Below are positions 1 to 54,253 of a DNA stretch of 54,253 bases, piece by piece. The notes beneath the pieces were generated by a model, which worked only from the letters and a program-made list of their open reading frames with translations, was not told the DNA's origin and searched no databases. The stretch is from a virus (taxonomy: Duplodnaviria; Caudoviricetes), in IMG/VR virus record IMGVR_UViG_3300025018_000183, positions 1-54,253 of that record, one strand, 5' to 3'. Numbering within the stretch: position 1 is the first letter of the stretch; each line of letters starts with the position of its first letter. A program made the translations under genes and the position numbers.

Positions 1-126
1 CATGAAAGCAGTAACACTGGCAATCGCCAGAAGCATAACGGATAGTCAACGACATGCTAAATCGTTTCCGCCATGGCGGCATCAGGTCATCTAGACGCAC
101 GTCGCCGAAAAAATGCACCAGACCTA

Positions 127-155
127 TTGACATGTCTAGTTGATCTGTGTATAAT
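127..155 (+). promoter_or_regulatory. sigma70-type early promoter
   Basis: TTGACA-17nt-TATAAT upstream of ORF 198. Confidence 0.8.
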
Positions 156-197
156 AAATTTGTAAACATCAATATATCTCTATAAGGTTGATTCGTA

Positions 198-467
198 ATG
201 AATGATTCAAATTATCGGTATGATGTACGTGTTCTCGAAAAAATGGTCGAACTGAATGAACGTATTATTCAAGCAAAGACCGATCGACTCGATTATACTG
301 AAGATTCTGAAGATTCTGAAGAATTGAGAGCATCGATCTTCGAAGATCGAATCGTGAATATGCAGCTAATGGCACTGATTTGTAATGATGGCGTTGCTGA
401 TAAGAATCAATATCATCCGTTTGGTATCTATTACGCCGTTACCGCAAAGGATATGGGGATTTCGTAA
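198..467 (+). CDS. hypothetical protein
   Basis: 89-aa ORF with AAGG RBS, after promoter. Confidence 0.7.
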   Translation: MNDSNYRYDVRVLEKMVELNERIIQAKTDRLDYTEDSEDSEELRASIFEDRIVNMQLMALICNDGVADKNQYHPFGIYYAVTAKDMGIS

Positions 468-826
468 TGAGTTATGATGTATACATCATTGATCGTGAAG
501 GGAATGTCTTGAATGATACTTCACCGCAGATTACACGCGGCGGTACTTACAGTCTGGGCGATTCGGGTCGGGCGGAATTGAACATCACCTATAATTATAG
601 CGGCTTGATTTGCGCAGCATTAGCGAAAGATTCGGGCCTGCGATCCCTCGATGGACGCATGTGTAGGGATACGATCAATGATCTTGTTCAAGCCATTATG
701 ATACTTGATGATAACGTTCATGATGATGATGATTGGGTTGCAACCGAAGGTAATGCTCGTCTCGCACTCACGCAATTGCTACTCATGGCATTACATAATC
801 CTTATGGTTATTGGAATATCGTATAA
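467..826 (+). CDS. phage hypothetical protein
   Basis: 119 aa, TAATG coupling to upstream ORF. Confidence 0.75.
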   Translation: MSYDVYIIDREGNVLNDTSPQITRGGTYSLGDSGRAELNITYNYSGLICAALAKDSGLRSLDGRMCRDTINDLVQAIMILDDNVHDDDDWVATEGNARLALTQLLLMALHNPYGYWNIV

Positions 827-858
827 ATATTGACATAACTTGATAAACAGATTAGAAT
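822..858 (+). promoter_or_regulatory. tandem T4 late promoter (TATAAATA) and sigma70 promoter at head of tRNA array
   Basis: TATAAATA 822-829; TTGACA 830-835, 17 nt, TAGAAT 853-858. Confidence 0.7.
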
Positions 859-869
859 AAATATTCAAT

Positions 870-943
870 ATGGGTGGCAGATATGGTATCGGGCAGGTCT
901 CCAAAACCTCGCCGAGTGAGTTCGATTCTCACCGCCCATGCCA
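870..943 (+). tRNA. tRNA-Trp(CCA)
   Basis: anticodon arm aggt-ctCCAaa-acct, TTCGA T-loop, encoded CCA. Confidence 0.85.
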
Positions 944-947
944 TTCT

Positions 948-1024
948 GCGCGCATGTTGTTTAACGGCTAGCATGCTTGGCTTCCAACCAAGCGGTATCG
1001 GTTCGAATCCGATTGTGCGCTCCA
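948..1024 (+). tRNA. tRNA-Gly(TCC)
   Basis: cttgg-ctTCCaa-ccaag, T-loop, CCA. Confidence 0.9.
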
Positions 1025-1095
1025 ATTTGAGATAGGAGACGTTGTATGATTTTGCATACAGAAATCAGCGACACGTGGAAAGTTTAGGGTAGATT

Positions 1096-1308
1096 ATGAT
1101 TCATTGTGTGTATATGATTTTGCATAAAGAAACAGGTGAGGCATGGAAAACTCCTAACGGTAAAATGTTTTGGCGCGAAAAGAGACATGCCTCAAATGCT
1201 TGGACATGTCATAATGAATATTACTGTCGAGCACGACGAATAACGATTACAAATAAGATCGCCGATAGTGAGTATCATGTTGTGAAATGCGAGGTCGTAC
1301 CAGTTTAG
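1096..1308 (+). CDS. hypothetical protein within tRNA array
   Basis: 70-aa ORF between tRNAs with RBS; a diverged copy of its 5' end lies at about 1043-1082. Confidence 0.6.
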   Translation: MIHCVYMILHKETGEAWKTPNGKMFWREKRHASNAWTCHNEYYCRARRITITNKIADSEYHVVKCEVVPV

Positions 1309-1314
1309 AATAAT

Positions 1315-1391
1315 GCGGGTGTATCCCAACTGGCAGAGGAAGTGGACTTAAAATCCATTCAGTGTGGGTTCGAATCCCACCACCCGTACCA
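1315..1391 (+). tRNA. tRNA-Leu(TAA), short variable region
   Basis: gtgga-ctTAAaa-tccat, 5-nt variable region, CCA. Confidence 0.9.
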
Positions 1392-1398
1392 AATGAAT

Positions 1399-1472
1399 GC
1401 CGCCTTGTCCCAATTAGCAGGGGTTAGTTTCAAAAGCGAGATGTTCTCGGTTTGAATACAAGAAGCGGTACG
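1399..1472 (+). pseudogene. decayed tRNA, possibly Leu(CAA)
   Basis: Leu-like D arm (tcccaattagcaggg), broken anticodon and T stems, no CCA. Confidence 0.45.
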
Positions 1473-1477
1473 GAATT

Positions 1478-1553
1478 GGCCATGTAGTGTAACGGATAGC
1501 ACACGAAGCTTCTACCTTCGATAGTATGGGTTCGAATCCTATCGTGGCCGCCA
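1478..1553 (+). tRNA. tRNA-Arg(TCT)
   Basis: cgaag-ctTCTac-cttcg, CCA. Confidence 0.9.
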
Positions 1554-1562
1554 ATTTATTGT

Positions 1563-1643
1563 TGTTGTGGAATGATTGTCACGTTTGTCTGAGAGGTCAG
1601 TACCCGATCGGGTATGAAAGCTCAAATCTATCCATCAGCACCA
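1563..1643 (+). ncRNA. CCA-ended non-cloverleaf RNA candidate or tRNA relic
   Basis: tgttg-tgga pairs with tcca-t-cagca, then CCA; internal tacccg/cgggta palindrome. Confidence 0.35.
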
Positions 1644-1655
1644 GAGTTTTGTTTT

Positions 1656-1737
1656 GTCTTGTTAGTGTTAATGGGAGCACAATATCTTGATAAGATATAA
1701 GATATAAGAACAGGCTCGAATCCTGTACAAGGCACTA
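1656..1737 (+). pseudogene. decayed tRNA-Ile(GAT)
   Basis: intact stems but 7-nt tandem duplication (taagata), T-loop CTCGA, 3' end CTA. Confidence 0.65.
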
Positions 1738-1863
1738 AATATATCTAGTGAAACGATAATGATCGTTGAATGAATCATCTATAATTAGATACACGGGTAA
1801 GTTCAGATTAGAATATATACACAAAGCTGATTGCGTAAAAGCAGCTGATTGCAATCTGGCTTT

Positions 1864-1939
1864 GGGTCGAATGGCAAGTGGTTGCTGGTCCGCCTGTAAA
1901 GCGATTACCTACGGGGTTCGACTCCCTGACGGCCCACCA
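1864..1939 (+). tRNA. tRNA-Tyr(GTA), short variable region
   Basis: cgc-ctGTAaa-gcg, T-arm, CCA; imperfect anticodon stem. Confidence 0.75.
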
Positions 1940-1945
1940 AATTAT

Positions 1946-2020
1946 TGCGAGTTACTATTAATGGGAAATGGGCAGGCTCATATCCTACCGTAAAGGGTTC
2001 GATTCCCTTACTCGCGACCA
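1946..2020 (+). tRNA. tRNA-Met(CAT)
   Basis: agg-ctCATat-cct, acceptor tgcgagt/actcgcg, CCA; initiator vs elongator unresolved. Confidence 0.8.
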
Positions 2021-2026
2021 ATTAAT

Positions 2027-2103
2027 GCCGACGTAGCCCAATTGGCAGAGGCGATGGTCTTAGAAGCCATTTAGTGTGGGTTCGAATCCCACCGTCGGTA
2101 CCA
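2027..2103 (+). tRNA. tRNA-Leu(TAG), short variable region
   Basis: atggt-ctTAGaa-gccat, CCA. Confidence 0.9.
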
Positions 2104-2119
2104 AATCAACAAATCGGAA

Positions 2120-2374
2120 ATGAATATAAATATGTCGATATCTGCGCGTCTTGCTGCGAAGATTCGTAATGAATTCCGTTCATTGCGTGTCACTATTGCC
2201 GACTGCGTTATCACTATCATGGGTCTGTGTAATAAAGTAGAATGCGATGCATTGATTCTCGACATCAAGTCGATTATTCGTGATTCCTTTGAAGGTAAAA
2301 TTAAGGACACGGAATATTACTCGAACGATTGTCTTCAAGTAGTTCCGATTCCTGAGACTGCTCGTATTATGTAA
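2120..2374 (+). CDS. hypothetical protein within tRNA array
   Basis: 84-aa ORF filling the gap between Leu and Ser tRNAs. Confidence 0.55.
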   Translation: MNINMSISARLAAKIRNEFRSLRVTIADCVITIMGLCNKVECDALILDIKSIIRDSFEGKIKDTEYYSNDCLQVVPIPETARIM

Positions 2375-2387
2375 TCGTTGTGAATTT

Positions 2388-2471
2388 GGAGGATAGCGTG
2401 CTGGGCACGAACTGGTCTTGAAAATCAGGCCGCTGGAAACGGTGATCGTTCGATTCGATTATCCTCCGCCA
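2388..2471 (+). tRNA. tRNA-Ser(TGA)
   Basis: ctggt-ctTGAaa-atcag, long variable arm with GAAA loop, CCA. Confidence 0.9.
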
Positions 2472-2481
2472 ATGTTTGTTC

Positions 2482-2544
2482 TGCTGTTATGATCTAAGAA
2501 ACTGTTATTCGCGAGTAATGGTTCGTGGCCGGATGACAGCACCA
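2482..2544 (+). ncRNA. CCA-ended mini RNA candidate or tRNA relic
   Basis: tgctgttat pairs with atgacagca, then CCA; same CAGCACCA end as the 1563-1643 element. Confidence 0.35.
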
Positions 2545-2553
2545 ATCTTTAAA

Positions 2554-2623
2554 TGCACAACGGCTAGTGAAACATTTATTTACCGATAAATAGTTATGAG
2601 TTCGAATCTCAGACGACGCACCG
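2554..2623 (+). pseudogene. tRNA relic
   Basis: T-arm tgag-ttcgaat-ctca and anticodon-like stem; acceptor and D arm broken. Confidence 0.4.
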
Positions 2624-2633
2624 AAGTTTCAAT

Positions 2634-2707
2634 GCCCATGTAGCTTAATGGTAGAGCAATCGGCTGATAACCGATAGATGAAGGTTCGATTCCTTACTTG
2701 GGTACCA
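2634..2707 (+). tRNA. tRNA-Ile(GAT)
   Basis: atcgg-ctGATaa-ccgat, CCA. Confidence 0.9.
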
Positions 2708-2799
2708 ATTTAATCTGTGTGTACAGACAGAATTACAGGCCTAGTATACAAATCGGCCGTAATACAAACATACAACTGCATTTAACATAGGAGACTATA

Positions 2800-2937
2800 A
2801 TGAGCGGTGAAACAAATACTAACCAAGATACGACTGAAGATCAGACACAGAATGATACGAATCAGACGGATAATCAAGAACCTGAATCTGAAACTCAAGT
2901 TAACAAAGCAAAGATGGCCGATAAGGCATTGAATTAA
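2800..2937 (+). CDS. 45-aa acidic peptide (MSGETNTNQDTTED...)
   Basis: AGGAGA RBS; open to TAA; below the ORF-track cutoff. Confidence 0.6.
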   Translation: MSGETNTNQDTTEDQTQNDTNQTDNQEPESETQVNKAKMADKALN

Positions 2938-2938
2938 T

Positions 2939-3026
2939 CGCGAAGTGTGTCGTGGCACTTAATATATACACGACTGAGGACATGGGTAACATAACTTCCC
3001 ATGAGGAGTGGCGGTTACTCGCGCCA
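2939..3026 (+). ncRNA. structured CCA-ended RNA candidate
   Basis: closing stem cgcga/tcgcg plus CCA; hairpins gtcgtg/cacgac and catggg/cccatg. Confidence 0.5.
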
Positions 3027-3038
3027 CGATCATTTATT

Positions 3039-3127
3039 GGAGTCGTGACAGTGTGGTTAATTGTGGCAGTTTGCTAAAGTGGTGTCGGGAAACCGGCACG
3101 TAGGTTCGAATCCTGCCGACTCTGCCA
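3039..3127 (+). tRNA. tRNA-Ser(GCT)
   Basis: GCT anticodon, long variable arm, T-arm, CCA. Confidence 0.85.
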
Positions 3128-3197
3128 ATCACCCCTGATGCCTCCAGAGAGGTTTTTGGTCTAAATCTGTATAATACTGTCAGTTGTGTATAAATAC

Positions 3198-3363
3198 CGC
3201 TAGAACTGCATTTCTAAGTAGTTGATTTTGTTCATATTTATCTACACTCGCGTAAGTTATTGATTTTGTTACTAAAATGATAATAATTGAAGATTTCTTG
3301 TTTTAGCTATTGACAAATCAAAATGATTGTGGTATAATGAATTCAACAAATGGTAAAACACAC
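3198..3363 (+). promoter_or_regulatory. cassette copy: twin IHF-like sites, sigma70 promoter, conserved leader
   Basis: TAAGTAGTTGATT and TAAGTTATTGATT; TTGACA 3310, 17 nt, TATAAT 3333; leader tcaacaaatggtaaaacacac. Confidence 0.8.
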
Positions 3364-3484
3364 TGGGAATTGAAATGCTTCTTAATATCGTGAATGTTCT
3401 TACTGAAGAAATCGATTCAAATACCAGGCGGTTGATTTAATGTCGTAGTCATTAATCACAATGCTTAATGATGAGTAGATTATT

Positions 3485-3578
3485 GCTCCGGTAGTGTAAT
3501 TGGAAGCACGACGGGACTTATACCCCCGATACGCCAGATTAGCGGTTAGCGAAGGTTCGATTCCTTCCTGGAGCACCA
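3485..3578 (+). tRNA. tRNA with TAT anticodon (Ile AUA) and long variable arm
   Basis: acceptor gctccgg/ctggagc, cggga-ctTATac-ccccg, about 21-nt variable region, T-arm, CCA. Confidence 0.8.
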
Positions 3579-3587
3579 ATATAATAA

Positions 3588-3664
3588 CTCTGTGTAGCTC
3601 AATTTGGCAGAGCTCTGTCTTTGGGAGTCAGTTGTTGGGGGTTCGAATCCCTCCACAGAGACCA
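3588..3664 (+). tRNA. tRNA-Pro(TGG)
   Basis: TGG anticodon, C1 start, CCA. Confidence 0.9.
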
Positions 3665-3699
3665 AATAAAAACCTAGCGCAGCACTTATAATTTAGGTG

Positions 3700-3791
3700 A
3701 GTTGGCCGACCAGTCGCCGGAAGACTGGAGAGAGTTGGGACTCTGGAGTATGTAGGTCTAGGCCGGGCATATTCGTAAAAGAAAGGCCCCA
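3700..3791 (+). ncRNA. multi-hairpin CCA-ended RNA candidate
   Basis: ggcc...ggccCCA ends; hairpins ccagtc/gactgg, agagt/actct, gagtatgt/gcatattc. Confidence 0.45.
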
Positions 3792-3795
3792 TAAT

Positions 3796-3870
3796 GGAGC
3801 TTTAGCTGAGATGGATTAGCGTTCGCCTGAAGAGCGAAAGAGGTAAGTTCGATACTTACAGGCTCCACCA
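3796..3870 (+). tRNA. tRNA-Phe(GAA)
   Basis: ttcgc-ctGAAga-gcgaa, CCA. Confidence 0.9.
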
Positions 3871-3882
3871 ATTTTAGCAGTA

Positions 3883-3945
3883 GTATGCGCCTGTCCCGGC
3901 GTAGAAAATACGGGTCAACTTAGGTCAGTTGAGACAGGATACATT
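3883..3945 (+). ncRNA. three-way-junction RNA candidate
   Basis: cctgtc/gacagg enclosing cgta/tacg and tcaact/agttga. Confidence 0.4.
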
Positions 3946-4014
3946 TTGAGACGAGTGAGGAATACTAGTGAGTACTCATGAGTTGGACGAGTCACGGCCT
4001 TAGAATTTAATATT

Positions 4015-4091
4015 GCTCCCGTCGTCTACGATGGCTAGGATATCTCCCTTTCAAGGAGAGGAACGGAGATCGACACTCCGCGGGAGCACCA
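4015..4091 (+). tRNA. tRNA-Glu(TTC)
   Basis: tctcc-ctTTCaa-ggaga, ATCGA T-loop, CCA. Confidence 0.9.
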
Positions 4092-4097
4092 ATTTAT

Positions 4098-4173
4098 GGT
4101 GTAGATAGTGTTAGCGGTGAGCACGGCTGTCTGTGAAACAGTTAGGCAGGGTTCGAATCCCGTCTACACCCCA
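4098..4173 (+). tRNA. tRNA-His(GTG)
   Basis: encoded G-1, C73, GTG anticodon, CCA. Confidence 0.9.
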
Positions 4174-4180
4174 TACATAA

Positions 4181-4326
4181 AGCCTAGGCTAATTGCGTTA
4201 AATGGATATAGCAATTTAGTTCGCTGTGCCCCACTACGGCGATTGAATTAGGATAAGAGGTGTCATATTAATGTATATCTGCTCTATAGCATCGCATCCC
4301 GTTAATATGATCCTAAGTAAGGGCGT
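4181..4326 (+). ncRNA. multi-stem RNA candidate
   Basis: stems aattgc/gcaatt, tcgctgt/acggcga, ttaggat/atcctaa, tcatattaatg/cgttaatatga. Confidence 0.45.
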
Positions 4327-4334
4327 TAAATTTT

Positions 4335-4409
4335 GGACCGGTAGCTATCGCGGGAAAGCGGGTGGCTGTTAACCATCGAAGCTGAGTTCGACTCTCAGAC
4401 GGTCCGCCA
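4335..4409 (+). tRNA. tRNA-Asn(GTT)
   Basis: ggtgg-ctGTTaa-ccatc, CCA. Confidence 0.9.
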
Positions 4410-4418
4410 AATTGATTG

Positions 4419-4447
4419 TTGACATTTAATTTCAATTAGTGTAGAAT
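4419..4447 (+). promoter_or_regulatory. sigma70 promoter
   Basis: TTGACA-17nt-TAGAAT just before tRNA-Lys. Confidence 0.7.
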
Positions 4448-4455
4448 TGATTATT

Positions 4456-4529
4456 GGGTTGCTAGTTCAATGGCAGAACATGTGGCTTTTAACCACTCAA
4501 TCAGGGTTCGATTCCCTGGCGACCCACCA
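4456..4529 (+). tRNA. tRNA-Lys(TTT)
   Basis: gtgg-ctTTTaa-ccac, CCA. Confidence 0.9.
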
Positions 4530-4536
4530 AGTATTT

Positions 4537-4613
4537 GTGGCTGTAGTTTAACTGGCGAAAATGCTTCCCTGTCACGGAAGAAGATACGGGTTCGAATCCC
4601 GTCGGCCGCGCCA
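4537..4613 (+). tRNA. tRNA-Asp(GTC)
   Basis: cttcc-ctGTCac-ggaag, CCA. Confidence 0.9.
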
Positions 4614-4620
4614 AGTTATT

Positions 4621-4696
4621 GTGGCCGTAGCTCAATTGGATAGAGCGTTTGCCTACGAAGCAAGCAGATGGGGTTCGAGTCCCTCCGACCGCGCCA
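4621..4696 (+). tRNA. tRNA-Arg(ACG)
   Basis: tttgc-ctACGaa-gcaag, CCA. Confidence 0.88.
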
Positions 4697-4704
4697 AGTA
4701 TAAT

Positions 4705-4780
4705 GCCGCCATAGTTTAAATGGCGAAAACAGTTGCCTTGTAAGCATCAGTTCTCAGTTCGATCCTGAGTGGCGGCTCCA
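4705..4780 (+). tRNA. tRNA-Thr(TGT)
   Basis: TGT anticodon, acceptor gccgcca/tggcggc, CCA. Confidence 0.9.
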
Positions 4781-4811
4781 AAATAAAATGTTGATATTGT
4801 GAAAATAACTA

Positions 4812-4840
4812 TTGACGTTTAATGTTTAATAGTTTAGAAT
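4812..4840 (+). promoter_or_regulatory. sigma70 promoter for TROVE gene
   Basis: TTGACG-17nt-TAGAAT. Confidence 0.6.
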
Positions 4841-4957
4841 AATTTTTGAGATCGACGAAACGCCGAAGTTTGAGCGGGTACGGCAAAACAGCTACAGCAA
4901 ACCGAACCTCGTCTTATAGCCGAACTACTATTGTCCAGATAATGTGAGATTATAACA

Positions 4958-6401
4958 ATGAATACTTTTATTGAAAATATGGATGACTTCGAGAATACTA
5001 CCGTTACTGATAATGGTATGAAAGCTCTGAAGTCATCAAAGTCTGCGTTGGTTGATTTGTTTTTTGAAATCGGTTCATCGCGTAAAGTTGATCTAACGCC
5101 ATTGTTCGAGAGAGCATTGCTTGAAGATCGCGATCTTGCGATTCAAATTGTTTTACATGCTCGCGATGCTCGCGATGCTCGTGAAGGGATGGGTGAACGT
5201 AAGACTTCACGTAATCTATTGCGTCTTCATAAGTTCACATTATAATGCCACATATGTAGAAGCAAAAAACATCGCAGAAGTTCTGATGAATGTTGGGCGT
5301 TTTGATGATCTCTTTAATGTTTTCATCGATACACCGTATGTAAATGTTATGCTTCTATTGTATCATAGAGAACTACAGAATAAGAATTTGCTCGCAGTGA
5401 AGTGGGCTCCACGCGAAAGCTCACGCGATTCGCGTCGGCGATATTATGCTAAGGTATTTCGTGAGTATCTCGATATTTCACCGCGATATTATCGACGAAT
5501 GTTAGCGAAACTAAATGATGTTGTTGAAAATAAAATGTCGGCTCGTCGATGGAATGAGATCGATTATAACCAAGTACCAAGTATCGCGTCGGCTCGTTAT
5601 CAGAATGCGTTTCGTCGCAACGATAGTCTTCGCTATGATACGTATGTCAATTCGCTAGTTAAGGGTGAATCAAAGATTAATGCTGGAGCGATCTTTCCAC
5701 ATGATGTCGTGCGAAGCGCAATCAACGGTGACAATAGAGTAGCAACACAACAATGGAAAGCGTTGCCAGATTTTATTAATGAAATGAGTTTTCTACCGAT
5801 TATTGATACGTCGGGTTCGATGACCGCGACAATTGATAAGAATTCAGCTACAAGAGCCGTTGATGTCGCGGTTTCACTCGGTTTGTATTGTTCGGAACGA
5901 AATAAGAGTGCATTTCGAAATCGTATGTTGACGTTTGACTCAACACCGAAGTGGCATATTGATAACGATAAGAATAGTCTTCTTGCTCGTTTTGAAAGTG
6001 TTTATCGTTTGCCTTGGGGTTTTAATACAAGCCTAAGTAAAGCTTTAGAACTAATTCTTAGCGTTGCTGTTGAGAATGAAGTATCGCCCGATGATATGCC
6101 TGATGCATTATTGATTCTATCCGATATGCAATTCGATGCGGCTGGTAAATATACTGCATATACAATGATCGAGGAAAAGTACAATGCATCGGGTTACAAG
6201 ATGCCTGTGATCATTTGGTGGAATATTATGGGTTCAGGAAATCATATTCCAGTTGAGTTCAATCGAAACGGGAGTGCAGGGATTTCAGGTTATAGCCCAG
6301 CAATTATGAAGTCGGTGTTTTCTGGTGATCTTAAGAACATCACGCCATATACTTTGATGTACGACGCAGTATCGTCTGACAGATATCGTTGGACGAACTA
6401 A
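4958..6401 (+). CDS. TROVE/Ro60-like (DUF2828-type) RNA-binding protein with vWA domain, split by a +1 frameshift near 5225
   Basis: first ORF has TDNG..., RDxRxGxGER; second ORF has GRFDD, AVKWAPRE, MIDAS DTSGSM, LSDMQFD, WWN. Confidence 0.8.
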
Positions 6402-6472
6402 GCCCAGGGTGCAGGGCACGGACGACCATTACAAGGTTGTCTTGCCAGGTTCGAGTCCTGGACTGGGTACCA
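6402..6472 (+). tRNA. tRNA-Val(TAC), compact D arm
   Basis: cgacc-atTACaa-ggttg, T-arm, CCA; begins directly after the TROVE stop codon. Confidence 0.8.
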
Positions 6473-6473
6473 T

Positions 6474-6630
6474 TCAGAAACTGGGACAGCTGAAGTCAGG
6501 ATACGTTGGAGATAATTTTTTCGGGAATTACATAAAATCGATTAATGAATTAGAATACATGGTCAGCCGAAAGTGATCACGCAAAATCGAATAGCCTATT
6601 TTGTGTGTAGTAAAGCCTGATAGTTTCTGA
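6474..6630 (+). ncRNA. end-paired structured RNA candidate
   Basis: tcagaaact/agtttctga closing stem, tcagg/cctga and inner hairpins. Confidence 0.45.
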
Positions 6631-6697
6631 TTATATAGAGACCTTCGGTTGGGTCTTGATGATACAACATGACGGGGACGTGTCCGTAACACGTACT

Positions 6698-6770
6698 AGG
6701 GGTGAAGAGCAAATGGCTGCGCCGCGATGCTTTGAACTTCGCGAAGTTGGTTCGATTCCAACCACCCCTT
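6698..6770 (+). tRNA. tRNA-Gln(TTG)
   Basis: acceptor aggggtg/cacccct, TTG anticodon, T-arm; CCA not encoded. Confidence 0.75.
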
Positions 6771-6894
6771 CATATTTATAAATAGTGATAGATGAAATAT
6801 TTCGGGTCACTACGTATAGTTTCAAATGCGTTACAAATGTAGGTTCACTTTTTCGGTATCATAAGTTGGTTTGATCTGAATGTTTTGAGAGAGA

Positions 6895-6908
6895 TATAAA
6901 TATAAATA
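6895..6908 (+). promoter_or_regulatory. overlapping T4 late promoters
   Basis: TATAAATA at 6895 and 6901. Confidence 0.55.
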
Positions 6909-7039
6909 GAATCGTATGCAGATCATACCATGGACACGCGAGGAAAATCTAGACGTGTTAAAGGCGAGGCACGTATTCGAGTTTCATGAAAGCGATGATA
7001 TACTATCATCCTGCGCTAATAATGACACGAATTGAGTTT

Positions 7040-7116
7040 GTTCCTGTCGTCTACGCTGGCTAGGATACCATCCTCTCAAGATGGAGAAGGGAGATCAACA
7101 CTCCCCAGGAACGCCA
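7040..7116 (+). tRNA. tRNA-Glu(CTC)
   Basis: ccatc-ctCTCaa-gatgg, CCA; similar to Glu(TTC) at 4015. Confidence 0.88.
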
Positions 7117-7138
7117 CTATAACAAAAAAGGATTGCAC

Positions 7139-7675
7139 ATGGATTTTATTGTTTCTTTTTCGATTCCGCTGATTGTTATTGTATTGCTTTTAGCAATTGG
7201 TCGTCTAACAGTTTTTCCAAAATTCAAATGGAAAGTGTATGGCAAGAATTCATCCTTTACTGGTGTGAATACTTTATTCTACGCAAATGCAGATCCATTT
7301 AAATTATATCCACTTTCAATCGCGGCACAAGAAATCGCTGAGTCACATTATAAGTGGAATCCGATTCATCTATTTAAACGATTAAGCTCCGATAAAGGCA
7401 AAAGAAACACGGAAGCATTTGGTCGCACTGTTGAAATTGAAGCATTGATCAGCATTTATCGCGAAAGTAGATCACGAGATCAATTGTATTCGACGTATGC
7501 TATATTTTTAAATAGAACATATCCAGCGTTTAAGAAAACAAGTGTTTCAGATATTGTTGAACTTCTTCGTAAGACCACCCCGGCCGCTAAGAAATGGTGG
7601 GAGAAGAATAACAAATATATACTGTCACTTGAAAAAAGTAGATTGCAATTAATTGAGAAACATACTGCGAAATAG
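7139..7675 (+). CDS. N-terminally membrane-anchored hypothetical protein
   Basis: hydrophobic N-terminus, AAGGA RBS. Confidence 0.7.
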   Translation: MDFIVSFSIPLIVIVLLLAIGRLTVFPKFKWKVYGKNSSFTGVNTLFYANADPFKLYPLSIAAQEIAESHYKWNPIHLFKRLSSDKGKRNTEAFGRTVEIEALISIYRESRSRDQLYSTYAIFLNRTYPAFKKTSVSDIVELLRKTTPAAKKWWEKNNKYILSLEKSRLQLIEKHTAK

Positions 7676-7750
7676 TCAAACGTCGCGATATTTGACTGTC
7701 ACCGAAGCTAGTAGTTCTGGTTTAAATCTAGATTCCTCAACTATAACGAA

Positions 7751-7774
7751 ATACGGTCACTTCGGTGACCGTAT
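7751..7774. terminator. UUCG hairpin, probable terminator
   Basis: atacggtcac-TTCG-gtgaccgtat perfect 10-bp stem. Confidence 0.65.
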
Positions 7775-7779
7775 ATGTC

Positions 7780-7990
7780 TCTAGATGTAGATATTCCATG
7801 GCTATTCGATCTGAACCCACTAGACTCCCTCTAGATGTCTCATTGTAACTTATTGATTTTGTTGGGAATTTTTAATATCGGTTCTAAGTAGTTGATTTTG
7901 TTCGGAAAATTATTTTTGCATTTTCATCATAAAACCATTGACAGATATGTCCGGATGTGGTAGAATATTATCAACAAATGGGAAAACTCA
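7780..7990 (+). promoter_or_regulatory. cassette copy: partial TCTAGA hairpin, twin IHF-like sites, promoter, leader
   Basis: actaga-ctccc-tctagatgtc; two TAAnnnnTTGATT; TTGACA 7938, TAGAAT 7961. Confidence 0.8.
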
Positions 7991-8011
7991 TATAATGACT
8001 GAGGTGTTAAA

Positions 8012-8332
8012 ATGATTCCTATTCTTGATGAAGCGAATGGTGACGTTAAAAACTACGTGAATAAAAATTTCACTGTATGTAATGCATCCCGTTGTGGTTT
8101 GAATTATCGAGCTGGTCGTATTTACGTAAATGTAGTAGGCGGTGTAATCGCTGTGCATAAGAACAATGATCATGATCTTCAATACTACGGCGGTTTTAAG
8201 TGTGGCAATAACGATCTGGAACATCGTCATGAACTTGGGGATTTCGTTTTTTACATCTCTGGCGAGCAAGTTACTAATGCGATTGACTGTTTCATAGAAT
8301 CAGAATTTGTGAGAATGACGAATCTGTTTTGA
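8012..8332 (+). CDS. early hypothetical protein, paralog of 50713-51024
   Basis: shared CGLxxRAG, DLxYYGGF, GDxVF motifs. Confidence 0.8.
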   Translation: MIPILDEANGDVKNYVNKNFTVCNASRCGLNYRAGRIYVNVVGGVIAVHKNNDHDLQYYGGFKCGNNDLEHRHELGDFVFYISGEQVTNAIDCFIESEFVRMTNLF

Positions 8333-8404
8333 TTAATATGCGAAGCGAAGATTGATCGCAACAATGTTCATGTTGAAAAGATTCTTTATGAAGAGGTGTT
8401 TTGA

Positions 8405-8641
8405 ATGAGTCGTTCATATCGTAAGATTCCAATTGTAGGTAATACCTACGCGAAATCCGAGAAATCATTTAAGAAGCAATGTTCTCGCGCTCGTCGTCGT
8501 ATCGAATCAAACATTCTATCACAGCTACCGGATGAAACACCAGACATCAATAATGTTACTATTGGTCGTATTGGACCGAAAGACGGTAAGCAGATGATCG
8601 ATCCTTCGAATGAAAAATATGAAGTATATTTTCGCAAATAG
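8405..8641 (+). CDS. small basic phage protein (MSRSYRK...)
   Basis: GAGGTG RBS, 78 aa. Confidence 0.75.
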   Translation: MSRSYRKIPIVGNTYAKSEKSFKKQCSRARRRIESNILSQLPDETPDINNVTIGRIGPKDGKQMIDPSNEKYEVYFRK

Positions 8642-8731
8642 TGAGCATAATGATGTGCACGGACAATCACATAAAACGATACGAAATTGATGCAGAAACG
8701 AATGATCAGCAGCAATATATGTCATGTATAA

Positions 8732-8785
8732 TTGACAGATATGTCCGGATGTAGTAGAATAGTATCAACAAATGGAAAAACACAC
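8732..8785 (+). promoter_or_regulatory. cassette promoter and leader only
   Basis: near-identical to the 7938 promoter, plus tcaacaaatggaaaaacacac. Confidence 0.8.
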
Positions 8786-8821
8786 AAAACTAGTCACGAA
8801 AACTAGAATCGGAGTAGTTAA

Positions 8822-9511
8822 ATGAGTAAGACTGTTGTCGTCGGCGATATTCATGGTAAGTTACATGTTGTTGAAGCTATTCTCGAGATGAATTTGCCAA
8901 CCGTGTTCGTCGGCGACATTTTGGACGCATATGATCAGACTGTATCCAAACAGATTCGGTGTCTAGAGTTGATCATCACTGCCGTTCAAGATCGTGGGAA
9001 TGTTTATTGTACGATGGGCAATCATGATCTTCAGTATCTTGATTCAAGCATGCGTTGTTCTGGGTTTAGCACTAAAACGAAATATGCATTGATGCGGGAT
9101 TTTCGTGGAAAGACGTTGTCTCGTCAAATGCGTGACACGTTTCTTCCATATGTATATATGGAAGGATTTCTTATCTCGCATGCCGGTGTATCAAATCGGC
9201 TATTAAGATATCATAATATCACAATCGACGAATATCTAAACGATGGTAAATTCAATGATATCGGTTATGCGCGTGGTGGTCAATCGCCAGTAGGTGGTTT
9301 GCATTGGTGCGACTGGAATGACGAATTTGAATATGTATCAGGTGTACCGCAAATCGTTGGCCATACACGTGCATCACGCCGTGAGGATGATATCCGATGC
9401 AAGGGTAATTCATATTGTATAGATGCACTTGATCTCGGTTCACGTGACGAGTACTACACTGTCGGTGAAATTAACAATAGCAGTTTTACAAAGCGTCAGG
9501 TTTATATTTAA
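8822..9511 (+). CDS. calcineurin-like metallophosphoesterase
   Basis: GDIHG, GDILD, GNHD, SHAG, GHT motifs. Confidence 0.9.
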   Translation: MSKTVVVGDIHGKLHVVEAILEMNLPTVFVGDILDAYDQTVSKQIRCLELIITAVQDRGNVYCTMGNHDLQYLDSSMRCSGFSTKTKYALMRDFRGKTLSRQMRDTFLPYVYMEGFLISHAGVSNRLLRYHNITIDEYLNDGKFNDIGYARGGQSPVGGLHWCDWNDEFEYVSGVPQIVGHTRASRREDDIRCKGNSYCIDALDLGSRDEYYTVGEINNSSFTKRQVYI

Positions 9512-9724
9512 CACGGCGCGTAAGTAACTATGCATTATTCAACCTTATAGCAATATGAAAAAGAAGGAAGATAAATTGTTTACCGCTTCCGTGATTATGA
9601 ATAATGTATGGGTATCGACTCTACACCGAAGAACGGTATTCATGAGGTAATAGGTAAAAGTTCGTTCTTGCTAACGAAACACTCGGTGAAGGATTTAAAT
9701 AACAATCACATAGTGAATATGCAT

Positions 9725-10297
9725 ATGCAAATTGGATATTTTCATGGGTTTGGTTCGAAATTCGACCCGAACAATAGTAAGGTTAAGCTACTATCACAGT
9801 TAGATCGATGTCATAAAGTTCTCGGTGTTGATCTCGATTATACTCTCGGGGCCGAATATGTAACTGAAAAAGCATTTCAGTTTATTGATGAGAATCGGAT
9901 CGATCTTCTTGTTGGTACTTCAATGGGTGGATGGCTTGCAGCTAAGGTTGGGCATGAACTAGGAATCCCATGGGTTGCATGTAATCCATCAATTAATCCA
10001 TCAGAAACATTAGTTCGTTACATAGGGCATAATGTTGATTTCACCGGTAAAGGGTATACACTCGAACGTAGTGTTATACGTAGCTATGATGATATGGTCT
10101 TTGATGGCTGTGGTTTGATTCTACTTGATATGGGTGATGAATTACTTGATGCCACTAAGACAGCCCTGGATGGAGACGGCCGCGTTGAAGTTGTAATGTT
10201 TAATGGTGGGAGTCATCGATTTGAACACATGGCAGAATCGCTATGCGCGATCGATTTTCATTATGATAAGTGTATAATGAATTATGATATAACGTAG
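9725..10297 (+). CDS. YqiA/YcfP-family alpha/beta hydrolase
   Basis: FHGFGS, GTSMGG, NP, GDELLD, GGSHRF; start trimmed to MQIGY. Confidence 0.85.
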   Translation: MQIGYFHGFGSKFDPNNSKVKLLSQLDRCHKVLGVDLDYTLGAEYVTEKAFQFIDENRIDLLVGTSMGGWLAAKVGHELGIPWVACNPSINPSETLVRYIGHNVDFTGKGYTLERSVIRSYDDMVFDGCGLILLDMGDELLDATKTALDGDGRVEVVMFNGGSHRFEHMAESLCAIDFHYDKCIMNYDIT

Positions 10298-10331
10298 CAT
10301 TATGGATGTCAGTTGATTTTCTCTTTATTCG

Positions 10332-10339
10332 TATAAATA
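10332..10339 (+). promoter_or_regulatory. T4 late promoter
   Basis: TATAAATA 29 nt before the ATG at 10368. Confidence 0.7.
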
Positions 10340-10367
10340 AATAAACAAAAGAATCTGGGATTGTTAT

Positions 10368-10991
10368 ATGATAGGTTTTAAAGAGTTCATATCTGAGAAA
10401 TTTGTAAATGCTATTGACGGTAAGCCAAATGCTTTGTCGCTGAAGCTGTTGTATGTAGATGCTGTATGGGATATCTTACAGCGATCATACAAACCGATTG
10501 GTGGTATTAAGAGTTCTGGCTTCGGTTCACCTGAAGAAATGATAAAGACGATTCCTTTTTGGAAGATTGCGAAGTCAGGCGGTAGAGTTGTTGCGGTTAT
10601 GTTGTATAAAGATCGTAACGGACGAAAGATGACCGCAGCGGGAACAGATGGTAGCGAACAGGGTAAAGCTGCATACGTTGATATTGCGAAAAACGAGTTC
10701 AAACGATCATTCGGTGAAAAGAGTAAAGCATCTCTTGGGTCTGTTATGAAAACGTTTTCATGGCACATGATTGAACCGTTTCTAATCACTCCAGACGAAG
10801 TTAAGAAAATCACGGGTGACGAGATAATTGCAATCACGAAAGTAAAACCGAATGAATGGCCTGATGATGCTAAGATCACATTATCAAAATACCCAGAATT
10901 AAAACCGTATGGGTATTTGCGTGGCATTAATGGTAATATGCTTTTTAAAGTGATGGTCGGTACGCCTGGAAAAACCATTAAACCATATTGA
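10368..10991 (+). CDS. late protein with capsid-targeting-like N-terminus
   Basis: MIGFKEFISE resembles the T4 internal-protein targeting sequence; late promoter. Confidence 0.75.
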   Translation: MIGFKEFISEKFVNAIDGKPNALSLKLLYVDAVWDILQRSYKPIGGIKSSGFGSPEEMIKTIPFWKIAKSGGRVVAVMLYKDRNGRKMTAAGTDGSEQGKAAYVDIAKNEFKRSFGEKSKASLGSVMKTFSWHMIEPFLITPDEVKKITGDEIIAITKVKPNEWPDDAKITLSKYPELKPYGYLRGINGNMLFKVMVGTPGKTIKPY

Positions 10992-11042
10992 CATTAAATG
11001 TGTAACCGTTTATTATAAATCGTCACTGTAATGGATATTAAC

Positions 11043-11504
11043 ATGAATACTGCTTTTGATTTTGATAAAATTCGACTTGAGATCGAGTCGTCACCGCAAA
11101 ATTCAACAATTTATGTTGGTGCAGATTCGCAGGTGCATTCTTCAAAGAAGACTAAGGAAAAGATTGTTACATATGTAACTGTTATTATTCTTCATTATGG
11201 TTCATCGCGTGGCGCTAAAATCTTTCGTTCATACACCAAGAAGCCATACTACGATCAGATTCGTATGCGTCTAATGGACGAAGTACGACTTGCAATTGAT
11301 GCAGGCCTATCAATTATTAGTTCGATTGGTGATCGCGGTTTTGAAATTCACCTTGACATCAATCGTAACATGCAGTATAAGTCATCGGTTATCATTCACG
11401 AAGCAACGGGCTATGTACTAGGTACACTTGGTATTCAGCCTAAGCTAAAGCCAGATTCATTTGCTGCTTCATGTGTAGCAGATCGATTCTGTCACGGACG
11501 ATAA
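11043..11504 (+). CDS. RNase H-like YkuK/DUF458 family protein
   Basis: IYVGADSQ, EIHLDIN, KPDSFAASCVAD; promoter TTGACA at 10988. Confidence 0.8.
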   Translation: MNTAFDFDKIRLEIESSPQNSTIYVGADSQVHSSKKTKEKIVTYVTVIILHYGSSRGAKIFRSYTKKPYYDQIRMRLMDEVRLAIDAGLSIISSIGDRGFEIHLDINRNMQYKSSVIIHEATGYVLGTLGIQPKLKPDSFAASCVADRFCHGR

Positions 11505-11822
11505 AAATCATTCGATGAAGTGGAGCGAAAACATTGCGGACGCGGGTTCGACTCCCGCCTGCTCCACCATGAGAATATTGGTTGATTATCGTGTCCACGA
11601 GATAATCGTAATTTGAGTGACACCAATCCAGTATTTTCATGATGGGGCAGTATTGGAATTCGACGTTGTGTAAGTAGTAAACCATGGAGAATCGTCAAGC
11701 ACTGACGTTAAAGAGAGCAAATTAAATAGTCGCAGTAAATGACGACAACTTCGAGTATGCGCTAGCCGCGTAATCTCGGCGGGGTTTTGGCGGTTTTTCC
11801 TTGGTATACAAAGAACCGCCAA
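11505..11822 (+). ncRNA. ssrA: circularly permuted (two-piece) tmRNA
   Basis: T-arm and ctgctccACCA end at 11569, before the 5' end GGGGCAG at 11644 (G3.U70); tag AVNDDNFEYALAA* at 11732-11773; outer ends approximate. Confidence 0.92.
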
Positions 11823-11835
11823 TCATTTAAGGAGA

Positions 11836-12114
11836 ATGAATACGTTCAGAATTTCACTGATTGTTATTATTCTCGTTATGTATGTTAGTTTCGCGTGTAT
11901 GAATTTCAAGCAAATTGAACACTGTATAATTGATTACTCATATAATGCAGATCATGTAATGCGCGATCTTAACACAACATGTTACGGGCGAGATATAAGC
12001 GATCGCGAATATCAATATTCGCCTAAGTATTGGGTTTGTATAGAAGATGATGAAATTTATTATTTCTTCGATCCCAGTGGTGTGAAGATTCCTTTAAATG
12101 AATTTGATGATTAA
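11836..12114 (+). CDS. exported or membrane hypothetical protein
   Basis: AAGGAG RBS, signal-like N-terminus. Confidence 0.7.
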   Translation: MNTFRISLIVIILVMYVSFACMNFKQIEHCIIDYSYNADHVMRDLNTTCYGRDISDREYQYSPKYWVCIEDDEIYYFFDPSGVKIPLNEFDD

Positions 12115-12162
12115 AACTATCGAAGGATTCAACTATTATTAACATAATGTAGGACGTTTAAT

Positions 12163-12384
12163 ATGGGAAAAGGAAGTAAACCTAGACCGTTTTCAGTTTC
12201 GCTTGATGAATTTGATGCGAACTGGGATATGATCTTTGCCTTGAATAGAAAAGCGCAATCGCACCAAGACGATATTCCTCCCCGTGAAATTCGTTTTTAT
12301 AAAGATAGCATGAACAAAGAGTACGAAACCATTTTCGATAGTGAAGTTAACAATCACGATAAACTAAATGATGATATAGTATAA
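12163..12384 (+). CDS. small phage protein (MGKGSKPRP...)
   Basis: RBS; N-terminal motif familiar from T4-like phages. Confidence 0.7.
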   Translation: MGKGSKPRPFSVSLDEFDANWDMIFALNRKAQSHQDDIPPREIRFYKDSMNKEYETIFDSEVNNHDKLNDDIV

Positions 12385-12390
12385 ATATTC

Positions 12391-12681
12391 ATGATTAGAA
12401 ATAACTGCGGTTAATATCGTTAGTACGCGATTACGTAAGATATAATAATCAGTGTGATTTTACATTAATATGCGAAGATAACTTAATTAAATCTGGCTTT
12501 GAAGGAAATTCCGTGATGATTGCTTTTGAATAATGATGGCGATTTTCGTGGAGATATCATACAAAAGGTACGTATTGCTCGCATAAGTCCCAGTGATCAC
12601 ATAATAATGAATGTCGCTTATGAACGTGATATTTACATCGATGACATATCAAAAGTTAATATCATAAGCACATATAAGTAA
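12391..12681 (+). pseudogene. possible frameshifted late gene
   Basis: TATAAATA at 12380, then coding-like stretches in different frames, ending LNNDGDFRG...STYK*. Confidence 0.3.
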
Positions 12682-12722
12682 TCATATTGTTGAATTTTCT
12701 TCGTGCTATACGGAGAAAACAA

Positions 12723-13106
12723 ATGGAAACGAAAAATGATTTTAGCGGGAATAGTGAAACTAAGAACGTTGAAATTGACCTCAATCGGTTTATATCTATT
12801 CTCGATGAAAACCGTCGGTTAAGCGAAGCAAACATAAAGTATAGGGTTAATCGTCTCTATCAGTTTTATGATCATTTACTTCACATCTCACAGGTGATTG
12901 ATGAATATCGCATCTTCCCGCGTATATTCATTTCTGTCTATCTATATCTTCTATATGAATCATCAATTTGGTATATGACGTTGGCTGAACCGTCTACGAC
13001 ACAGGCGGGTTATATTTCAACAGTTATTGGGGCCGGCGCCGCCTGGTTCGGTTTGTATGCTGCGACTCGAGGAGACGGTAACCGTAAGAAACCAGAACGA
13101 GGCTAG
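12723..13106 (+). CDS. two-TM membrane protein
   Basis: GGAG RBS; RIFPRIF... and GAGAAWFGLY hydrophobic segments. Confidence 0.8.
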   Translation: METKNDFSGNSETKNVEIDLNRFISILDENRRLSEANIKYRVNRLYQFYDHLLHISQVIDEYRIFPRIFISVYLYLLYESSIWYMTLAEPSTTQAGYISTVIGAGAAWFGLYAATRGDGNRKKPERG

Positions 13107-13333
13107 ATGCGGCTTTGCAGCTCCTACAATGGAAACCATCTACGAATTCGGAAACCGCATCTAGCCTCATCTAGATGTCCTCGCGTAACCTATTGATTTC
13201 ATTACATATTTTATCGTTCGCACGTAACCTATTGATTTTGTTACAATAAATTAATTTCGCAGTTTCCATCACAAAACTATTGACAAAGCCGTTCTAGTGT
13301 GGTATAATAGTTTCAACAAATGGTAAAACACAC
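13091..13333 (+). repeat. full cassette: 85-nt four-box hairpin, twin IHF-like sites, promoter, leader
   Basis: gaggctagatgcgg/ccgcatctagcctc; TAACCTATTGATT at 13186 and 13225; TTGACA 13280, TATAAT 13303. Confidence 0.85.
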
Positions 13334-13344
13334 GTGAAATTTCA

Positions 13345-13599
13345 ATGATTCACATTCGTCAGAATATCAAACGTGTCACGCCCGACAAAGTACGAGTCGG
13401 GGATGTGATTGCATTTGGTTTGTCGGGTGTAAATCATAATTGTGTGATCGAGAAGATCACAAATAATGGTCGCGGCTATCAGTTTTATTGGAATAATCTG
13501 ACTGCTTGCGAATTCTATCATAACGAATCATTTGTGTGGATTGGGATTGGGATTGTTAATGAAAACCAAATTGAAGCCCCAAAAGACTACAGTCACTAA
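13345..13599 (+). CDS. early hypothetical protein
   Basis: first ORF after cassette promoter. Confidence 0.65.
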   Translation: MIHIRQNIKRVTPDKVRVGDVIAFGLSGVNHNCVIEKITNNGRGYQFYWNNLTACEFYHNESFVWIGIGIVNENQIEAPKDYSH

Positions 13600-14761
13600 G
13601 CTAACTATGCCAGAGAAGTTTGTGTATGATTTCTCCGACTGGCGTAATATGTCTGGTGCCGAATTTCATTCGCTGAAATTTGAAGCGATCAATTTCTATC
13701 GTCAGCATGTAAAGGCGGCGAATCTGTTTCTTGAAGCGTGGAAATGGATGAAAAAGAACGGATACAGCAAAAACGACATCGAGTTGTGCAAGAATGGAAT
13801 CGGTTATGGCGGATTCGATTCAACCGCTGCAATTCTGTGCAAGCTTCTGAATACTGGTTGTCCGGATTTCAATGTCAATGAGAACGTGTATTGGATGTCA
13901 AACCCGGATCGAACTAAGGAAATCTATCCTCTTAGTGAATATGTTCGAGCACGAGTGAACGACGGTATTGCTCTAGCAAAAAAACGCGTTGTGACGTCAT
14001 CAACTGATTCGGTGACGCGCCGCACGGTCTCTGTTCAAGATCGAATGATTGAACAGATTTCACCGTTGCTTGACGATCTCGAAGGTTTTATTGATGATTG
14101 GCGACGTGATATCGTCCAGATTAAGGACCTCGGCGCGTACGGTCGATTTGCGTCGTTTGATGTCAAGTTGTCATCCGCGCACGCTAAGCTGATTCGTAAT
14201 CACTTTATGCGAATGTACGAAGAAGCACTCGAGCTCTCGAAACGCAATGCTGCACCCGATTTGATTGAATCGTATGGGCATTTCAGTGCAAAGCAGCGGC
14301 GCGATTTCGTTAAGATTTACGCTGAAATCCTTTCAGCGTGTGATCTTGTTGCAGACGAAAAGAAGCAGCGGAAACCTCGCAGGAAGAAAGTTGTTCCAGT
14401 CGATAAGATTGTCGCTCGAGTGAAATATTGCCCAAAGGATGTCGATCTCGGTTTGGTTTCAATTCAACCGCAGGCAGTAGTTGGAAAAACGACCGTCTGG
14501 GTATACAATCGAAAATATCGAGTTCTGACGAAGTACGTTGCTTCTGAAGATGAAGTGCTTACTTTCAAGGGTACCACGATCCAGAACTACGATGAATCGC
14601 AGTCCGATTCGAAAAAGCTTCGGAAGCCAAATGAGATGCTTAAAGAATGGAATGCACTCACAAAAGTTAAGCGTAACAAATACCTTAGTTCAATCCGAAC
14701 TAAGACTATGAAAATCACTGGTCGAGTGAATGGCGATACCCTTCTCTTGAAGGCAGAATAA
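13559..14761 (+). CDS. conserved T4-like hypothetical protein
   Basis: 400-aa ORF; C-terminal FKGTTIQNYD...KKLRKP...GRVN pattern. Confidence 0.8.
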   Translation: MKTKLKPQKTTVTKLTMPEKFVYDFSDWRNMSGAEFHSLKFEAINFYRQHVKAANLFLEAWKWMKKNGYSKNDIELCKNGIGYGGFDSTAAILCKLLNTGCPDFNVNENVYWMSNPDRTKEIYPLSEYVRARVNDGIALAKKRVVTSSTDSVTRRTVSVQDRMIEQISPLLDDLEGFIDDWRRDIVQIKDLGAYGRFASFDVKLSSAHAKLIRNHFMRMYEEALELSKRNAAPDLIESYGHFSAKQRRDFVKIYAEILSACDLVADEKKQRKPRRKKVVPVDKIVARVKYCPKDVDLGLVSIQPQAVVGKTTVWVYNRKYRVLTKYVASEDEVLTFKGTTIQNYDESQSDSKKLRKPNEMLKEWNALTKVKRNKYLSSIRTKTMKITGRVNGDTLLLKAE

Positions 14762-14831
14762 CTAAGAGAAAGGCGAGGTTCGATTCAATGGGACGACTGA
14801 TTTATGAAAATTCGAATGATAGTTAAATGAT

Positions 14832-15395
14832 ATGCACTCTTCTCATTATTCATACGCGCAAAATCCTAAGTCTCTTAATGCTGCTGCTGAGTGGATTGTT
14901 GATAATCTAGTTTCTAAGTTCGCGGGTTATCATTACATCATTGGTTATAGTGGCATGTCGGGTATTTCGATTGCGACTATGGTTTCTCTGCACCTCTCAA
15001 ATCGTGATCTTGATTTTAGCATGTTCTATGTTAGAAAGGCAGGTGAAACACTGCATGGCTGTCCTAGAGAATATAACAAACGGATAATTGAAGTAATTAA
15101 TAATCCTGAAGTTCAATATGTCTGCACTTTCGTTGACGATTTTATTTCAACTGGTAAAACCATGGATTCTGTGAAGACTGCTTTCATTGACGAATTTGAT
15201 CATATTAGTGATATCATTTTTACGAATGCACTAACTGGCCCTGGGAACGAATTTAAAATTTTTACACGTGATAGTGTGCACGATGGGACAGGTAATTGTT
15301 TTAATCCTAACATTCACGAAGTACCAGCAAAATCTACCTTTCGCACTATCTTAGATAATGCCGAAGCTCAATTCCGTGAGGTGTTTAATCTATGA
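14832..15395 (+). CDS. phosphoribosyltransferase-fold protein
   Basis: PRPP-binding motif FVDDFISTGKT; VRKxxExxHG loop. Confidence 0.75.
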   Translation: MHSSHYSYAQNPKSLNAAAEWIVDNLVSKFAGYHYIIGYSGMSGISIATMVSLHLSNRDLDFSMFYVRKAGETLHGCPREYNKRIIEVINNPEVQYVCTFVDDFISTGKTMDSVKTAFIDEFDHISDIIFTNALTGPGNEFKIFTRDSVHDGTGNCFNPNIHEVPAKSTFRTILDNAEAQFREVFNL

Positions 15396-16120
15396 AAATC
15401 GATTCAAGATTTCATGATTTTTATGACAATGCAATTGCATTTGGTGTAGATAAAAAGATTCGTTATCATCGCGAAGTTCGCGGCCCATATTTTTATAGGG
15501 GCTCGCGGTATAGTGATCTAAATCGAAACGATAAAAATTACACTATTCCGATTCCAATGAACGATTTCGAATCAATTACAAGAGCGTACCGCCGATATCT
15601 TTATGGCGATGACATTGATCGAATTCTATATAAACGGAAACATTCATTTCAGTATGTGATTCGTAATTTGCTATTCATCGGTCAGCGTGTATTCTTCTGG
15701 TATATATCTACTCCCAACTACGCACATTGCACCAATTTCAAAAATCATAATAGACCAGTTGATGTATATACAACACCCGGCGAAAATACTGAGATAACGG
15801 ATCGTGTAAATTATGATAATTTCGATGTGCATATGTTATTCGATTCGCCACTAGTATTGTTTCAAGATATTAACTATAGACGATCACATATTACCAGCGA
15901 TCGTGGTAATTGGCGTGAATATCGGCGCGTAATCATGAATCCAATTTTAAGCGCAATCGGGTTTCAGCGACTAATGGATCCATTTGAGACTCGCCAGTTG
16001 ATCGAGAATACTGTCATATCGTTAAACTGTACTGAAGTGTCGAGCGACAATATCCCGAATGATTGTAAGATAACGAGCCATGGCTTTGATACGAAGCAAT
16101 CGTTTCGTCATCGTAAGTAA
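15392..16120 (+). CDS. hypothetical protein
   Basis: 242-aa ORF with GAGGTG RBS. Confidence 0.75.
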   Translation: MKIDSRFHDFYDNAIAFGVDKKIRYHREVRGPYFYRGSRYSDLNRNDKNYTIPIPMNDFESITRAYRRYLYGDDIDRILYKRKHSFQYVIRNLLFIGQRVFFWYISTPNYAHCTNFKNHNRPVDVYTTPGENTEITDRVNYDNFDVHMLFDSPLVLFQDINYRRSHITSDRGNWREYRRVIMNPILSAIGFQRLMDPFETRQLIENTVISLNCTEVSSDNIPNDCKITSHGFDTKQSFRHRK

Positions 16121-16141
16121 GTTAACACGGCGGTATATCAT

Positions 16142-16166
16142 AGGGGAGATATATCTCCCTTTCTTT
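16142..16166. terminator. terminator between convergent genes
   Basis: aggggagata/tatctccctt followed by T-rich tract. Confidence 0.7.
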
Positions 16167-16611
16167 ATATCGATTCTAAACGTCTCATTAATCTTTCAGC
16201 ACGATTCGTTACTTGACGATACCATCGAGAGTCACGGCCATGGATCGCAGCCTCTTTCCAATTATGCTGATTCAATGCGGCGTTCATATTTACGAATAAA
16301 CGCATTTTAGGTTTGCCTAAATTAAATATCATATTGATTAGAACATGCTTTGCAACTCTCGGCCATGTTTCAAAATCTTTATATAATGCGAAGGCCGACA
16401 TAATTGCAATATTTAGATCAGTTTCAAATACCGAATGTACACGATCAGTTAAAATTCTAGTACCCACACTCATATTCCACTCTGGGTCGTTCTTCGTGAC
16501 TAAGTGTCCAATGCCAAATGTCTTATTGTCAAGATGATCGTTGTATAAGTAATACACAACACCCTCATCATGAATAATTTCTTCTTTCAATTGCTCTCTA
16601 TCGATTGACAT
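16165..16611 (-). CDS. e: T4-type lysozyme (GH24 endolysin)
   Basis: HDEG...D...TFGIGHL, NMIFNLG, SRWYRQVTNRAERL; likely start MSIDRE. Confidence 0.9.
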   Translation of the reverse strand: MSIDREQLKEEIIHDEGVVYYLYNDHLDNKTFGIGHLVTKNDPEWNMSVGTRILTDRVHSVFETDLNIAIMSAFALYKDFETWPRVAKHVLINMIFNLGKPKMRLFVNMNAALNQHNWKEAAIHGRDSRWYRQVTNRAERLMRRLESI

Positions 16612-16633
16612 ACTTCGCTCCGTTTGATATAAT
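16605..16633 (+). promoter_or_regulatory. sigma70 promoter of DNA polymerase
   Basis: TTGACA-17nt-TATAAT. Confidence 0.8.
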
Positions 16634-16665
16634 AAACTGTTAATACTAAAAGGTACTTTTGCAAT

Positions 16666-19215
16666 ATGAGATCTGATTTTTACACGAATGTTTTTCAATA
16701 CGGTAATCATGTATTTCTCCGCGGTGTCGATAGTAATGGTAATCGTATTCAGCGCAAGATAAAGTATCAACCATATTTATTTATCGAGAAAGAATGCGAT
16801 GAGGGTTGGCGAACGCTTAACGGTGTAAACGTTTCGCAGAAACATTTCGATATGATATCTGACGCAAAGGCATACATCAAATCGTATAAAGATGTGTTAA
16901 CACTGTATGGGTCAGATCGTTGGGATTATGTATATCTACATGATGAATTTCGCGGCTGTAAACCGGATACCGATAAAATCAACGTCGTGTTTATCGACAT
17001 CGAAACGGAGTCCGACACTGGATTTCCTAATGTCGATCTAGCTGATAAAGGTATCTTATCGATTACAATGAAGAAGGGTGATTTATGTATTGCATTTGGT
17101 CTTAAAGAACTCGAGAAAGAAATTCCTAATGTATATTATGTACAGTGCAAAGACGAGCGCGACCTATTACAAAAGTTTCTTAACACTTGGATTAGCTTCG
17201 ATGTTGATGTTGTAACTGGTTGGAACACTGAATGGTTCGATATACCGTACATTATTAATCGTATGCGTCGTGTTCTTAGTGAAGAGCAGACGAAGACATT
17301 ATCACCATGGAATATTATTCGTGAATACACTGTCACGACAATGGGTCGCGAACAGAAGTCATACGAAATACGCGGTGTAGTTAATCTTGACTATCTCGCG
17401 ATCTATAAAAAGTTTCAACTCAAACCACGGGAATCGTATCGCTTAGGTGATATCGGCGAGGTTGAGTTGAATCAGTCGAAAGTTGACTACAGTGATTACA
17501 GTTCGCTGTCTGGATTATATCAAGATGATTTTAGGCTCTTCATCGAATACAATGTCGGTGACGTTTTACTTGTTGAGGAACTTGATAAGAAACTTGGATA
17601 CTTAAATCAGATATTTACACTTGCATACAATAGCGGTGTTAACTATGGTGATGCACTAACAACGCTAACGATCTGGGATACGACAATTCACAACGATCTT
17701 CACGACAAGCGTATCGTCGTTCCATTTCGTCGTTATAATAATTCATCGGATATTATTGAAGGCGGTTATGTAAAAGCGCCGATCACTGGTATGAGTCATT
17801 ATGTAATTGGGTTTGACCTCGATTCACTATACCCGCATCTCATTCAACAGTACAATATCTCGCCTGAAACTAGTGTATGCTGCGACGATAATCTATTTGA
17901 AATATCACACTCAAATCTCGAGGACTTGATACATAAGCGAGTTGACACATCAGTTCTAAAAAGAAAGAATGTATGCATGGCAGCAAACGGCCAATTTTAT
18001 CGAAAAGACGTTCGTGGATTCTTGCCTGTATTAATGGAGAAGATGTATAAGGATCGTAAAGAATTCAAGAACCGAATGCTCGAGCTCAAGAAACAATATG
18101 AAGAGACGAAGGACGAGAAGCTTAATCCCGAAATAACTCGCTGTAATAATATGCAAGGTGCTCTCAAAGTACTACTCAATTCTGCATATGGCGCAATTGC
18201 AAATCAATACTTTCGTTATTATCGCAGAGATAATGCTGAAGCGATTACAGTGTCGGGACAGCTATCGATTCGTTGGATTGAACGTAAAATGAATGAGTAT
18301 CTTAATAATGTACTAAAGACGAACGATATTGATTATGTCGTTGCATCAGACACCGACTCGATTTATGTATGTTTTCATGAGTTGGTAAAACGAGTATATC
18401 CCGATAAAAATACTGATGTGCATACGATCGTCGACTTTCTTGATAATGTAGTGAAGGAGAAGGTACTCGACTATATCAAAAAATCATACTATGAACTATA
18501 TGAATATATGAATGCGTTCGACCAAAAGATGAATATGAAACGTGAAATTATCAGTGACAAAGCAATTTGGACTGCCAAGAAACGTTACATTATGAACGTA
18601 TATGATGAAGAAGGAGTTCGTTATCACGAACCAAAGCTTAAGCTAATGGGTAGTGAAGCAATTCGTAGTTCAACACCAACCGCATGTCGCAAACGAATCA
18701 GGGAAACGATTAGGCTTATTATGAACAGTGATGAACCAACTGTTCAAGAATATATTTCAAAGTTTAGGTCAGAGTTCAAGACATTACCAATCGAGCAGAT
18801 TGCTTTTCCTCGTGGTGTAAATTTCATGACTACGAAAACAACTAGTACTGGTAAGACTGTCAGAGTTTCATGGAAAGATAAGAATACGTTATACAAGAAA
18901 GGCACGCCGATTCAGGTGAAAGCTGCTCTAATATATAATCAGATGCTAAAGAAACATGGCTTAGAAAATCGATATGAAACGATTCATACGGGTGAAAAGA
19001 TCAAGTTCGTTTATCTCAAAAAACCAAACCCAACTATGGATTCGGTGTTTGGTTTTGCACAAACATTACCAGACGAGTTCAATATTAAGAGTTACATTGA
19101 TTATGATCTACAGTTCACGAAAAGTTTCATTGATCCAATCACCGTTATTCTAAACGCGATCGGTTGGCATCATGAAAAACGCGCGACACTCGAGGATTTC
19201 TTTTTACAAAATTGA
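16666..19215 (+). CDS. 43: family B DNA polymerase (T4 gp43-like)
   Basis: DIET exo motif, DLDSLYPH, KVLLNSAYG, SDTDS, KKRY, C-terminal LEDFF clamp motif. Confidence 0.97.
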   Translation: MRSDFYTNVFQYGNHVFLRGVDSNGNRIQRKIKYQPYLFIEKECDEGWRTLNGVNVSQKHFDMISDAKAYIKSYKDVLTLYGSDRWDYVYLHDEFRGCKPDTDKINVVFIDIETESDTGFPNVDLADKGILSITMKKGDLCIAFGLKELEKEIPNVYYVQCKDERDLLQKFLNTWISFDVDVVTGWNTEWFDIPYIINRMRRVLSEEQTKTLSPWNIIREYTVTTMGREQKSYEIRGVVNLDYLAIYKKFQLKPRESYRLGDIGEVELNQSKVDYSDYSSLSGLYQDDFRLFIEYNVGDVLLVEELDKKLGYLNQIFTLAYNSGVNYGDALTTLTIWDTTIHNDLHDKRIVVPFRRYNNSSDIIEGGYVKAPITGMSHYVIGFDLDSLYPHLIQQYNISPETSVCCDDNLFEISHSNLEDLIHKRVDTSVLKRKNVCMAANGQFYRKDVRGFLPVLMEKMYKDRKEFKNRMLELKKQYEETKDEKLNPEITRCNNMQGALKVLLNSAYGAIANQYFRYYRRDNAEAITVSGQLSIRWIERKMNEYLNNVLKTNDIDYVVASDTDSIYVCFHELVKRVYPDKNTDVHTIVDFLDNVVKEKVLDYIKKSYYELYEYMNAFDQKMNMKREIISDKAIWTAKKRYIMNVYDEEGVRYHEPKLKLMGSEAIRSSTPTACRKRIRETIRLIMNSDEPTVQEYISKFRSEFKTLPIEQIAFPRGVNFMTTKTTSTGKTVRVSWKDKNTLYKKGTPIQVKAALIYNQMLKKHGLENRYETIHTGEKIKFVYLKKPNPTMDSVFGFAQTLPDEFNIKSYIDYDLQFTKSFIDPITVILNAIGWHHEKRATLEDFFLQN

Positions 19216-19274
19216 CATTCCATCTATCACTGATATACAATAAACAATAGGAACATAACTAGGAGACACAACAT

Positions 19275-20351
19275 ATGAGTTCGAAGTTACTCGATAAACT
19301 AAAGAAGAATTCAACTTCAAAGCTTTCATCGGTTCTTGATGAATCGATTCTTTACTCGGAAGTAAAGCACGTTGCAACAGATATACCTGTCTTTAATATT
19401 GCGCTATCAGGGAGTCTTGATGGTGGCTTGACTTCAGGATTAACAATGTTTGCTGGACCATCTAGACACTTTAAGACTGCATTCAGTCTTTTATGCGCAA
19501 AAGCATATCTTGATAAACACAAGGACGCTGTTCTATTATTCTACGATTCTGAGTTTGGTTCGCCGCAGGCGTACTTTCGTTCATTTGGTATCGACCCAGG
19601 ACGTGTATATCATACGCCAATCGTCGACATTGAAGGATTGAAGTTTGATATCATGGCACAACTACAGAATATTAACCGCGGCGATCATGTCATTATCGTA
19701 ATCGATTCAATCGGCAATGTCGCATCAAAGAAAGAAGTCGACGACGCGATCGACCAAAAGTCTGTTGCTGATATGACACGTGCAAAACAGCTTAAATCGT
19801 TGTTCCGTATGGTCACTCCGCATCTAACACTGAAAGACATTCCGATGATCGCGGTTAATCATACGTATAAAGAACAGGGATTGTATCCTAAGGATGTCGT
19901 CTCTGGTGGTACTGGTAGTTATTACTCAAGTTCAAATATCTTTGTCATTGGACGTCGGCAAGAAAAGACTGGCACTGAAGTAACAGGATACGACTTCATT
20001 ATTCGTATCGAGAAATCTCGATATACACGTGAAGGCGCAAAGATTCCTGTCACCGTTACATTTAGCGGTGGTATTAATAAGTGGTCAGGTCTACTTGAAA
20101 TTGCGATGGAAGGTGGTTTTGTAATCAAGCCATCTAACGGTTGGTATTCGCGAATAGATCGTGAAACAGCTGAAGTTGAAAATAAAAAGTATCGTGAAAA
20201 AGATACATATAACGATGAGTTCTGGAATCCAATTCTCAACTCATATAAGTTCCGTGAATATGTAAGAAAACGGTATTCTATTTGTGACGATCTGATTATG
20301 CGGGAAACTGATGATGTGAGTATTACTACTGCGGTGGATAACGATGAGTGA
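19275..20351 (+). CDS. uvsX: UvsX RecA-like recombinase
   Basis: AGPSRHFKT, YDSEFG, DMTRAK, SGGTG. Confidence 0.95.
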   Translation: MSSKLLDKLKKNSTSKLSSVLDESILYSEVKHVATDIPVFNIALSGSLDGGLTSGLTMFAGPSRHFKTAFSLLCAKAYLDKHKDAVLLFYDSEFGSPQAYFRSFGIDPGRVYHTPIVDIEGLKFDIMAQLQNINRGDHVIIVIDSIGNVASKKEVDDAIDQKSVADMTRAKQLKSLFRMVTPHLTLKDIPMIAVNHTYKEQGLYPKDVVSGGTGSYYSSSNIFVIGRRQEKTGTEVTGYDFIIRIEKSRYTREGAKIPVTVTFSGGINKWSGLLEIAMEGGFVIKPSNGWYSRIDRETAEVENKKYREKDTYNDEFWNPILNSYKFREYVRKRYSICDDLIMRETDDVSITTAVDNDE

Positions 20352-21726
20352 TATTGACATCGAGGGCTTGATATTTTCGCATATCATATATGACGAGGAG
20401 TACGCACGCGCAGTACTCCCGCATATGAAGATCGATTATTTTACGAATCGTTGTAATCGCCGCCTATATCAGATCATTAATGAATTCTTTGATAAGTTCA
20501 ATAAATGCCCAAGTGCTGAAATTGTACGAATGGAGATAAACGATTTAGATTTACTCGAGAACGATTATAAAGAACTATGTGCACTATCTGATTCATTAAT
20601 GAATAAACCGCCAGAGATCAATAAGAATTATCTTTTAGAGAAGACTGAAAAATTCTGTCAAGATCGTTCGATCTATAATGCGATCATGCAGTCGATTCAA
20701 ATTCTTGATGGCGAAGCTGGTGTTGGAAAGGGAGCAATTCCACAGCTACTATCCGAGGCACTGAGTGTTGCCTTTGATAATCGTATTGGGCATGATTATT
20801 TCGAAGATAGTGAAAATCGTTATGAAGAGTATCATCGTAAACTATCCAGGATACCATTTCATCTAAGCATTCTTAACAAGATCACGAATGGTGGTATTCT
20901 TCGTAAGACACTTAATATGTTATTGGGTGTTACTGGTGCTGGTAAGACTCATGTTATGTGTGACTTCGCGGCAGGTCATCTGACCGCTGGACTTAATGTA
21001 TTATACATAACACTTGAGATGGCTGAAGAGCGCATCGCCGAGCGCATCGACGCAAATCTAATGAATGTCACGATGAATGAATTGCGAACCGTACCAAAAG
21101 ATTCGTATATTCGTAAGATCGATCGCATTATGTCTAAGACCCGTGGAAAACTTATCATTAAGGAATTTCCAACAGCTACTGTTGGTGCTGGGCATTTTCG
21201 TCATCTGTTAAATGAACTGAAAACGAAGAAGAACTTTATACCGGATGTAATCTATATTGACTACATTAATCTTTGTTCTTCTTCACGCATGAAGATGGGC
21301 GCAAATATTAACACTTATAGTTACATCAAAGCGATCGCAGAAGAGATTCGTGGTTTAGCAGTTGAGTTCAATGTTGCCATTTGGAGCGCAACGCAAGCAA
21401 ATCGTGATGGGTATAAGAACACTGATATCGATTTAACGAATACATCCGAGAGCATTGGGCTACCGCAGACCGTTGATTTCATGTTAGGTATGGTTGTAAC
21501 TGATGAGCTTGAAGATATGAAACGTATGATGATTAAGCAGTTAAAGAATCGATATAACGATCCATCATATTATCGTCGATTCACAATCGGATCAGATCGT
21601 TCAAGAATGAAGCTATTTGATGTTGAACAGCAAGAGCAAGATAATAGCCCATCGCCTGTAGACCCAGCTGTTGCGAATGCATTCAAATCAAATAAACCCC
21701 GAATTGATTTTAACGACTGGAAATAA
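20344..21726 (+). CDS. 41: replicative helicase gp41
   Basis: GVTGAGKT, LEMAEERI, DYINL, SATQANR, QLKNRY. Confidence 0.95.
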   Translation: MSDIDIEGLIFSHIIYDEEYARAVLPHMKIDYFTNRCNRRLYQIINEFFDKFNKCPSAEIVRMEINDLDLLENDYKELCALSDSLMNKPPEINKNYLLEKTEKFCQDRSIYNAIMQSIQILDGEAGVGKGAIPQLLSEALSVAFDNRIGHDYFEDSENRYEEYHRKLSRIPFHLSILNKITNGGILRKTLNMLLGVTGAGKTHVMCDFAAGHLTAGLNVLYITLEMAEERIAERIDANLMNVTMNELRTVPKDSYIRKIDRIMSKTRGKLIIKEFPTATVGAGHFRHLLNELKTKKNFIPDVIYIDYINLCSSSRMKMGANINTYSYIKAIAEEIRGLAVEFNVAIWSATQANRDGYKNTDIDLTNTSESIGLPQTVDFMLGMVVTDELEDMKRMMIKQLKNRYNDPSYYRRFTIGSDRSRMKLFDVEQQEQDNSPSPVDPAVANAFKSNKPRIDFNDWK

Positions 21727-21728
21727 TA

Positions 21729-22139
21729 ATGAGCGAAATTAAAAAATACAAATTCAATGAAGACAAGTGGATTTCCGTTATTCGTGATTATATCGATAAG
21801 ACATATAAGAATCCTCGCTATTATAAGAATAGCATACAGGCAACTGAATTCGTCAATGACTATGATCATATGATCGGCTTTACACTAGGCAACATTATAA
21901 AGTATGCACAGCATTATTATGCACAGCGTTATAATGAGAAAGGAACTAAACGAGATCATCAGAATGATATCTTTAAGATAATTCACTATGCAATATTATT
22001 GCTAGAACTAGAAGATAATGCTCATGGTTCTGATGAAAGTCAAGTAGATGATGATGAACTTGTTAATGATATACCCAAAGATATCAGATATCATCGTCAA
22101 ACCGGACTTGATGCGTATGAAAATGATAATATAAAATGA
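21729..22139 (+). CDS. DUF3310-like conserved protein
   Basis: GFTLGNIIKY...DIFKIIHYA. Confidence 0.7.
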   Translation: MSEIKKYKFNEDKWISVIRDYIDKTYKNPRYYKNSIQATEFVNDYDHMIGFTLGNIIKYAQHYYAQRYNEKGTKRDHQNDIFKIIHYAILLLELEDNAHGSDESQVDDDELVNDIPKDIRYHRQTGLDAYENDNIK

Positions 22140-22225
22140 AAATCGTGATCATATCGACTATTTTATGTTTTTTACTTGCATGTGCACTTGTCGCAGCAAT
22201 TAACTATTTCTTTGGCCAACGTTAG
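22136..22225 (+). CDS. 29-aa hydrophobic peptide
   Basis: ATGA coupling; MKIVIISTILCFLLACALVAAINYFFGQR. Confidence 0.5.
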   Translation: MKIVIISTILCFLLACALVAAINYFFGQR

Positions 22226-22234
22226 GAGATTATT

Positions 22235-23263
22235 ATGAAAAGAAATAAGAAGATTCTAATCACTGGCGGCTGCGGTTTTGTCGGTTCAAATTTAATACCT
22301 CTATTGATAGAGAATTCGTATGATGTTGTAATAGTCGACAATCTATCGCAATCAGTATATGATAAAAATCTACATGGTAATGCCAAATTTCATTTAGCGG
22401 ATATTCGTGACGCGAATATCATGAATAAGATTTTTATGAATGAGAAACCTGACGTCGTGTTTCACCTCGCTGGTTTGGTTTCGATTTATGATTGTCATAA
22501 CGATACATTATCGGCTGCACACAACAATATCATTGGCTCCATTAATGTGTTCAACGCTGCGCTCGCATGTGGTTGCGATCGTGTTATCTTCTCAGAAACG
22601 TCAGCAGTATATGAAAATGTTGATCTGCCCGATGGCGGCTATACAGAAGACACATCGGACCCAACAACATTTTATGCAACGACAAAAGCTGCTGTAGCAT
22701 TAATCGCAGATAGCTATGCGAGAACGCGTGGTTTGAAATATACTGCGCTTCGTTATTTTAATATCGCAGGCCCAGTACAAGATTATAAGAGAACCGTTCC
22801 ACCATTATTTGCTGGTGTTGCATTACGTTTACTTGGTGGTCGCAATCCAATTATATTCGGCGACGGCAATCGAAGTCGCGACTTTATTCATGTTGATGAC
22901 GTGAATGCGTTTCATTTACTTTGTCTTAATGATGATCGAACTATCGGTCAGACATTTAACTTAGGATCGGGTATGTCATATTCGTTATTTCGCATTTCAG
23001 AATTCATCTTTGAATATTTACGTGTAAATAATGATCTCGAATTGCCGCTGCTTGAGTATGACTTTTATCCAGAGATCAACGGCGAAGCGCATACAATATA
23101 CGCAAACATTGATAAAGCGAAGTCTCTTGGATGGAAACCAATGAAAACCATGTTCGACGCAATCGTTGATACGATCAAATATCTAGAGAAAGAGATCGAA
23201 TTAAATAATGTAAAGCCGTCTGAATTTATGGTCAACCTAAACACAGACACGATTAAAATCTGA
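22235..23263 (+). CDS. NAD-dependent nucleotide-sugar epimerase/dehydratase
   Basis: TGGCGFVG, YATTK, LRYFNIAGP, RDFIHVDD. Confidence 0.93.
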   Translation: MKRNKKILITGGCGFVGSNLIPLLIENSYDVVIVDNLSQSVYDKNLHGNAKFHLADIRDANIMNKIFMNEKPDVVFHLAGLVSIYDCHNDTLSAAHNNIIGSINVFNAALACGCDRVIFSETSAVYENVDLPDGGYTEDTSDPTTFYATTKAAVALIADSYARTRGLKYTALRYFNIAGPVQDYKRTVPPLFAGVALRLLGGRNPIIFGDGNRSRDFIHVDDVNAFHLLCLNDDRTIGQTFNLGSGMSYSLFRISEFIFEYLRVNNDLELPLLEYDFYPEINGEAHTIYANIDKAKSLGWKPMKTMFDAIVDTIKYLEKEIELNNVKPSEFMVNLNTDTIKI

Positions 23264-23271
23264 CCATATAG

Positions 23272-23497
23272 TCTAGAAGCGGTCTAGACACGGTTTTATC
23301 GAATATTGTTGGTTCTATATTCGATAAATTGAAAACCGTGTCTAGACCGCTTCTAGATGTCATCGCGTAACTTGTTGTTTTATTGACATTTCTGTAACCT
23401 ATTGATTTTATTGATAAATTATTTTCACAAATTTATCATAAAACTATTGACAAAGCCGTCCGGATGTGGTAGAATAGTATCAACAAATCGGAAAACA
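23272..23497 (+). repeat. full cassette: 86-nt four-TCTAGA hairpin, IHF-like sites, promoter, leader
   Basis: TCTAGA at 23272, 23283, 23341, 23352 within a 26-bp perfect stem; TTGACA 23447, TAGAAT 23470. Confidence 0.88.
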
Positions 23498-23509
23498 TGC
23501 GAAACTGAA

Positions 23510-23881
23510 ATGAATAAGATTTTTAATGTACCAATTTCACCTGAAATGCAGCACATTCGAATCGTGAATGCTATCTTCAATTTTGGAATGTATGAGGTTG
23601 ATGATTCATCAAAGCCTAAAGTAGATCCATCTATCACGACAATTATCGTTTTGGTTTTTGATGAATTAGAACCACGCATACATACAGCTAAAAATCAATA
23701 TAAGCTCATGTGGGGAACAATCAAGCACCAGCCAATTTTCGACGAAAATTCTTATGATGCGTCGAGGCTTGCTTTTGTTCAGCAAGTCGCTTTACACGGT
23801 GCTCGTTTGCCAATCGAAGCAGCCAGTGCTCTCTTTGGTTATCTTCCGATTAATCCGTTTACGATGGAGAACGAACACTAA
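23510..23881 (+). CDS. early hypothetical protein
   Basis: start trimmed to the ATG after the cassette promoter. Confidence 0.7.
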   Translation: MNKIFNVPISPEMQHIRIVNAIFNFGMYEVDDSSKPKVDPSITTIIVLVFDELEPRIHTAKNQYKLMWGTIKHQPIFDENSYDASRLAFVQQVALHGARLPIEAASALFGYLPINPFTMENEH

Positions 23882-23942
23882 ATCATCGAGATTTAGGGCG
23901 GTAGTGAAACGAAAGGTGATTATGTAACTTGGATGCTATGAT

Positions 23943-24155
23943 ATGAGTATAAGTGAAATCGTCGTTCTACGAGAGATCACCGCGTGGGATGGTAATACAC
24001 CAAATCATACGTATCATATTGCGAAGAAATCAGGAAAGTTGATCGCATATGAAAATGTTCGAACTGGCGAATTTATTCGTCTCAAGAAGTCGCTATCCTT
24101 TTCGCGAACTAGACGTAAATTCAAACAAATCCGTACATATCAATTGGACCGGTAG
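23943..24155 (+). CDS. small phage protein
   Basis: EITAW..PNHTY...RRKF pattern. Confidence 0.7.
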   Translation: MSISEIVVLREITAWDGNTPNHTYHIAKKSGKLIAYENVRTGEFIRLKKSLSFSRTRRKFKQIRTYQLDR

Positions 24156-24194
24156 ACTGTGGGTTCGAGGCCCACTATTAATGTGGAGTAAAAC

Positions 24195-24386
24195 ATGATT
24201 AATGCAATTCAAAATGATCGTGTAATTTGGATCGCAGATTCAATTGATCATGCAGTTCGAAAACTCGAACTGCGTGGACACACATTATCACAGGCTTCAT
24301 GGGCACTTCGCCATCTCGGCGAACATGCACATAACAACGTGCTTTTAACAAAATCAAACATATCTGATAAAATATATCAAATATGA
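24195..24386 (+). CDS. hypothetical protein
   Basis: GGAG RBS, coupled to next gene. Confidence 0.6.
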   Translation: MINAIQNDRVIWIADSIDHAVRKLELRGHTLSQASWALRHLGEHAHNNVLLTKSNISDKIYQI

Positions 24387-24943
24387 ACATATTCATTCTT
24401 GACGAAAATCCAACAATCGCAGCACGTATGCAATGCGATCGTCATGTTGTTAAGATGATTATTGAAAGCGCGCAGATGTTATCGACGGCCCATCGCGTAA
24501 TTGCCGGTACAGTTGAGAAACGTAAATCGAAGTCAGGACGATCAATGATTCGTTATTATCGACATCCCGATGATAAACTTGAATCTGTTTTATATAAAGG
24601 TGTCCATTATAATCATCCGTGCACACAATGGACGCATGAGACCGATTCGAATTATATGTGGCACTACGATCACTTTATTGCGTTATGTAATGAATATACA
24701 TATCGTTATAATCGGCGGCATGCAACAGATAGCCGCCTTCGTGACACATTAAAGCGACCACCAAAGAACATACCTATCGGAATTCTTACACCATTTCGTC
24801 TCGCAATGAACGCAAATCCAGAGTGCATCAATGAATCCGATCCAGTCGGGTCGTATCGAAAATTTTATCAGACCAAACAGACTCGGTTCGATATGAGATG
24901 GACTAATCGCAATGTACCATGCTGGTTTATAAGAAATGAGTAA
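24383..24943 (+). CDS. pyrimidine-dimer DNA glycosylase-like protein
   Basis: MNIFILD...CDRHVVKMIIESAQMLSTAHR, HPCTQW. Confidence 0.75.
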   Translation: MNIFILDENPTIAARMQCDRHVVKMIIESAQMLSTAHRVIAGTVEKRKSKSGRSMIRYYRHPDDKLESVLYKGVHYNHPCTQWTHETDSNYMWHYDHFIALCNEYTYRYNRRHATDSRLRDTLKRPPKNIPIGILTPFRLAMNANPECINESDPVGSYRKFYQTKQTRFDMRWTNRNVPCWFIRNE

Positions 24944-24989
24944 CTATATGTAATATTGAATTGCAACTTGAATATTGAATTGCAACTAT

Positions 24990-25015
24990 AGGTGGCCGTG
25001 TGCCACCTTTCTTTT
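24990..25015 (+). terminator. intrinsic terminator
   Basis: aggtggc-cgtgt-gccacct plus T tract. Confidence 0.75.
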
Positions 25016-25017
25016 CA

Positions 25018-25025
25018 TATAAATA
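25018..25025 (+). promoter_or_regulatory. T4 late promoter
   Basis: TATAAATA directly after terminator. Confidence 0.75.
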
Positions 25026-25058
25026 TGAAATAGTAAATTTACTTTGGAGATAATTAAT

Positions 25059-25778
25059 ATGTCAGCAGCGTCAGATCGTTATGAGAAGTTAATTGCGAGT
25101 ACAATTGATTCTATTCCAGGATTAGCGGCCACACAAGGAACGGATGTCAAATATTCAGACGTTCTCATTAAGAAAGGAAATACGAAGACGTGGTTAGAGG
25201 TGAAAATGAATCATACTGATAATTTATCAAACCCGCGTATGTTTTATATGAATAGTGTTTGGCAGAGTACATATAAAACACCTGCGGCATATGAGGCGCT
25301 TAGAATACTAAATGCATCAGCTGACGCAGATAAATTTATTAAATCTATTTCCAAGTTTAGTGGAATACCATATAAGCATATTATAATAGGCACAACTAAG
25401 TCGCATCTAAAAATGGAAGGCGCAGTACCACTCGAAATAATGAAAAATTATTTCGCTCAACCTAATGTAAATCGTTACATTTTGAAGAATGACAATTATC
25501 CAATTGGAAAACTAGTAACAAAACACTACCTCGAAGGTAAAGCAGAACCTGCACACTATTTACAAGCAGGCGATGATTTTTATCGTATTGGTACAAACGA
25601 CCCATTTAAACTTGGTATGTCTATTCCTGCGCTATCAGGAAACGGTGCATTCAAAATTCGCGTATCAACGCGTACGCATTTTTACGAAGTTCAGGCCGAG
25701 ATCAAAATTGTATCAATGCCACATAGTAAATATTCGATTCATCCTGATAGCAAAAAAATCAACCCATTTTTAAAATGA
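25059..25778 (+). CDS. PD-(D/E)XK-like late protein
   Basis: E...SDV...LEVK pattern; function inferred. Confidence 0.6.
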   Translation: MSAASDRYEKLIASTIDSIPGLAATQGTDVKYSDVLIKKGNTKTWLEVKMNHTDNLSNPRMFYMNSVWQSTYKTPAAYEALRILNASADADKFIKSISKFSGIPYKHIIIGTTKSHLKMEGAVPLEIMKNYFAQPNVNRYILKNDNYPIGKLVTKHYLEGKAEPAHYLQAGDDFYRIGTNDPFKLGMSIPALSGNGAFKIRVSTRTHFYEVQAEIKIVSMPHSKYSIHPDSKKINPFLK

Positions 25779-25788
25779 GAATGTCACA

Positions 25789-27018
25789 ATGTTAACATAT
25801 AATCAGTTTTTAATTGAACAAAAGAACACTCACATGGAACATATCGAGGATTTGATATTCAATGAGGGTGTTAATGGTACACGTAAAGCGATATTCTTTT
25901 TACGCGATTTGCGTGATATGTTCGCTGGAAATTCGAGCACATCTATTAGAACTAGTCTAAAATATGATGGTGCACCTGCAATCTTCGCTGGATATGACCC
26001 GAGCGATGGTCAGTTCTTTGTTGCGAAGAAAGGTATTTTCAACAAGAACCCACAGATATATAAAACGAAGGCAGACATTGATGCGAATTTATCAGGTGAC
26101 TTACGTGAAAAGTTTTTAGTATCGCTCGAAGAGTTTTCGAAGTTGAATATACCTAAAGGCGTCGTATATCAAGGTGATCTTATGTTTACGTCTAACGATA
26201 TTAAATCGGAAACGATTCATGGCGAAAAATATATAACATTTCAACCAAACACGATTGTTTATACAATACCAATTAAAAGTCGTATCGCAAGTAAAATTAA
26301 GCGAGCGAAAGTTGGTGTAGTATGGCACACAGTATATCGTGGACGCGATTTCGAGTCAATGTCAGCGTCTTTCGGTGAAAACATTATACGTACGTTAAAG
26401 AATGTATCGAGTGTATGGATGGATGACGCAACAATCACCGACGTATCTGGTATTGCGACGTTCACGAAGGAAGAAACGAATCAATTAACACTCATATTAA
26501 GCCAAGCAGGAAAGATCTTTAACAAAATACCAGCCGATTTGTTGAATTCATTTTCCTCAAACGACGATCTCCTTATTCGAGTTAAAAAATTTATCAACGA
26601 CCATGTTCGTGAAAATAAGATTATTCAACCTAGTGGTTCTGCGAAACGTCTCTTCGATTTCATTACTAATTATTATCAGAATGAAATCGACAAAAGAAAG
26701 ACTCCAGCGTCGAAGGAACAGTGGACAAATAAACATAAAGAAGCTATTCGTATATTTCAAGTACACGGCCCGCAGGATTTTGAGCGTGTATTCTACTTAA
26801 TGAATCTTCTATCTGAAGCGAAACTGTTTATCATTAAGAAGATATCGGATATTAATTCGCTCGGCACATTCCTAAGAACACGTAATGGATTTGAGGTTAC
26901 ACAACAAGAAGGTTTAGTTGTAATCGATCATATTGGTAGAGCCGTGAAGCTCGTTGATCGATTGGAATTCTCGCGCGCTAATTTCAGCGCAGATATTATA
27001 AAGGGATGGCAGAAATAA
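25789..27018 (+). CDS. ligase-fold nucleotidyltransferase-like protein
   Basis: KYDG motif I, QGDLMF, EGLVV, VKLVDR; N-terminus MLTYNQFLIE. Confidence 0.75.
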   Translation: MLTYNQFLIEQKNTHMEHIEDLIFNEGVNGTRKAIFFLRDLRDMFAGNSSTSIRTSLKYDGAPAIFAGYDPSDGQFFVAKKGIFNKNPQIYKTKADIDANLSGDLREKFLVSLEEFSKLNIPKGVVYQGDLMFTSNDIKSETIHGEKYITFQPNTIVYTIPIKSRIASKIKRAKVGVVWHTVYRGRDFESMSASFGENIIRTLKNVSSVWMDDATITDVSGIATFTKEETNQLTLILSQAGKIFNKIPADLLNSFSSNDDLLIRVKKFINDHVRENKIIQPSGSAKRLFDFITNYYQNEIDKRKTPASKEQWTNKHKEAIRIFQVHGPQDFERVFYLMNLLSEAKLFIIKKISDINSLGTFLRTRNGFEVTQQEGLVVIDHIGRAVKLVDRLEFSRANFSADIIKGWQK

Positions 27019-27023
27019 AAATC

Positions 27024-27650
27024 ATGAACAATTTAATATCAACAAGAAAGTGCGGGGTTGAGGGTGTTGATGAATTATGGTGGGTAACTGCTGATCGCGG
27101 CGCCTTTGGCAGTATGACTAATGGCCCGCTTGGTGATTGGATATCCGATCATAAACATTTCATGAGCGATGTTAAAAATTTCGATACGGTCATACAAGCT
27201 GGTGGTAATTGCGGTATGTATGCGCGCTTCTATAGTAATTACTTTAAGAATGTATATACATTTGAACCATGTGAAATAAACTTTACGTGTTTAGATCGTA
27301 ATTGTGTTGGCGATTCGTATCATAAGTATCATGGGGCCTTGGGTGATCGTATTGATAAAATGTCGTTAAAATTACATAAGTCATCGAATGTCGGTATGCA
27401 TAAGATAGATGAAACTCCTGGTGAAATTCAAATGTATCGAATTGATGATTTGAAGCTATCATCGTGCGATCTTATACATCTTGATGTCGAAGGATATGAG
27501 GATCGCGTATTGAATGGTGCGATGAGAACAATCAATGCATTTAAACCAGTCGTAATCGTTGAGCGCGGCAACGGTTCTTCAATATTAACTAACATCGGCT
27601 ATACGCTCCTACACAAATTAAAGATGGATCATGTGTACACCATAAACTAA
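27024..27650 (+). CDS. FkbM-family SAM methyltransferase
   Basis: QAGGNCG, FEP, LDVEGYE, KPVVIVE. Confidence 0.85.
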   Translation: MNNLISTRKCGVEGVDELWWVTADRGAFGSMTNGPLGDWISDHKHFMSDVKNFDTVIQAGGNCGMYARFYSNYFKNVYTFEPCEINFTCLDRNCVGDSYHKYHGALGDRIDKMSLKLHKSSNVGMHKIDETPGEIQMYRIDDLKLSSCDLIHLDVEGYEDRVLNGAMRTINAFKPVVIVERGNGSSILTNIGYTLLHKLKMDHVYTIN

Positions 27651-27717
27651 AGTCATTAATAAATAAATCATAACAATAACACAGTTAGGCTTCGGTAAAC
27701 CTGTATAGGAAGTGACA

Positions 27718-29040
27718 ATGAGAACCGCAGTAGTTTCATTTGGTCGGATGAATCCACCGACCGTCGGGCATGCTAAATTAGTCGATAAACTAATATCGAT
27801 CGCCAAGAAAGAGCATGGCGACCCTTTGTTATACGCGTCACATTCGCATGATAAGAAAAAGAACCCATTACAATATACAGACAAGATTCGGTATCTTAAA
27901 ATGGCGTTTGGTCGAGCTGTGCAAAATTCAAAAGCAAGAAACTTAATCGAAGTTTTAAAGGAAATTGAATCGAAATATGATAACGTTATCGTCGTTGTTG
28001 GTTCTGATCGCGTGAATGAATTCGATTCATTGTTAAATCGATATAACGGAAGAGAATATACATACGATTCGATAAAGACCGTGTCAGCTGGTGATCGCGA
28101 TCCTGATGCAGAAGGCATATCCGGAATGAGCGCATCGAAGATGAGAGCGGCTGCGGTTAATAATGATGTCGATTCGTTTCGTAATGGGCTGCCTATTAAG
28201 TTGCAAAGCAGAGCAAATGAAATAATTAAAATACTTCGTAAGAATATGGGTATTAACGAAGAACATGATTTAGATATGGCGATGTCGATTAGTGATCAAT
28301 TTAACTCACTGAAAAAGCTACCTATGATTGAATTGTATAAAATCTATACACAGTATCATTATGGATTAGACGCGAAAGGTCTGTCGAAAAGTAATATGAT
28401 ATATGATATTCTTCGAGCAATGCACGGTAATAAAAAGGTTGCTCCTGAATTAAATGAAGCGCTCAATATTCAACAGCGCATGAAGCGAAAGCAAATCATG
28501 AGACGGCTGAAGAATCGCATAATGCGTGGGCGTAAAATCGCGATGAGGCGAAAGGCAAACCCAGAGAAGTTACGCAAGCGCGCACAAAAGCAAGCTCGTA
28601 ACCTAATTCGCAAGCGTATTGTTCGTGGTAAAGAATATTCTGATTTGACGTTTGGGCAAAAACAGAATATTGATAAAAGACTCGTCTCCAAGAAAGCAAT
28701 TATTGCACGTTTAGCGAAACGATTTATTCCAAAGGTTCGATCAAAAGAAGCCGAACGAATGCGCAAAAGACGCGAAAACAAGGAATCGTTTGATTTGATA
28801 AATCAAATCGATCATGTAATGAATTTGGTTGAACGTGTAATGATAACACGTAAAATTCAGCGCAATCTTCTTAAGAAGAGCGTGAAGTATGGCGTCGCAT
28901 TTAATGACCTCAAAGAAACTTATATTGCGCTAAAGAATGTATCCAATTTGAGTGAAGAAGAAATATTCGCAAAGCTAAATAGTGATCTATGTAAAATCGA
29001 AAAGAAACATTATAGAAATGCAAAGAATATTGAAGCGTGA
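27718..29040 (+). CDS. cytidyltransferase-like (HxGH) protein with Arg/Lys-rich C-terminus
   Basis: FGRMNPPTVGH, VGSDRV, MSASKMR. Confidence 0.85.
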   Translation: MRTAVVSFGRMNPPTVGHAKLVDKLISIAKKEHGDPLLYASHSHDKKKNPLQYTDKIRYLKMAFGRAVQNSKARNLIEVLKEIESKYDNVIVVVGSDRVNEFDSLLNRYNGREYTYDSIKTVSAGDRDPDAEGISGMSASKMRAAAVNNDVDSFRNGLPIKLQSRANEIIKILRKNMGINEEHDLDMAMSISDQFNSLKKLPMIELYKIYTQYHYGLDAKGLSKSNMIYDILRAMHGNKKVAPELNEALNIQQRMKRKQIMRRLKNRIMRGRKIAMRRKANPEKLRKRAQKQARNLIRKRIVRGKEYSDLTFGQKQNIDKRLVSKKAIIARLAKRFIPKVRSKEAERMRKRRENKESFDLINQIDHVMNLVERVMITRKIQRNLLKKSVKYGVAFNDLKETYIALKNVSNLSEEEIFAKLNSDLCKIEKKHYRNAKNIEA

Positions 29041-29266
29041 TGTAATTGGCGATCTAAAGAATGTCGTCAAAGATAAGCAAGCAACTAAAATAAAGTTTGA
29101 TGATGGTCAATATATGGTCGACGTATCAACGGCATCACTTGTATTGTGCGCACTAGATTCAATAAGTAACAAAAGGAACAAAACAAAATTCAGCGAACTC
29201 ATTTCTACATATCGTGGAATGATGTTAATTATTTCATTGGTTAAAATTAATAGGAATCGATTATGA
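29018..29266 (+). CDS. hypothetical late protein
   Basis: ORF overlapping both neighbours in the operon. Confidence 0.65.
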   Translation: MQRILKRDVIGDLKNVVKDKQATKIKFDDGQYMVDVSTASLVLCALDSISNKRNKTKFSELISTYRGMMLIISLVKINRNRL

Positions 29267-30285
29267 AAAATATTAAAAGTATGTTGCGTGAAATGGAAGA
29301 ATATTCTTCATCATTGGACGATGAATACGCGGAGCACGCACTAACACAATTACATTATGTTATTTATGCAGTTGATGAAATCATCGGTTGCCTTGAGGAT
29401 GCATGTATGGTTTTACCACCTTGGTACATTAATCGTATATCAAAGATTCATAGCGACATTGAATGCCTTCATTCGTATCTTGAAGGAAAGAAGAGAAAGA
29501 CTTTTAGTAGTATGGGTGTTGGTAGTATTGGTGTTGCATATGAGGAATCGGTGAACGAAGCAAAGCTCGACCATAATAAGCCTATCATTGTAACGGGTGA
29601 TGACCCGAAAGGCAAAAAGTTTACCAAGAAATTTAAGAATATGAAGAACGCTGAGAAGTGGATCGATTCGGATGATGCAGATGATCATAAGATTCGTAGT
29701 ATCATAAACGAAGATACAATCGCCGAACGTAAAGATGATCCAGCTGACAAAGACGACGACGCAAGTGACGACGATCGTCTCGCCGCAGATAAAAACATCA
29801 TTATGCAACTAAGACGCGTTGCGGATTTACCAAGAGGTGGAACAGTAACGTTCAAGGATAATCGATCCGCTACAATTAAACAAGCAGACGCTAAGAAAGC
29901 ACTTAGAGGATTTGATAAGTTAGTTAAAGGCACTGATAAAGAACGTTACCAGAAATTAGCAAATAAAAGCTATAACGATCTTAAAAAGATTCTTAGTGTA
30001 ATTCGAGAAGAGGATGAAACTAACGAAACAAAATCATATGTTGTATCTGTCACGGTATCAAAAACAGATCATAATCCAGGATCGTCACCAGTGGAGAAAA
30101 TGAATAAAAAAATCCGCGTGACGAATACGAAAGACGAAAATGACGCGTTAGCCAAAGCAAAGAAGTATTATATGAAAGCTGGATATGATGTACATGATTA
30201 TGAATTAGTTCGCGAATCGAGCCAAGATGCTGATATAAATGTGATTAAAGAAGCAATCAAAAAGAAGTTTAACAAATCATCATAA
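29263..30285 (+). CDS. putative head/internal protein
   Basis: charged 340-aa protein with many (I/L/V)xE protease-like sites. Confidence 0.65.
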   Translation: MKNIKSMLREMEEYSSSLDDEYAEHALTQLHYVIYAVDEIIGCLEDACMVLPPWYINRISKIHSDIECLHSYLEGKKRKTFSSMGVGSIGVAYEESVNEAKLDHNKPIIVTGDDPKGKKFTKKFKNMKNAEKWIDSDDADDHKIRSIINEDTIAERKDDPADKDDDASDDDRLAADKNIIMQLRRVADLPRGGTVTFKDNRSATIKQADAKKALRGFDKLVKGTDKERYQKLANKSYNDLKKILSVIREEDETNETKSYVVSVTVSKTDHNPGSSPVEKMNKKIRVTNTKDENDALAKAKKYYMKAGYDVHDYELVRESSQDADINVIKEAIKKKFNKSS

Positions 30286-30320
30286 TAAATAAATGTATAT
30301 GTCAATAAAGGAATCAAGTG

Positions 30321-30785
30321 ATGCCACTATGGGAAAATAAAAATAGGTCGAGCGACACCCCGAAATTTACAACGGATGCATCTTCTGGGAAAACTGGCAC
30401 TGGCGAATATTATGACGAAGTCTTTGGGTTCGATGCCAAGCCAATTCAGCAACCGCGGCGGGTAAAAGTGGAACCGGCTGGATTCGTACTCAACATGTCA
30501 ACGGATGCATCTTCTGGGAAAACTGGCACTGGCGAATATTATGACGAAGTCTTTGGGTTCGATGCCAAGCCAATTCAGCAACCGCGGCGGGTAAAAGTGG
30601 AACCGGCTGGATTCGTACTCAACATGTCAACGGATGCATCTTCTGGGAAAACTGGCACTGGCGAATATTATGACGAAGTCTTTGGGTTCGATGCCAAGCC
30701 AATTCAGCAACCGCGGCGGGTAAAAGTGGAACCGGCTGGATTCGTACTCAACATGTCAACGGTCGTACACGCGAAGAAGTGTTAG
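30321..30785 (+). CDS. N-terminal anchor domain of a virion protein, triplicated and out of frame with the downstream LRR ORF
   Basis: MPLWENK...PKF...VFGFD is homologous to 33257-33598; AAGGA RBS. Confidence 0.6.
   Translation: MPLWENKNRSSDTPKFTTDASSGKTGTGEYYDEVFGFDAKPIQQPRRVKVEPAGFVLNMSTDASSGKTGTGEYYDEVFGFDAKPIQQPRRVKVEPAGFVLNMSTDASSGKTGTGEYYDEVFGFDAKPIQQPRRVKVEPAGFVLNMSTVVHAKKC
30370..30762 (+). repeat. 3 x 129-nt perfect tandem repeat
   Basis: units start at 30370, 30499, 30628; bounded by CAACGG microhomology. Confidence 0.95.
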
Positions 30786-33226
30786 TTGCGATGAGCCATC
30801 GTGGAATACAAAATACCGCTGGTGATAACGATTTGCTGGACACAATTAAATCGCAAATGATTAGTAATAATACTGTTTATGCAGTATTTGATATCGCAGT
30901 TAGTAATAGTTTATTTTCGGACAGTGCCGGGACAACAGCAGCAGTCCCAGGATCAAATGTAGCACTGATAACGACCAGCATCAGCGACATAACGATGACA
31001 ACCCCATTCGGCGCCCCGCCGAAATTATCTGCTAATGGCGAATACCTAATCTTTGAACCAAACAATTCGTTATTCGTTAATACCTCAGCATTCCCATACG
31101 ATCCAGATCCAACTATTGCGACACTCTTTATCGTAAATGAAAATGCTGTAACTGATTTTCAATATATCTTCAGTGCTGGGTGGCGTGAAAGCTTACTGAG
31201 TTTACCAAAATTCATATACAATCATCCAATTAAAGCGATTGTTATTACGAATGTAAGTAATACTGAATCGATCGCAGCAATTAAAGATGATTTAACATCA
31301 TACTATAACACAACACAGCAACTATTTAATGATAACTCAAATACGACTTCTTTATCTGAAGAATTTGCTTGGCGAAACCAGATCGTGTCTGCGAATGTAT
31401 CGAACTGGGATGTGTCAGATATAACCGACATATCGTATTTCATTGCTGGTTGTACGTCTTTAGTTAATCTCGATGTATCTCGCTGGAATACATCATCTGT
31501 AGTGAATGCACACGGATTCGTTACGGAATGTCGCGAATTAGAAAACATTGACGTATCTAATTGGGATACGTCGAAAATTACGAATTTTGGATTTATGTTT
31601 GGTCGCTGTGAATCGTTAAGTAATATTAATGTGTCGAAATGGGATGTTTCGAGCGGGCGGGTATTTTCATCTTTTGCATTCGACAATTATGCAAATTTGA
31701 AGAAATTGGACGTATCAAGATGGAATACATCAAACGCAACTGATATGTCGTGGTTTGTTGGTAATTGTGATGAGCTTGAAGAACTTGATGTTTCAAATTT
31801 TAATGTAAGTAACGTCACCGATTTAAGTGGTTTTGCTAGAAACTGTAGAAAACTTAATGAACTTAACGTATCAAATTGGGACACATCAAAGGTGGCGAAT
31901 TTAGCTCTTTTTGCTGCTAACTGCGAAAGTCTTGCTTCAATCGACGTTTCAAATTGGGAAACTGGTAATGTCACAAATATGACGGACACATTTAGCAACT
32001 GTAAATTGATAAAATCGATCGACATAAGCTCATGGAATACTTCAAAAGTTGAACTTTTCTCGAATATGTTTAATGGGTGCGAATCGTTAATAGAGTTAGA
32101 TGTAAGGTCGTTTAGCATCAGTAACACAACGGATGTTCTTGCGTTCAGCGGATGTAGTTCTCTGGAGAACATTATCGGTATATCTTCATGGGACATATCG
32201 AATAAAACTAGTATAGTTAATTTATTCAATGGATGCAGTTCATTTGGAGATTTTAATTCGGTTGCAAATTGGGATACTAGCAACATCGTTATATCAACAT
32301 TCGCATTTAATAAATGTTCACAATTAGCAAATGTCGATATGTTAAGTTCATGGAATATGTCGAATAATACAAATATGTTCAATATGTTCAGCTCCTGTGA
32401 CAATCTAATAAACGTTAACGGACTCAGTACATGGAATGTGAGCAAAGTAACTAATATGACAGGTATGTTTAATTCATGCGCATCACTAATTAATATATCT
32501 GGTTTGGAGACATGGGATACATCAAATACTACTTCGGTTATTGTAATGTTTCAAAAATGCACGTCTCTAACTAATGTTAATGCATTAGCGTTATGGGACA
32601 TGACGAAATGTTCACAACTGACAAATATGTTCGCTGAGTGTTCTTCATTAGTTAATCTAAGTGGCATTTCAACGTGGAACATTGCAAACGCTACTACATT
32701 GCAAGGTACATTTAGTGAGTGTTCGTCGTTAACTGATTTAAATGATTTGTCGAGTTGGGATACGTCTAAAGTTAGTAGTATGAATAATCTGTTTTTTGGT
32801 TGCACTGGATTAACTGATATGACTGGTGTTACTGGGTGGAATACCGCAAATACAACCAGCGTGTCGAGTATGTTCAGAGAATGTACATCACTAACAACAC
32901 TCAATATATCTAATTGGAATACAAGTAAACTTATACAGGCTAAGGATTTTGCGCGTGATTCTAGTTCGCTAACTAATGTAATATTATCAGGTGGTACTGG
33001 TAATCCACTATCTGTATGTCCTAGCCGATTCTATAATGATGCCTTTACAAATACTAACTTATCACAGCAGTCAATTGATGATATTTTGGTCGCAATCAAT
33101 GCCGCAAATACATCAAATGGTACATTTAATCAGTCAGGCGGCTCTGCACCGAGTGTAACAGGTGAAGCTGCGATCGATGCTTTAAGAGGGCGTGGTTGGA
33201 CGATCACTGTTACTGGTGGTTACTAA
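30779..33226 (+). CDS. DUF285/BspA-like leucine-rich-repeat protein
   Basis: about 20 repeats of W(D/N)TS(K/N)VxxMxxMFxxCxSLxxL. Confidence 0.85.
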   Translation: MLVAMSHRGIQNTAGDNDLLDTIKSQMISNNTVYAVFDIAVSNSLFSDSAGTTAAVPGSNVALITTSISDITMTTPFGAPPKLSANGEYLIFEPNNSLFVNTSAFPYDPDPTIATLFIVNENAVTDFQYIFSAGWRESLLSLPKFIYNHPIKAIVITNVSNTESIAAIKDDLTSYYNTTQQLFNDNSNTTSLSEEFAWRNQIVSANVSNWDVSDITDISYFIAGCTSLVNLDVSRWNTSSVVNAHGFVTECRELENIDVSNWDTSKITNFGFMFGRCESLSNINVSKWDVSSGRVFSSFAFDNYANLKKLDVSRWNTSNATDMSWFVGNCDELEELDVSNFNVSNVTDLSGFARNCRKLNELNVSNWDTSKVANLALFAANCESLASIDVSNWETGNVTNMTDTFSNCKLIKSIDISSWNTSKVELFSNMFNGCESLIELDVRSFSISNTTDVLAFSGCSSLENIIGISSWDISNKTSIVNLFNGCSSFGDFNSVANWDTSNIVISTFAFNKCSQLANVDMLSSWNMSNNTNMFNMFSSCDNLINVNGLSTWNVSKVTNMTGMFNSCASLINISGLETWDTSNTTSVIVMFQKCTSLTNVNALALWDMTKCSQLTNMFAECSSLVNLSGISTWNIANATTLQGTFSECSSLTDLNDLSSWDTSKVSSMNNLFFGCTGLTDMTGVTGWNTANTTSVSSMFRECTSLTTLNISNWNTSKLIQAKDFARDSSSLTNVILSGGTGNPLSVCPSRFYNDAFTNTNLSQQSIDDILVAINAANTSNGTFNQSGGSAPSVTGEAAIDALRGRGWTITVTGGY

Positions 33227-33256
33227 ATAAACGATTAAGAAAGGAGTAATACGATA

Positions 33257-33598
33257 ATGGCACTATGGGAAGATAAAGACCAACATTCAGGGGCACCGAA
33301 GTTCGTTGTCGATTCAGAAACTGGTAACACCGGACAAGCTCGTTTTGGTAATACAGTTTTCGGGGTTGATTCGCAGGAAGCAGTTGTATCAGATGCGCCG
33401 GGTGTTGGTTGGATTAAACGAACTGTTGGTATTGGTGAACATGCTGGTCGCGTTCGCGAAGAAGTATTAGTTGCAATGAGTAAGAATGCATTTAAGAATG
33501 TGGCTGGTCAATTCGAAGATGCGACGGATTTTGCAAATACTGACGCAACAGCAAATACGACTGGTGGTGCTGACGACACAATTTATCCTGACGTATAA
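33257..33598 (+). CDS. small virion structural protein
   Basis: MALW...GW...GRVREEVLVAMS; AAGGAG RBS. Confidence 0.75.
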   Translation: MALWEDKDQHSGAPKFVVDSETGNTGQARFGNTVFGVDSQEAVVSDAPGVGWIKRTVGIGEHAGRVREEVLVAMSKNAFKNVAGQFEDATDFANTDATANTTGGADDTIYPDV

Positions 33599-33606
33599 TT
33601 CATAAT

Positions 33607-33990
33607 ATGAAGAAATTAGATGATTCGAATTTTACATTATATGCAGCATCAAATTACATTCAAGATATATATGATGCCGATGAATTTTATGATGATTTGA
33701 GCCGTTTCAAATACATCAAAAAATTAATGTATAGATATTATGAAAACGACGATTTAAAGGAAAGATTGATTCTGAATCATTTAATTACGCTATATAATGT
33801 GTTTAAGCACGAAGCGAATACGCGTATGTTGTTCTATCGTGTAGATAAAAAGCACTGGCATATACTCAAAACCTTTCTAGTTTTTCTTGAGTATATGCCG
33901 GATTACATATATGATAAAGATAATCGTCTTATATCGTCGAATGATATAATGATCGATATTAATGTAGCGCAAGCACTGCGTCGAATATAA
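33607..33990 (+). CDS. conserved T4-like hypothetical protein
   Basis: EFYDDLSRFKYIKK, LKERLILNH. Confidence 0.8.
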   Translation: MKKLDDSNFTLYAASNYIQDIYDADEFYDDLSRFKYIKKLMYRYYENDDLKERLILNHLITLYNVFKHEANTRMLFYRVDKKHWHILKTFLVFLEYMPDYIYDKDNRLISSNDIMIDINVAQALRRI

Positions 33991-34000
33991 GGAAAGTATA

Positions 34001-34504
34001 ATGTCAGGTGTAATGGATCTATATCTCATATATGAGTTTCTACGAAGACTCGTTAAACCGTTTAATCGCTGGAGTGCATATAAGACTGGCGTAATTGATG
34101 CGAACGGTAATGTACTAGTACAAGTAAAAGATCGCACAAAAGAACAGAAACGATCATGGGGTTATTATGATCGGCTAATCGCGAACTTAAAAAAACTCAT
34201 TGGTAAAATACCAGGCGGTAAGACGAGAATCGCGTCATTCGCTGCAGCATTGTTGCTATTAAAAGAGCATCAAATCGATCCTGACGACATCGTGTTAATT
34301 GAAGAAAGATTAAATCATTACATCAACGAAGCAATAATTTTAAGCGAAGAGACACCAACAAACAACGGCGGGAGTGGTCATATAGCAAGTATAGGCGTTG
34401 GCTCAGATGGGGAACCACCAGGGAATCTTGCGATTTTGAAAAGAAAAGAAATCGAAAAGAAGAAGAAAGAGATTATTGATCAACTAAAGAGAATTCATAA
34501 ATGA
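34001..34504 (+). CDS. conserved T4-like hypothetical protein
   Basis: LVKPF..W.AYK.GVID.NG. Confidence 0.8.
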   Translation: MSGVMDLYLIYEFLRRLVKPFNRWSAYKTGVIDANGNVLVQVKDRTKEQKRSWGYYDRLIANLKKLIGKIPGGKTRIASFAAALLLLKEHQIDPDDIVLIEERLNHYINEAIILSEETPTNNGGSGHIASIGVGSDGEPPGNLAILKRKEIEKKKKEIIDQLKRIHK

Positions 34505-34902
34505 TATTTTTTGCAAAGCTCAAGATGTGGTTTGCGAAGAACGCGCTAATCGCTATCTTATTGGGAACGTTCATCGGTGGGGCTTATTTTAGCATACAGC
34601 ATACAAGAAATAAGATCGAGCGTTATGAAGAAACGATCTCTCAACAAGAAACTTCGTTATCGATGTTAAATGGCAGAATTGAGAGTTTAATACGAACAAG
34701 AAATGTGATCGAAATGGAATCACGTTTGCTTGAACAAAGAACGCGATTAGCCGAAGAATATCGTGATGAATTAATAGAAAAATTACAGAGACATGACTTA
34801 ACGAAACTAAGTTTACAGAAACCAGGATTAATCGAGAACAGAATCAATGAAGCAACTAAAAAAGTATTTGATGATATCGAGTCTATTACTCGTAGCGAGT
34901 AA
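34501..34902 (+). CDS. putative i-spanin
   Basis: N-terminal TM plus coiled coil; overlaps a lipoprotein gene. Confidence 0.6.
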   Translation: MIFFAKLKMWFAKNALIAILLGTFIGGAYFSIQHTRNKIERYEETISQQETSLSMLNGRIESLIRTRNVIEMESRLLEQRTRLAEEYRDELIEKLQRHDLTKLSLQKPGLIENRINEATKKVFDDIESITRSE

Positions 34903-35218
34903 TCTAATTGGCTGCGGTTTCATACAGGAAAAGGAGCCGCGAACGATTTATGTTACACATGAAATACCATTACGCGAACGCGTAAAACCTGTCACTTTAT
35001 ATGATGTTAAGTTTCATGTTGTTACTGAACAAAACATCAACGAATTTATTGCAGAATTCGAATCGATGAATGGTAATGTTGTTTTTGTTGCGGCATCAAT
35101 ACCTGACTATGAAAATCTCGCTTTGAATATAGCCGAGATTAAACGATACATTGAACAGCAAAAGAACGTGATCATATATTATGAAAATGTCATTAGTCAA
35201 AACAAACAAAGGGAATAA
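34847..35218 (+). CDS. putative o-spanin lipoprotein
   Basis: lipobox LIGC; overlaps 3' end of upstream gene. Confidence 0.6.
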   Translation: MKQLKKYLMISSLLLVASNLIGCGFIQEKEPRTIYVTHEIPLRERVKPVTLYDVKFHVVTEQNINEFIAEFESMNGNVVFVAASIPDYENLALNIAEIKRYIEQQKNVIIYYENVISQNKQRE

Positions 35219-35219
35219 T

Positions 35220-35534
35220 ATGCCGATCAACGATAATGGATTCAGTGTTCGCTTAACTAGAATCGAAGAAAAAATAGATAAGCTCTCTGATGTGCTGATA
35301 TCACTTGCACGCCTCGAAGAAAAGTTACTGTCATCTGAACTTAATACTACAGTGGCGTATCAAAGAATTGAGAGACAGGTTGAACGTATTGATCAACTCG
35401 CCACGAGAGTTACGCGAGTCGAGAGTTCAGTTGGTGACACAAAAAAGTTGATATACATATTGTTTACTGCTTTAGCGACAAGCTTCGCAAGTCAAGCAAT
35501 TATACTATATATTATTCAGCAAACTTTTAACTAA
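35220..35534 (+). CDS. coiled-coil protein with C-terminal TM (XhlA/holin-like)
   Basis: RLTRIEEKIDKL, hydrophobic C-terminus, next to spanin-like genes. Confidence 0.55.
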   Translation: MPINDNGFSVRLTRIEEKIDKLSDVLISLARLEEKLLSSELNTTVAYQRIERQVERIDQLATRVTRVESSVGDTKKLIYILFTALATSFASQAIILYIIQQTFN

Positions 35535-35539
35535 AACCA

Positions 35540-35568
35540 TTGACATATATAACTAATCGAGATATAAT
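35540..35568 (+). promoter_or_regulatory. sigma70 promoter of primase block
   Basis: TTGACA-17nt-TATAAT. Confidence 0.8.
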
Positions 35569-35601
35569 GGTACTGAGGCAATCATAATGGATAATTGAAT
35601 A

Positions 35602-36615
35602 ATGCAATGGATTGAACAAAAGTATATTGGCCTGATTTCATCGAGATTAGGCCTTTTTAAACATACACAGAATAATGTTTACAATTTTCGTTGTCCATAT
35701 TGTGGCGATTCAGCAAAAAACAAAACTAAGACTAGAGGGTATCTATATCCAAGAAGTGGTGCATATCAATATCATTGTCATAATTGTGGTATTACTACGA
35801 ATATAGATCGATTTATCGAGCATGTTGATTCGAATTTGTATAATGACTATGTACGTGAAAAGATCGAAAATAAATTCACGTCAGGAAACGCGCGCGTATT
35901 GACAGACGTTGAGGTATTTGCTAATAAAATGAAGAAACCAGTTTTTATGAATTCAAAGGCATTAAATCGATTGCCGAAGATATCTTCACTCGAACCTACA
36001 CACCCAGCGGTTCAATATGTAAAATCACGGATGATACCGAATAAATATCATTACAAGATATTCTATGTATCGAAATTCAAGAAATATGTAAACAGCTTAA
36101 TATCAGAAAAGTACAATGATATTACGCACGATGAATCGCGTATAATTATACCATTCCTCGATGAAGATAAAGCCGTCTTTGGTTTTCAGGGGCGATCTTT
36201 AGGTGACTCTTCATTGCGATATGTTACAATTATGCTTGATGCAAATCGATCGAAGGTGTTTGGTTTGGATACTTGTGAGCGTGAGCGAGAGCATTATATA
36301 TTAGAAGGCCCAATTGATTCAATGTTCGTGTCAAACGCAATTGCTATGGCGGGTAATACGATCGATTGGTCACTAGTAAATAAGAATTCTGTTTTCGTTT
36401 ACGATAATGAACCACGCAATCGCGATATATGTAACAAGATCGAACAGGCCATTCTAAAAGGACATTCAGTTGTCATATTTCCAAATTCCATTCGCTCAAA
36501 GGACATTAATGATATGGTATTGCATGAACGTGTAAATGTTGATACAATATTGAAAAATAACACATATAATGGATTACAAGCAAACTTAGTTTTTAATAAT
36601 TGGAGAAGAGTATGA
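35602..36615 (+). CDS. 61: DNA primase gp61
   Basis: FRCPYCGDS...CHNC zinc finger, EGPIDS, YDNEPRN, KDINDM. Confidence 0.95.
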   Translation: MQWIEQKYIGLISSRLGLFKHTQNNVYNFRCPYCGDSAKNKTKTRGYLYPRSGAYQYHCHNCGITTNIDRFIEHVDSNLYNDYVREKIENKFTSGNARVLTDVEVFANKMKKPVFMNSKALNRLPKISSLEPTHPAVQYVKSRMIPNKYHYKIFYVSKFKKYVNSLISEKYNDITHDESRIIIPFLDEDKAVFGFQGRSLGDSSLRYVTIMLDANRSKVFGLDTCEREREHYILEGPIDSMFVSNAIAMAGNTIDWSLVNKNSVFVYDNEPRNRDICNKIEQAILKGHSVVIFPNSIRSKDINDMVLHERVNVDTILKNNTYNGLQANLVFNNWRRV

Positions 36616-36857
36616 GTATATTTTTATCAGAGTTCATCGGTGATCAACAGCGCAGCGCAAAAGTCTTTTACGATGAAGAGACGAAATCTTACATTGGCGA
36701 GTTTTATGTTGATCATGATTTAGTTTACGCTGTTCTCACTAAGTCATCCGACATTAAACATGCCGAACGTCTCGCGATAGAATTCGTACAATCACGTACA
36801 TATCAAGCAGCTAGCCCATCGAAACAATACTTAACAGAAGACGGAGTAATTGAATAA
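36612..36857 (+). CDS. hypothetical protein
   Basis: coupled between primase and RNR. Confidence 0.65.
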   Translation: MSIFLSEFIGDQQRSAKVFYDEETKSYIGEFYVDHDLVYAVLTKSSDIKHAERLAIEFVQSRTYQAASPSKQYLTEDGVIE

Positions 36858-38752
36858 TGGGGCTGCCTAGTTTATATCAAGAAGTAATTCATATGTCGCG
36901 TTATTCGAAATACCGCGATGATTTTGATTCACCGCGCCGCGAAGTATGGACAGAGACCATGCAGCGCTGGTATGACTTTTGGATTATAAGATATCCTGAA
37001 TATGAATCTTTACTCGAAGAATGCCGTGAATCTATTTCAAATCTAGAAACAATGCCATCAATGAGATCATTGATGACTGCTGGTGTTGCTCTTGAACGAG
37101 ACAATATTGCTGGATATAATTGTAGTTATCTGCCAATCGAACACCCAAGATGTTTCGATGAATTAATGTACATTCTAATGAATGGTACCGGGGTTGGATT
37201 TAGCGTAGAGCGACAATATGTAAATCGATTACCAGAGATTGCGGAAACATTTCATAATACCGATACAACAATCGTTGTATCAGATTCAAAGATTGGATGG
37301 GCGTCTTCGTATCGCGAATTGATTAGTCTATTATATGCAGGTAAAATTCCTAAATGGGATATGAGCAAAGTTCGCCCAGCTGGCGCAAGACTTAAAACTT
37401 TCGGCGGCCGGGCCTCTGGTCCAGAACCACTCGAAAAACTATTCCGATTCACAGTAAATACGTTCAAGAAGGCCGTCGGTAGAAAGCTTAATTCGATTGA
37501 GTGTCATGACATTGTATGTATGATCGCTGAAATTGTTGTTGTTGGTGGTGTACGCCGTTCTGCATTAATCTCATTATCCAATCTATCTGACGATCGCATG
37601 AGATCAGCGAAATCTGGTAGTTGGTGGGTAGAAAATGTACAGCGATCATTATCAAATAACTCATACGTAGTCGATGAAAAACCAGATTTTGGTGTGTTTC
37701 TAAATGAATGGTTATCACTACATGAATCGAAGTCAGGTGAACGTGGTATCATTTCACGATATGCGTGTCGTAATATTGCGAAGCGAAATGGCAGACGCGA
37801 TCCAGATCATGAATGGGGTACGAATCCATGCGCTGAAATTATTTTAAGACCATATCAATTCTGTAATCTATCCGAAGTTGTTGTACGCTCGGATGATACA
37901 CTGGATACTCTAAAGAAAAAGGTGCGTATTGCAACTATCATTGGTACGTTTCAGTCAACGTTAACCGATTTCAAATATCTTCGTAAGAAATGGAAACAAA
38001 ATTGCGAAGAGGAACGTTTGCTTGGTGTAAGTATGACTGGTATTTATGATCATGAAATTATGAGCGGTCGTAAAGGGCATGATCTACTCTATAACTGGTT
38101 GTCTGAGTTGTTGAAAGTATCAATTGACGTAAATGATGACCTTGCATCGCAATTGGGCATTAATCAGTCAACGGCAATTACTTGTGTAAAACCGTCGGGC
38201 ACAGTATCACAGCTCGTCGACAGCGCAAGTGGTATTCATCCAAGATTTGCGAAGCATTACATTCGTCGAATTCGTCAAGACAAGAAAGACCCATTGACAC
38301 AATTTCTTATTGATAATGGAGTTCCATACGAACAAGATGCATCAAACCCCACGAATTTTATCTTCGCATTTCCAATTAAGTCGCCTGATACGTCACTAAC
38401 AGTAAATGACGTTGATGCGATCGAACAATTAAAACTGTGGGAAGCGTACGCCAAGCATTGGTGCGAACATAAACCATCAATGACTACTTATTATAATGAC
38501 GATAACTTCCTTGATGTGGGATCGTGGGTATGGAACAACTTTGACGAAGTATCGGGGATTTCGTTCATGCCATACGTCGATCATAATTATCCACAGGCAC
38601 CATACGAAGCTATTGATGCTAAGACATACGAAATGTTAGTTTCAAAAATGCCAAACGAAATTAATTGGGAACAATTGCGTGATTATGAGACTAACGATCA
38701 TACAACAAGTTCACAGGAATTCGCATGTCAAGGTGGTGCTTGCGAACTATAA
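36857..38752 (+). CDS. nrdJ: ribonucleotide reductase, class II (B12-dependent) type
   Basis: [26 protein letters not shown]-terminal CQGGACEL; no nrdB nearby. Confidence 0.85.
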
Positions 38753-38925
38753 CGCCATGTATTGGCGTATGTCGAATTGATTCACCGACCGATTTATGCA
38801 TTGGTTGCAAAAGAACGCGTGCAGAAATCGGTCGGTGGTCTCAATTAACTGACGATCAGAGAAATGATATAATGAAATTATTATGTGATAGGAGAGCGAA
38901 TGATGAACAGTCAATGTTCAAATAA
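38725..38925 (+). CDS. DUF1289-like Cys-rich protein
   Basis: TPCIGVC...CIGCKRT..EI..W. Confidence 0.75.
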
Positions 38926-39352
38926 TAAATGGGATTATAGGTTCATGAATATCGCTCGCGAAATTTCAACCTGGTCGAAAGACCCATCAACGCGTGTGGG
39001 TGCAGTATGTGTAAGAAATCGTCGAATATTATCGACTGGGTATAATGGGTTCCCGCATGGTGTTAGTGATAATGAACGCCTCAACGATCGACTAGTGAAA
39101 TACCAATTAACAGTACATGGGGAAATGAACGCAATTTACAATGCAGTACATCATGGTATTTCTTTAAACGATTCGTCGTTATACGTTTATGGTCTACCTA
39201 TCTGTTCGGAATGTGCTAAAGGTGTAATACAGAGTGGAGTGCGTCATGTCGTCTATACCGCATGCCATGCTGATAATTATTGGGATGAACATTTTTTGCG
39301 TAGTAAAGCGATGTTCGATGAATCTGGTGTTACTTATCTAAAGCTTCCGTGA
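38900..39352 (+). CDS. cd: dCMP deaminase
   Basis: [21 protein letters not shown]. Confidence 0.92.
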
Positions 39353-39770
39353 TATGTAATCGCTTAAGATGCGAACGATGAATCTTACCGCCGACGAACG
39401 AATTGTAATATTCATTCGGCTTCAATAGAACATCACGAGTAATCTGCTCTTTCATTTCAAGATATGACATTTCACCCTTTGATTTACATAAATGTATAAT
39501 CTCTCGATAAAATCTAGATAATCCGTGCTGTTCAACTAGAGATTTTACTTCAGCAGATGATCCACAGTATACACGCCAATCGGATTCACGAATCAGCGTT
39601 CGTTTACGCGTTTTACCTTTTAATGGTGGCTTGCGTATTTTCGAATAGAAGTTTTTCTTACCGATATATTTCATTCCGTTTTCGTTGTCTGTTACACAAT
39701 AGACGAAGCCGATATAATCTGTATCGATGAAGTTTTCGGTGTTGAATGGTTGACTTTTATAGTACCACAT
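39330..39770 (-). CDS. GIY-YIG-like nuclease
   Basis: GFVY...KYIGKK; minus-strand TATAAATA at 39804-39811. Confidence 0.8.
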   Translation of the reverse strand: MWYYKSQPFNTENFIDTDYIGFVYCVTDNENGMKYIGKKNFYSKIRKPPLKGKTRKRTLIRESDWRVYCGSSAEVKSLVEQHGLSRFYREIIHLCKSKGEMSYLEMKEQITRDVLLKPNEYYNSFVGGKIHRSHLKRLHITEALDK

Positions 39771-39778
39771 GATATAAT
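39750..39778 (+). promoter_or_regulatory. sigma70 promoter
   Basis: TTGACT-17nt-TATAAT overlapping the start of the antisense gene. Confidence 0.7.
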
Positions 39779-39823
39779 AGTATTTGTAGCAATATGTTAT
39801 TAATATTTATAGGAGGATATAAC

Positions 39824-40003
39824 ATGACAGTAATGCGTTTGAAATCAACTGGTGAAGTTGTTCATGTATTAGCTTCGCATGGTAATTGGTATGATTGTTT
39901 ATTTCGTTTTAAGAAAGTATCAAAGAAAGGAAATCGCGGCGTTGTTCAGTCAGTACGAAAGGAGAAACTTGAAGAAGTAAAACAAGGTTATCATTATGGC
40001 TGA
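39824..40003 (+). CDS. small hypothetical protein
   Basis: AGGAGG RBS. Confidence 0.7.
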   Translation: MTVMRLKSTGEVVHVLASHGNWYDCLFRFKKVSKKGNRGVVQSVRKEKLEEVKQGYHYG

Positions 40004-40970
40004 GATTTACGCAGGCGAGTTTCGATTAAACGAAACAAACGAAAAATCAAATGGCGGTACCGAAAGATTAACTCGTGAATTATCGACGAAGATCGATTCT
40101 TCCTTACTTAAGGAATTCCAAATCATATCGTCTCGTGTACGCGAATTGAACGATGATCTAATTCGTGTCTTTTGGGCGCATGATTTACCCGGTGATCCCG
40201 AATCTGAATTTCTACGTGATAAAGCTAATCATAGTATGTTTCATATGTATGTATTTGTCTCTAATTGGCAGATGCAGGGGTATATTGAAAGATACGATTT
40301 ACCGTGGAATAAATGTATAGTGTTGCAAAATGCAATTGAGCCAATTCAATTCAATAACGATAAATTTAAAGAAGATAAGATTCGTTTAGTATATACATCA
40401 ACGCCACACCGCGGTCTAAATATACTGTTTCCTGTTGTTGCTGCATTATCTAAAAAATTTGACAATATTCATCTAGACGTGTTTTCATCTTTTGATTTAT
40501 ACGGATGGAAGGCGCGTGACGAACCATATATGCAATTGTTCGATAACATATCAAATCATTCACATATGACATATCATGGTTCTCAGCCAAACGATGTTGT
40601 GCGTGATGCAGTATCGAAAGCTCATTTTTTTACATATCCATCGACGTGGCGAGAAACGTCTTGTCTGTGCCTGATCGAGGCGATGTCGGCGAATCTGATC
40701 TGTGTTCATTCGAATTATGGTGCGTTATATGAAACGTCGAGATATTGTACTCCGATGTATCAGTATGTTGACGATTGGGGTCAACACACAACTGTATATT
40801 ATCGTTTAATGCACTATCTCCTGAGCAATTATCAGACAGTCGCGAATGTTAGAATGAATAGTGATTATCAATGGTCTACTACGAATGACTTACATTCGTG
40901 GGATAATGTGAGTAGATCGTGGGAGTTACTGTTGCTGAATTTACTTGATGCTCGTAATGCTAGCAAATAA
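39996..40970 (+). CDS. GT-B (GT4-like) glycosyltransferase
   Basis: GGTE, YTSTPHRGL, ETSCLCLIEAM, GALYET. Confidence 0.85.
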   Translation: MAEIYAGEFRLNETNEKSNGGTERLTRELSTKIDSSLLKEFQIISSRVRELNDDLIRVFWAHDLPGDPESEFLRDKANHSMFHMYVFVSNWQMQGYIERYDLPWNKCIVLQNAIEPIQFNNDKFKEDKIRLVYTSTPHRGLNILFPVVAALSKKFDNIHLDVFSSFDLYGWKARDEPYMQLFDNISNHSHMTYHGSQPNDVVRDAVSKAHFFTYPSTWRETSCLCLIEAMSANLICVHSNYGALYETSRYCTPMYQYVDDWGQHTTVYYRLMHYLLSNYQTVANVRMNSDYQWSTTNDLHSWDNVSRSWELLLLNLLDARNASK

Positions 40971-41205
40971 TATAATCGTCTTTCCAACAAAGGATGTTGT
41001 TGATCCACTTGAAAATATGGCTGATGATATTATGTGCCATATTTTCACTGTTCTAAACGGCGCGCCGTTTGACACGACTAGTTATCGAAACGAATCGGAT
41101 GTGTCGTTGTTGTTTGAATCCATAAGATCTATGTTACTCCGAACCGAGAATCGCGATCATCCACTACAGGATATTGTTGATAAAATTGAACAAAAGACTA
41201 AGTAG
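40957..41205 (+). CDS. hypothetical protein
   Basis: NIIVFP...ESIRSML...HPLQ. Confidence 0.65.
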   Translation: MLANNIIVFPTKDVVDPLENMADDIMCHIFTVLNGAPFDTTSYRNESDVSLLFESIRSMLLRTENRDHPLQDIVDKIEQKTK

Positions 41206-41258
41206 TTGATTCGTTTTTCGTTTAAACAATTGACAAACCACGTCGAATGTGGTAAAAT
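41197..41258 (+). promoter_or_regulatory. reduced cassette: one IHF-like site plus promoter
   Basis: TAAGTAGTTGATT; TTGACA 41230, 17 nt, TAAAAT. Confidence 0.65.
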
Positions 41259-41281
41259 AGTAATTTAAATATGAGAACTAT

Positions 41282-41449
41282 ATGAAGAAGTGGAATTCAT
41301 TAGCGCAATTGAAAGATCATATCGAGAGCGATAAGTCTGGTGAATTTGTCATCGAATTTAACGGCGTTTATTTGATCACAAATAGAGCTCGATATAGTAT
41401 TATCCATGGTCAATTAATTACTCATAGAGTAGATGCACCTGTTTCATGA
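41282..41449 (+). CDS. 55-aa hypothetical protein
   Basis: MKKWNSLAQLKDHIE...; first ORF after promoter. Confidence 0.55.
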   Translation: MKKWNSLAQLKDHIESDKSGEFVIEFNGVYLITNRARYSIIHGQLITHRVDAPVS

Positions 41450-41637
41450 AACGCTAGCTATGGACGAAGAGCTCGAATTGAGGGAATTCATAACCACATG
41501 TGGTTTATGCTTTAGTTAGTTGTCGCGAATATTTAAAGTGTCATATTCTGCCCGCGTATGAAGAGTGTAAATTAACCCGGGCGCTCAATACATCAGAGCC
41601 GATAATTTTGATTTGTTTACAGTAACAGGAATTTCAA

Positions 41638-42081
41638 ATGATGTATCGTCAACCGGGTAATCGCATTCTTCGTAATGCAATACGTACTCCTGATGGAACA
41701 ATTCTTGAAAGTACATTTCGTTGGGATTATCGTGGTCACTTGGATACCGTGAATAATGTATATTATACAGTCGACGGTGGACTCGATTATCTTAAACGAT
41801 CAGGTGGGTTCTTCGAAGATCTTACACTAACAGAACAAACACCACATTATATTCTACGTGAATATGTTACATGGGGTGTATGGAATAGTAAGAAAGCCCG
41901 ACATGATCCTAAAGCAATTTGTTCTCTTAGTCTTTCGCACATTCATAACATTCTTACAAAATTAGATCGTGAAACGATATACCCACAGATAGTCGATTTG
42001 CTTGAAAATGAAATACTGTATCGTGATCGTTGGGCCAAGAATAATATACTCTTCAATGAGAAGAAGGAAGATGAATTATGA
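41638..42081 (+). CDS. phage hypothetical protein
   Basis: NAIRTPDGT.LES, VDGGLDYLKR. Confidence 0.75.
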   Translation: MMYRQPGNRILRNAIRTPDGTILESTFRWDYRGHLDTVNNVYYTVDGGLDYLKRSGGFFEDLTLTEQTPHYILREYVTWGVWNSKKARHDPKAICSLSLSHIHNILTKLDRETIYPQIVDLLENEILYRDRWAKNNILFNEKKEDEL

Positions 42082-42950
42082 TGATACTCGATTTAAATCA
42101 GGTTCTAATCTCTAACTTGATGGTGTCGATTAAAATGGGCTGCGGTTGTGAAGTTAACGAAGATCACATTCGTTACATGGTTCTTAATTCGATTCGTACA
42201 AATAGAATGAAATTCAGTAATAAATTTGGTGAATTGATTATTGCCGCAGACGATATGAATTATTGGCGCAGAGATAGCTTTCCTTACTACAAAGCCGCTC
42301 GTAAAAAGAATCGCGATAAATCGCCACATGACTGGAAAGCAATCTTCACAATTTTAAGCATGATTCGCGAAGAGATACTTGAATACTTGCCATACCGCCT
42401 CATTCGTATCGATCAAGCAGAGGCCGACGATGTCATTGCTACTCTTGTTCAATTTTATGGGCGTGAGCTCGGTGGCGATCCGATTTTGATATTGTCAGCT
42501 GATAAGGATTTTCAGCAGCTTCAGAAATATTCAAATGTTGAACAGTATGATCCTACACGGAAGCGCTGGTTGAAATGCAATTCACCACGAAGATTTCTAA
42601 TGGAGCATATTATTCGCGGTGATGTTGGTGACGGCGTTCCAAATATTCGAAGTGATGATGACGTCTTTATTGTAAGTAATAAACGACAAAAACCATGCGC
42701 GGAAGTAAAAGTTTCCGCTTGGCTGGATGAACTAAATAGTAAGGACGCCAAGGATGTTTTCGATGAAGCGTTATATCGAAACTGGTGTCGCAATAAACGA
42801 TTAGTTGATTTGACGGAAATACCCGACAACATTCGTGCTGCTGTTTTAAAATCGTATCATGAGCAAGCAAATCAGTCGAGATCAAAATTGTTTAACTATT
42901 TCATCAAATATCAACTTCGCAATTTAACTGAATGTATCAGCGATTTTTAA
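42078..42950 (+). CDS. rnh: T4 RNase H (5'-3' exonuclease)
   Basis: YWRR..FPYYK, EADD, SADKDFQQL, GDVGDGVPN. Confidence 0.93.
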   Translation: MMILDLNQVLISNLMVSIKMGCGCEVNEDHIRYMVLNSIRTNRMKFSNKFGELIIAADDMNYWRRDSFPYYKAARKKNRDKSPHDWKAIFTILSMIREEILEYLPYRLIRIDQAEADDVIATLVQFYGRELGGDPILILSADKDFQQLQKYSNVEQYDPTRKRWLKCNSPRRFLMEHIIRGDVGDGVPNIRSDDDVFIVSNKRQKPCAEVKVSAWLDELNSKDAKDVFDEALYRNWCRNKRLVDLTEIPDNIRAAVLKSYHEQANQSRSKLFNYFIKYQLRNLTECISDF

Positions 42951-42962
42951 GGAATACGCAAT

Positions 42963-43412
42963 ATGAATATATCTATGCCAACAGTAAGTAAAATTTTAAA
43001 GGACGCGAATTCAATTCGGAGCAAAGCAGATAGAATTAAGTTTCTGCGTTCGCATAAACAGAATAAAGCAATGGTGACATTGCTTCAACTAGCGTTTGAT
43101 CCGACCATTATTTTCCACCTCCCAAAAGGCGAACCACCATATAAACCATCTGAAGTTGATACTGAGAACACGATGCTTTACCGAGAAATTCGTCGATTAT
43201 ATATCTTTATCATGGATGATATGAAAATCAGTAATGCTAAACGCGAACAGATTTTCGTCGAGATTCTTGAGACGATCGATCCTGAAGATGCGAAGCTATT
43301 AATTGCCGTGAAGGATAAGACGATTCCATATAAAGGAATCACAAAGAAATTGATTGAAGAAACCTTTCCCACACTTATTTCGAAAGATGTAAACAATGAG
43401 CAAAACACATAA
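42963..43412 (+). CDS. conserved T4-like hypothetical protein
   Basis: LPKGEPPYKP, KREQIF..ILE. Confidence 0.8.
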   Translation: MNISMPTVSKILKDANSIRSKADRIKFLRSHKQNKAMVTLLQLAFDPTIIFHLPKGEPPYKPSEVDTENTMLYREIRRLYIFIMDDMKISNAKREQIFVEILETIDPEDAKLLIAVKDKTIPYKGITKKLIEETFPTLISKDVNNEQNT

Positions 43413-43572
43413 GAAGACGTATAAGCACGAGGAGCAGTTATTCACAGATCATGGGCGTGAATCAAGAAACAATGATCGTCACATTGAGAAACGATTAAAG
43501 AATGCGTTAAGATCTAATGATGTTGATGAATTATTTAAAGTTGATGACGAATATGCCGACATACGTTTTTAG
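43396..43572 (+). CDS. 58-aa hypothetical protein
   Basis: MSKTHKKTYK...; fills gap and overlaps both neighbours. Confidence 0.55.
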   Translation: MSKTHKKTYKHEEQLFTDHGRESRNNDRHIEKRLKNALRSNDVDELFKVDDEYADIRF

Positions 43573-43777
43573 AAATAGGGATACCCGTGAAGAAAAAGAA
43601 ATCTTCATGAGTATCTCTCAACTAGACGATTATCGTAAAAACAATCTAAACGAAGAATTAGTTATTGGCGTGAGTAAGTTTATATCAGGTTATGGTCTAA
43701 AACCTGATAATGGATTTCGTGATGTTTTGAAAAAAATAAAGAAAGCAAACCCAAGATCCAAAATAAACGACTTCTAA
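43553..43777 (+). CDS. FmdB-like small protein
   Basis: MPTYVF..., KPDNGFRDVLKKI; precedes phoH. Confidence 0.7.
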   Translation: MPTYVFRNRDTREEKEIFMSISQLDDYRKNNLNEELVIGVSKFISGYGLKPDNGFRDVLKKIKKANPRSKINDF

Positions 43778-43798
43778 TAATAATAATAAAGGGTATGT

Positions 43799-44536
43799 AT
43801 GTCATTGACCAAACGAGAGAGACGTAAGCTAAGACGGCGTGGGTTAAATACTGGTGATGATGTAATTGCTGCAAAAGGAATGAATCTTTTACAAGTTGAA
43901 CCGAAGACATGGAATCAGGATTTAACTTTTAATGCATATCGAGACGATAAACATTTATTGATCCATGGATGTGCTGGAACTGGTAAAACTTACATATCAA
44001 TGTATCTAGCATTAAATGAAATATTTTCAAAACAAAGCACATATAAGAACTTAACAATTGTGCGTAGTGCAGTAGCGACGCGTGATCTTGGGTTTCTTCC
44101 AGGAAAAGAAGAAGATAAAATCGGTGTATACGAACAACCATATCGATCTATATGCAATGAACTTTTCTCGCGAAGTGACGCGTATGATATATGTAAAGAA
44201 AAGGGTTTGATCGATTTTATGTGCACATCATTCGTCCGCGGTTTGACGCTACGAGATACGATTGTTATAATAGATGAAATGCAGAATATGACTGGTCATG
44301 AATTGAGCACAATTATCACTCGTTTGGGTGATAATTGTCGTGTTTTATTGTGTGGTGATTTTCGTCAGAGTGATTTAAAGAATGTACGTGATCGTGAAGG
44401 GCTATCTAACTTTATGAGGATAATTGATCGGGTTGAAGATTTTTATCACCTAGAATATACTCGTCATGATATTGTTCGTAGTAAATTAGTTCGCGATTTT
44501 ATTATCGCTGGAGAAGATCTTGGCATTTCACTATAA
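43799..44536 (+). CDS. phoH: PhoH-family ATPase
   Basis: GCAGTGKT, LGFLPG, RGLT, DEMQN, GDFRQSD. Confidence 0.93.
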   Translation: MSLTKRERRKLRRRGLNTGDDVIAAKGMNLLQVEPKTWNQDLTFNAYRDDKHLLIHGCAGTGKTYISMYLALNEIFSKQSTYKNLTIVRSAVATRDLGFLPGKEEDKIGVYEQPYRSICNELFSRSDAYDICKEKGLIDFMCTSFVRGLTLRDTIVIIDEMQNMTGHELSTIITRLGDNCRVLLCGDFRQSDLKNVRDREGLSNFMRIIDRVEDFYHLEYTRHDIVRSKLVRDFIIAGEDLGISL

Positions 44537-45194
44537 TCTATTTGAATCATCGAAAATCGTGCGCAGTGAACGATCAACTGGGCGTGTATATATTACGCCT
44601 GAAAACAACGAGTATGTTTCTGTTACTAATGCGCTTTCTTATTTTTCGAAGAAAGGTATCGATCGATGGAAAGATCGTATTGGTCATGCCGAAGCAAATC
44701 GTATCGCCGGTACTGCGGCTAAACTAGGAACAACGGTTCATGATTTACTCGAGAGATATATTCTCGGTCACGATACTTCATCGTATAAAATAAGCAATCC
44801 AATTGCATATGAACGATTTGTGCATATCATGAATTCTCTTAATGAAAATGTCACTGATGTTTATGGTGTAGAGATACAGATGTATTCGGATGAAATTCGA
44901 GCTGCTGGTACATGCGACCTACTGTGTAAGTTTAATAATAAGAAAACGGTTTTAGATTATAAGACGTCACGGCGCGTAAAAACGAAGGAACAGATCTTTA
45001 CATATTTTATGCAAGGCGCTGCATATGCAATCATGGCAAAAGAACGATATGATTTCGAAGCCGAGCAGATTGTTATTGCGATCACTGTCGCTGATGAAGG
45101 TTTATTATTGTTTGTTGAACCAATAGCAGAATGGGCGCCAATGACGAAAAAATTCTTCAAACTATATAATCAAGGAAAATTGATAAATGGATAA
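44520..45194 (+). CDS. PD-(D/E)XK exonuclease
   Basis: SVT, GTTVH, AGTCD, DYKTS, QGAAYA. Confidence 0.88.
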   Translation: MAFHYNLFESSKIVRSERSTGRVYITPENNEYVSVTNALSYFSKKGIDRWKDRIGHAEANRIAGTAAKLGTTVHDLLERYILGHDTSSYKISNPIAYERFVHIMNSLNENVTDVYGVEIQMYSDEIRAAGTCDLLCKFNNKKTVLDYKTSRRVKTKEQIFTYFMQGAAYAIMAKERYDFEAEQIVIAITVADEGLLLFVEPIAEWAPMTKKFFKLYNQGKLING

Positions 45195-46227
45195 GATTGT
45201 TGAAGGTTTGGATTTTGATGATGTTTTAATTGTTCCATGTGACACGTCATATGTTCGTTCGAGATCATATGTTGATTTGGATCGAGTATTTGAATTGAAT
45301 GGGTATCTATTCAAAATTAAACCTATCGTCGCCTCAAACATGGACGGTGTCGGCACGCTATCCATGGCAAGTGTTTTAACTGATCATGCAATGTTAACGT
45401 GTCTTACAAAGAATACACCAATTGATCAAATTCGACATACATTATGTCATAGCGAACTATTGACCGCAGTGAGTATTGGTGTATGTAATAAATCATATGA
45501 AATATTGAATGATTTACAAAAGTACGAAAGGACTATAGACAAACCTATATGGTTTAACATTGATATCGCAAATGGGCATTGTTCATCTCTAGCTGATATG
45601 GTTGCGTATGTGCGCGATATGTTCAGTGATTCAATTATTATCGCAGGCAATGTCGTAACTCATAAGGCCGTTGAGATTCTTGCTAAATCGGGCGCAAATG
45701 TCGTTAAAGTTGGTATTGGCTCTGGTTCAGCATGTACGACACGATTAAAGACAGGCGTTGGGTATCCTCAATTATCAACAATCATGAATTGTATACATGC
45801 GGCGCATGATAATGGGGCATATTTAATGTCAGACGGTGGATGCAAGAATGCTGGTGATGTCGCAAAGGCATTAGTTGCTGGCGCTGATTTTGTAATGCTC
45901 GGTGGCATGCTAGCCGGACACGCCGAATCAGAAGGTGATATTCTTGAAAATGAATCTGGTAAAATGGTAGTCGAGTTTCATGGTATGAGTTCGACGATCG
46001 CAAACCAGTCGTATTCAGGTGGCTTAAAAAATTATCGAACGTCTGAGGGTCGCGAAATGTTAATTCCATATCGTGGACATGTTAGACATACCGTTGAAGA
46101 TATTTGTGGTGGACTGCGGTCGGCGTGTACATATACAAATAGCACGACAATTCGTGATTTGCGTAGAGCGAATTTCGTTCGTACTACACAACAATATAAT
46201 CGTGTATTTGCTGAGTATAGTATATAA
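45187..46227 (+). CDS. guaC: GMP reductase
   Basis: SNMDGVGT, DIANG, KVGIGSGSACTTR..TGVGYPQLS, SDGGC, GGLRSACTY. Confidence 0.9.
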   Translation: MDKIVEGLDFDDVLIVPCDTSYVRSRSYVDLDRVFELNGYLFKIKPIVASNMDGVGTLSMASVLTDHAMLTCLTKNTPIDQIRHTLCHSELLTAVSIGVCNKSYEILNDLQKYERTIDKPIWFNIDIANGHCSSLADMVAYVRDMFSDSIIIAGNVVTHKAVEILAKSGANVVKVGIGSGSACTTRLKTGVGYPQLSTIMNCIHAAHDNGAYLMSDGGCKNAGDVAKALVAGADFVMLGGMLAGHAESEGDILENESGKMVVEFHGMSSTIANQSYSGGLKNYRTSEGREMLIPYRGHVRHTVEDICGGLRSACTYTNSTTIRDLRRANFVRTTQQYNRVFAEYSI

Positions 46228-46250
46228 TAGCTCGTGTTATGATTATCACG

Positions 46251-46371
46251 TAACTTATTGATTTTATTATAGTTTCGATATATCTCATGTAACCTATTGA
46301 TTTTGTTCAGAAAATTATTTTCACAAATTTATCATAAAACTATTGACAAAGCGGTCTGGATGTGATAGAAT
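46251..46371 (+). promoter_or_regulatory. cassette copy: twin IHF-like sites plus promoter
   Basis: TAACTTATTGATT, TAACCTATTGATT; TTGACA 46343, TAGAAT 46366. Confidence 0.8.
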
Positions 46372-46482
46372 GGTATCTATAAATTCAATGTCATTAACTA
46401 CTAATGATGTTAATGCTTTCATTTCAAAGGTTGCTCGTAATTGGTTTAATGATCGGTTAAACAGTGAATAAGGAATTTAATT

Positions 46483-46749
46483 ATGAATGATGAAGTGCAC
46501 CCTATTCTGCCGATTCATAGTCGTGTCGAGACCGAATATGGTTTTGGCACTGTTATCGAATATGAAATCATTTGGGACTGGGACAGATATGGTAATGATC
46601 ACAAGATTAATCGTTCCTGTCAGGTTAGGAAAGATGAGATCTCCTATATTCTCCAACTCAGACATCGTATTAGACTTGACTCGCGTGACAGATGGCCATT
46701 CCCATACGATCCAGTGATGTTTGGTTCTGATCTATCCACTGATGTTTGA
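46483..46749 (+). CDS. hypothetical protein
   Basis: AAGGA RBS. Confidence 0.6.
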   Translation: MNDEVHPILPIHSRVETEYGFGTVIEYEIIWDWDRYGNDHKINRSCQVRKDEISYILQLRHRIRLDSRDRWPFPYDPVMFGSDLSTDV

Positions 46750-46779
46750 TTCTGATCTAAAAAAAAAAGGTAAGCTAAA

Positions 46780-47088
46780 ATGAAATTACTTCGTAATATG
46801 TTTATCATCGCCTTTCTTGTCGTATTAAGCGGTTGCGTGGTTGTCACCGAAAGTGACATACCGACGAATACATTCACTTTGCAATTGAGCACTTTCGGGG
46901 ACCCATATTCAATTATTATGTGGAATCGTCAGTATTGTGGCGACTTACGATATGTGCGTTACAATCAACCTCGGCGATGCTTTTATTACAACCGACATGA
47001 TCCGCGTTACCATTATGGGAACTGTGCGATCGTCGTTGACCGTTTTGGTCGTTATACGAAGGACTGTCGCCCACGATATTATCATTAG
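46780..47088 (+). CDS. lipoprotein
   Basis: signal peptide with LSGC lipobox. Confidence 0.7.
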   Translation: MKLLRNMFIIAFLVVLSGCVVVTESDIPTNTFTLQLSTFGDPYSIIMWNRQYCGDLRYVRYNQPRRCFYYNRHDPRYHYGNCAIVVDRFGRYTKDCRPRYYH

Positions 47089-47193
47089 ATGGGCTGATTA
47101 TTGTGCTCATCAGTTTCAAGTAAATCAAATTTACTTCACGGTGGAAATCAAACATCTTCGTCGCGAAGTTGAGAGAGTGACAACAGTGTATTC

Positions 47194-47325
47194 TAAGTAG
47201 TTGATTTTGTTCTAGAACACTCTAAGTGGTTGATTTTATTCAGAAATTATTTTCGTATTTTCGTGAAAAAAATATTGACATAGCAGATCGGATGTGGTAT
47301 AATAGTATCAACAAATCGGAAAACG
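47194..47325 (+). promoter_or_regulatory. cassette copy: twin IHF-like sites, promoter, leader
   Basis: TAAGTAGTTGATT, TAAGTGGTTGATT; TTGACA 47275, TATAAT 47298. Confidence 0.8.
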
Positions 47326-47375
47326 CATATGTAATTGAAGCGAACTTGTATCTGACGATTGATTAAGGTCAATTC

Positions 47376-47678
47376 ATGATGAATATTGAAAAACTGAAGA
47401 CTTATATTAATGGGGATGCGAAGACTGATGTTGCATATCGATCAGCGTTTTCGCCGTTCCGCGGATGTGAGCCGGTCAGCGGCCGTGCTAGCAAGTATGT
47501 TGAGGGTTATTATGCTGGTCTGCTGAATGCGGTGTTTCGTGTAATCGATAGGAATGAAGAAAAAACTGGGTCACAGATTGCACTTGAAATTGAAAAACTT
47601 TTCAATACGATTGACGGTATTTTGAGCGCAGAAGAGGAAGAGGCTAAGGCTAATGAACAAGGTTTTTGTGACGAGTGA
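47376..47678 (+). CDS. early hypothetical protein
   Basis: first ORF after cassette promoter. Confidence 0.7.
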   Translation: MMNIEKLKTYINGDAKTDVAYRSAFSPFRGCEPVSGRASKYVEGYYAGLLNAVFRVIDRNEEKTGSQIALEIEKLFNTIDGILSAEEEEAKANEQGFCDE

Positions 47679-48237
47679 TCTGCACTTTGGTCATCGTAAT
47701 ATTTTAAAGTTCAATCCGCGAACCCGGCCGTATGAAACGGTCGAGAAAATGGATGATGCTTTGATTTCAAACTGGAATGCCGTCGTTAGTCCTAGTGATG
47801 ATGTATTCAATCTTGGTGATTTGTCGTTTCATCAGAATTTCAATGTAACACTTGAAATTCTGGAGCGGTTGAACGGTCGACATCACTTGATTCTCGGTAA
47901 TCATGATCGGCTTCTTCGTAAGCCGCGATATCGACTGGCGGCTGAGAATTATCTTGAATCGATACAGGACTATGTTGAACTAAATGTGAATAAACGGAAG
48001 ATTGTAATGTGCCATTATTCGATGCGTGTTTGGAATTGCATGCATCATGGTGCAATTATGCTCTACGGACATAGTCATGGTAGCTTGACTGCTGTCGGGC
48101 GTTCAATGGATGTTGGTATTGATTCGTCTGATATGAATTCATATCAGCGACCATTTTTTCTCGACGATGTAATCAATTTTCTTTCATTGAAGAAAATTGC
48201 TATTCATGATCACCATACGAACGGTGATAGTGTATAA
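47653..48237 (+). CDS. calcineurin-like phosphoesterase
   Basis: SDLHFGH, LGD, GNHD, YGHSH. Confidence 0.9.
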   Translation: MNKVFVTSDLHFGHRNILKFNPRTRPYETVEKMDDALISNWNAVVSPSDDVFNLGDLSFHQNFNVTLEILERLNGRHHLILGNHDRLLRKPRYRLAAENYLESIQDYVELNVNKRKIVMCHYSMRVWNCMHHGAIMLYGHSHGSLTAVGRSMDVGIDSSDMNSYQRPFFLDDVINFLSLKKIAIHDHHTNGDSV

Positions 48238-48351
48238 TTGAATTTTAACAAGATCAAAGCCGAATATGAAAAGATTATGGCTTTGGTTTTATTGCGTTGA
48301 TCGCGTTATATAGAAAATGATTTGTTACCACTAATCGGTGAGGGGTTTTAA

Positions 48352-48804
48352 ATGAGTGTTTCGGAAAATAAGCTTATTCTTTTGCGCGGGTTGCCTGGGT
48401 CTGGTAAGTCAACCTTCGCTGAATTTCTTGCTCAGTTTCTCTTTCATTCATGTGATAGTGCTAATGTCAAGGAGTTTAGTACCGATTCGTATTTCGTAAA
48501 CGCCGATGGCGAATACGTGTTTAAGGCTGAGAATCTCAGGCGTAATCATTACAAATGCCAGACGGCTGTTCGTGATTTTTTCATTGGTAACTCGGCGACA
48601 CCACATCGCATTCATAATGTTGCGATTGTTCATAATACGAGTACCACCGAATTTGAAGTAGATGTGTACAAGAAGATCGCTGACGATTTTGGTGCACAGT
48701 TCATTAGTTTGATTGTCGAGAATCGCCACGGTAATAAGAACGTGCACGCCGTTCCTAAGGAAGCAATTGAGCGCATAACGAAGCGGTTCACATTCACACT
48801 CTAA
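48352..48804 (+). CDS. P-loop kinase (AAA_33, polynucleotide-kinase-like)
   Basis: RGLPGSGKST, NVHAVP. Confidence 0.85.
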   Translation: MSVSENKLILLRGLPGSGKSTFAEFLAQFLFHSCDSANVKEFSTDSYFVNADGEYVFKAENLRRNHYKCQTAVRDFFIGNSATPHRIHNVAIVHNTSTTEFEVDVYKKIADDFGAQFISLIVENRHGNKNVHAVPKEAIERITKRFTFTL

Positions 48805-48818
48805 AATGGACCATTGTT

Positions 48819-49787
48819 ATGAAGAAATTAAATTTTGACGATTTAGTTACATCGCGATTAGTGCAGATGCGCCGTCACGATACGTTGCCGCTTACTCTTT
48901 ATAAATATCATCGTAAAGTGTTTTATCGCGGCTTGTTTGAGCAAGACGAACGTCTACGATATGCACGTGGTATTGTTCTTGACGACGATGGGAACGTTAT
49001 TGTCCGGCCGTTCTATAAGATTTACAATTATACTGAGAACGGCGCGGGAACGGATTGGTTAGATTCCGATACTGTGTATGCTGTTCGCAAGCGAAACGGT
49101 TTCATGTTATGCGCAACCCGTTATAACAACGAAGTTTTGTATACTTCAACTGGAACTTTTGATAGTGATTATGTACGTCTTGGGAAGTCAATTGTTGAGA
49201 AGCATGTAGACGTAAATCAATTCTTGGAAAACAGAACGTATATCTTCGAAGTGTGCCATGAGAGTGATCCGCATATCATTCAAGAAAATTGCGAATTGTA
49301 TTTGATTGGTGTGTGTTCAGTTTATTCGAATAGTAATTGGCCATTGATTGACTGTTTAAATTACGAATACGATTCAATTTCATTACAGCCGAATTTATGG
49401 ACTTCAGGATTTGGTGTAGACGATTATGTGATGATGACTTTCGGCCAACTTAAGTCTGTTGTGAAGAACGTTACACACGAAGGCTTCGTGGTTTATCGTC
49501 TTGAAGACAATGCTGAAGTTCGCGAAAGCATGATTAAAATAAAGACTCCGTATTACTTAACTACGAAGTTTCTAACTCGTGCCAAGAAACGTTTGTATAA
49601 TGAAGATGGTTCGATTAAAGTGAAGTATGCAAAACAATATCTCGATGAGGAATATTATGATCTGATTGAATATATTTCACACAATCATTCTACATTCGGA
49701 TTATACGACGAACAAGAACGAATTCGTTGCGTGCGTGAATTCGTTAATAGCCAATGGGAGTATTGTTATGAAAATCTAGAAACTTGA
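48819..49787 (+). CDS. rnlA: RNA ligase 1-like
   Basis: ARGIV, RPFYKIYN, KRNG, TYIFE, EGFVV, KIKTPYY. Confidence 0.88.
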   Translation: MKKLNFDDLVTSRLVQMRRHDTLPLTLYKYHRKVFYRGLFEQDERLRYARGIVLDDDGNVIVRPFYKIYNYTENGAGTDWLDSDTVYAVRKRNGFMLCATRYNNEVLYTSTGTFDSDYVRLGKSIVEKHVDVNQFLENRTYIFEVCHESDPHIIQENCELYLIGVCSVYSNSNWPLIDCLNYEYDSISLQPNLWTSGFGVDDYVMMTFGQLKSVVKNVTHEGFVVYRLEDNAEVRESMIKIKTPYYLTTKFLTRAKKRLYNEDGSIKVKYAKQYLDEEYYDLIEYISHNHSTFGLYDEQERIRCVREFVNSQWEYCYENLET

Positions 49788-49962
49788 ACCGATTGACGAA
49801 TATACTAGAGAATCTATAGTATGACTGTTTGTTTGATATATCGTCGTCACCATTGATATGGTGGTGGCTGTGGGATACATTGTGTAAGATTGTGGCGGGG
49901 ATGATTTACTCTGATTATAGAGAATCCCGATAAAATAAAACTTTATAAAAGGAGAAGGCAAT

Positions 49963-50352
49963 ATGATGAATCTATTTAGTAGTATTAAGAATATTTTTAC
50001 TCGTAATACATTTTCGCAGAATACACTCACTGATTATAATCGATATCGTTATTACAACGAACTGAATGGACCAGTCACCGATATCTTTGCGTTTAGTCTA
50101 CCGGGTGGTACTGAGGGCAATGCTCACGTATCATTTGAGATTACACGGAAATATAATGTTCTTAAGGTTAACATCGATGATCTAACCGCAAATATTCGCC
50201 CGTTTGTCGGTGTCACAGATATTCTCAATGGCATTAATACGCATGAACGCGTATTTAAAACAACTCTTGAGCCTAATACAATACTCGATAGCATTAAATT
50301 CAATAACGGCGTTCTTTATGTTTACATCGTTTACCCATCGACAGACAATTAA
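49963..50352 (+). CDS. divergent small heat-shock (Hsp20-like) protein
   Basis: LPG motif and C-terminal FNNGVLYV; AAGGAG RBS. Confidence 0.55.
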   Translation: MMNLFSSIKNIFTRNTFSQNTLTDYNRYRYYNELNGPVTDIFAFSLPGGTEGNAHVSFEITRKYNVLKVNIDDLTANIRPFVGVTDILNGINTHERVFKTTLEPNTILDSIKFNNGVLYVYIVYPSTDN

Positions 50353-50362
50353 TAGTATCATT

Positions 50363-50430
50363 GCTTCTATAGTCGAGTCGGTATAATATTGGATTCGTAA
50401 TCCAATGACATCAGTACGATTCTGTATTCA
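50363..50430 (+). pseudogene. isolated tRNA-Thr(CGT) relic
   Basis: attgga-ttCGTaa-tccaat anticodon arm, degenerate T-arm, no acceptor 3' strand. Confidence 0.4.
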
Positions 50431-50469
50431 TATACATATGCGCAATTGACCATTGATACTACAACCTCC

Positions 50470-50698
50470 TCTAGAAGCCCATCCAGACGATATACCGAAG
50501 TGGATATTGAATTGTCCCAGTTAACTGGAATATCGTCTGGATGGGCTTCTAGATGTCCTCGCGTAACCTATTGATTTTATTGCTATATCTGTAACCTATT
50601 GATTTTATTCGTAAAAATAATTTTCACATATTCATCATAAAACTATTGACAACGCCGTTCTAGTGTGGTATAATGGTATCGTCAAATGGAAAAACACA
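50470..50698 (+). repeat. full cassette: 84-nt hairpin, twin IHF-like sites, promoter, leader
   Basis: tctagaagcccatccagacgatat/atatcgtctggatgggcttctaga; TAACCTATTGATT x2; TTGACA 50646, TATAAT 50669. Confidence 0.88.
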
Positions 50699-50712
50699 CT
50701 GGCGATTATATC

Positions 50713-51024
50713 ATGGATTACGCACGGCTTCAGGACGAGGTTTTTAGTATCATTGTGGATTTCGTACAAAAATCCTCGCTGGTTAAAGCTATTGATTGCG
50801 GTCTAGACGATCGCGCCGGTTGGGAAATTTATATCTCCCCCAATAAGGATGTCCTGTTCGTTCATCAGAACAGAGTTCGTGATCTGCGATACTACGGTGG
50901 ATTCGAATATGTTGATGATATGTATATATGCACAATTGGCGACTACGTCTTCTTCGAAGACAGTGATAGCCGAGTCGCCGCGGCAATCGAATCAGTCATT
51001 GAATCTGGTATACTGGCGAATTGA
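50713..51024 (+). CDS. early hypothetical protein, paralog of 8012-8332
   Basis: CGLDDRAG, DLRYYGGF, GDYVF. Confidence 0.8.
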   Translation: MDYARLQDEVFSIIVDFVQKSSLVKAIDCGLDDRAGWEIYISPNKDVLFVHQNRVRDLRYYGGFEYVDDMYICTIGDYVFFEDSDSRVAAAIESVIESGILAN

Positions 51025-51091
51025 TTTGTGTTAATTCAAAGTAAACGCGAACAGATTTCCGCGCTTTTTACAAATGTGAGGTAATACAACT

Positions 51092-52084
51092 ATGGCACAT
51101 CAGGTTGAAACAATGGCATATGCTGGCGAAGTTCCATGGCACGGACTTGGCGTTCGAGTCACAGAAGGTTTGACACCAGATGAAATGATGGTCGAGGCTG
51201 GACTCGACTGGGAAGTCGAGAAGCGTGAGATGTTTTATATCGACTCAAATGGTAATCAGAAGCGCGGCGGTGATCAGACTGCATTGGTTCGATCGTCTGA
51301 TGGTATGTTTCTTGATACTGTATCCGATATGTGGAACCCGGTGCAGAACAGAGACGCGTTTAACTTCTTCGACGAATACACTCGTGCAGGTGGTATGGAA
51401 ATGCATACTGCTGGTTCGTTGCGTGACGGTAAGGTTATCTGGGCTCTCGCGAAGGTGAACGATTCGTTTGCGCTGTTCGGTGGAAAGGACAAGGTTGAAT
51501 CATATCTCTTGCTTTCAAATCCGCATCAGTTTGGTCGTGGCGTCGATATTCGATTCACACCGATTCGCGTTGTATGCAACAACACTTTGTCGTTTTCGTT
51601 GAATAGAAAGGCCACGCTAGCTATTTCTCTGAATCACCGTTCTGAGTTTGATGCGGAGAAGGCGCGCGAAGCCCTCTCGGAAGCACATCAGAAGATGACA
51701 GAATATAAGGAGATGTCTGAATTCCTTGCTTCAAAGAAGTTTAATGAAAGTAAGTTGTTTGAATATTTCAATCATGTCTTTCCCCGGGCTGATCGTGGTT
51801 CGAATAGCGTTAAGCACCAGGAAATGATGGACGCATTTCGCAACAAGGACAAGAAGATTGTTTCACGAAACGCGATTCTTGCAGCCGAAACTCTCGAGGA
51901 ACAGCCCGGCGCTGAGTATGGTAAAGGAACTTGGTGGCAGGCGTATAACACAGTTACGTTTATGACCAACCATCTCATGGGCCGTAATTCTGACACTCGT
52001 ATGCAGTCGCTGTGGTTCGGTCAGAACAAGAATCGCAACATCGATGCACTCGGCGCAGCAATTGAATTTGCCAACGCTGCGTAA
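51092..52084 (+). CDS. DUF932 (TIGR03299-like) protein
   Basis: PWHGLG, AGLDWEV, PVQN, TPIRVVCNNT. Confidence 0.88.
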   Translation: MAHQVETMAYAGEVPWHGLGVRVTEGLTPDEMMVEAGLDWEVEKREMFYIDSNGNQKRGGDQTALVRSSDGMFLDTVSDMWNPVQNRDAFNFFDEYTRAGGMEMHTAGSLRDGKVIWALAKVNDSFALFGGKDKVESYLLLSNPHQFGRGVDIRFTPIRVVCNNTLSFSLNRKATLAISLNHRSEFDAEKAREALSEAHQKMTEYKEMSEFLASKKFNESKLFEYFNHVFPRADRGSNSVKHQEMMDAFRNKDKKIVSRNAILAAETLEEQPGAEYGKGTWWQAYNTVTFMTNHLMGRNSDTRMQSLWFGQNKNRNIDALGAAIEFANAA

Positions 52085-52101
52085 ACTATAACCCAACAAT
52101 C

Positions 52102-52129
52102 GAAAGAGAGAGATATCTCTCTCTTTCTT
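52102..52129 (+). terminator. palindromic terminator
   Basis: gaaagagagagat/atctctctctttc. Confidence 0.65.
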
Positions 52130-52146
52130 GTATGCGAAGGAAATAC

Positions 52147-52359
52147 ATGGAGAACTCGATGATAGATCAAATTATACAGCTAGGAAACAAACCAAACATC
52201 ACGTTATTTGAAGCTATTGTTGAATATTGCGAGCAGAATGATCTTGATATTGAATGTATGGCGCCAGCATTGAAGAAAAATCCAAACATAATGTGTCGGC
52301 TACGAGAAGAGGCTGAGGAACTCAACTATCTTGAGAAGAGATCAAGATTGCCATTATGA
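52147..52359 (+). CDS. 33: late-transcription coactivator gp33
   Basis: EAIVEYCE...EAEELNYL...LP; 33-59-32 gene order. Confidence 0.8.
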   Translation: MENSMIDQIIQLGNKPNITLFEAIVEYCEQNDLDIECMAPALKKNPNIMCRLREEAEELNYLEKRSRLPL

Positions 52360-52940
52360 AACCGTTTGATGCATACCGAATGTTTCAGGCAATGAAACTG
52401 CATTACACTTCACCAACATATTCATACCGAAAATATAACGGTAGGACTCGTGTATCAATTGATAGTTTTGAAAAACGATCGGACAAATATTTCTATTCCA
52501 AACTATCAAAGCACGAAGAACCATTTTGGTTCATGGTAATAGCACTGTTTCACAGACCAACCACGTGGATCGGTAATTTACTATCAGATGAAAATGAAGA
52601 AATGTATCGCAAACATAAAGGTGTTCTAACTGCGCTCGAATATACATTCAAGACTGATATGGCGAGATACGATTCATTAGATGACGCTTTTTTACTAAGA
52701 AGCGAATATGGATATCCAACAATATATCAACACTATCGTGAAAAGAAAGTACATGCTGAAACAATTGTGATATGTAATCGTATATTGACATTGTTTCCTT
52801 ATTGGAATACAATAATAACTGATATCGTCATTTGGCCTAGAGATCAATACTTAATCTCTAAGTATGGCGAATTCATCGATATCGATTTGCATAAATATAA
52901 CGACATTATGCGCCAAGTTGATAATCAAATATACTCTTAA
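52356..52940 (+). CDS. 59: helicase loader gp59
   Basis: AMKLHY...Y.Y.KYNG...FEKRSDKYF. Confidence 0.88.
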   Translation: MKPFDAYRMFQAMKLHYTSPTYSYRKYNGRTRVSIDSFEKRSDKYFYSKLSKHEEPFWFMVIALFHRPTTWIGNLLSDENEEMYRKHKGVLTALEYTFKTDMARYDSLDDAFLLRSEYGYPTIYQHYREKKVHAETIVICNRILTLFPYWNTIITDIVIWPRDQYLISKYGEFIDIDLHKYNDIMRQVDNQIYS

Positions 52941-52957
52941 CATAAAGGAAAAACAAA

Positions 52958-53857
52958 ATGACTACATTTGCAGATCTAAAGAATAGCCGTAAGTCGCAGT
53001 TCGATAAACTAAGAGACGGAGCTGAATCTATTAATTCAAAGAGCGGTGGTCAAGATGACGATCGATTCTGGAAGCCAACAATTGATGCAGCAGGTAATGG
53101 TTCAGCTATCATTCGTTTTCTTCCAGCACCGGCTGGTGAAGATCTTCCGTTCGTACGTTATTGGGATCATGGATTCAAGGGTCCTGGTGGTTGGTACATT
53201 GAAAACTCATTGACTTCAATCGGCCAGGAAGACCCAGTAACGCAGTACAATTCTCGACTATGGAATGAGGACGGCTCTGAACAGGCGAAGCGTCAAGCTC
53301 GCGACCAGAAGAGACGCCTCCATTACATCTCAAATATTCTGGTTATATCTGATCCAGGAAACCCATCAAATGATGGTAAGGTTTTCTTGTATAGATACGG
53401 TAAGAAAATCTTCGATATGATTAATAGTGCAATGAATCCAGAATTCGACGACATTAAGCCAATAAATCCGTTTGATATGTGGGAAGGCGCGAATTTTAGA
53501 CTGCGTGCTCGAAACGTTGAAGGTTATCGTAATTACGACAAGTCAACCTTTGATAGCTCAACCGCAATTTCAAAGATTGACGATGAACTTGAGCATATCT
53601 GGAGTCTTACTTATCAGTTGCAGCCGTTTGTCGAGCCAAACAACTTCAAGACTTACGCCGTACTCCAATCGCGTTTGAATCGTGTTCTTGGTTTGAATAC
53701 GAATGATAACGGGAATGACGATGCAACAACATCAACAGCATCCCCCGCATGGGAACCACCGACCACCGAATCGAAAGCCGAAAATCAGCAGCCACCGGCG
53801 ATCGACGATGACGACGACGACTCGTTGGCATTCTTCCAGGGGTTGGCTAATAAGTAA
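52958..53857 (+). CDS. 32: ssDNA-binding protein gp32
   Basis: GNGSAIIRFLP, WYIENS, GANF, acidic tail. Confidence 0.95.
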   Translation: MTTFADLKNSRKSQFDKLRDGAESINSKSGGQDDDRFWKPTIDAAGNGSAIIRFLPAPAGEDLPFVRYWDHGFKGPGGWYIENSLTSIGQEDPVTQYNSRLWNEDGSEQAKRQARDQKRRLHYISNILVISDPGNPSNDGKVFLYRYGKKIFDMINSAMNPEFDDIKPINPFDMWEGANFRLRARNVEGYRNYDKSTFDSSTAISKIDDELEHIWSLTYQLQPFVEPNNFKTYAVLQSRLNRVLGLNTNDNGNDDATTSTASPAWEPPTTESKAENQQPPAIDDDDDDSLAFFQGLANK

Positions 53858-54000
53858 CTAGATGATGTCTAGACGGTATTTCAAAATTGACTGATGGATT
53901 CGTCAACTGAGATTGAAATACTGTCTAGACATCTCTTCTAGAGGCTCGCTAAGCTATTGATTTTGTTGAGATTTATTTCAAGACTAAGCTATTGATTTTA
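53857..54000 (+). repeat. promoterless cassette: 86-nt hairpin plus twin IHF-like sites
   Basis: gatgtctagacggtatttcaa/ttgaaatactgtctagacatc; TAAGCTATTGATT x2; no TTGACA follows. Confidence 0.8.
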
Positions 54001-54009
54001 TTCAATATT

Positions 54010-54252
54010 TTATGTAACGAAACCATATTGAATAAAGGAATCGGTGGTCGATCTGCTGGGTCCAGCAGAAACAATATCGGATTCGCCTTCAGAACCCGAT
54101 CTTGGTTGACGAACATATTGCGAAACGCGATTTTGACCGGTATTCATAATGATTATCGGTCTTTCTTTTTTTGTTGGTGTAATCCTCTGGTTCTGTATAC
54201 TTAACTGCGCATCATTACGAACGATCGTTGGATTTACGATCTCAGCGCTATT
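54010..54252 (-). CDS. 3' end of a minus-strand gene running off the window
   Basis: 80 open codons ending ...FIQYGFVT*. Confidence 0.65.
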   Translation of the reverse strand, partial: NSAEIVNPTIVRNDAQLSIQNQRITPTKKERPIIIMNTGQNRVSQYVRQPRSGSEGESDIVSAGPSRSTTDSFIQYGFVT

Positions 54253-54253
54253 C

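Follow-up and report, generated by a model that had tools for sequence, protein, structure and literature searches.

Four long hairpins in a 54,253-nt stretch of viral DNA (the whole stretch analysed, hereafter the window) are probably the stem-loop module of a regulatory cassette of the PeSL (promoter-early stem-loop) type, which in this T4-like phage marks where transcription units meet; judging from the sequence, we put the probability of this reading at about 65%. The cassette matches the PeSLs described for T4-type phages, except that its four-box stem-loop is unusually long and that IHF-type boxes are present in addition. More tentatively, we propose that the hairpin may act in an RNA-level 3'-end or RNase III step.

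Source of the window

Judged by its gene content, the window is from a T4-like phage, of whose genome it covers about 32%. It encodes gp43, which is 46% identical to a cyanophage gp43 in protein comparison, matches to UvsX, a DnaB-like helicase (gp41) and a helicase loader (gp59), and gp32, whose gene (52958-53857) has a Pfam match. The nearest relatives found show 59% (gp32) and 54% (gp43) protein identity, and the element is absent from all relatives found.

Structure of the hairpins

The preliminary description of this DNA had reported hairpins of 84-86 nt with variable stem sequences, preserved pairing, four TCTAGA-type boxes (some degenerate), no U tract and, in three cases, a position at or directly after a stop codon, and these points were all borne out. 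The hairpins are as follows.

13091 to 13175, plus strand, hairpin H1 (85 nt; folding, covariance model)
23272 to 23357, plus strand, hairpin H2 (86 nt; folding, covariance-model query)
50470 to 50553, plus strand, hairpin H3 (84 nt; folding, covariance model)
53857 to 53942, plus strand, hairpin H4 (86 nt; folding, covariance model)

H1 to H4 are repeats I1, I2, I3 and I13 among the 67 inverted repeats of the window. RNA folding of 101-nt stretches gave -31.9 kcal/mol for H1 (z -3.9), -56.1 for H2 (z -11.4), -52.7 for H3 (z -9.6) and -42.7 for H4 (z -6.7), and none of the 200 shuffles per hairpin equalled the native value. H2 consists of a perfect 26-bp stem and a 10-bp apical stem, H3 of a perfect 24-bp stem, H4 of 5 + 21 bp with one G.U pair, and H1 of 3 + 14 + 3 bp, its outer stem being weakened by C.A mismatches on the plus strand. 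The arms are separated by spacers of 28-34 nt (36 nt in H1), and H2 and H3 contain no extrahelical bases. The main stems are nearly all Watson-Crick, almost without G.U; such a near absence is unusual for a purely RNA-selected structure and speaks against a view confined to RNA.

On the minus strand, H1 is more stable by 15 kcal/mol (-46.6 versus -31.9 kcal/mol), because three C.A mismatches on the plus strand become G.U pairs there, whereas H2, H3 and H4 favor the plus strand by just 2-4 kcal/mol. Thus, there is no consistent strand signal.

A covariance-model scan seeded with H2 alone found, within the window, H1, H3 and H4 only (E values of 3e-6 to 9e-4; next, 0.05), and returned 0 matches in 569 kb of relatives. 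Pairing is kept across the hairpins at offsets -5 to +14 from the inner box, with two to four pair types at 13 of these 20 offsets. From copy to copy, about half of the arm positions vary, with compensation, and compensated changes occur even within the inner box (TCCAGA/TCTGGA in H3 and GCTAGA/TCTAGC in H1). These compensatory changes, in the non-box stem and the inner box alike, argue for pairing over duplex-DNA recognition.

Boxes, flanks and gene context

TCTAGA occurs 24 times in the window against 10.9 ± 3.1 expected, and the excess corresponds to 12 copies in the hairpins and a remnant at 7780-7835. All four boxes are exact in H2, and the outer two in H3; H4 reads ACTAGA/TCTAGA/TCTAGA/TCTAGA and H1 ACCAGA/GCTAGA/TCTAGC/TCTAGA. 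The boxes lie 10-13 bp apart, start to start. A model of RNA ends leaves such conserved boxes, 10-13 nt apart in the stem, unexplained.

The 3' flanks (TGTCCTCGCG in H1, TGTCATCGCG in H2, TGTCCTCGCG in H3 and GGCTCGCTAA in H4) hold no U tract. Even where its partner has been lost, in H1 and in the remnant, the 3' outer box is kept together with its flank, TCTAGATGTC; this suggests some degree of sequence-specific recognition.

The 5' arm of H1 covers the final codons and TAG stop (13104-13106, within the inner box) of the ORF at 12687-13106, H2 begins 8 nt past the stop of an epimerase gene (22235-23263), and H4 directly follows the TAA stop of the gp32 gene, which ends at 53857, where the block forms a convergent junction with an ORF on the minus strand (54010-54252). 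Of the four hairpins, three overlap a stop codon or start 0-8 nt past one; H3 lies 35 nt past a weak tRNA-like match (50363-50434).

The partial copy reported previously was not confirmed as a hairpin.

7780 to 7835, plus strand, decayed hairpin remnant, keeping TCTAGATG on the 5' side and CTCTAGATGTC on the 3' side

Its z score was +1.2, with 181 of 200 shuffles folding as well, and the H2-based covariance model did not detect it. It is a decayed hairpin remnant at the equivalent cassette position.

The cassette

The hairpins had by implication been taken for isolated elements; instead, each of them belongs to a conserved cassette of greater length. Directly downstream of all four stands a pair of tandem boxes, with 9, 9, 9 and 6 nt between the 3' outer box and the first of them. 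Such box pairs were found at eight loci, four of which carry a hairpin.

3215 to 3267, minus strand, tandem boxes of a hairpin-less cassette in a tRNA region (small terminator at 3140-3153 and T run upstream)
7846 to 7899, minus strand, tandem boxes of the decayed-hairpin cassette
13186 to 13239, minus strand, tandem IHF-type boxes of the H1 cassette (first degenerate, TTGATTTC; second exact, AAAATCAATAGGTTA)
23368 to 23409, minus strand, tandem IHF-type boxes of the H2 cassette (first degenerate, second exact)
46251 to 46304, minus strand, tandem boxes of a hairpin-less cassette (23 nt past the stop of a GMP-reductase-family gene, 45187-46227)
47194 to 47237, minus strand, tandem boxes of a hairpin-less cassette
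50564 to 50606, minus strand, tandem IHF-type boxes of the H3 cassette (both exact)
53950 to 53999, minus strand, tandem IHF-type boxes after H4 (both exact, AAAATCAATAGCTTA)

The box is 15 nt long and reads AAAATCAA-N4-TTA on the minus strand; the motif AAAATCAANNNNTTA has 14 exact copies in the window, all in a single orientation, against 0.21 expected. It matches the IHF consensus WATCAANNNNTTR, and its variable positions are exactly the N4 of that consensus, a string that appears together with "IHF" in 24 papers found by text search. We infer from this match that IHF of the host may bind the boxes. These predicted IHF sites are arranged in tandem and reiterated at eight loci of a lytic T4-like phage; where a promoter follows, they lie several turns of the helix upstream of it, and it is a strong early sigma70 promoter with AT-rich upstream DNA.

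Nine promoters of one conserved class were predicted, all on the plus strand.

3310 to 3338, plus strand, same class, hairpin-less cassette
7938 to 7966, plus strand, same class, decayed-hairpin cassette
8732 to 8760, plus strand, same class, promoter with leader, no boxes and no hairpin
13280 to 13308, plus strand, H1 cassette (TTGACA-17-TATAAT with TG extension; conserved leader; ORF start 13345)
23447 to 23475, plus strand, H2 cassette (TTGACA-17-TAGAAT; ORF start 23510)
41230 to 41258, plus strand, related promoter (single degenerate box upstream)
46343 to 46371, plus strand, same class, hairpin-less cassette
47275 to 47303, plus strand, same class, hairpin-less cassette
50646 to 50674, plus strand, H3 cassette (TTGACA-17-TATAAT with TG; ORF start 50686 or 50713)

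Boxes, AT tract, spacer motifs and leader are common to seven of the nine. The downstream ORFs begin 30-70 nt past the -10 hexamer and are mostly small, and no family matches were obtained for them. Behind each of H1, H2 and H3 come an AT-rich tract, a promoter of consensus form (TTGACA-N17-TATAAT), the conserved leader and a small ORF, whereas H4, which ends a plus-strand block, has the two boxes downstream and no sigma70 promoter. The full cassette, about 230-250 bp, runs from a stop codon through the 84-86-nt hairpin, 6-9 nt, the two boxes, an AT-rich UP-like tract, TTGACA-N17-(TG)-TAtAAT and the leader to a small early ORF. Identity between cassettes is 62-80%, and the longest exact run measures 41 nt; H1 and H3 share 30 identical nt.

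Box-plus-promoter cassettes without a hairpin were found at 3310, 46343 and 47275, of which only that at 3310 stands behind an ordinary small terminator. There, a terminator-like hairpin with a T run (3140-3153) fills the place upstream of the boxes, suggesting that this is a transcript-end slot. Since ordinary small terminators are present at 3140, 16142 and 52105, the long hairpins without a U tract form a distinct class whose purpose termination alone does not account for. The three hairpin-less cassettes presumably function even so, a point that counts against the reading proposed here.

Possible mode of action

In the mechanism that we propose, the hairpin would fold in the transcript arriving from upstream and define or insulate its 3' end, either by attenuation or, more likely, by RNase III cutting of the 21-36-bp duplex or a block to 3' exonucleases; by any of these routes, read-through would be kept off the next promoter. 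Spacers of 28-36 nt should make cotranscriptional RNA folding easier than cruciform extrusion. Because the hairpin is a near-perfect palindrome, antisense transcripts could be handled likewise, for example at the convergent junction behind gp32. Host IHF would bind the two boxes, whose centers lie about 83 and 111-123 bp upstream of the transcription start, bend the DNA and stimulate the strong early promoter. Besides, the directly repeated cassettes may serve as substrates for phage homologous recombination, as in PeSLs, so that module shuffling would be a by-product with no site-specific reaction at the hairpin. For T4 recombination, patches of <50 bp suffice, as quoted in an excerpt of PMC2839356.

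Alternative explanations

The preliminary description had placed an attC-like identity in its headline. On such a reading, the hairpin would be a structure-specific recombination site, folded in single-stranded or cruciform DNA, at which a recombinase or nuclease with its gene elsewhere in the genome cuts and joins, so moving the blocks between hairpins. We consider this very unlikely. Conserved structure with variable sequence, two box pairs and placement just past stops are shared with attC sites; nearly pure Watson-Crick stems without consistent strand preference look as if both DNA strands matter; and IHF-type sites beside a hairpin are reminiscent of recombination complexes. However, the hairpins end in TCTAGA and not in the attC core (GTTRRRY) or inverse core (RYYYAAC), and neither the 26-bp stem of H2 nor the 24-bp stem of H3 has extrahelical bases. 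As described earlier, no recombinase gene is visible: domain searches for tyrosine recombinases (PF00589), Y1/HUH transposases (PF01797) and serine recombinases (PF00239) were negative in the window, although a recombinase could lie in the other part of the genome. The blocks between hairpins hold core replication genes (gp43-UvsX-gp41 and gp59-gp32) and not accessory modules; these genes are essential, so excision would be lethal. Furthermore, the hairpin is always fused to the boxes of a promoter cassette that also exists hairpin-less, and the central spacers would disfavor cruciform extrusion. A duplex-DNA operator array is unlikely as well, albeit somewhat less so. Here, a dimeric phage or host regulator on four TCTAGA palindromes, together with IHF bending, would switch the early promoter on or off, as in early shut-off. 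The conserved boxes, spaced at about one helical turn in two pairs, would suit such an array, as would the fixed distance to the IHF-type box, the identity of H1 and H3 over 30 nt and the 3' outer box kept where pairing is lost. Duplex binding does not predict, however, that non-box positions vary yet remain complementary within a copy, or that inner-box changes in H3 and H1 are compensated and non-palindromic; besides, H4 has hairpin and boxes with no promoter to regulate, and three cassettes lack the hairpin.

Two further explanations appear extremely improbable to us. MITE or Correia-like mobile elements inserted beside pre-existing promoter cassettes would account for long terminal inverted repeats of similar length in dispersed copies, and Correia elements, in an excerpt of PMC2649163, likewise unite inverted repeats with promoters, IHF sites and RNase III targets. 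Yet only the boxes are common to the copies here, and the compensated divergence of the arms is unlike recent transposition products. All copies hold one position and orientation relative to the boxes, target-site duplications are not visible at H2, H3 or H4, and no transposase domain was found in the window; elsewhere, 0 of 24 pattern matches were a comparable long hairpin, and the covariance model matched nothing in the relatives. A replication origin or packaging signal, with the palindrome, IHF sites and AT-rich tract as an unwinding, priming or pac-like site, would bring together IHF-type sites, AT-rich tract, strong promoter and palindrome, and promoter transcripts do serve as primers at T4 origins. 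Against this stand at least four to five copies in 54 kb, the occurrence of AT tract and boxes without a hairpin, and T4-type packaging, which is headful and sequence independent; GC skew is positive in 27 of 27 windows along the sequence, so there is no origin-like switch.

Comparison with known elements

The suggested link to PeSL cassettes held up: the phage is T4-like, boxes follow every hairpin, and a sigma70 promoter follows three of the four. Excerpts of PMC2839356 and PMC4122927 describe PeSLs as intergenic cassettes in many copies, with a strong sigma70-like promoter, an AT-rich stretch upstream of the -35 hexamer and an upstream stem-loop as terminator. In these descriptions, PeSLs (RB49/phi1, T4/PST and KVP40/nt-1) resemble the cassettes here in being intergenic, directly oriented repeats of T4-type phages, similar enough for homologous recombination; in each, a stem-loop stands just past a stop codon, AT-rich DNA precedes the -35 hexamer of a near-consensus sigma70 promoter, and the ORF downstream is small and early. 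The PeSL stem-loop is, in the same excerpts, a short G-run/C-run terminator hairpin, whereas those here are 84-86 nt long, with four TCTAGA-type boxes and no T tract, and their stems measure about 20 to 36 bp (H1, about 21 bp); the two tandem IHF-consensus boxes between stem-loop and promoter have no counterpart in the excerpts, and the term IHF occurs 0 times in PMC2839356. The hairpin here is optional (four of eight box pairs) and flanks core replication blocks, whereas PeSLs lie in ORFan-rich regions.

Integron attC sites are likewise inverted repeats, imperfect to perfect, of a similar size range with two box pairs around a variable center, conserved in structure over sequence, just past a stop codon. 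They differ in their GTTRRRY/RYYYAAC core and extrahelical bases and in the integrase, which is missing from the window; here, boxes follow each hairpin and a strong promoter of its own follows three of four, and the blocks comprise many genes, including essential ones. The BIME/RIP elements of Escherichia coli are palindromic units with an IHF site. Like the cassettes here, these units and the Neisseria Correia repeat-enclosed elements bring together, at the borders of genes, a transcribed inverted repeat, an IHF-type site and a promoter role; the Correia hairpin is an RNase III target (PMC2649163). In both, the inverted repeats enclose the IHF site, and the mobile or amplified copies are nearly identical, whereas here the IHF-type boxes stand outside the hairpin and the copies have drifted apart with compensation.

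In phage T7, RNase III processing hairpins stand between early genes, internal loops direct single cleavage, and no new promoter is known to follow. The hairpins here differ in that a new promoter follows in three of four cases and cleavage is putative; like those of T7, they are long, intergenic and without a U tract, and they would provide the upstream mRNA with a protective stem at its 3' end.

Folding and covariation of the hairpins

The four hairpins of 84 to 86 nt named in the preliminary description were recovered in full, with stems that are nearly all Watson-Crick and contain almost no G.U pairs.

Long hairpins, with folding energy and stem
13091-13175, hairpin H1, -31.9 kcal/mol, 3 + 14 + 3 bp
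23272-23357, hairpin H2, -56.1 kcal/mol, 26 + 10 bp
50470-50553, hairpin H3, -52.7 kcal/mol, 24 bp
53857-53942, hairpin H4, -42.7 kcal/mol, 5 + 21 bp

Their z-scores ranged from -3.9 to -11.4, none of the 200 shuffles of each hairpin folded equally well, and of the 67 inverted repeats in the window they take ranks 1, 2, 3, and 13. Three of the four touch or overlap a stop codon and none has a U tract, as had been described. When the four copies were compared gaplessly from the inner box as anchor, pairing held at the 20 offsets between -5 and +14, and 13 of these carried two to four pair types, which bears out the earlier claim that the stem sequences differ while pairing is kept; compensated changes also occur within the inner box (TCCAGA/TCTGGA in H3 and GCTAGA/TCTAGC in H1). 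A covariance model built from the single sequence of H2 retrieved exactly H1, H3, and H4 in the window (E values from 3e-6 to 9e-4), the next match being an unrelated hairpin at 38780-38840 (E value, 0.05). This model and the anchored pair count replaced an alignment by MAFFT and RNAalifold, which misaligned the 3' arms, yielded a five-pair structure, and was discarded. The segment 7780-7835, earlier taken for a partial copy, neither folds (z-score, +1.2) nor is matched by the H2-based model, and is a decayed hairpin. An Rfam search of the hairpins gave no family at the gathering threshold, the sub-threshold matches being the microRNA precursors bantam (30 bits versus 61) and mir-1422 (27.7 versus 60).

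TCTAGA occurs 24 times in the window against 10.9 +/- 3.1 expected, and the whole excess lies inside the hairpin elements, where the TCTAGA-type boxes are spaced 10 to 13 nt apart and are conserved in sequence besides pairing. The 3' outer box and its flank, TCTAGATGTC, are conserved despite a lost partner in H1 and in the 7780 remnant. The strand signal is inconsistent across the hairpins: H2 to H4 favor the plus strand by only 2 to 4 kcal/mol, whereas H1 (folded over 13085-13185) is 15 kcal/mol better on the minus strand (-46.6 versus -31.9 kcal/mol) because three C.A mismatches on the plus strand become G.U pairs on the minus strand. The altered H1 arm is the one overlapping the coding sequence of ORF 12687-13106.

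Structure of the cassette

Each hairpin makes up the 5' part of a conserved cassette that extends beyond it, and the cassettes are 62 to 80% identical over about 160 nt, with exact runs of up to 41 nt.

Cassettes, by promoter start
3310, no long hairpin; behind an ordinary small hairpin and T run at 3140-3153
7938, decayed hairpin
8732, promoter and leader alone
13280, with H1
23447, with H2
41230, degenerate version
46343, no long hairpin; 23 nt past a stop codon
47275, no long hairpin
50646, with H3

After a gap of 9 nt (H1 to H3) or 6 nt (H4), the hairpin is followed by two tandem boxes of the form (G/C)TAA-N4-TTGATTTT-RTT. Read on the minus strand as AAAATCAA-N4-TTA, 14 exact boxes were found in the window, all in a single orientation, against 0.21 expected from shuffles, and together with two degenerate boxes they make eight pairs. 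All 14 exact boxes are predicted IHF sites that match WATCAANNNNTTR, which we take to be the IHF consensus, with an A/T-rich 5' flank; the copies differ from one another exactly at the four N of this string. The same string co-occurs with IHF in the available extracts of the literature. No HU/IHF homologue (PF00216) is present in the window.

In seven of the eight box pairs, the second box is followed by an AT-rich tract about 30 nt long, which leads to TTGACA, a 17-nt spacer that usually ends in TG-N, and TATAAT or TAGAAT; the exception is H4, behind whose boxes there is no sigma70-like promoter. A conserved ATCAACAAATGGAAAAACAC-like leader follows the promoter, and a small ORF starts 30 to 70 nt past the -10 hexamer. 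From cassette to cassette the transcribed leader keeps the form (A)TCAACAAAT(G/C)G(N)AAAAC(A)C (e.g., 13309-13344, 23476-23509, and 50675-50712) and is not consistently coding, having ATG in some copies and ATC in others, and several of the starts downstream lack an obvious Shine-Dalgarno sequence. The leader may be an RNA-level or initial-transcribed-region signal.

Other motif readings of these regions were also considered. A role of the boxes as -35 elements of extra promoters was rejected, as no suitable -10 hexamer lies at 16 to 18 nt, and a weak upstream TTGATA-17-TATCAT occurs in some cassette copies only. The T4 late-promoter motif TATAAATA is found 12 times against 6.6 expected, 10 of them on the plus strand; no minus-strand match lies near any hairpin, and T4 late promoters were discarded as the origin of antisense RNA there. 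An operator of the MetJ or TrpR type was also considered for GTCTAGAC and dropped as incomplete.

Intergenic pairs of the TAA-N4-TTGATTTT box, either tandem or inverted, also occur in unrelated viral contigs (loci L146, L171, L132, L102, L104, L116/L137/L142, L161, and L125), and a terminator-like palindrome has its arms made of this box in L161 and L137. This recurrence is consistent with a generic host-factor site, possibly of the IHF type, that many phages use.

Possible transcript ends and the class of the long hairpins

Rho-independent terminators have a GC-rich stem-loop followed by a U tract; the 3' flanks of the long hairpins read TGTCCTCGCG, TGTCATCGCG, and GGCTCGCTAA, and a terminator scan over 1-20000 and 36000-54253 listed none of the four. 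The classical requirement of RNase III is an uninterrupted RNA duplex of at least about two helical turns, and the predicted duplexes of H2 to H4, with stems of 21 to 36 bp, are of that length. A 3' hairpin also blocks exonucleases. The phage has ordinary small terminators as well (at 3140, 16142, and 52105), and the long hairpins are therefore a separate class.

Small terminator-like hairpins of one sequence type
16142-16161, plus strand, AGGGGAGATATATCTCCCTT and T-rich run, after the ORF ending at 16120
52105-52122, plus strand, AGAGAGAGATATCTCTCT and T-rich run, after the ORF ending at 52084

This separateness, the scarcity of G.U pairs, the lack of a consistent strand signal, the retained 3' outer box, and the sequence conservation of the boxes leave room for a protein that reads the TCTAGA-type boxes in RNA or DNA. 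A stem-loop and promoter pair free of TCTAGA boxes was also seen: ORF 36857-38752 stops 31 nt before a long hairpin at 38783-38837 (plus strand; 18-nt arms, 94% complementary), and a promoter-like sequence at 38845-38873 (TTAACT-17-TATAAT with TG) directly follows this hairpin.

Comparison with PeSL cassettes and proposed mechanism

The window is a single viral contig of 54,253 bases, classed as a linear fragment about 32% complete, an estimate that points to a full genome of about 170 kb. It encodes a family-B DNA polymerase with 46% identity to cyanophage gp43, UvsX, a DnaB-like gp41 helicase, a helicase loader, and gp32 (Pfam PF08804), and this gene set places it in a T4-like phage lineage. 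In the available text of Arbiol et al. and Comeau et al., promoter-early stem-loop (PeSL) cassettes are repeated intergenic elements of T4-type phages, consisting of a strong sigma70-like promoter, a stretch rich in A and T upstream of its -35 hexamer, and, further upstream, a stem-loop that acts as a terminator or attenuator of incoming transcription; homologous recombination between PeSLs deletes, inserts, or circularizes the intervening genes (PMC2839356, PMC4122927), and patches shorter than 50 bp are quoted as enough for T4 recombination (PMC2839356).

The link to PeSLs suggested in the preliminary description held up. Besides the T4-type gene set, we found sigma70-like promoters with 11 to 12 of 12 hexamer matches at all nine promoter starts (3310, 7938, 8732, 13280, 23447, 41230, 46343, 47275, and 50646) and a conserved ATTATTTTCACAAATTTATCATAAAACTA-type AT-rich tract upstream of the -35 hexamer. 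A stable stem-loop lies after a stop codon and upstream of the promoter for H1 to H3 and the small hairpin at 3140, and is absent upstream of promoters 46343 and 47275. Unlike the G-run/C-run hairpins in the accessible PeSL descriptions, however, the stem-loop here is four to eight times longer, carries conserved TCTAGA-type boxes, and lacks a T tract, and two IHF-type boxes are interposed between it and the promoter. The basic architecture was already known, as far as those descriptions extend, and the long four-box hairpin and the interposed boxes are clear differences.

The element itself is real and well defined in its anatomy, repetition, compensation, and consensus matches. The best reading is an elaborated PeSL-type cassette that combines a terminator or processing site with a promoter and carries IHF-type boxes. 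Most likely, the hairpin would form in RNA from the upstream unit, where it would set or shield the 3' end, and it would keep upstream read-through off the next promoter. In the 3310 cassette this slot holds an ordinary terminator, which supports its reading as a transcript end, and the same reading is supported by H4, which lies directly behind gp32 and closes a 54-kb co-directional block. There the hairpin and both boxes meet a minus-strand ORF entering from the window end, a convergent junction at which a palindrome could act on both strands. The boxes would most simply be host IHF sites, centered about 83 and 111 to 123 bp upstream of the predicted start, and bending of their DNA by IHF may stimulate the strong early promoter. 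Phage lambda pL, in work ascribed to Giladi et al. in 1998, is reportedly a precedent for such stimulation; our literature search on IHF and T4-like early promoters found no relevant report. Correia elements of Neisseria, according to the available part of one report, show that an inverted repeat, an IHF site, a promoter, and an RNase III target may be carried as one unit (PMC2649163).

Should IHF indeed bind, a host nucleoid protein would be tied to the early transcription of a T4-like phage. No dedicated "linker" for modular shuffling in T4-type phages other than PeSLs has been proposed, and PeSLs were described from enterobacterial and vibrio phages; this fragment carries an elaborate version, in which the four-box hairpin is long and compensated, two IHF-consensus sites are phased, the extended -10 promoter is near-perfect, and the leader is conserved. 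The cassette can serve as a rule for annotating the early transcription units of this lineage, and the long hairpins, with perfect stems of 24 to 36 bp and no U tracts, are a clean natural test case for whether such stems function as terminators, RNase III sites, or DNA structures.

Alternative explanations

The preliminary description had proposed that the hairpins are attC-like recombination sites, a reading that fails on the sites themselves. The attC consensus has a GTTRRRY core and a RYYYAAC inverse core, neither of which is present, all four hairpins ending in TCTAGA or its variants. Strand choice at attC sites is set by extrahelical bases in the folded strand, but H2 and H3 pair perfectly along 26 and 24 bp of their main stems without such bases and the bulges of H1 and H4 fall at unshared positions. 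An integron integrase is likewise missing from the window (no match to PF00589 in about 32% of the genome), and the earlier remark that no recombinase gene is visible proved correct for tyrosine, Y1/HUH, and serine recombinase domains, two thirds of the genome lying outside the window. The related idea that the hairpins delimit accessory modules does not stand, since the blocks they bound hold gp43-UvsX-gp41 and gp59-gp32 and their excision would be lethal. If the TCTAGA boxes were instead bound by a protein as an operator array in duplex DNA, compensated changes at non-box positions and inside the inner box would not be predicted.

The evidence speaks against an origin as a mobile element of the MITE or Correia type: MITE copies should be nearly identical, whereas any two copies here disagree at about half of the arm positions, no target-site duplication is visible at the flanks of H2 to H4, and the hairpin holds a single fixed position relative to the boxes. 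A role as replication origin or packaging signal fits poorly with the copy number, with the cassettes that have no hairpin, and with a GC skew that is positive in 27 of 27 windows along the stretch. We leave a small residual chance, and consider it improbable, that the four-box palindrome and the two phased IHF-type sites form a DNA-level device, a structure-specific entry point for recombination or priming, in which the hairpin would be extruded on single-stranded recombination or replication intermediates, IHF would bend the scaffold, and a phage nuclease or recombinase whose gene lies beyond the fragment would recognize the unit. The RNA-end model does not account for the nearly G.U-free stems, the absence of strand preference, the conserved sequence of boxes that lie one helical turn apart, or their constant phasing relative to the IHF-type boxes. 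Were the device real, a lytic T4-like phage would possess a system, resembling an integron or an origin, for exchanging or priming transcription units as a whole.

Search for relatives

No close relative of this phage, and none bearing the hairpin or the cassette, was found among the collections searched. Neither megablast nor blastn matched any GenBank phage; the relatives by gp32 had at most 59% identity and lacked the box in 80 of 80 loci, and those by gp43 had at most 54% identity, the nearest four being without comparable repeats. Collinearity with the nearest relatives is limited to gp43-UvsX-gp41. The H2-based model had no match in 40 of the 118 gp32/gp43 loci (569 kb). Among viral contigs, the hairpin/box junction pattern had no match, the four-box hairpin pattern matched 24 loci with long hairpins in none of them, a looser box-promoter pattern matched at least 110 loci, and the 16-mer box matched at least 119 loci, which among the matches listed are all from unrelated phages. 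The box-plus-promoter pattern was absent from metagenome contigs and gave two chance matches in genome contigs. When eight stretches, from seven cassettes plus the H4 unit, were compared by blastn with all 373 loci (3.3 Mb), no similarity beyond the motif emerged.

Other genes of the fragment

The long and family-matched ORFs of the window are all on the plus strand, and numerous small ORFs have no family match.

Further genes, all on the plus strand
950-7116, cluster of 21 tRNA genes (ARAGORN)
5121-6401, 426-aa protein in the tRNA region, PHROG 850 "RNA-binding protein," Pfam DUF2828/DUF7788, weak VWA
11507-11773, permuted (two-piece) tmRNA gene, Rfam RF04321, 93.3 bits versus a gathering score of 47
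22235-23263, NAD-dependent epimerase/dehydratase
27006-27650, methyltransferase
27712-29040, cytidylyltransferase
43799-44536, PhoH, upstream of the RNA-repair-like set
45187-46227, GMP-reductase/IMPDH-family gene, upstream of the RNA-repair-like set
47653-49787 and 8822-9511, RNA-repair-like set: phosphoesterase, polynucleotide-kinase-like ATPase, Rnl1-type RNA ligase, and a phosphatase-like ORF

The sugar-nucleotide genes at 22235-29040, in the replication-gene neighborhood, may serve DNA or surface sugar modification. Sub-threshold Rfam matches to YrlA (Y RNA-like) at 3522-3644 and 4583-4646, near the 5121-6401 gene, overlap tRNA genes. Weak tRNA-like Rfam matches at 3039-3124 and 50363-50434 (32.8 and 29.1 bits) each adjoin, on the upstream side, the terminator or hairpin slot of a cassette (3140 and 50470). 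ARAGORN placed the permuted tmRNA at 11477-11864, with the tag peptide AVNDDNFEYALAA; since the permuted form is typically found in cyanobacteria, alphaproteobacteria, and some betaproteobacteria, this gene may hint at the phage host.
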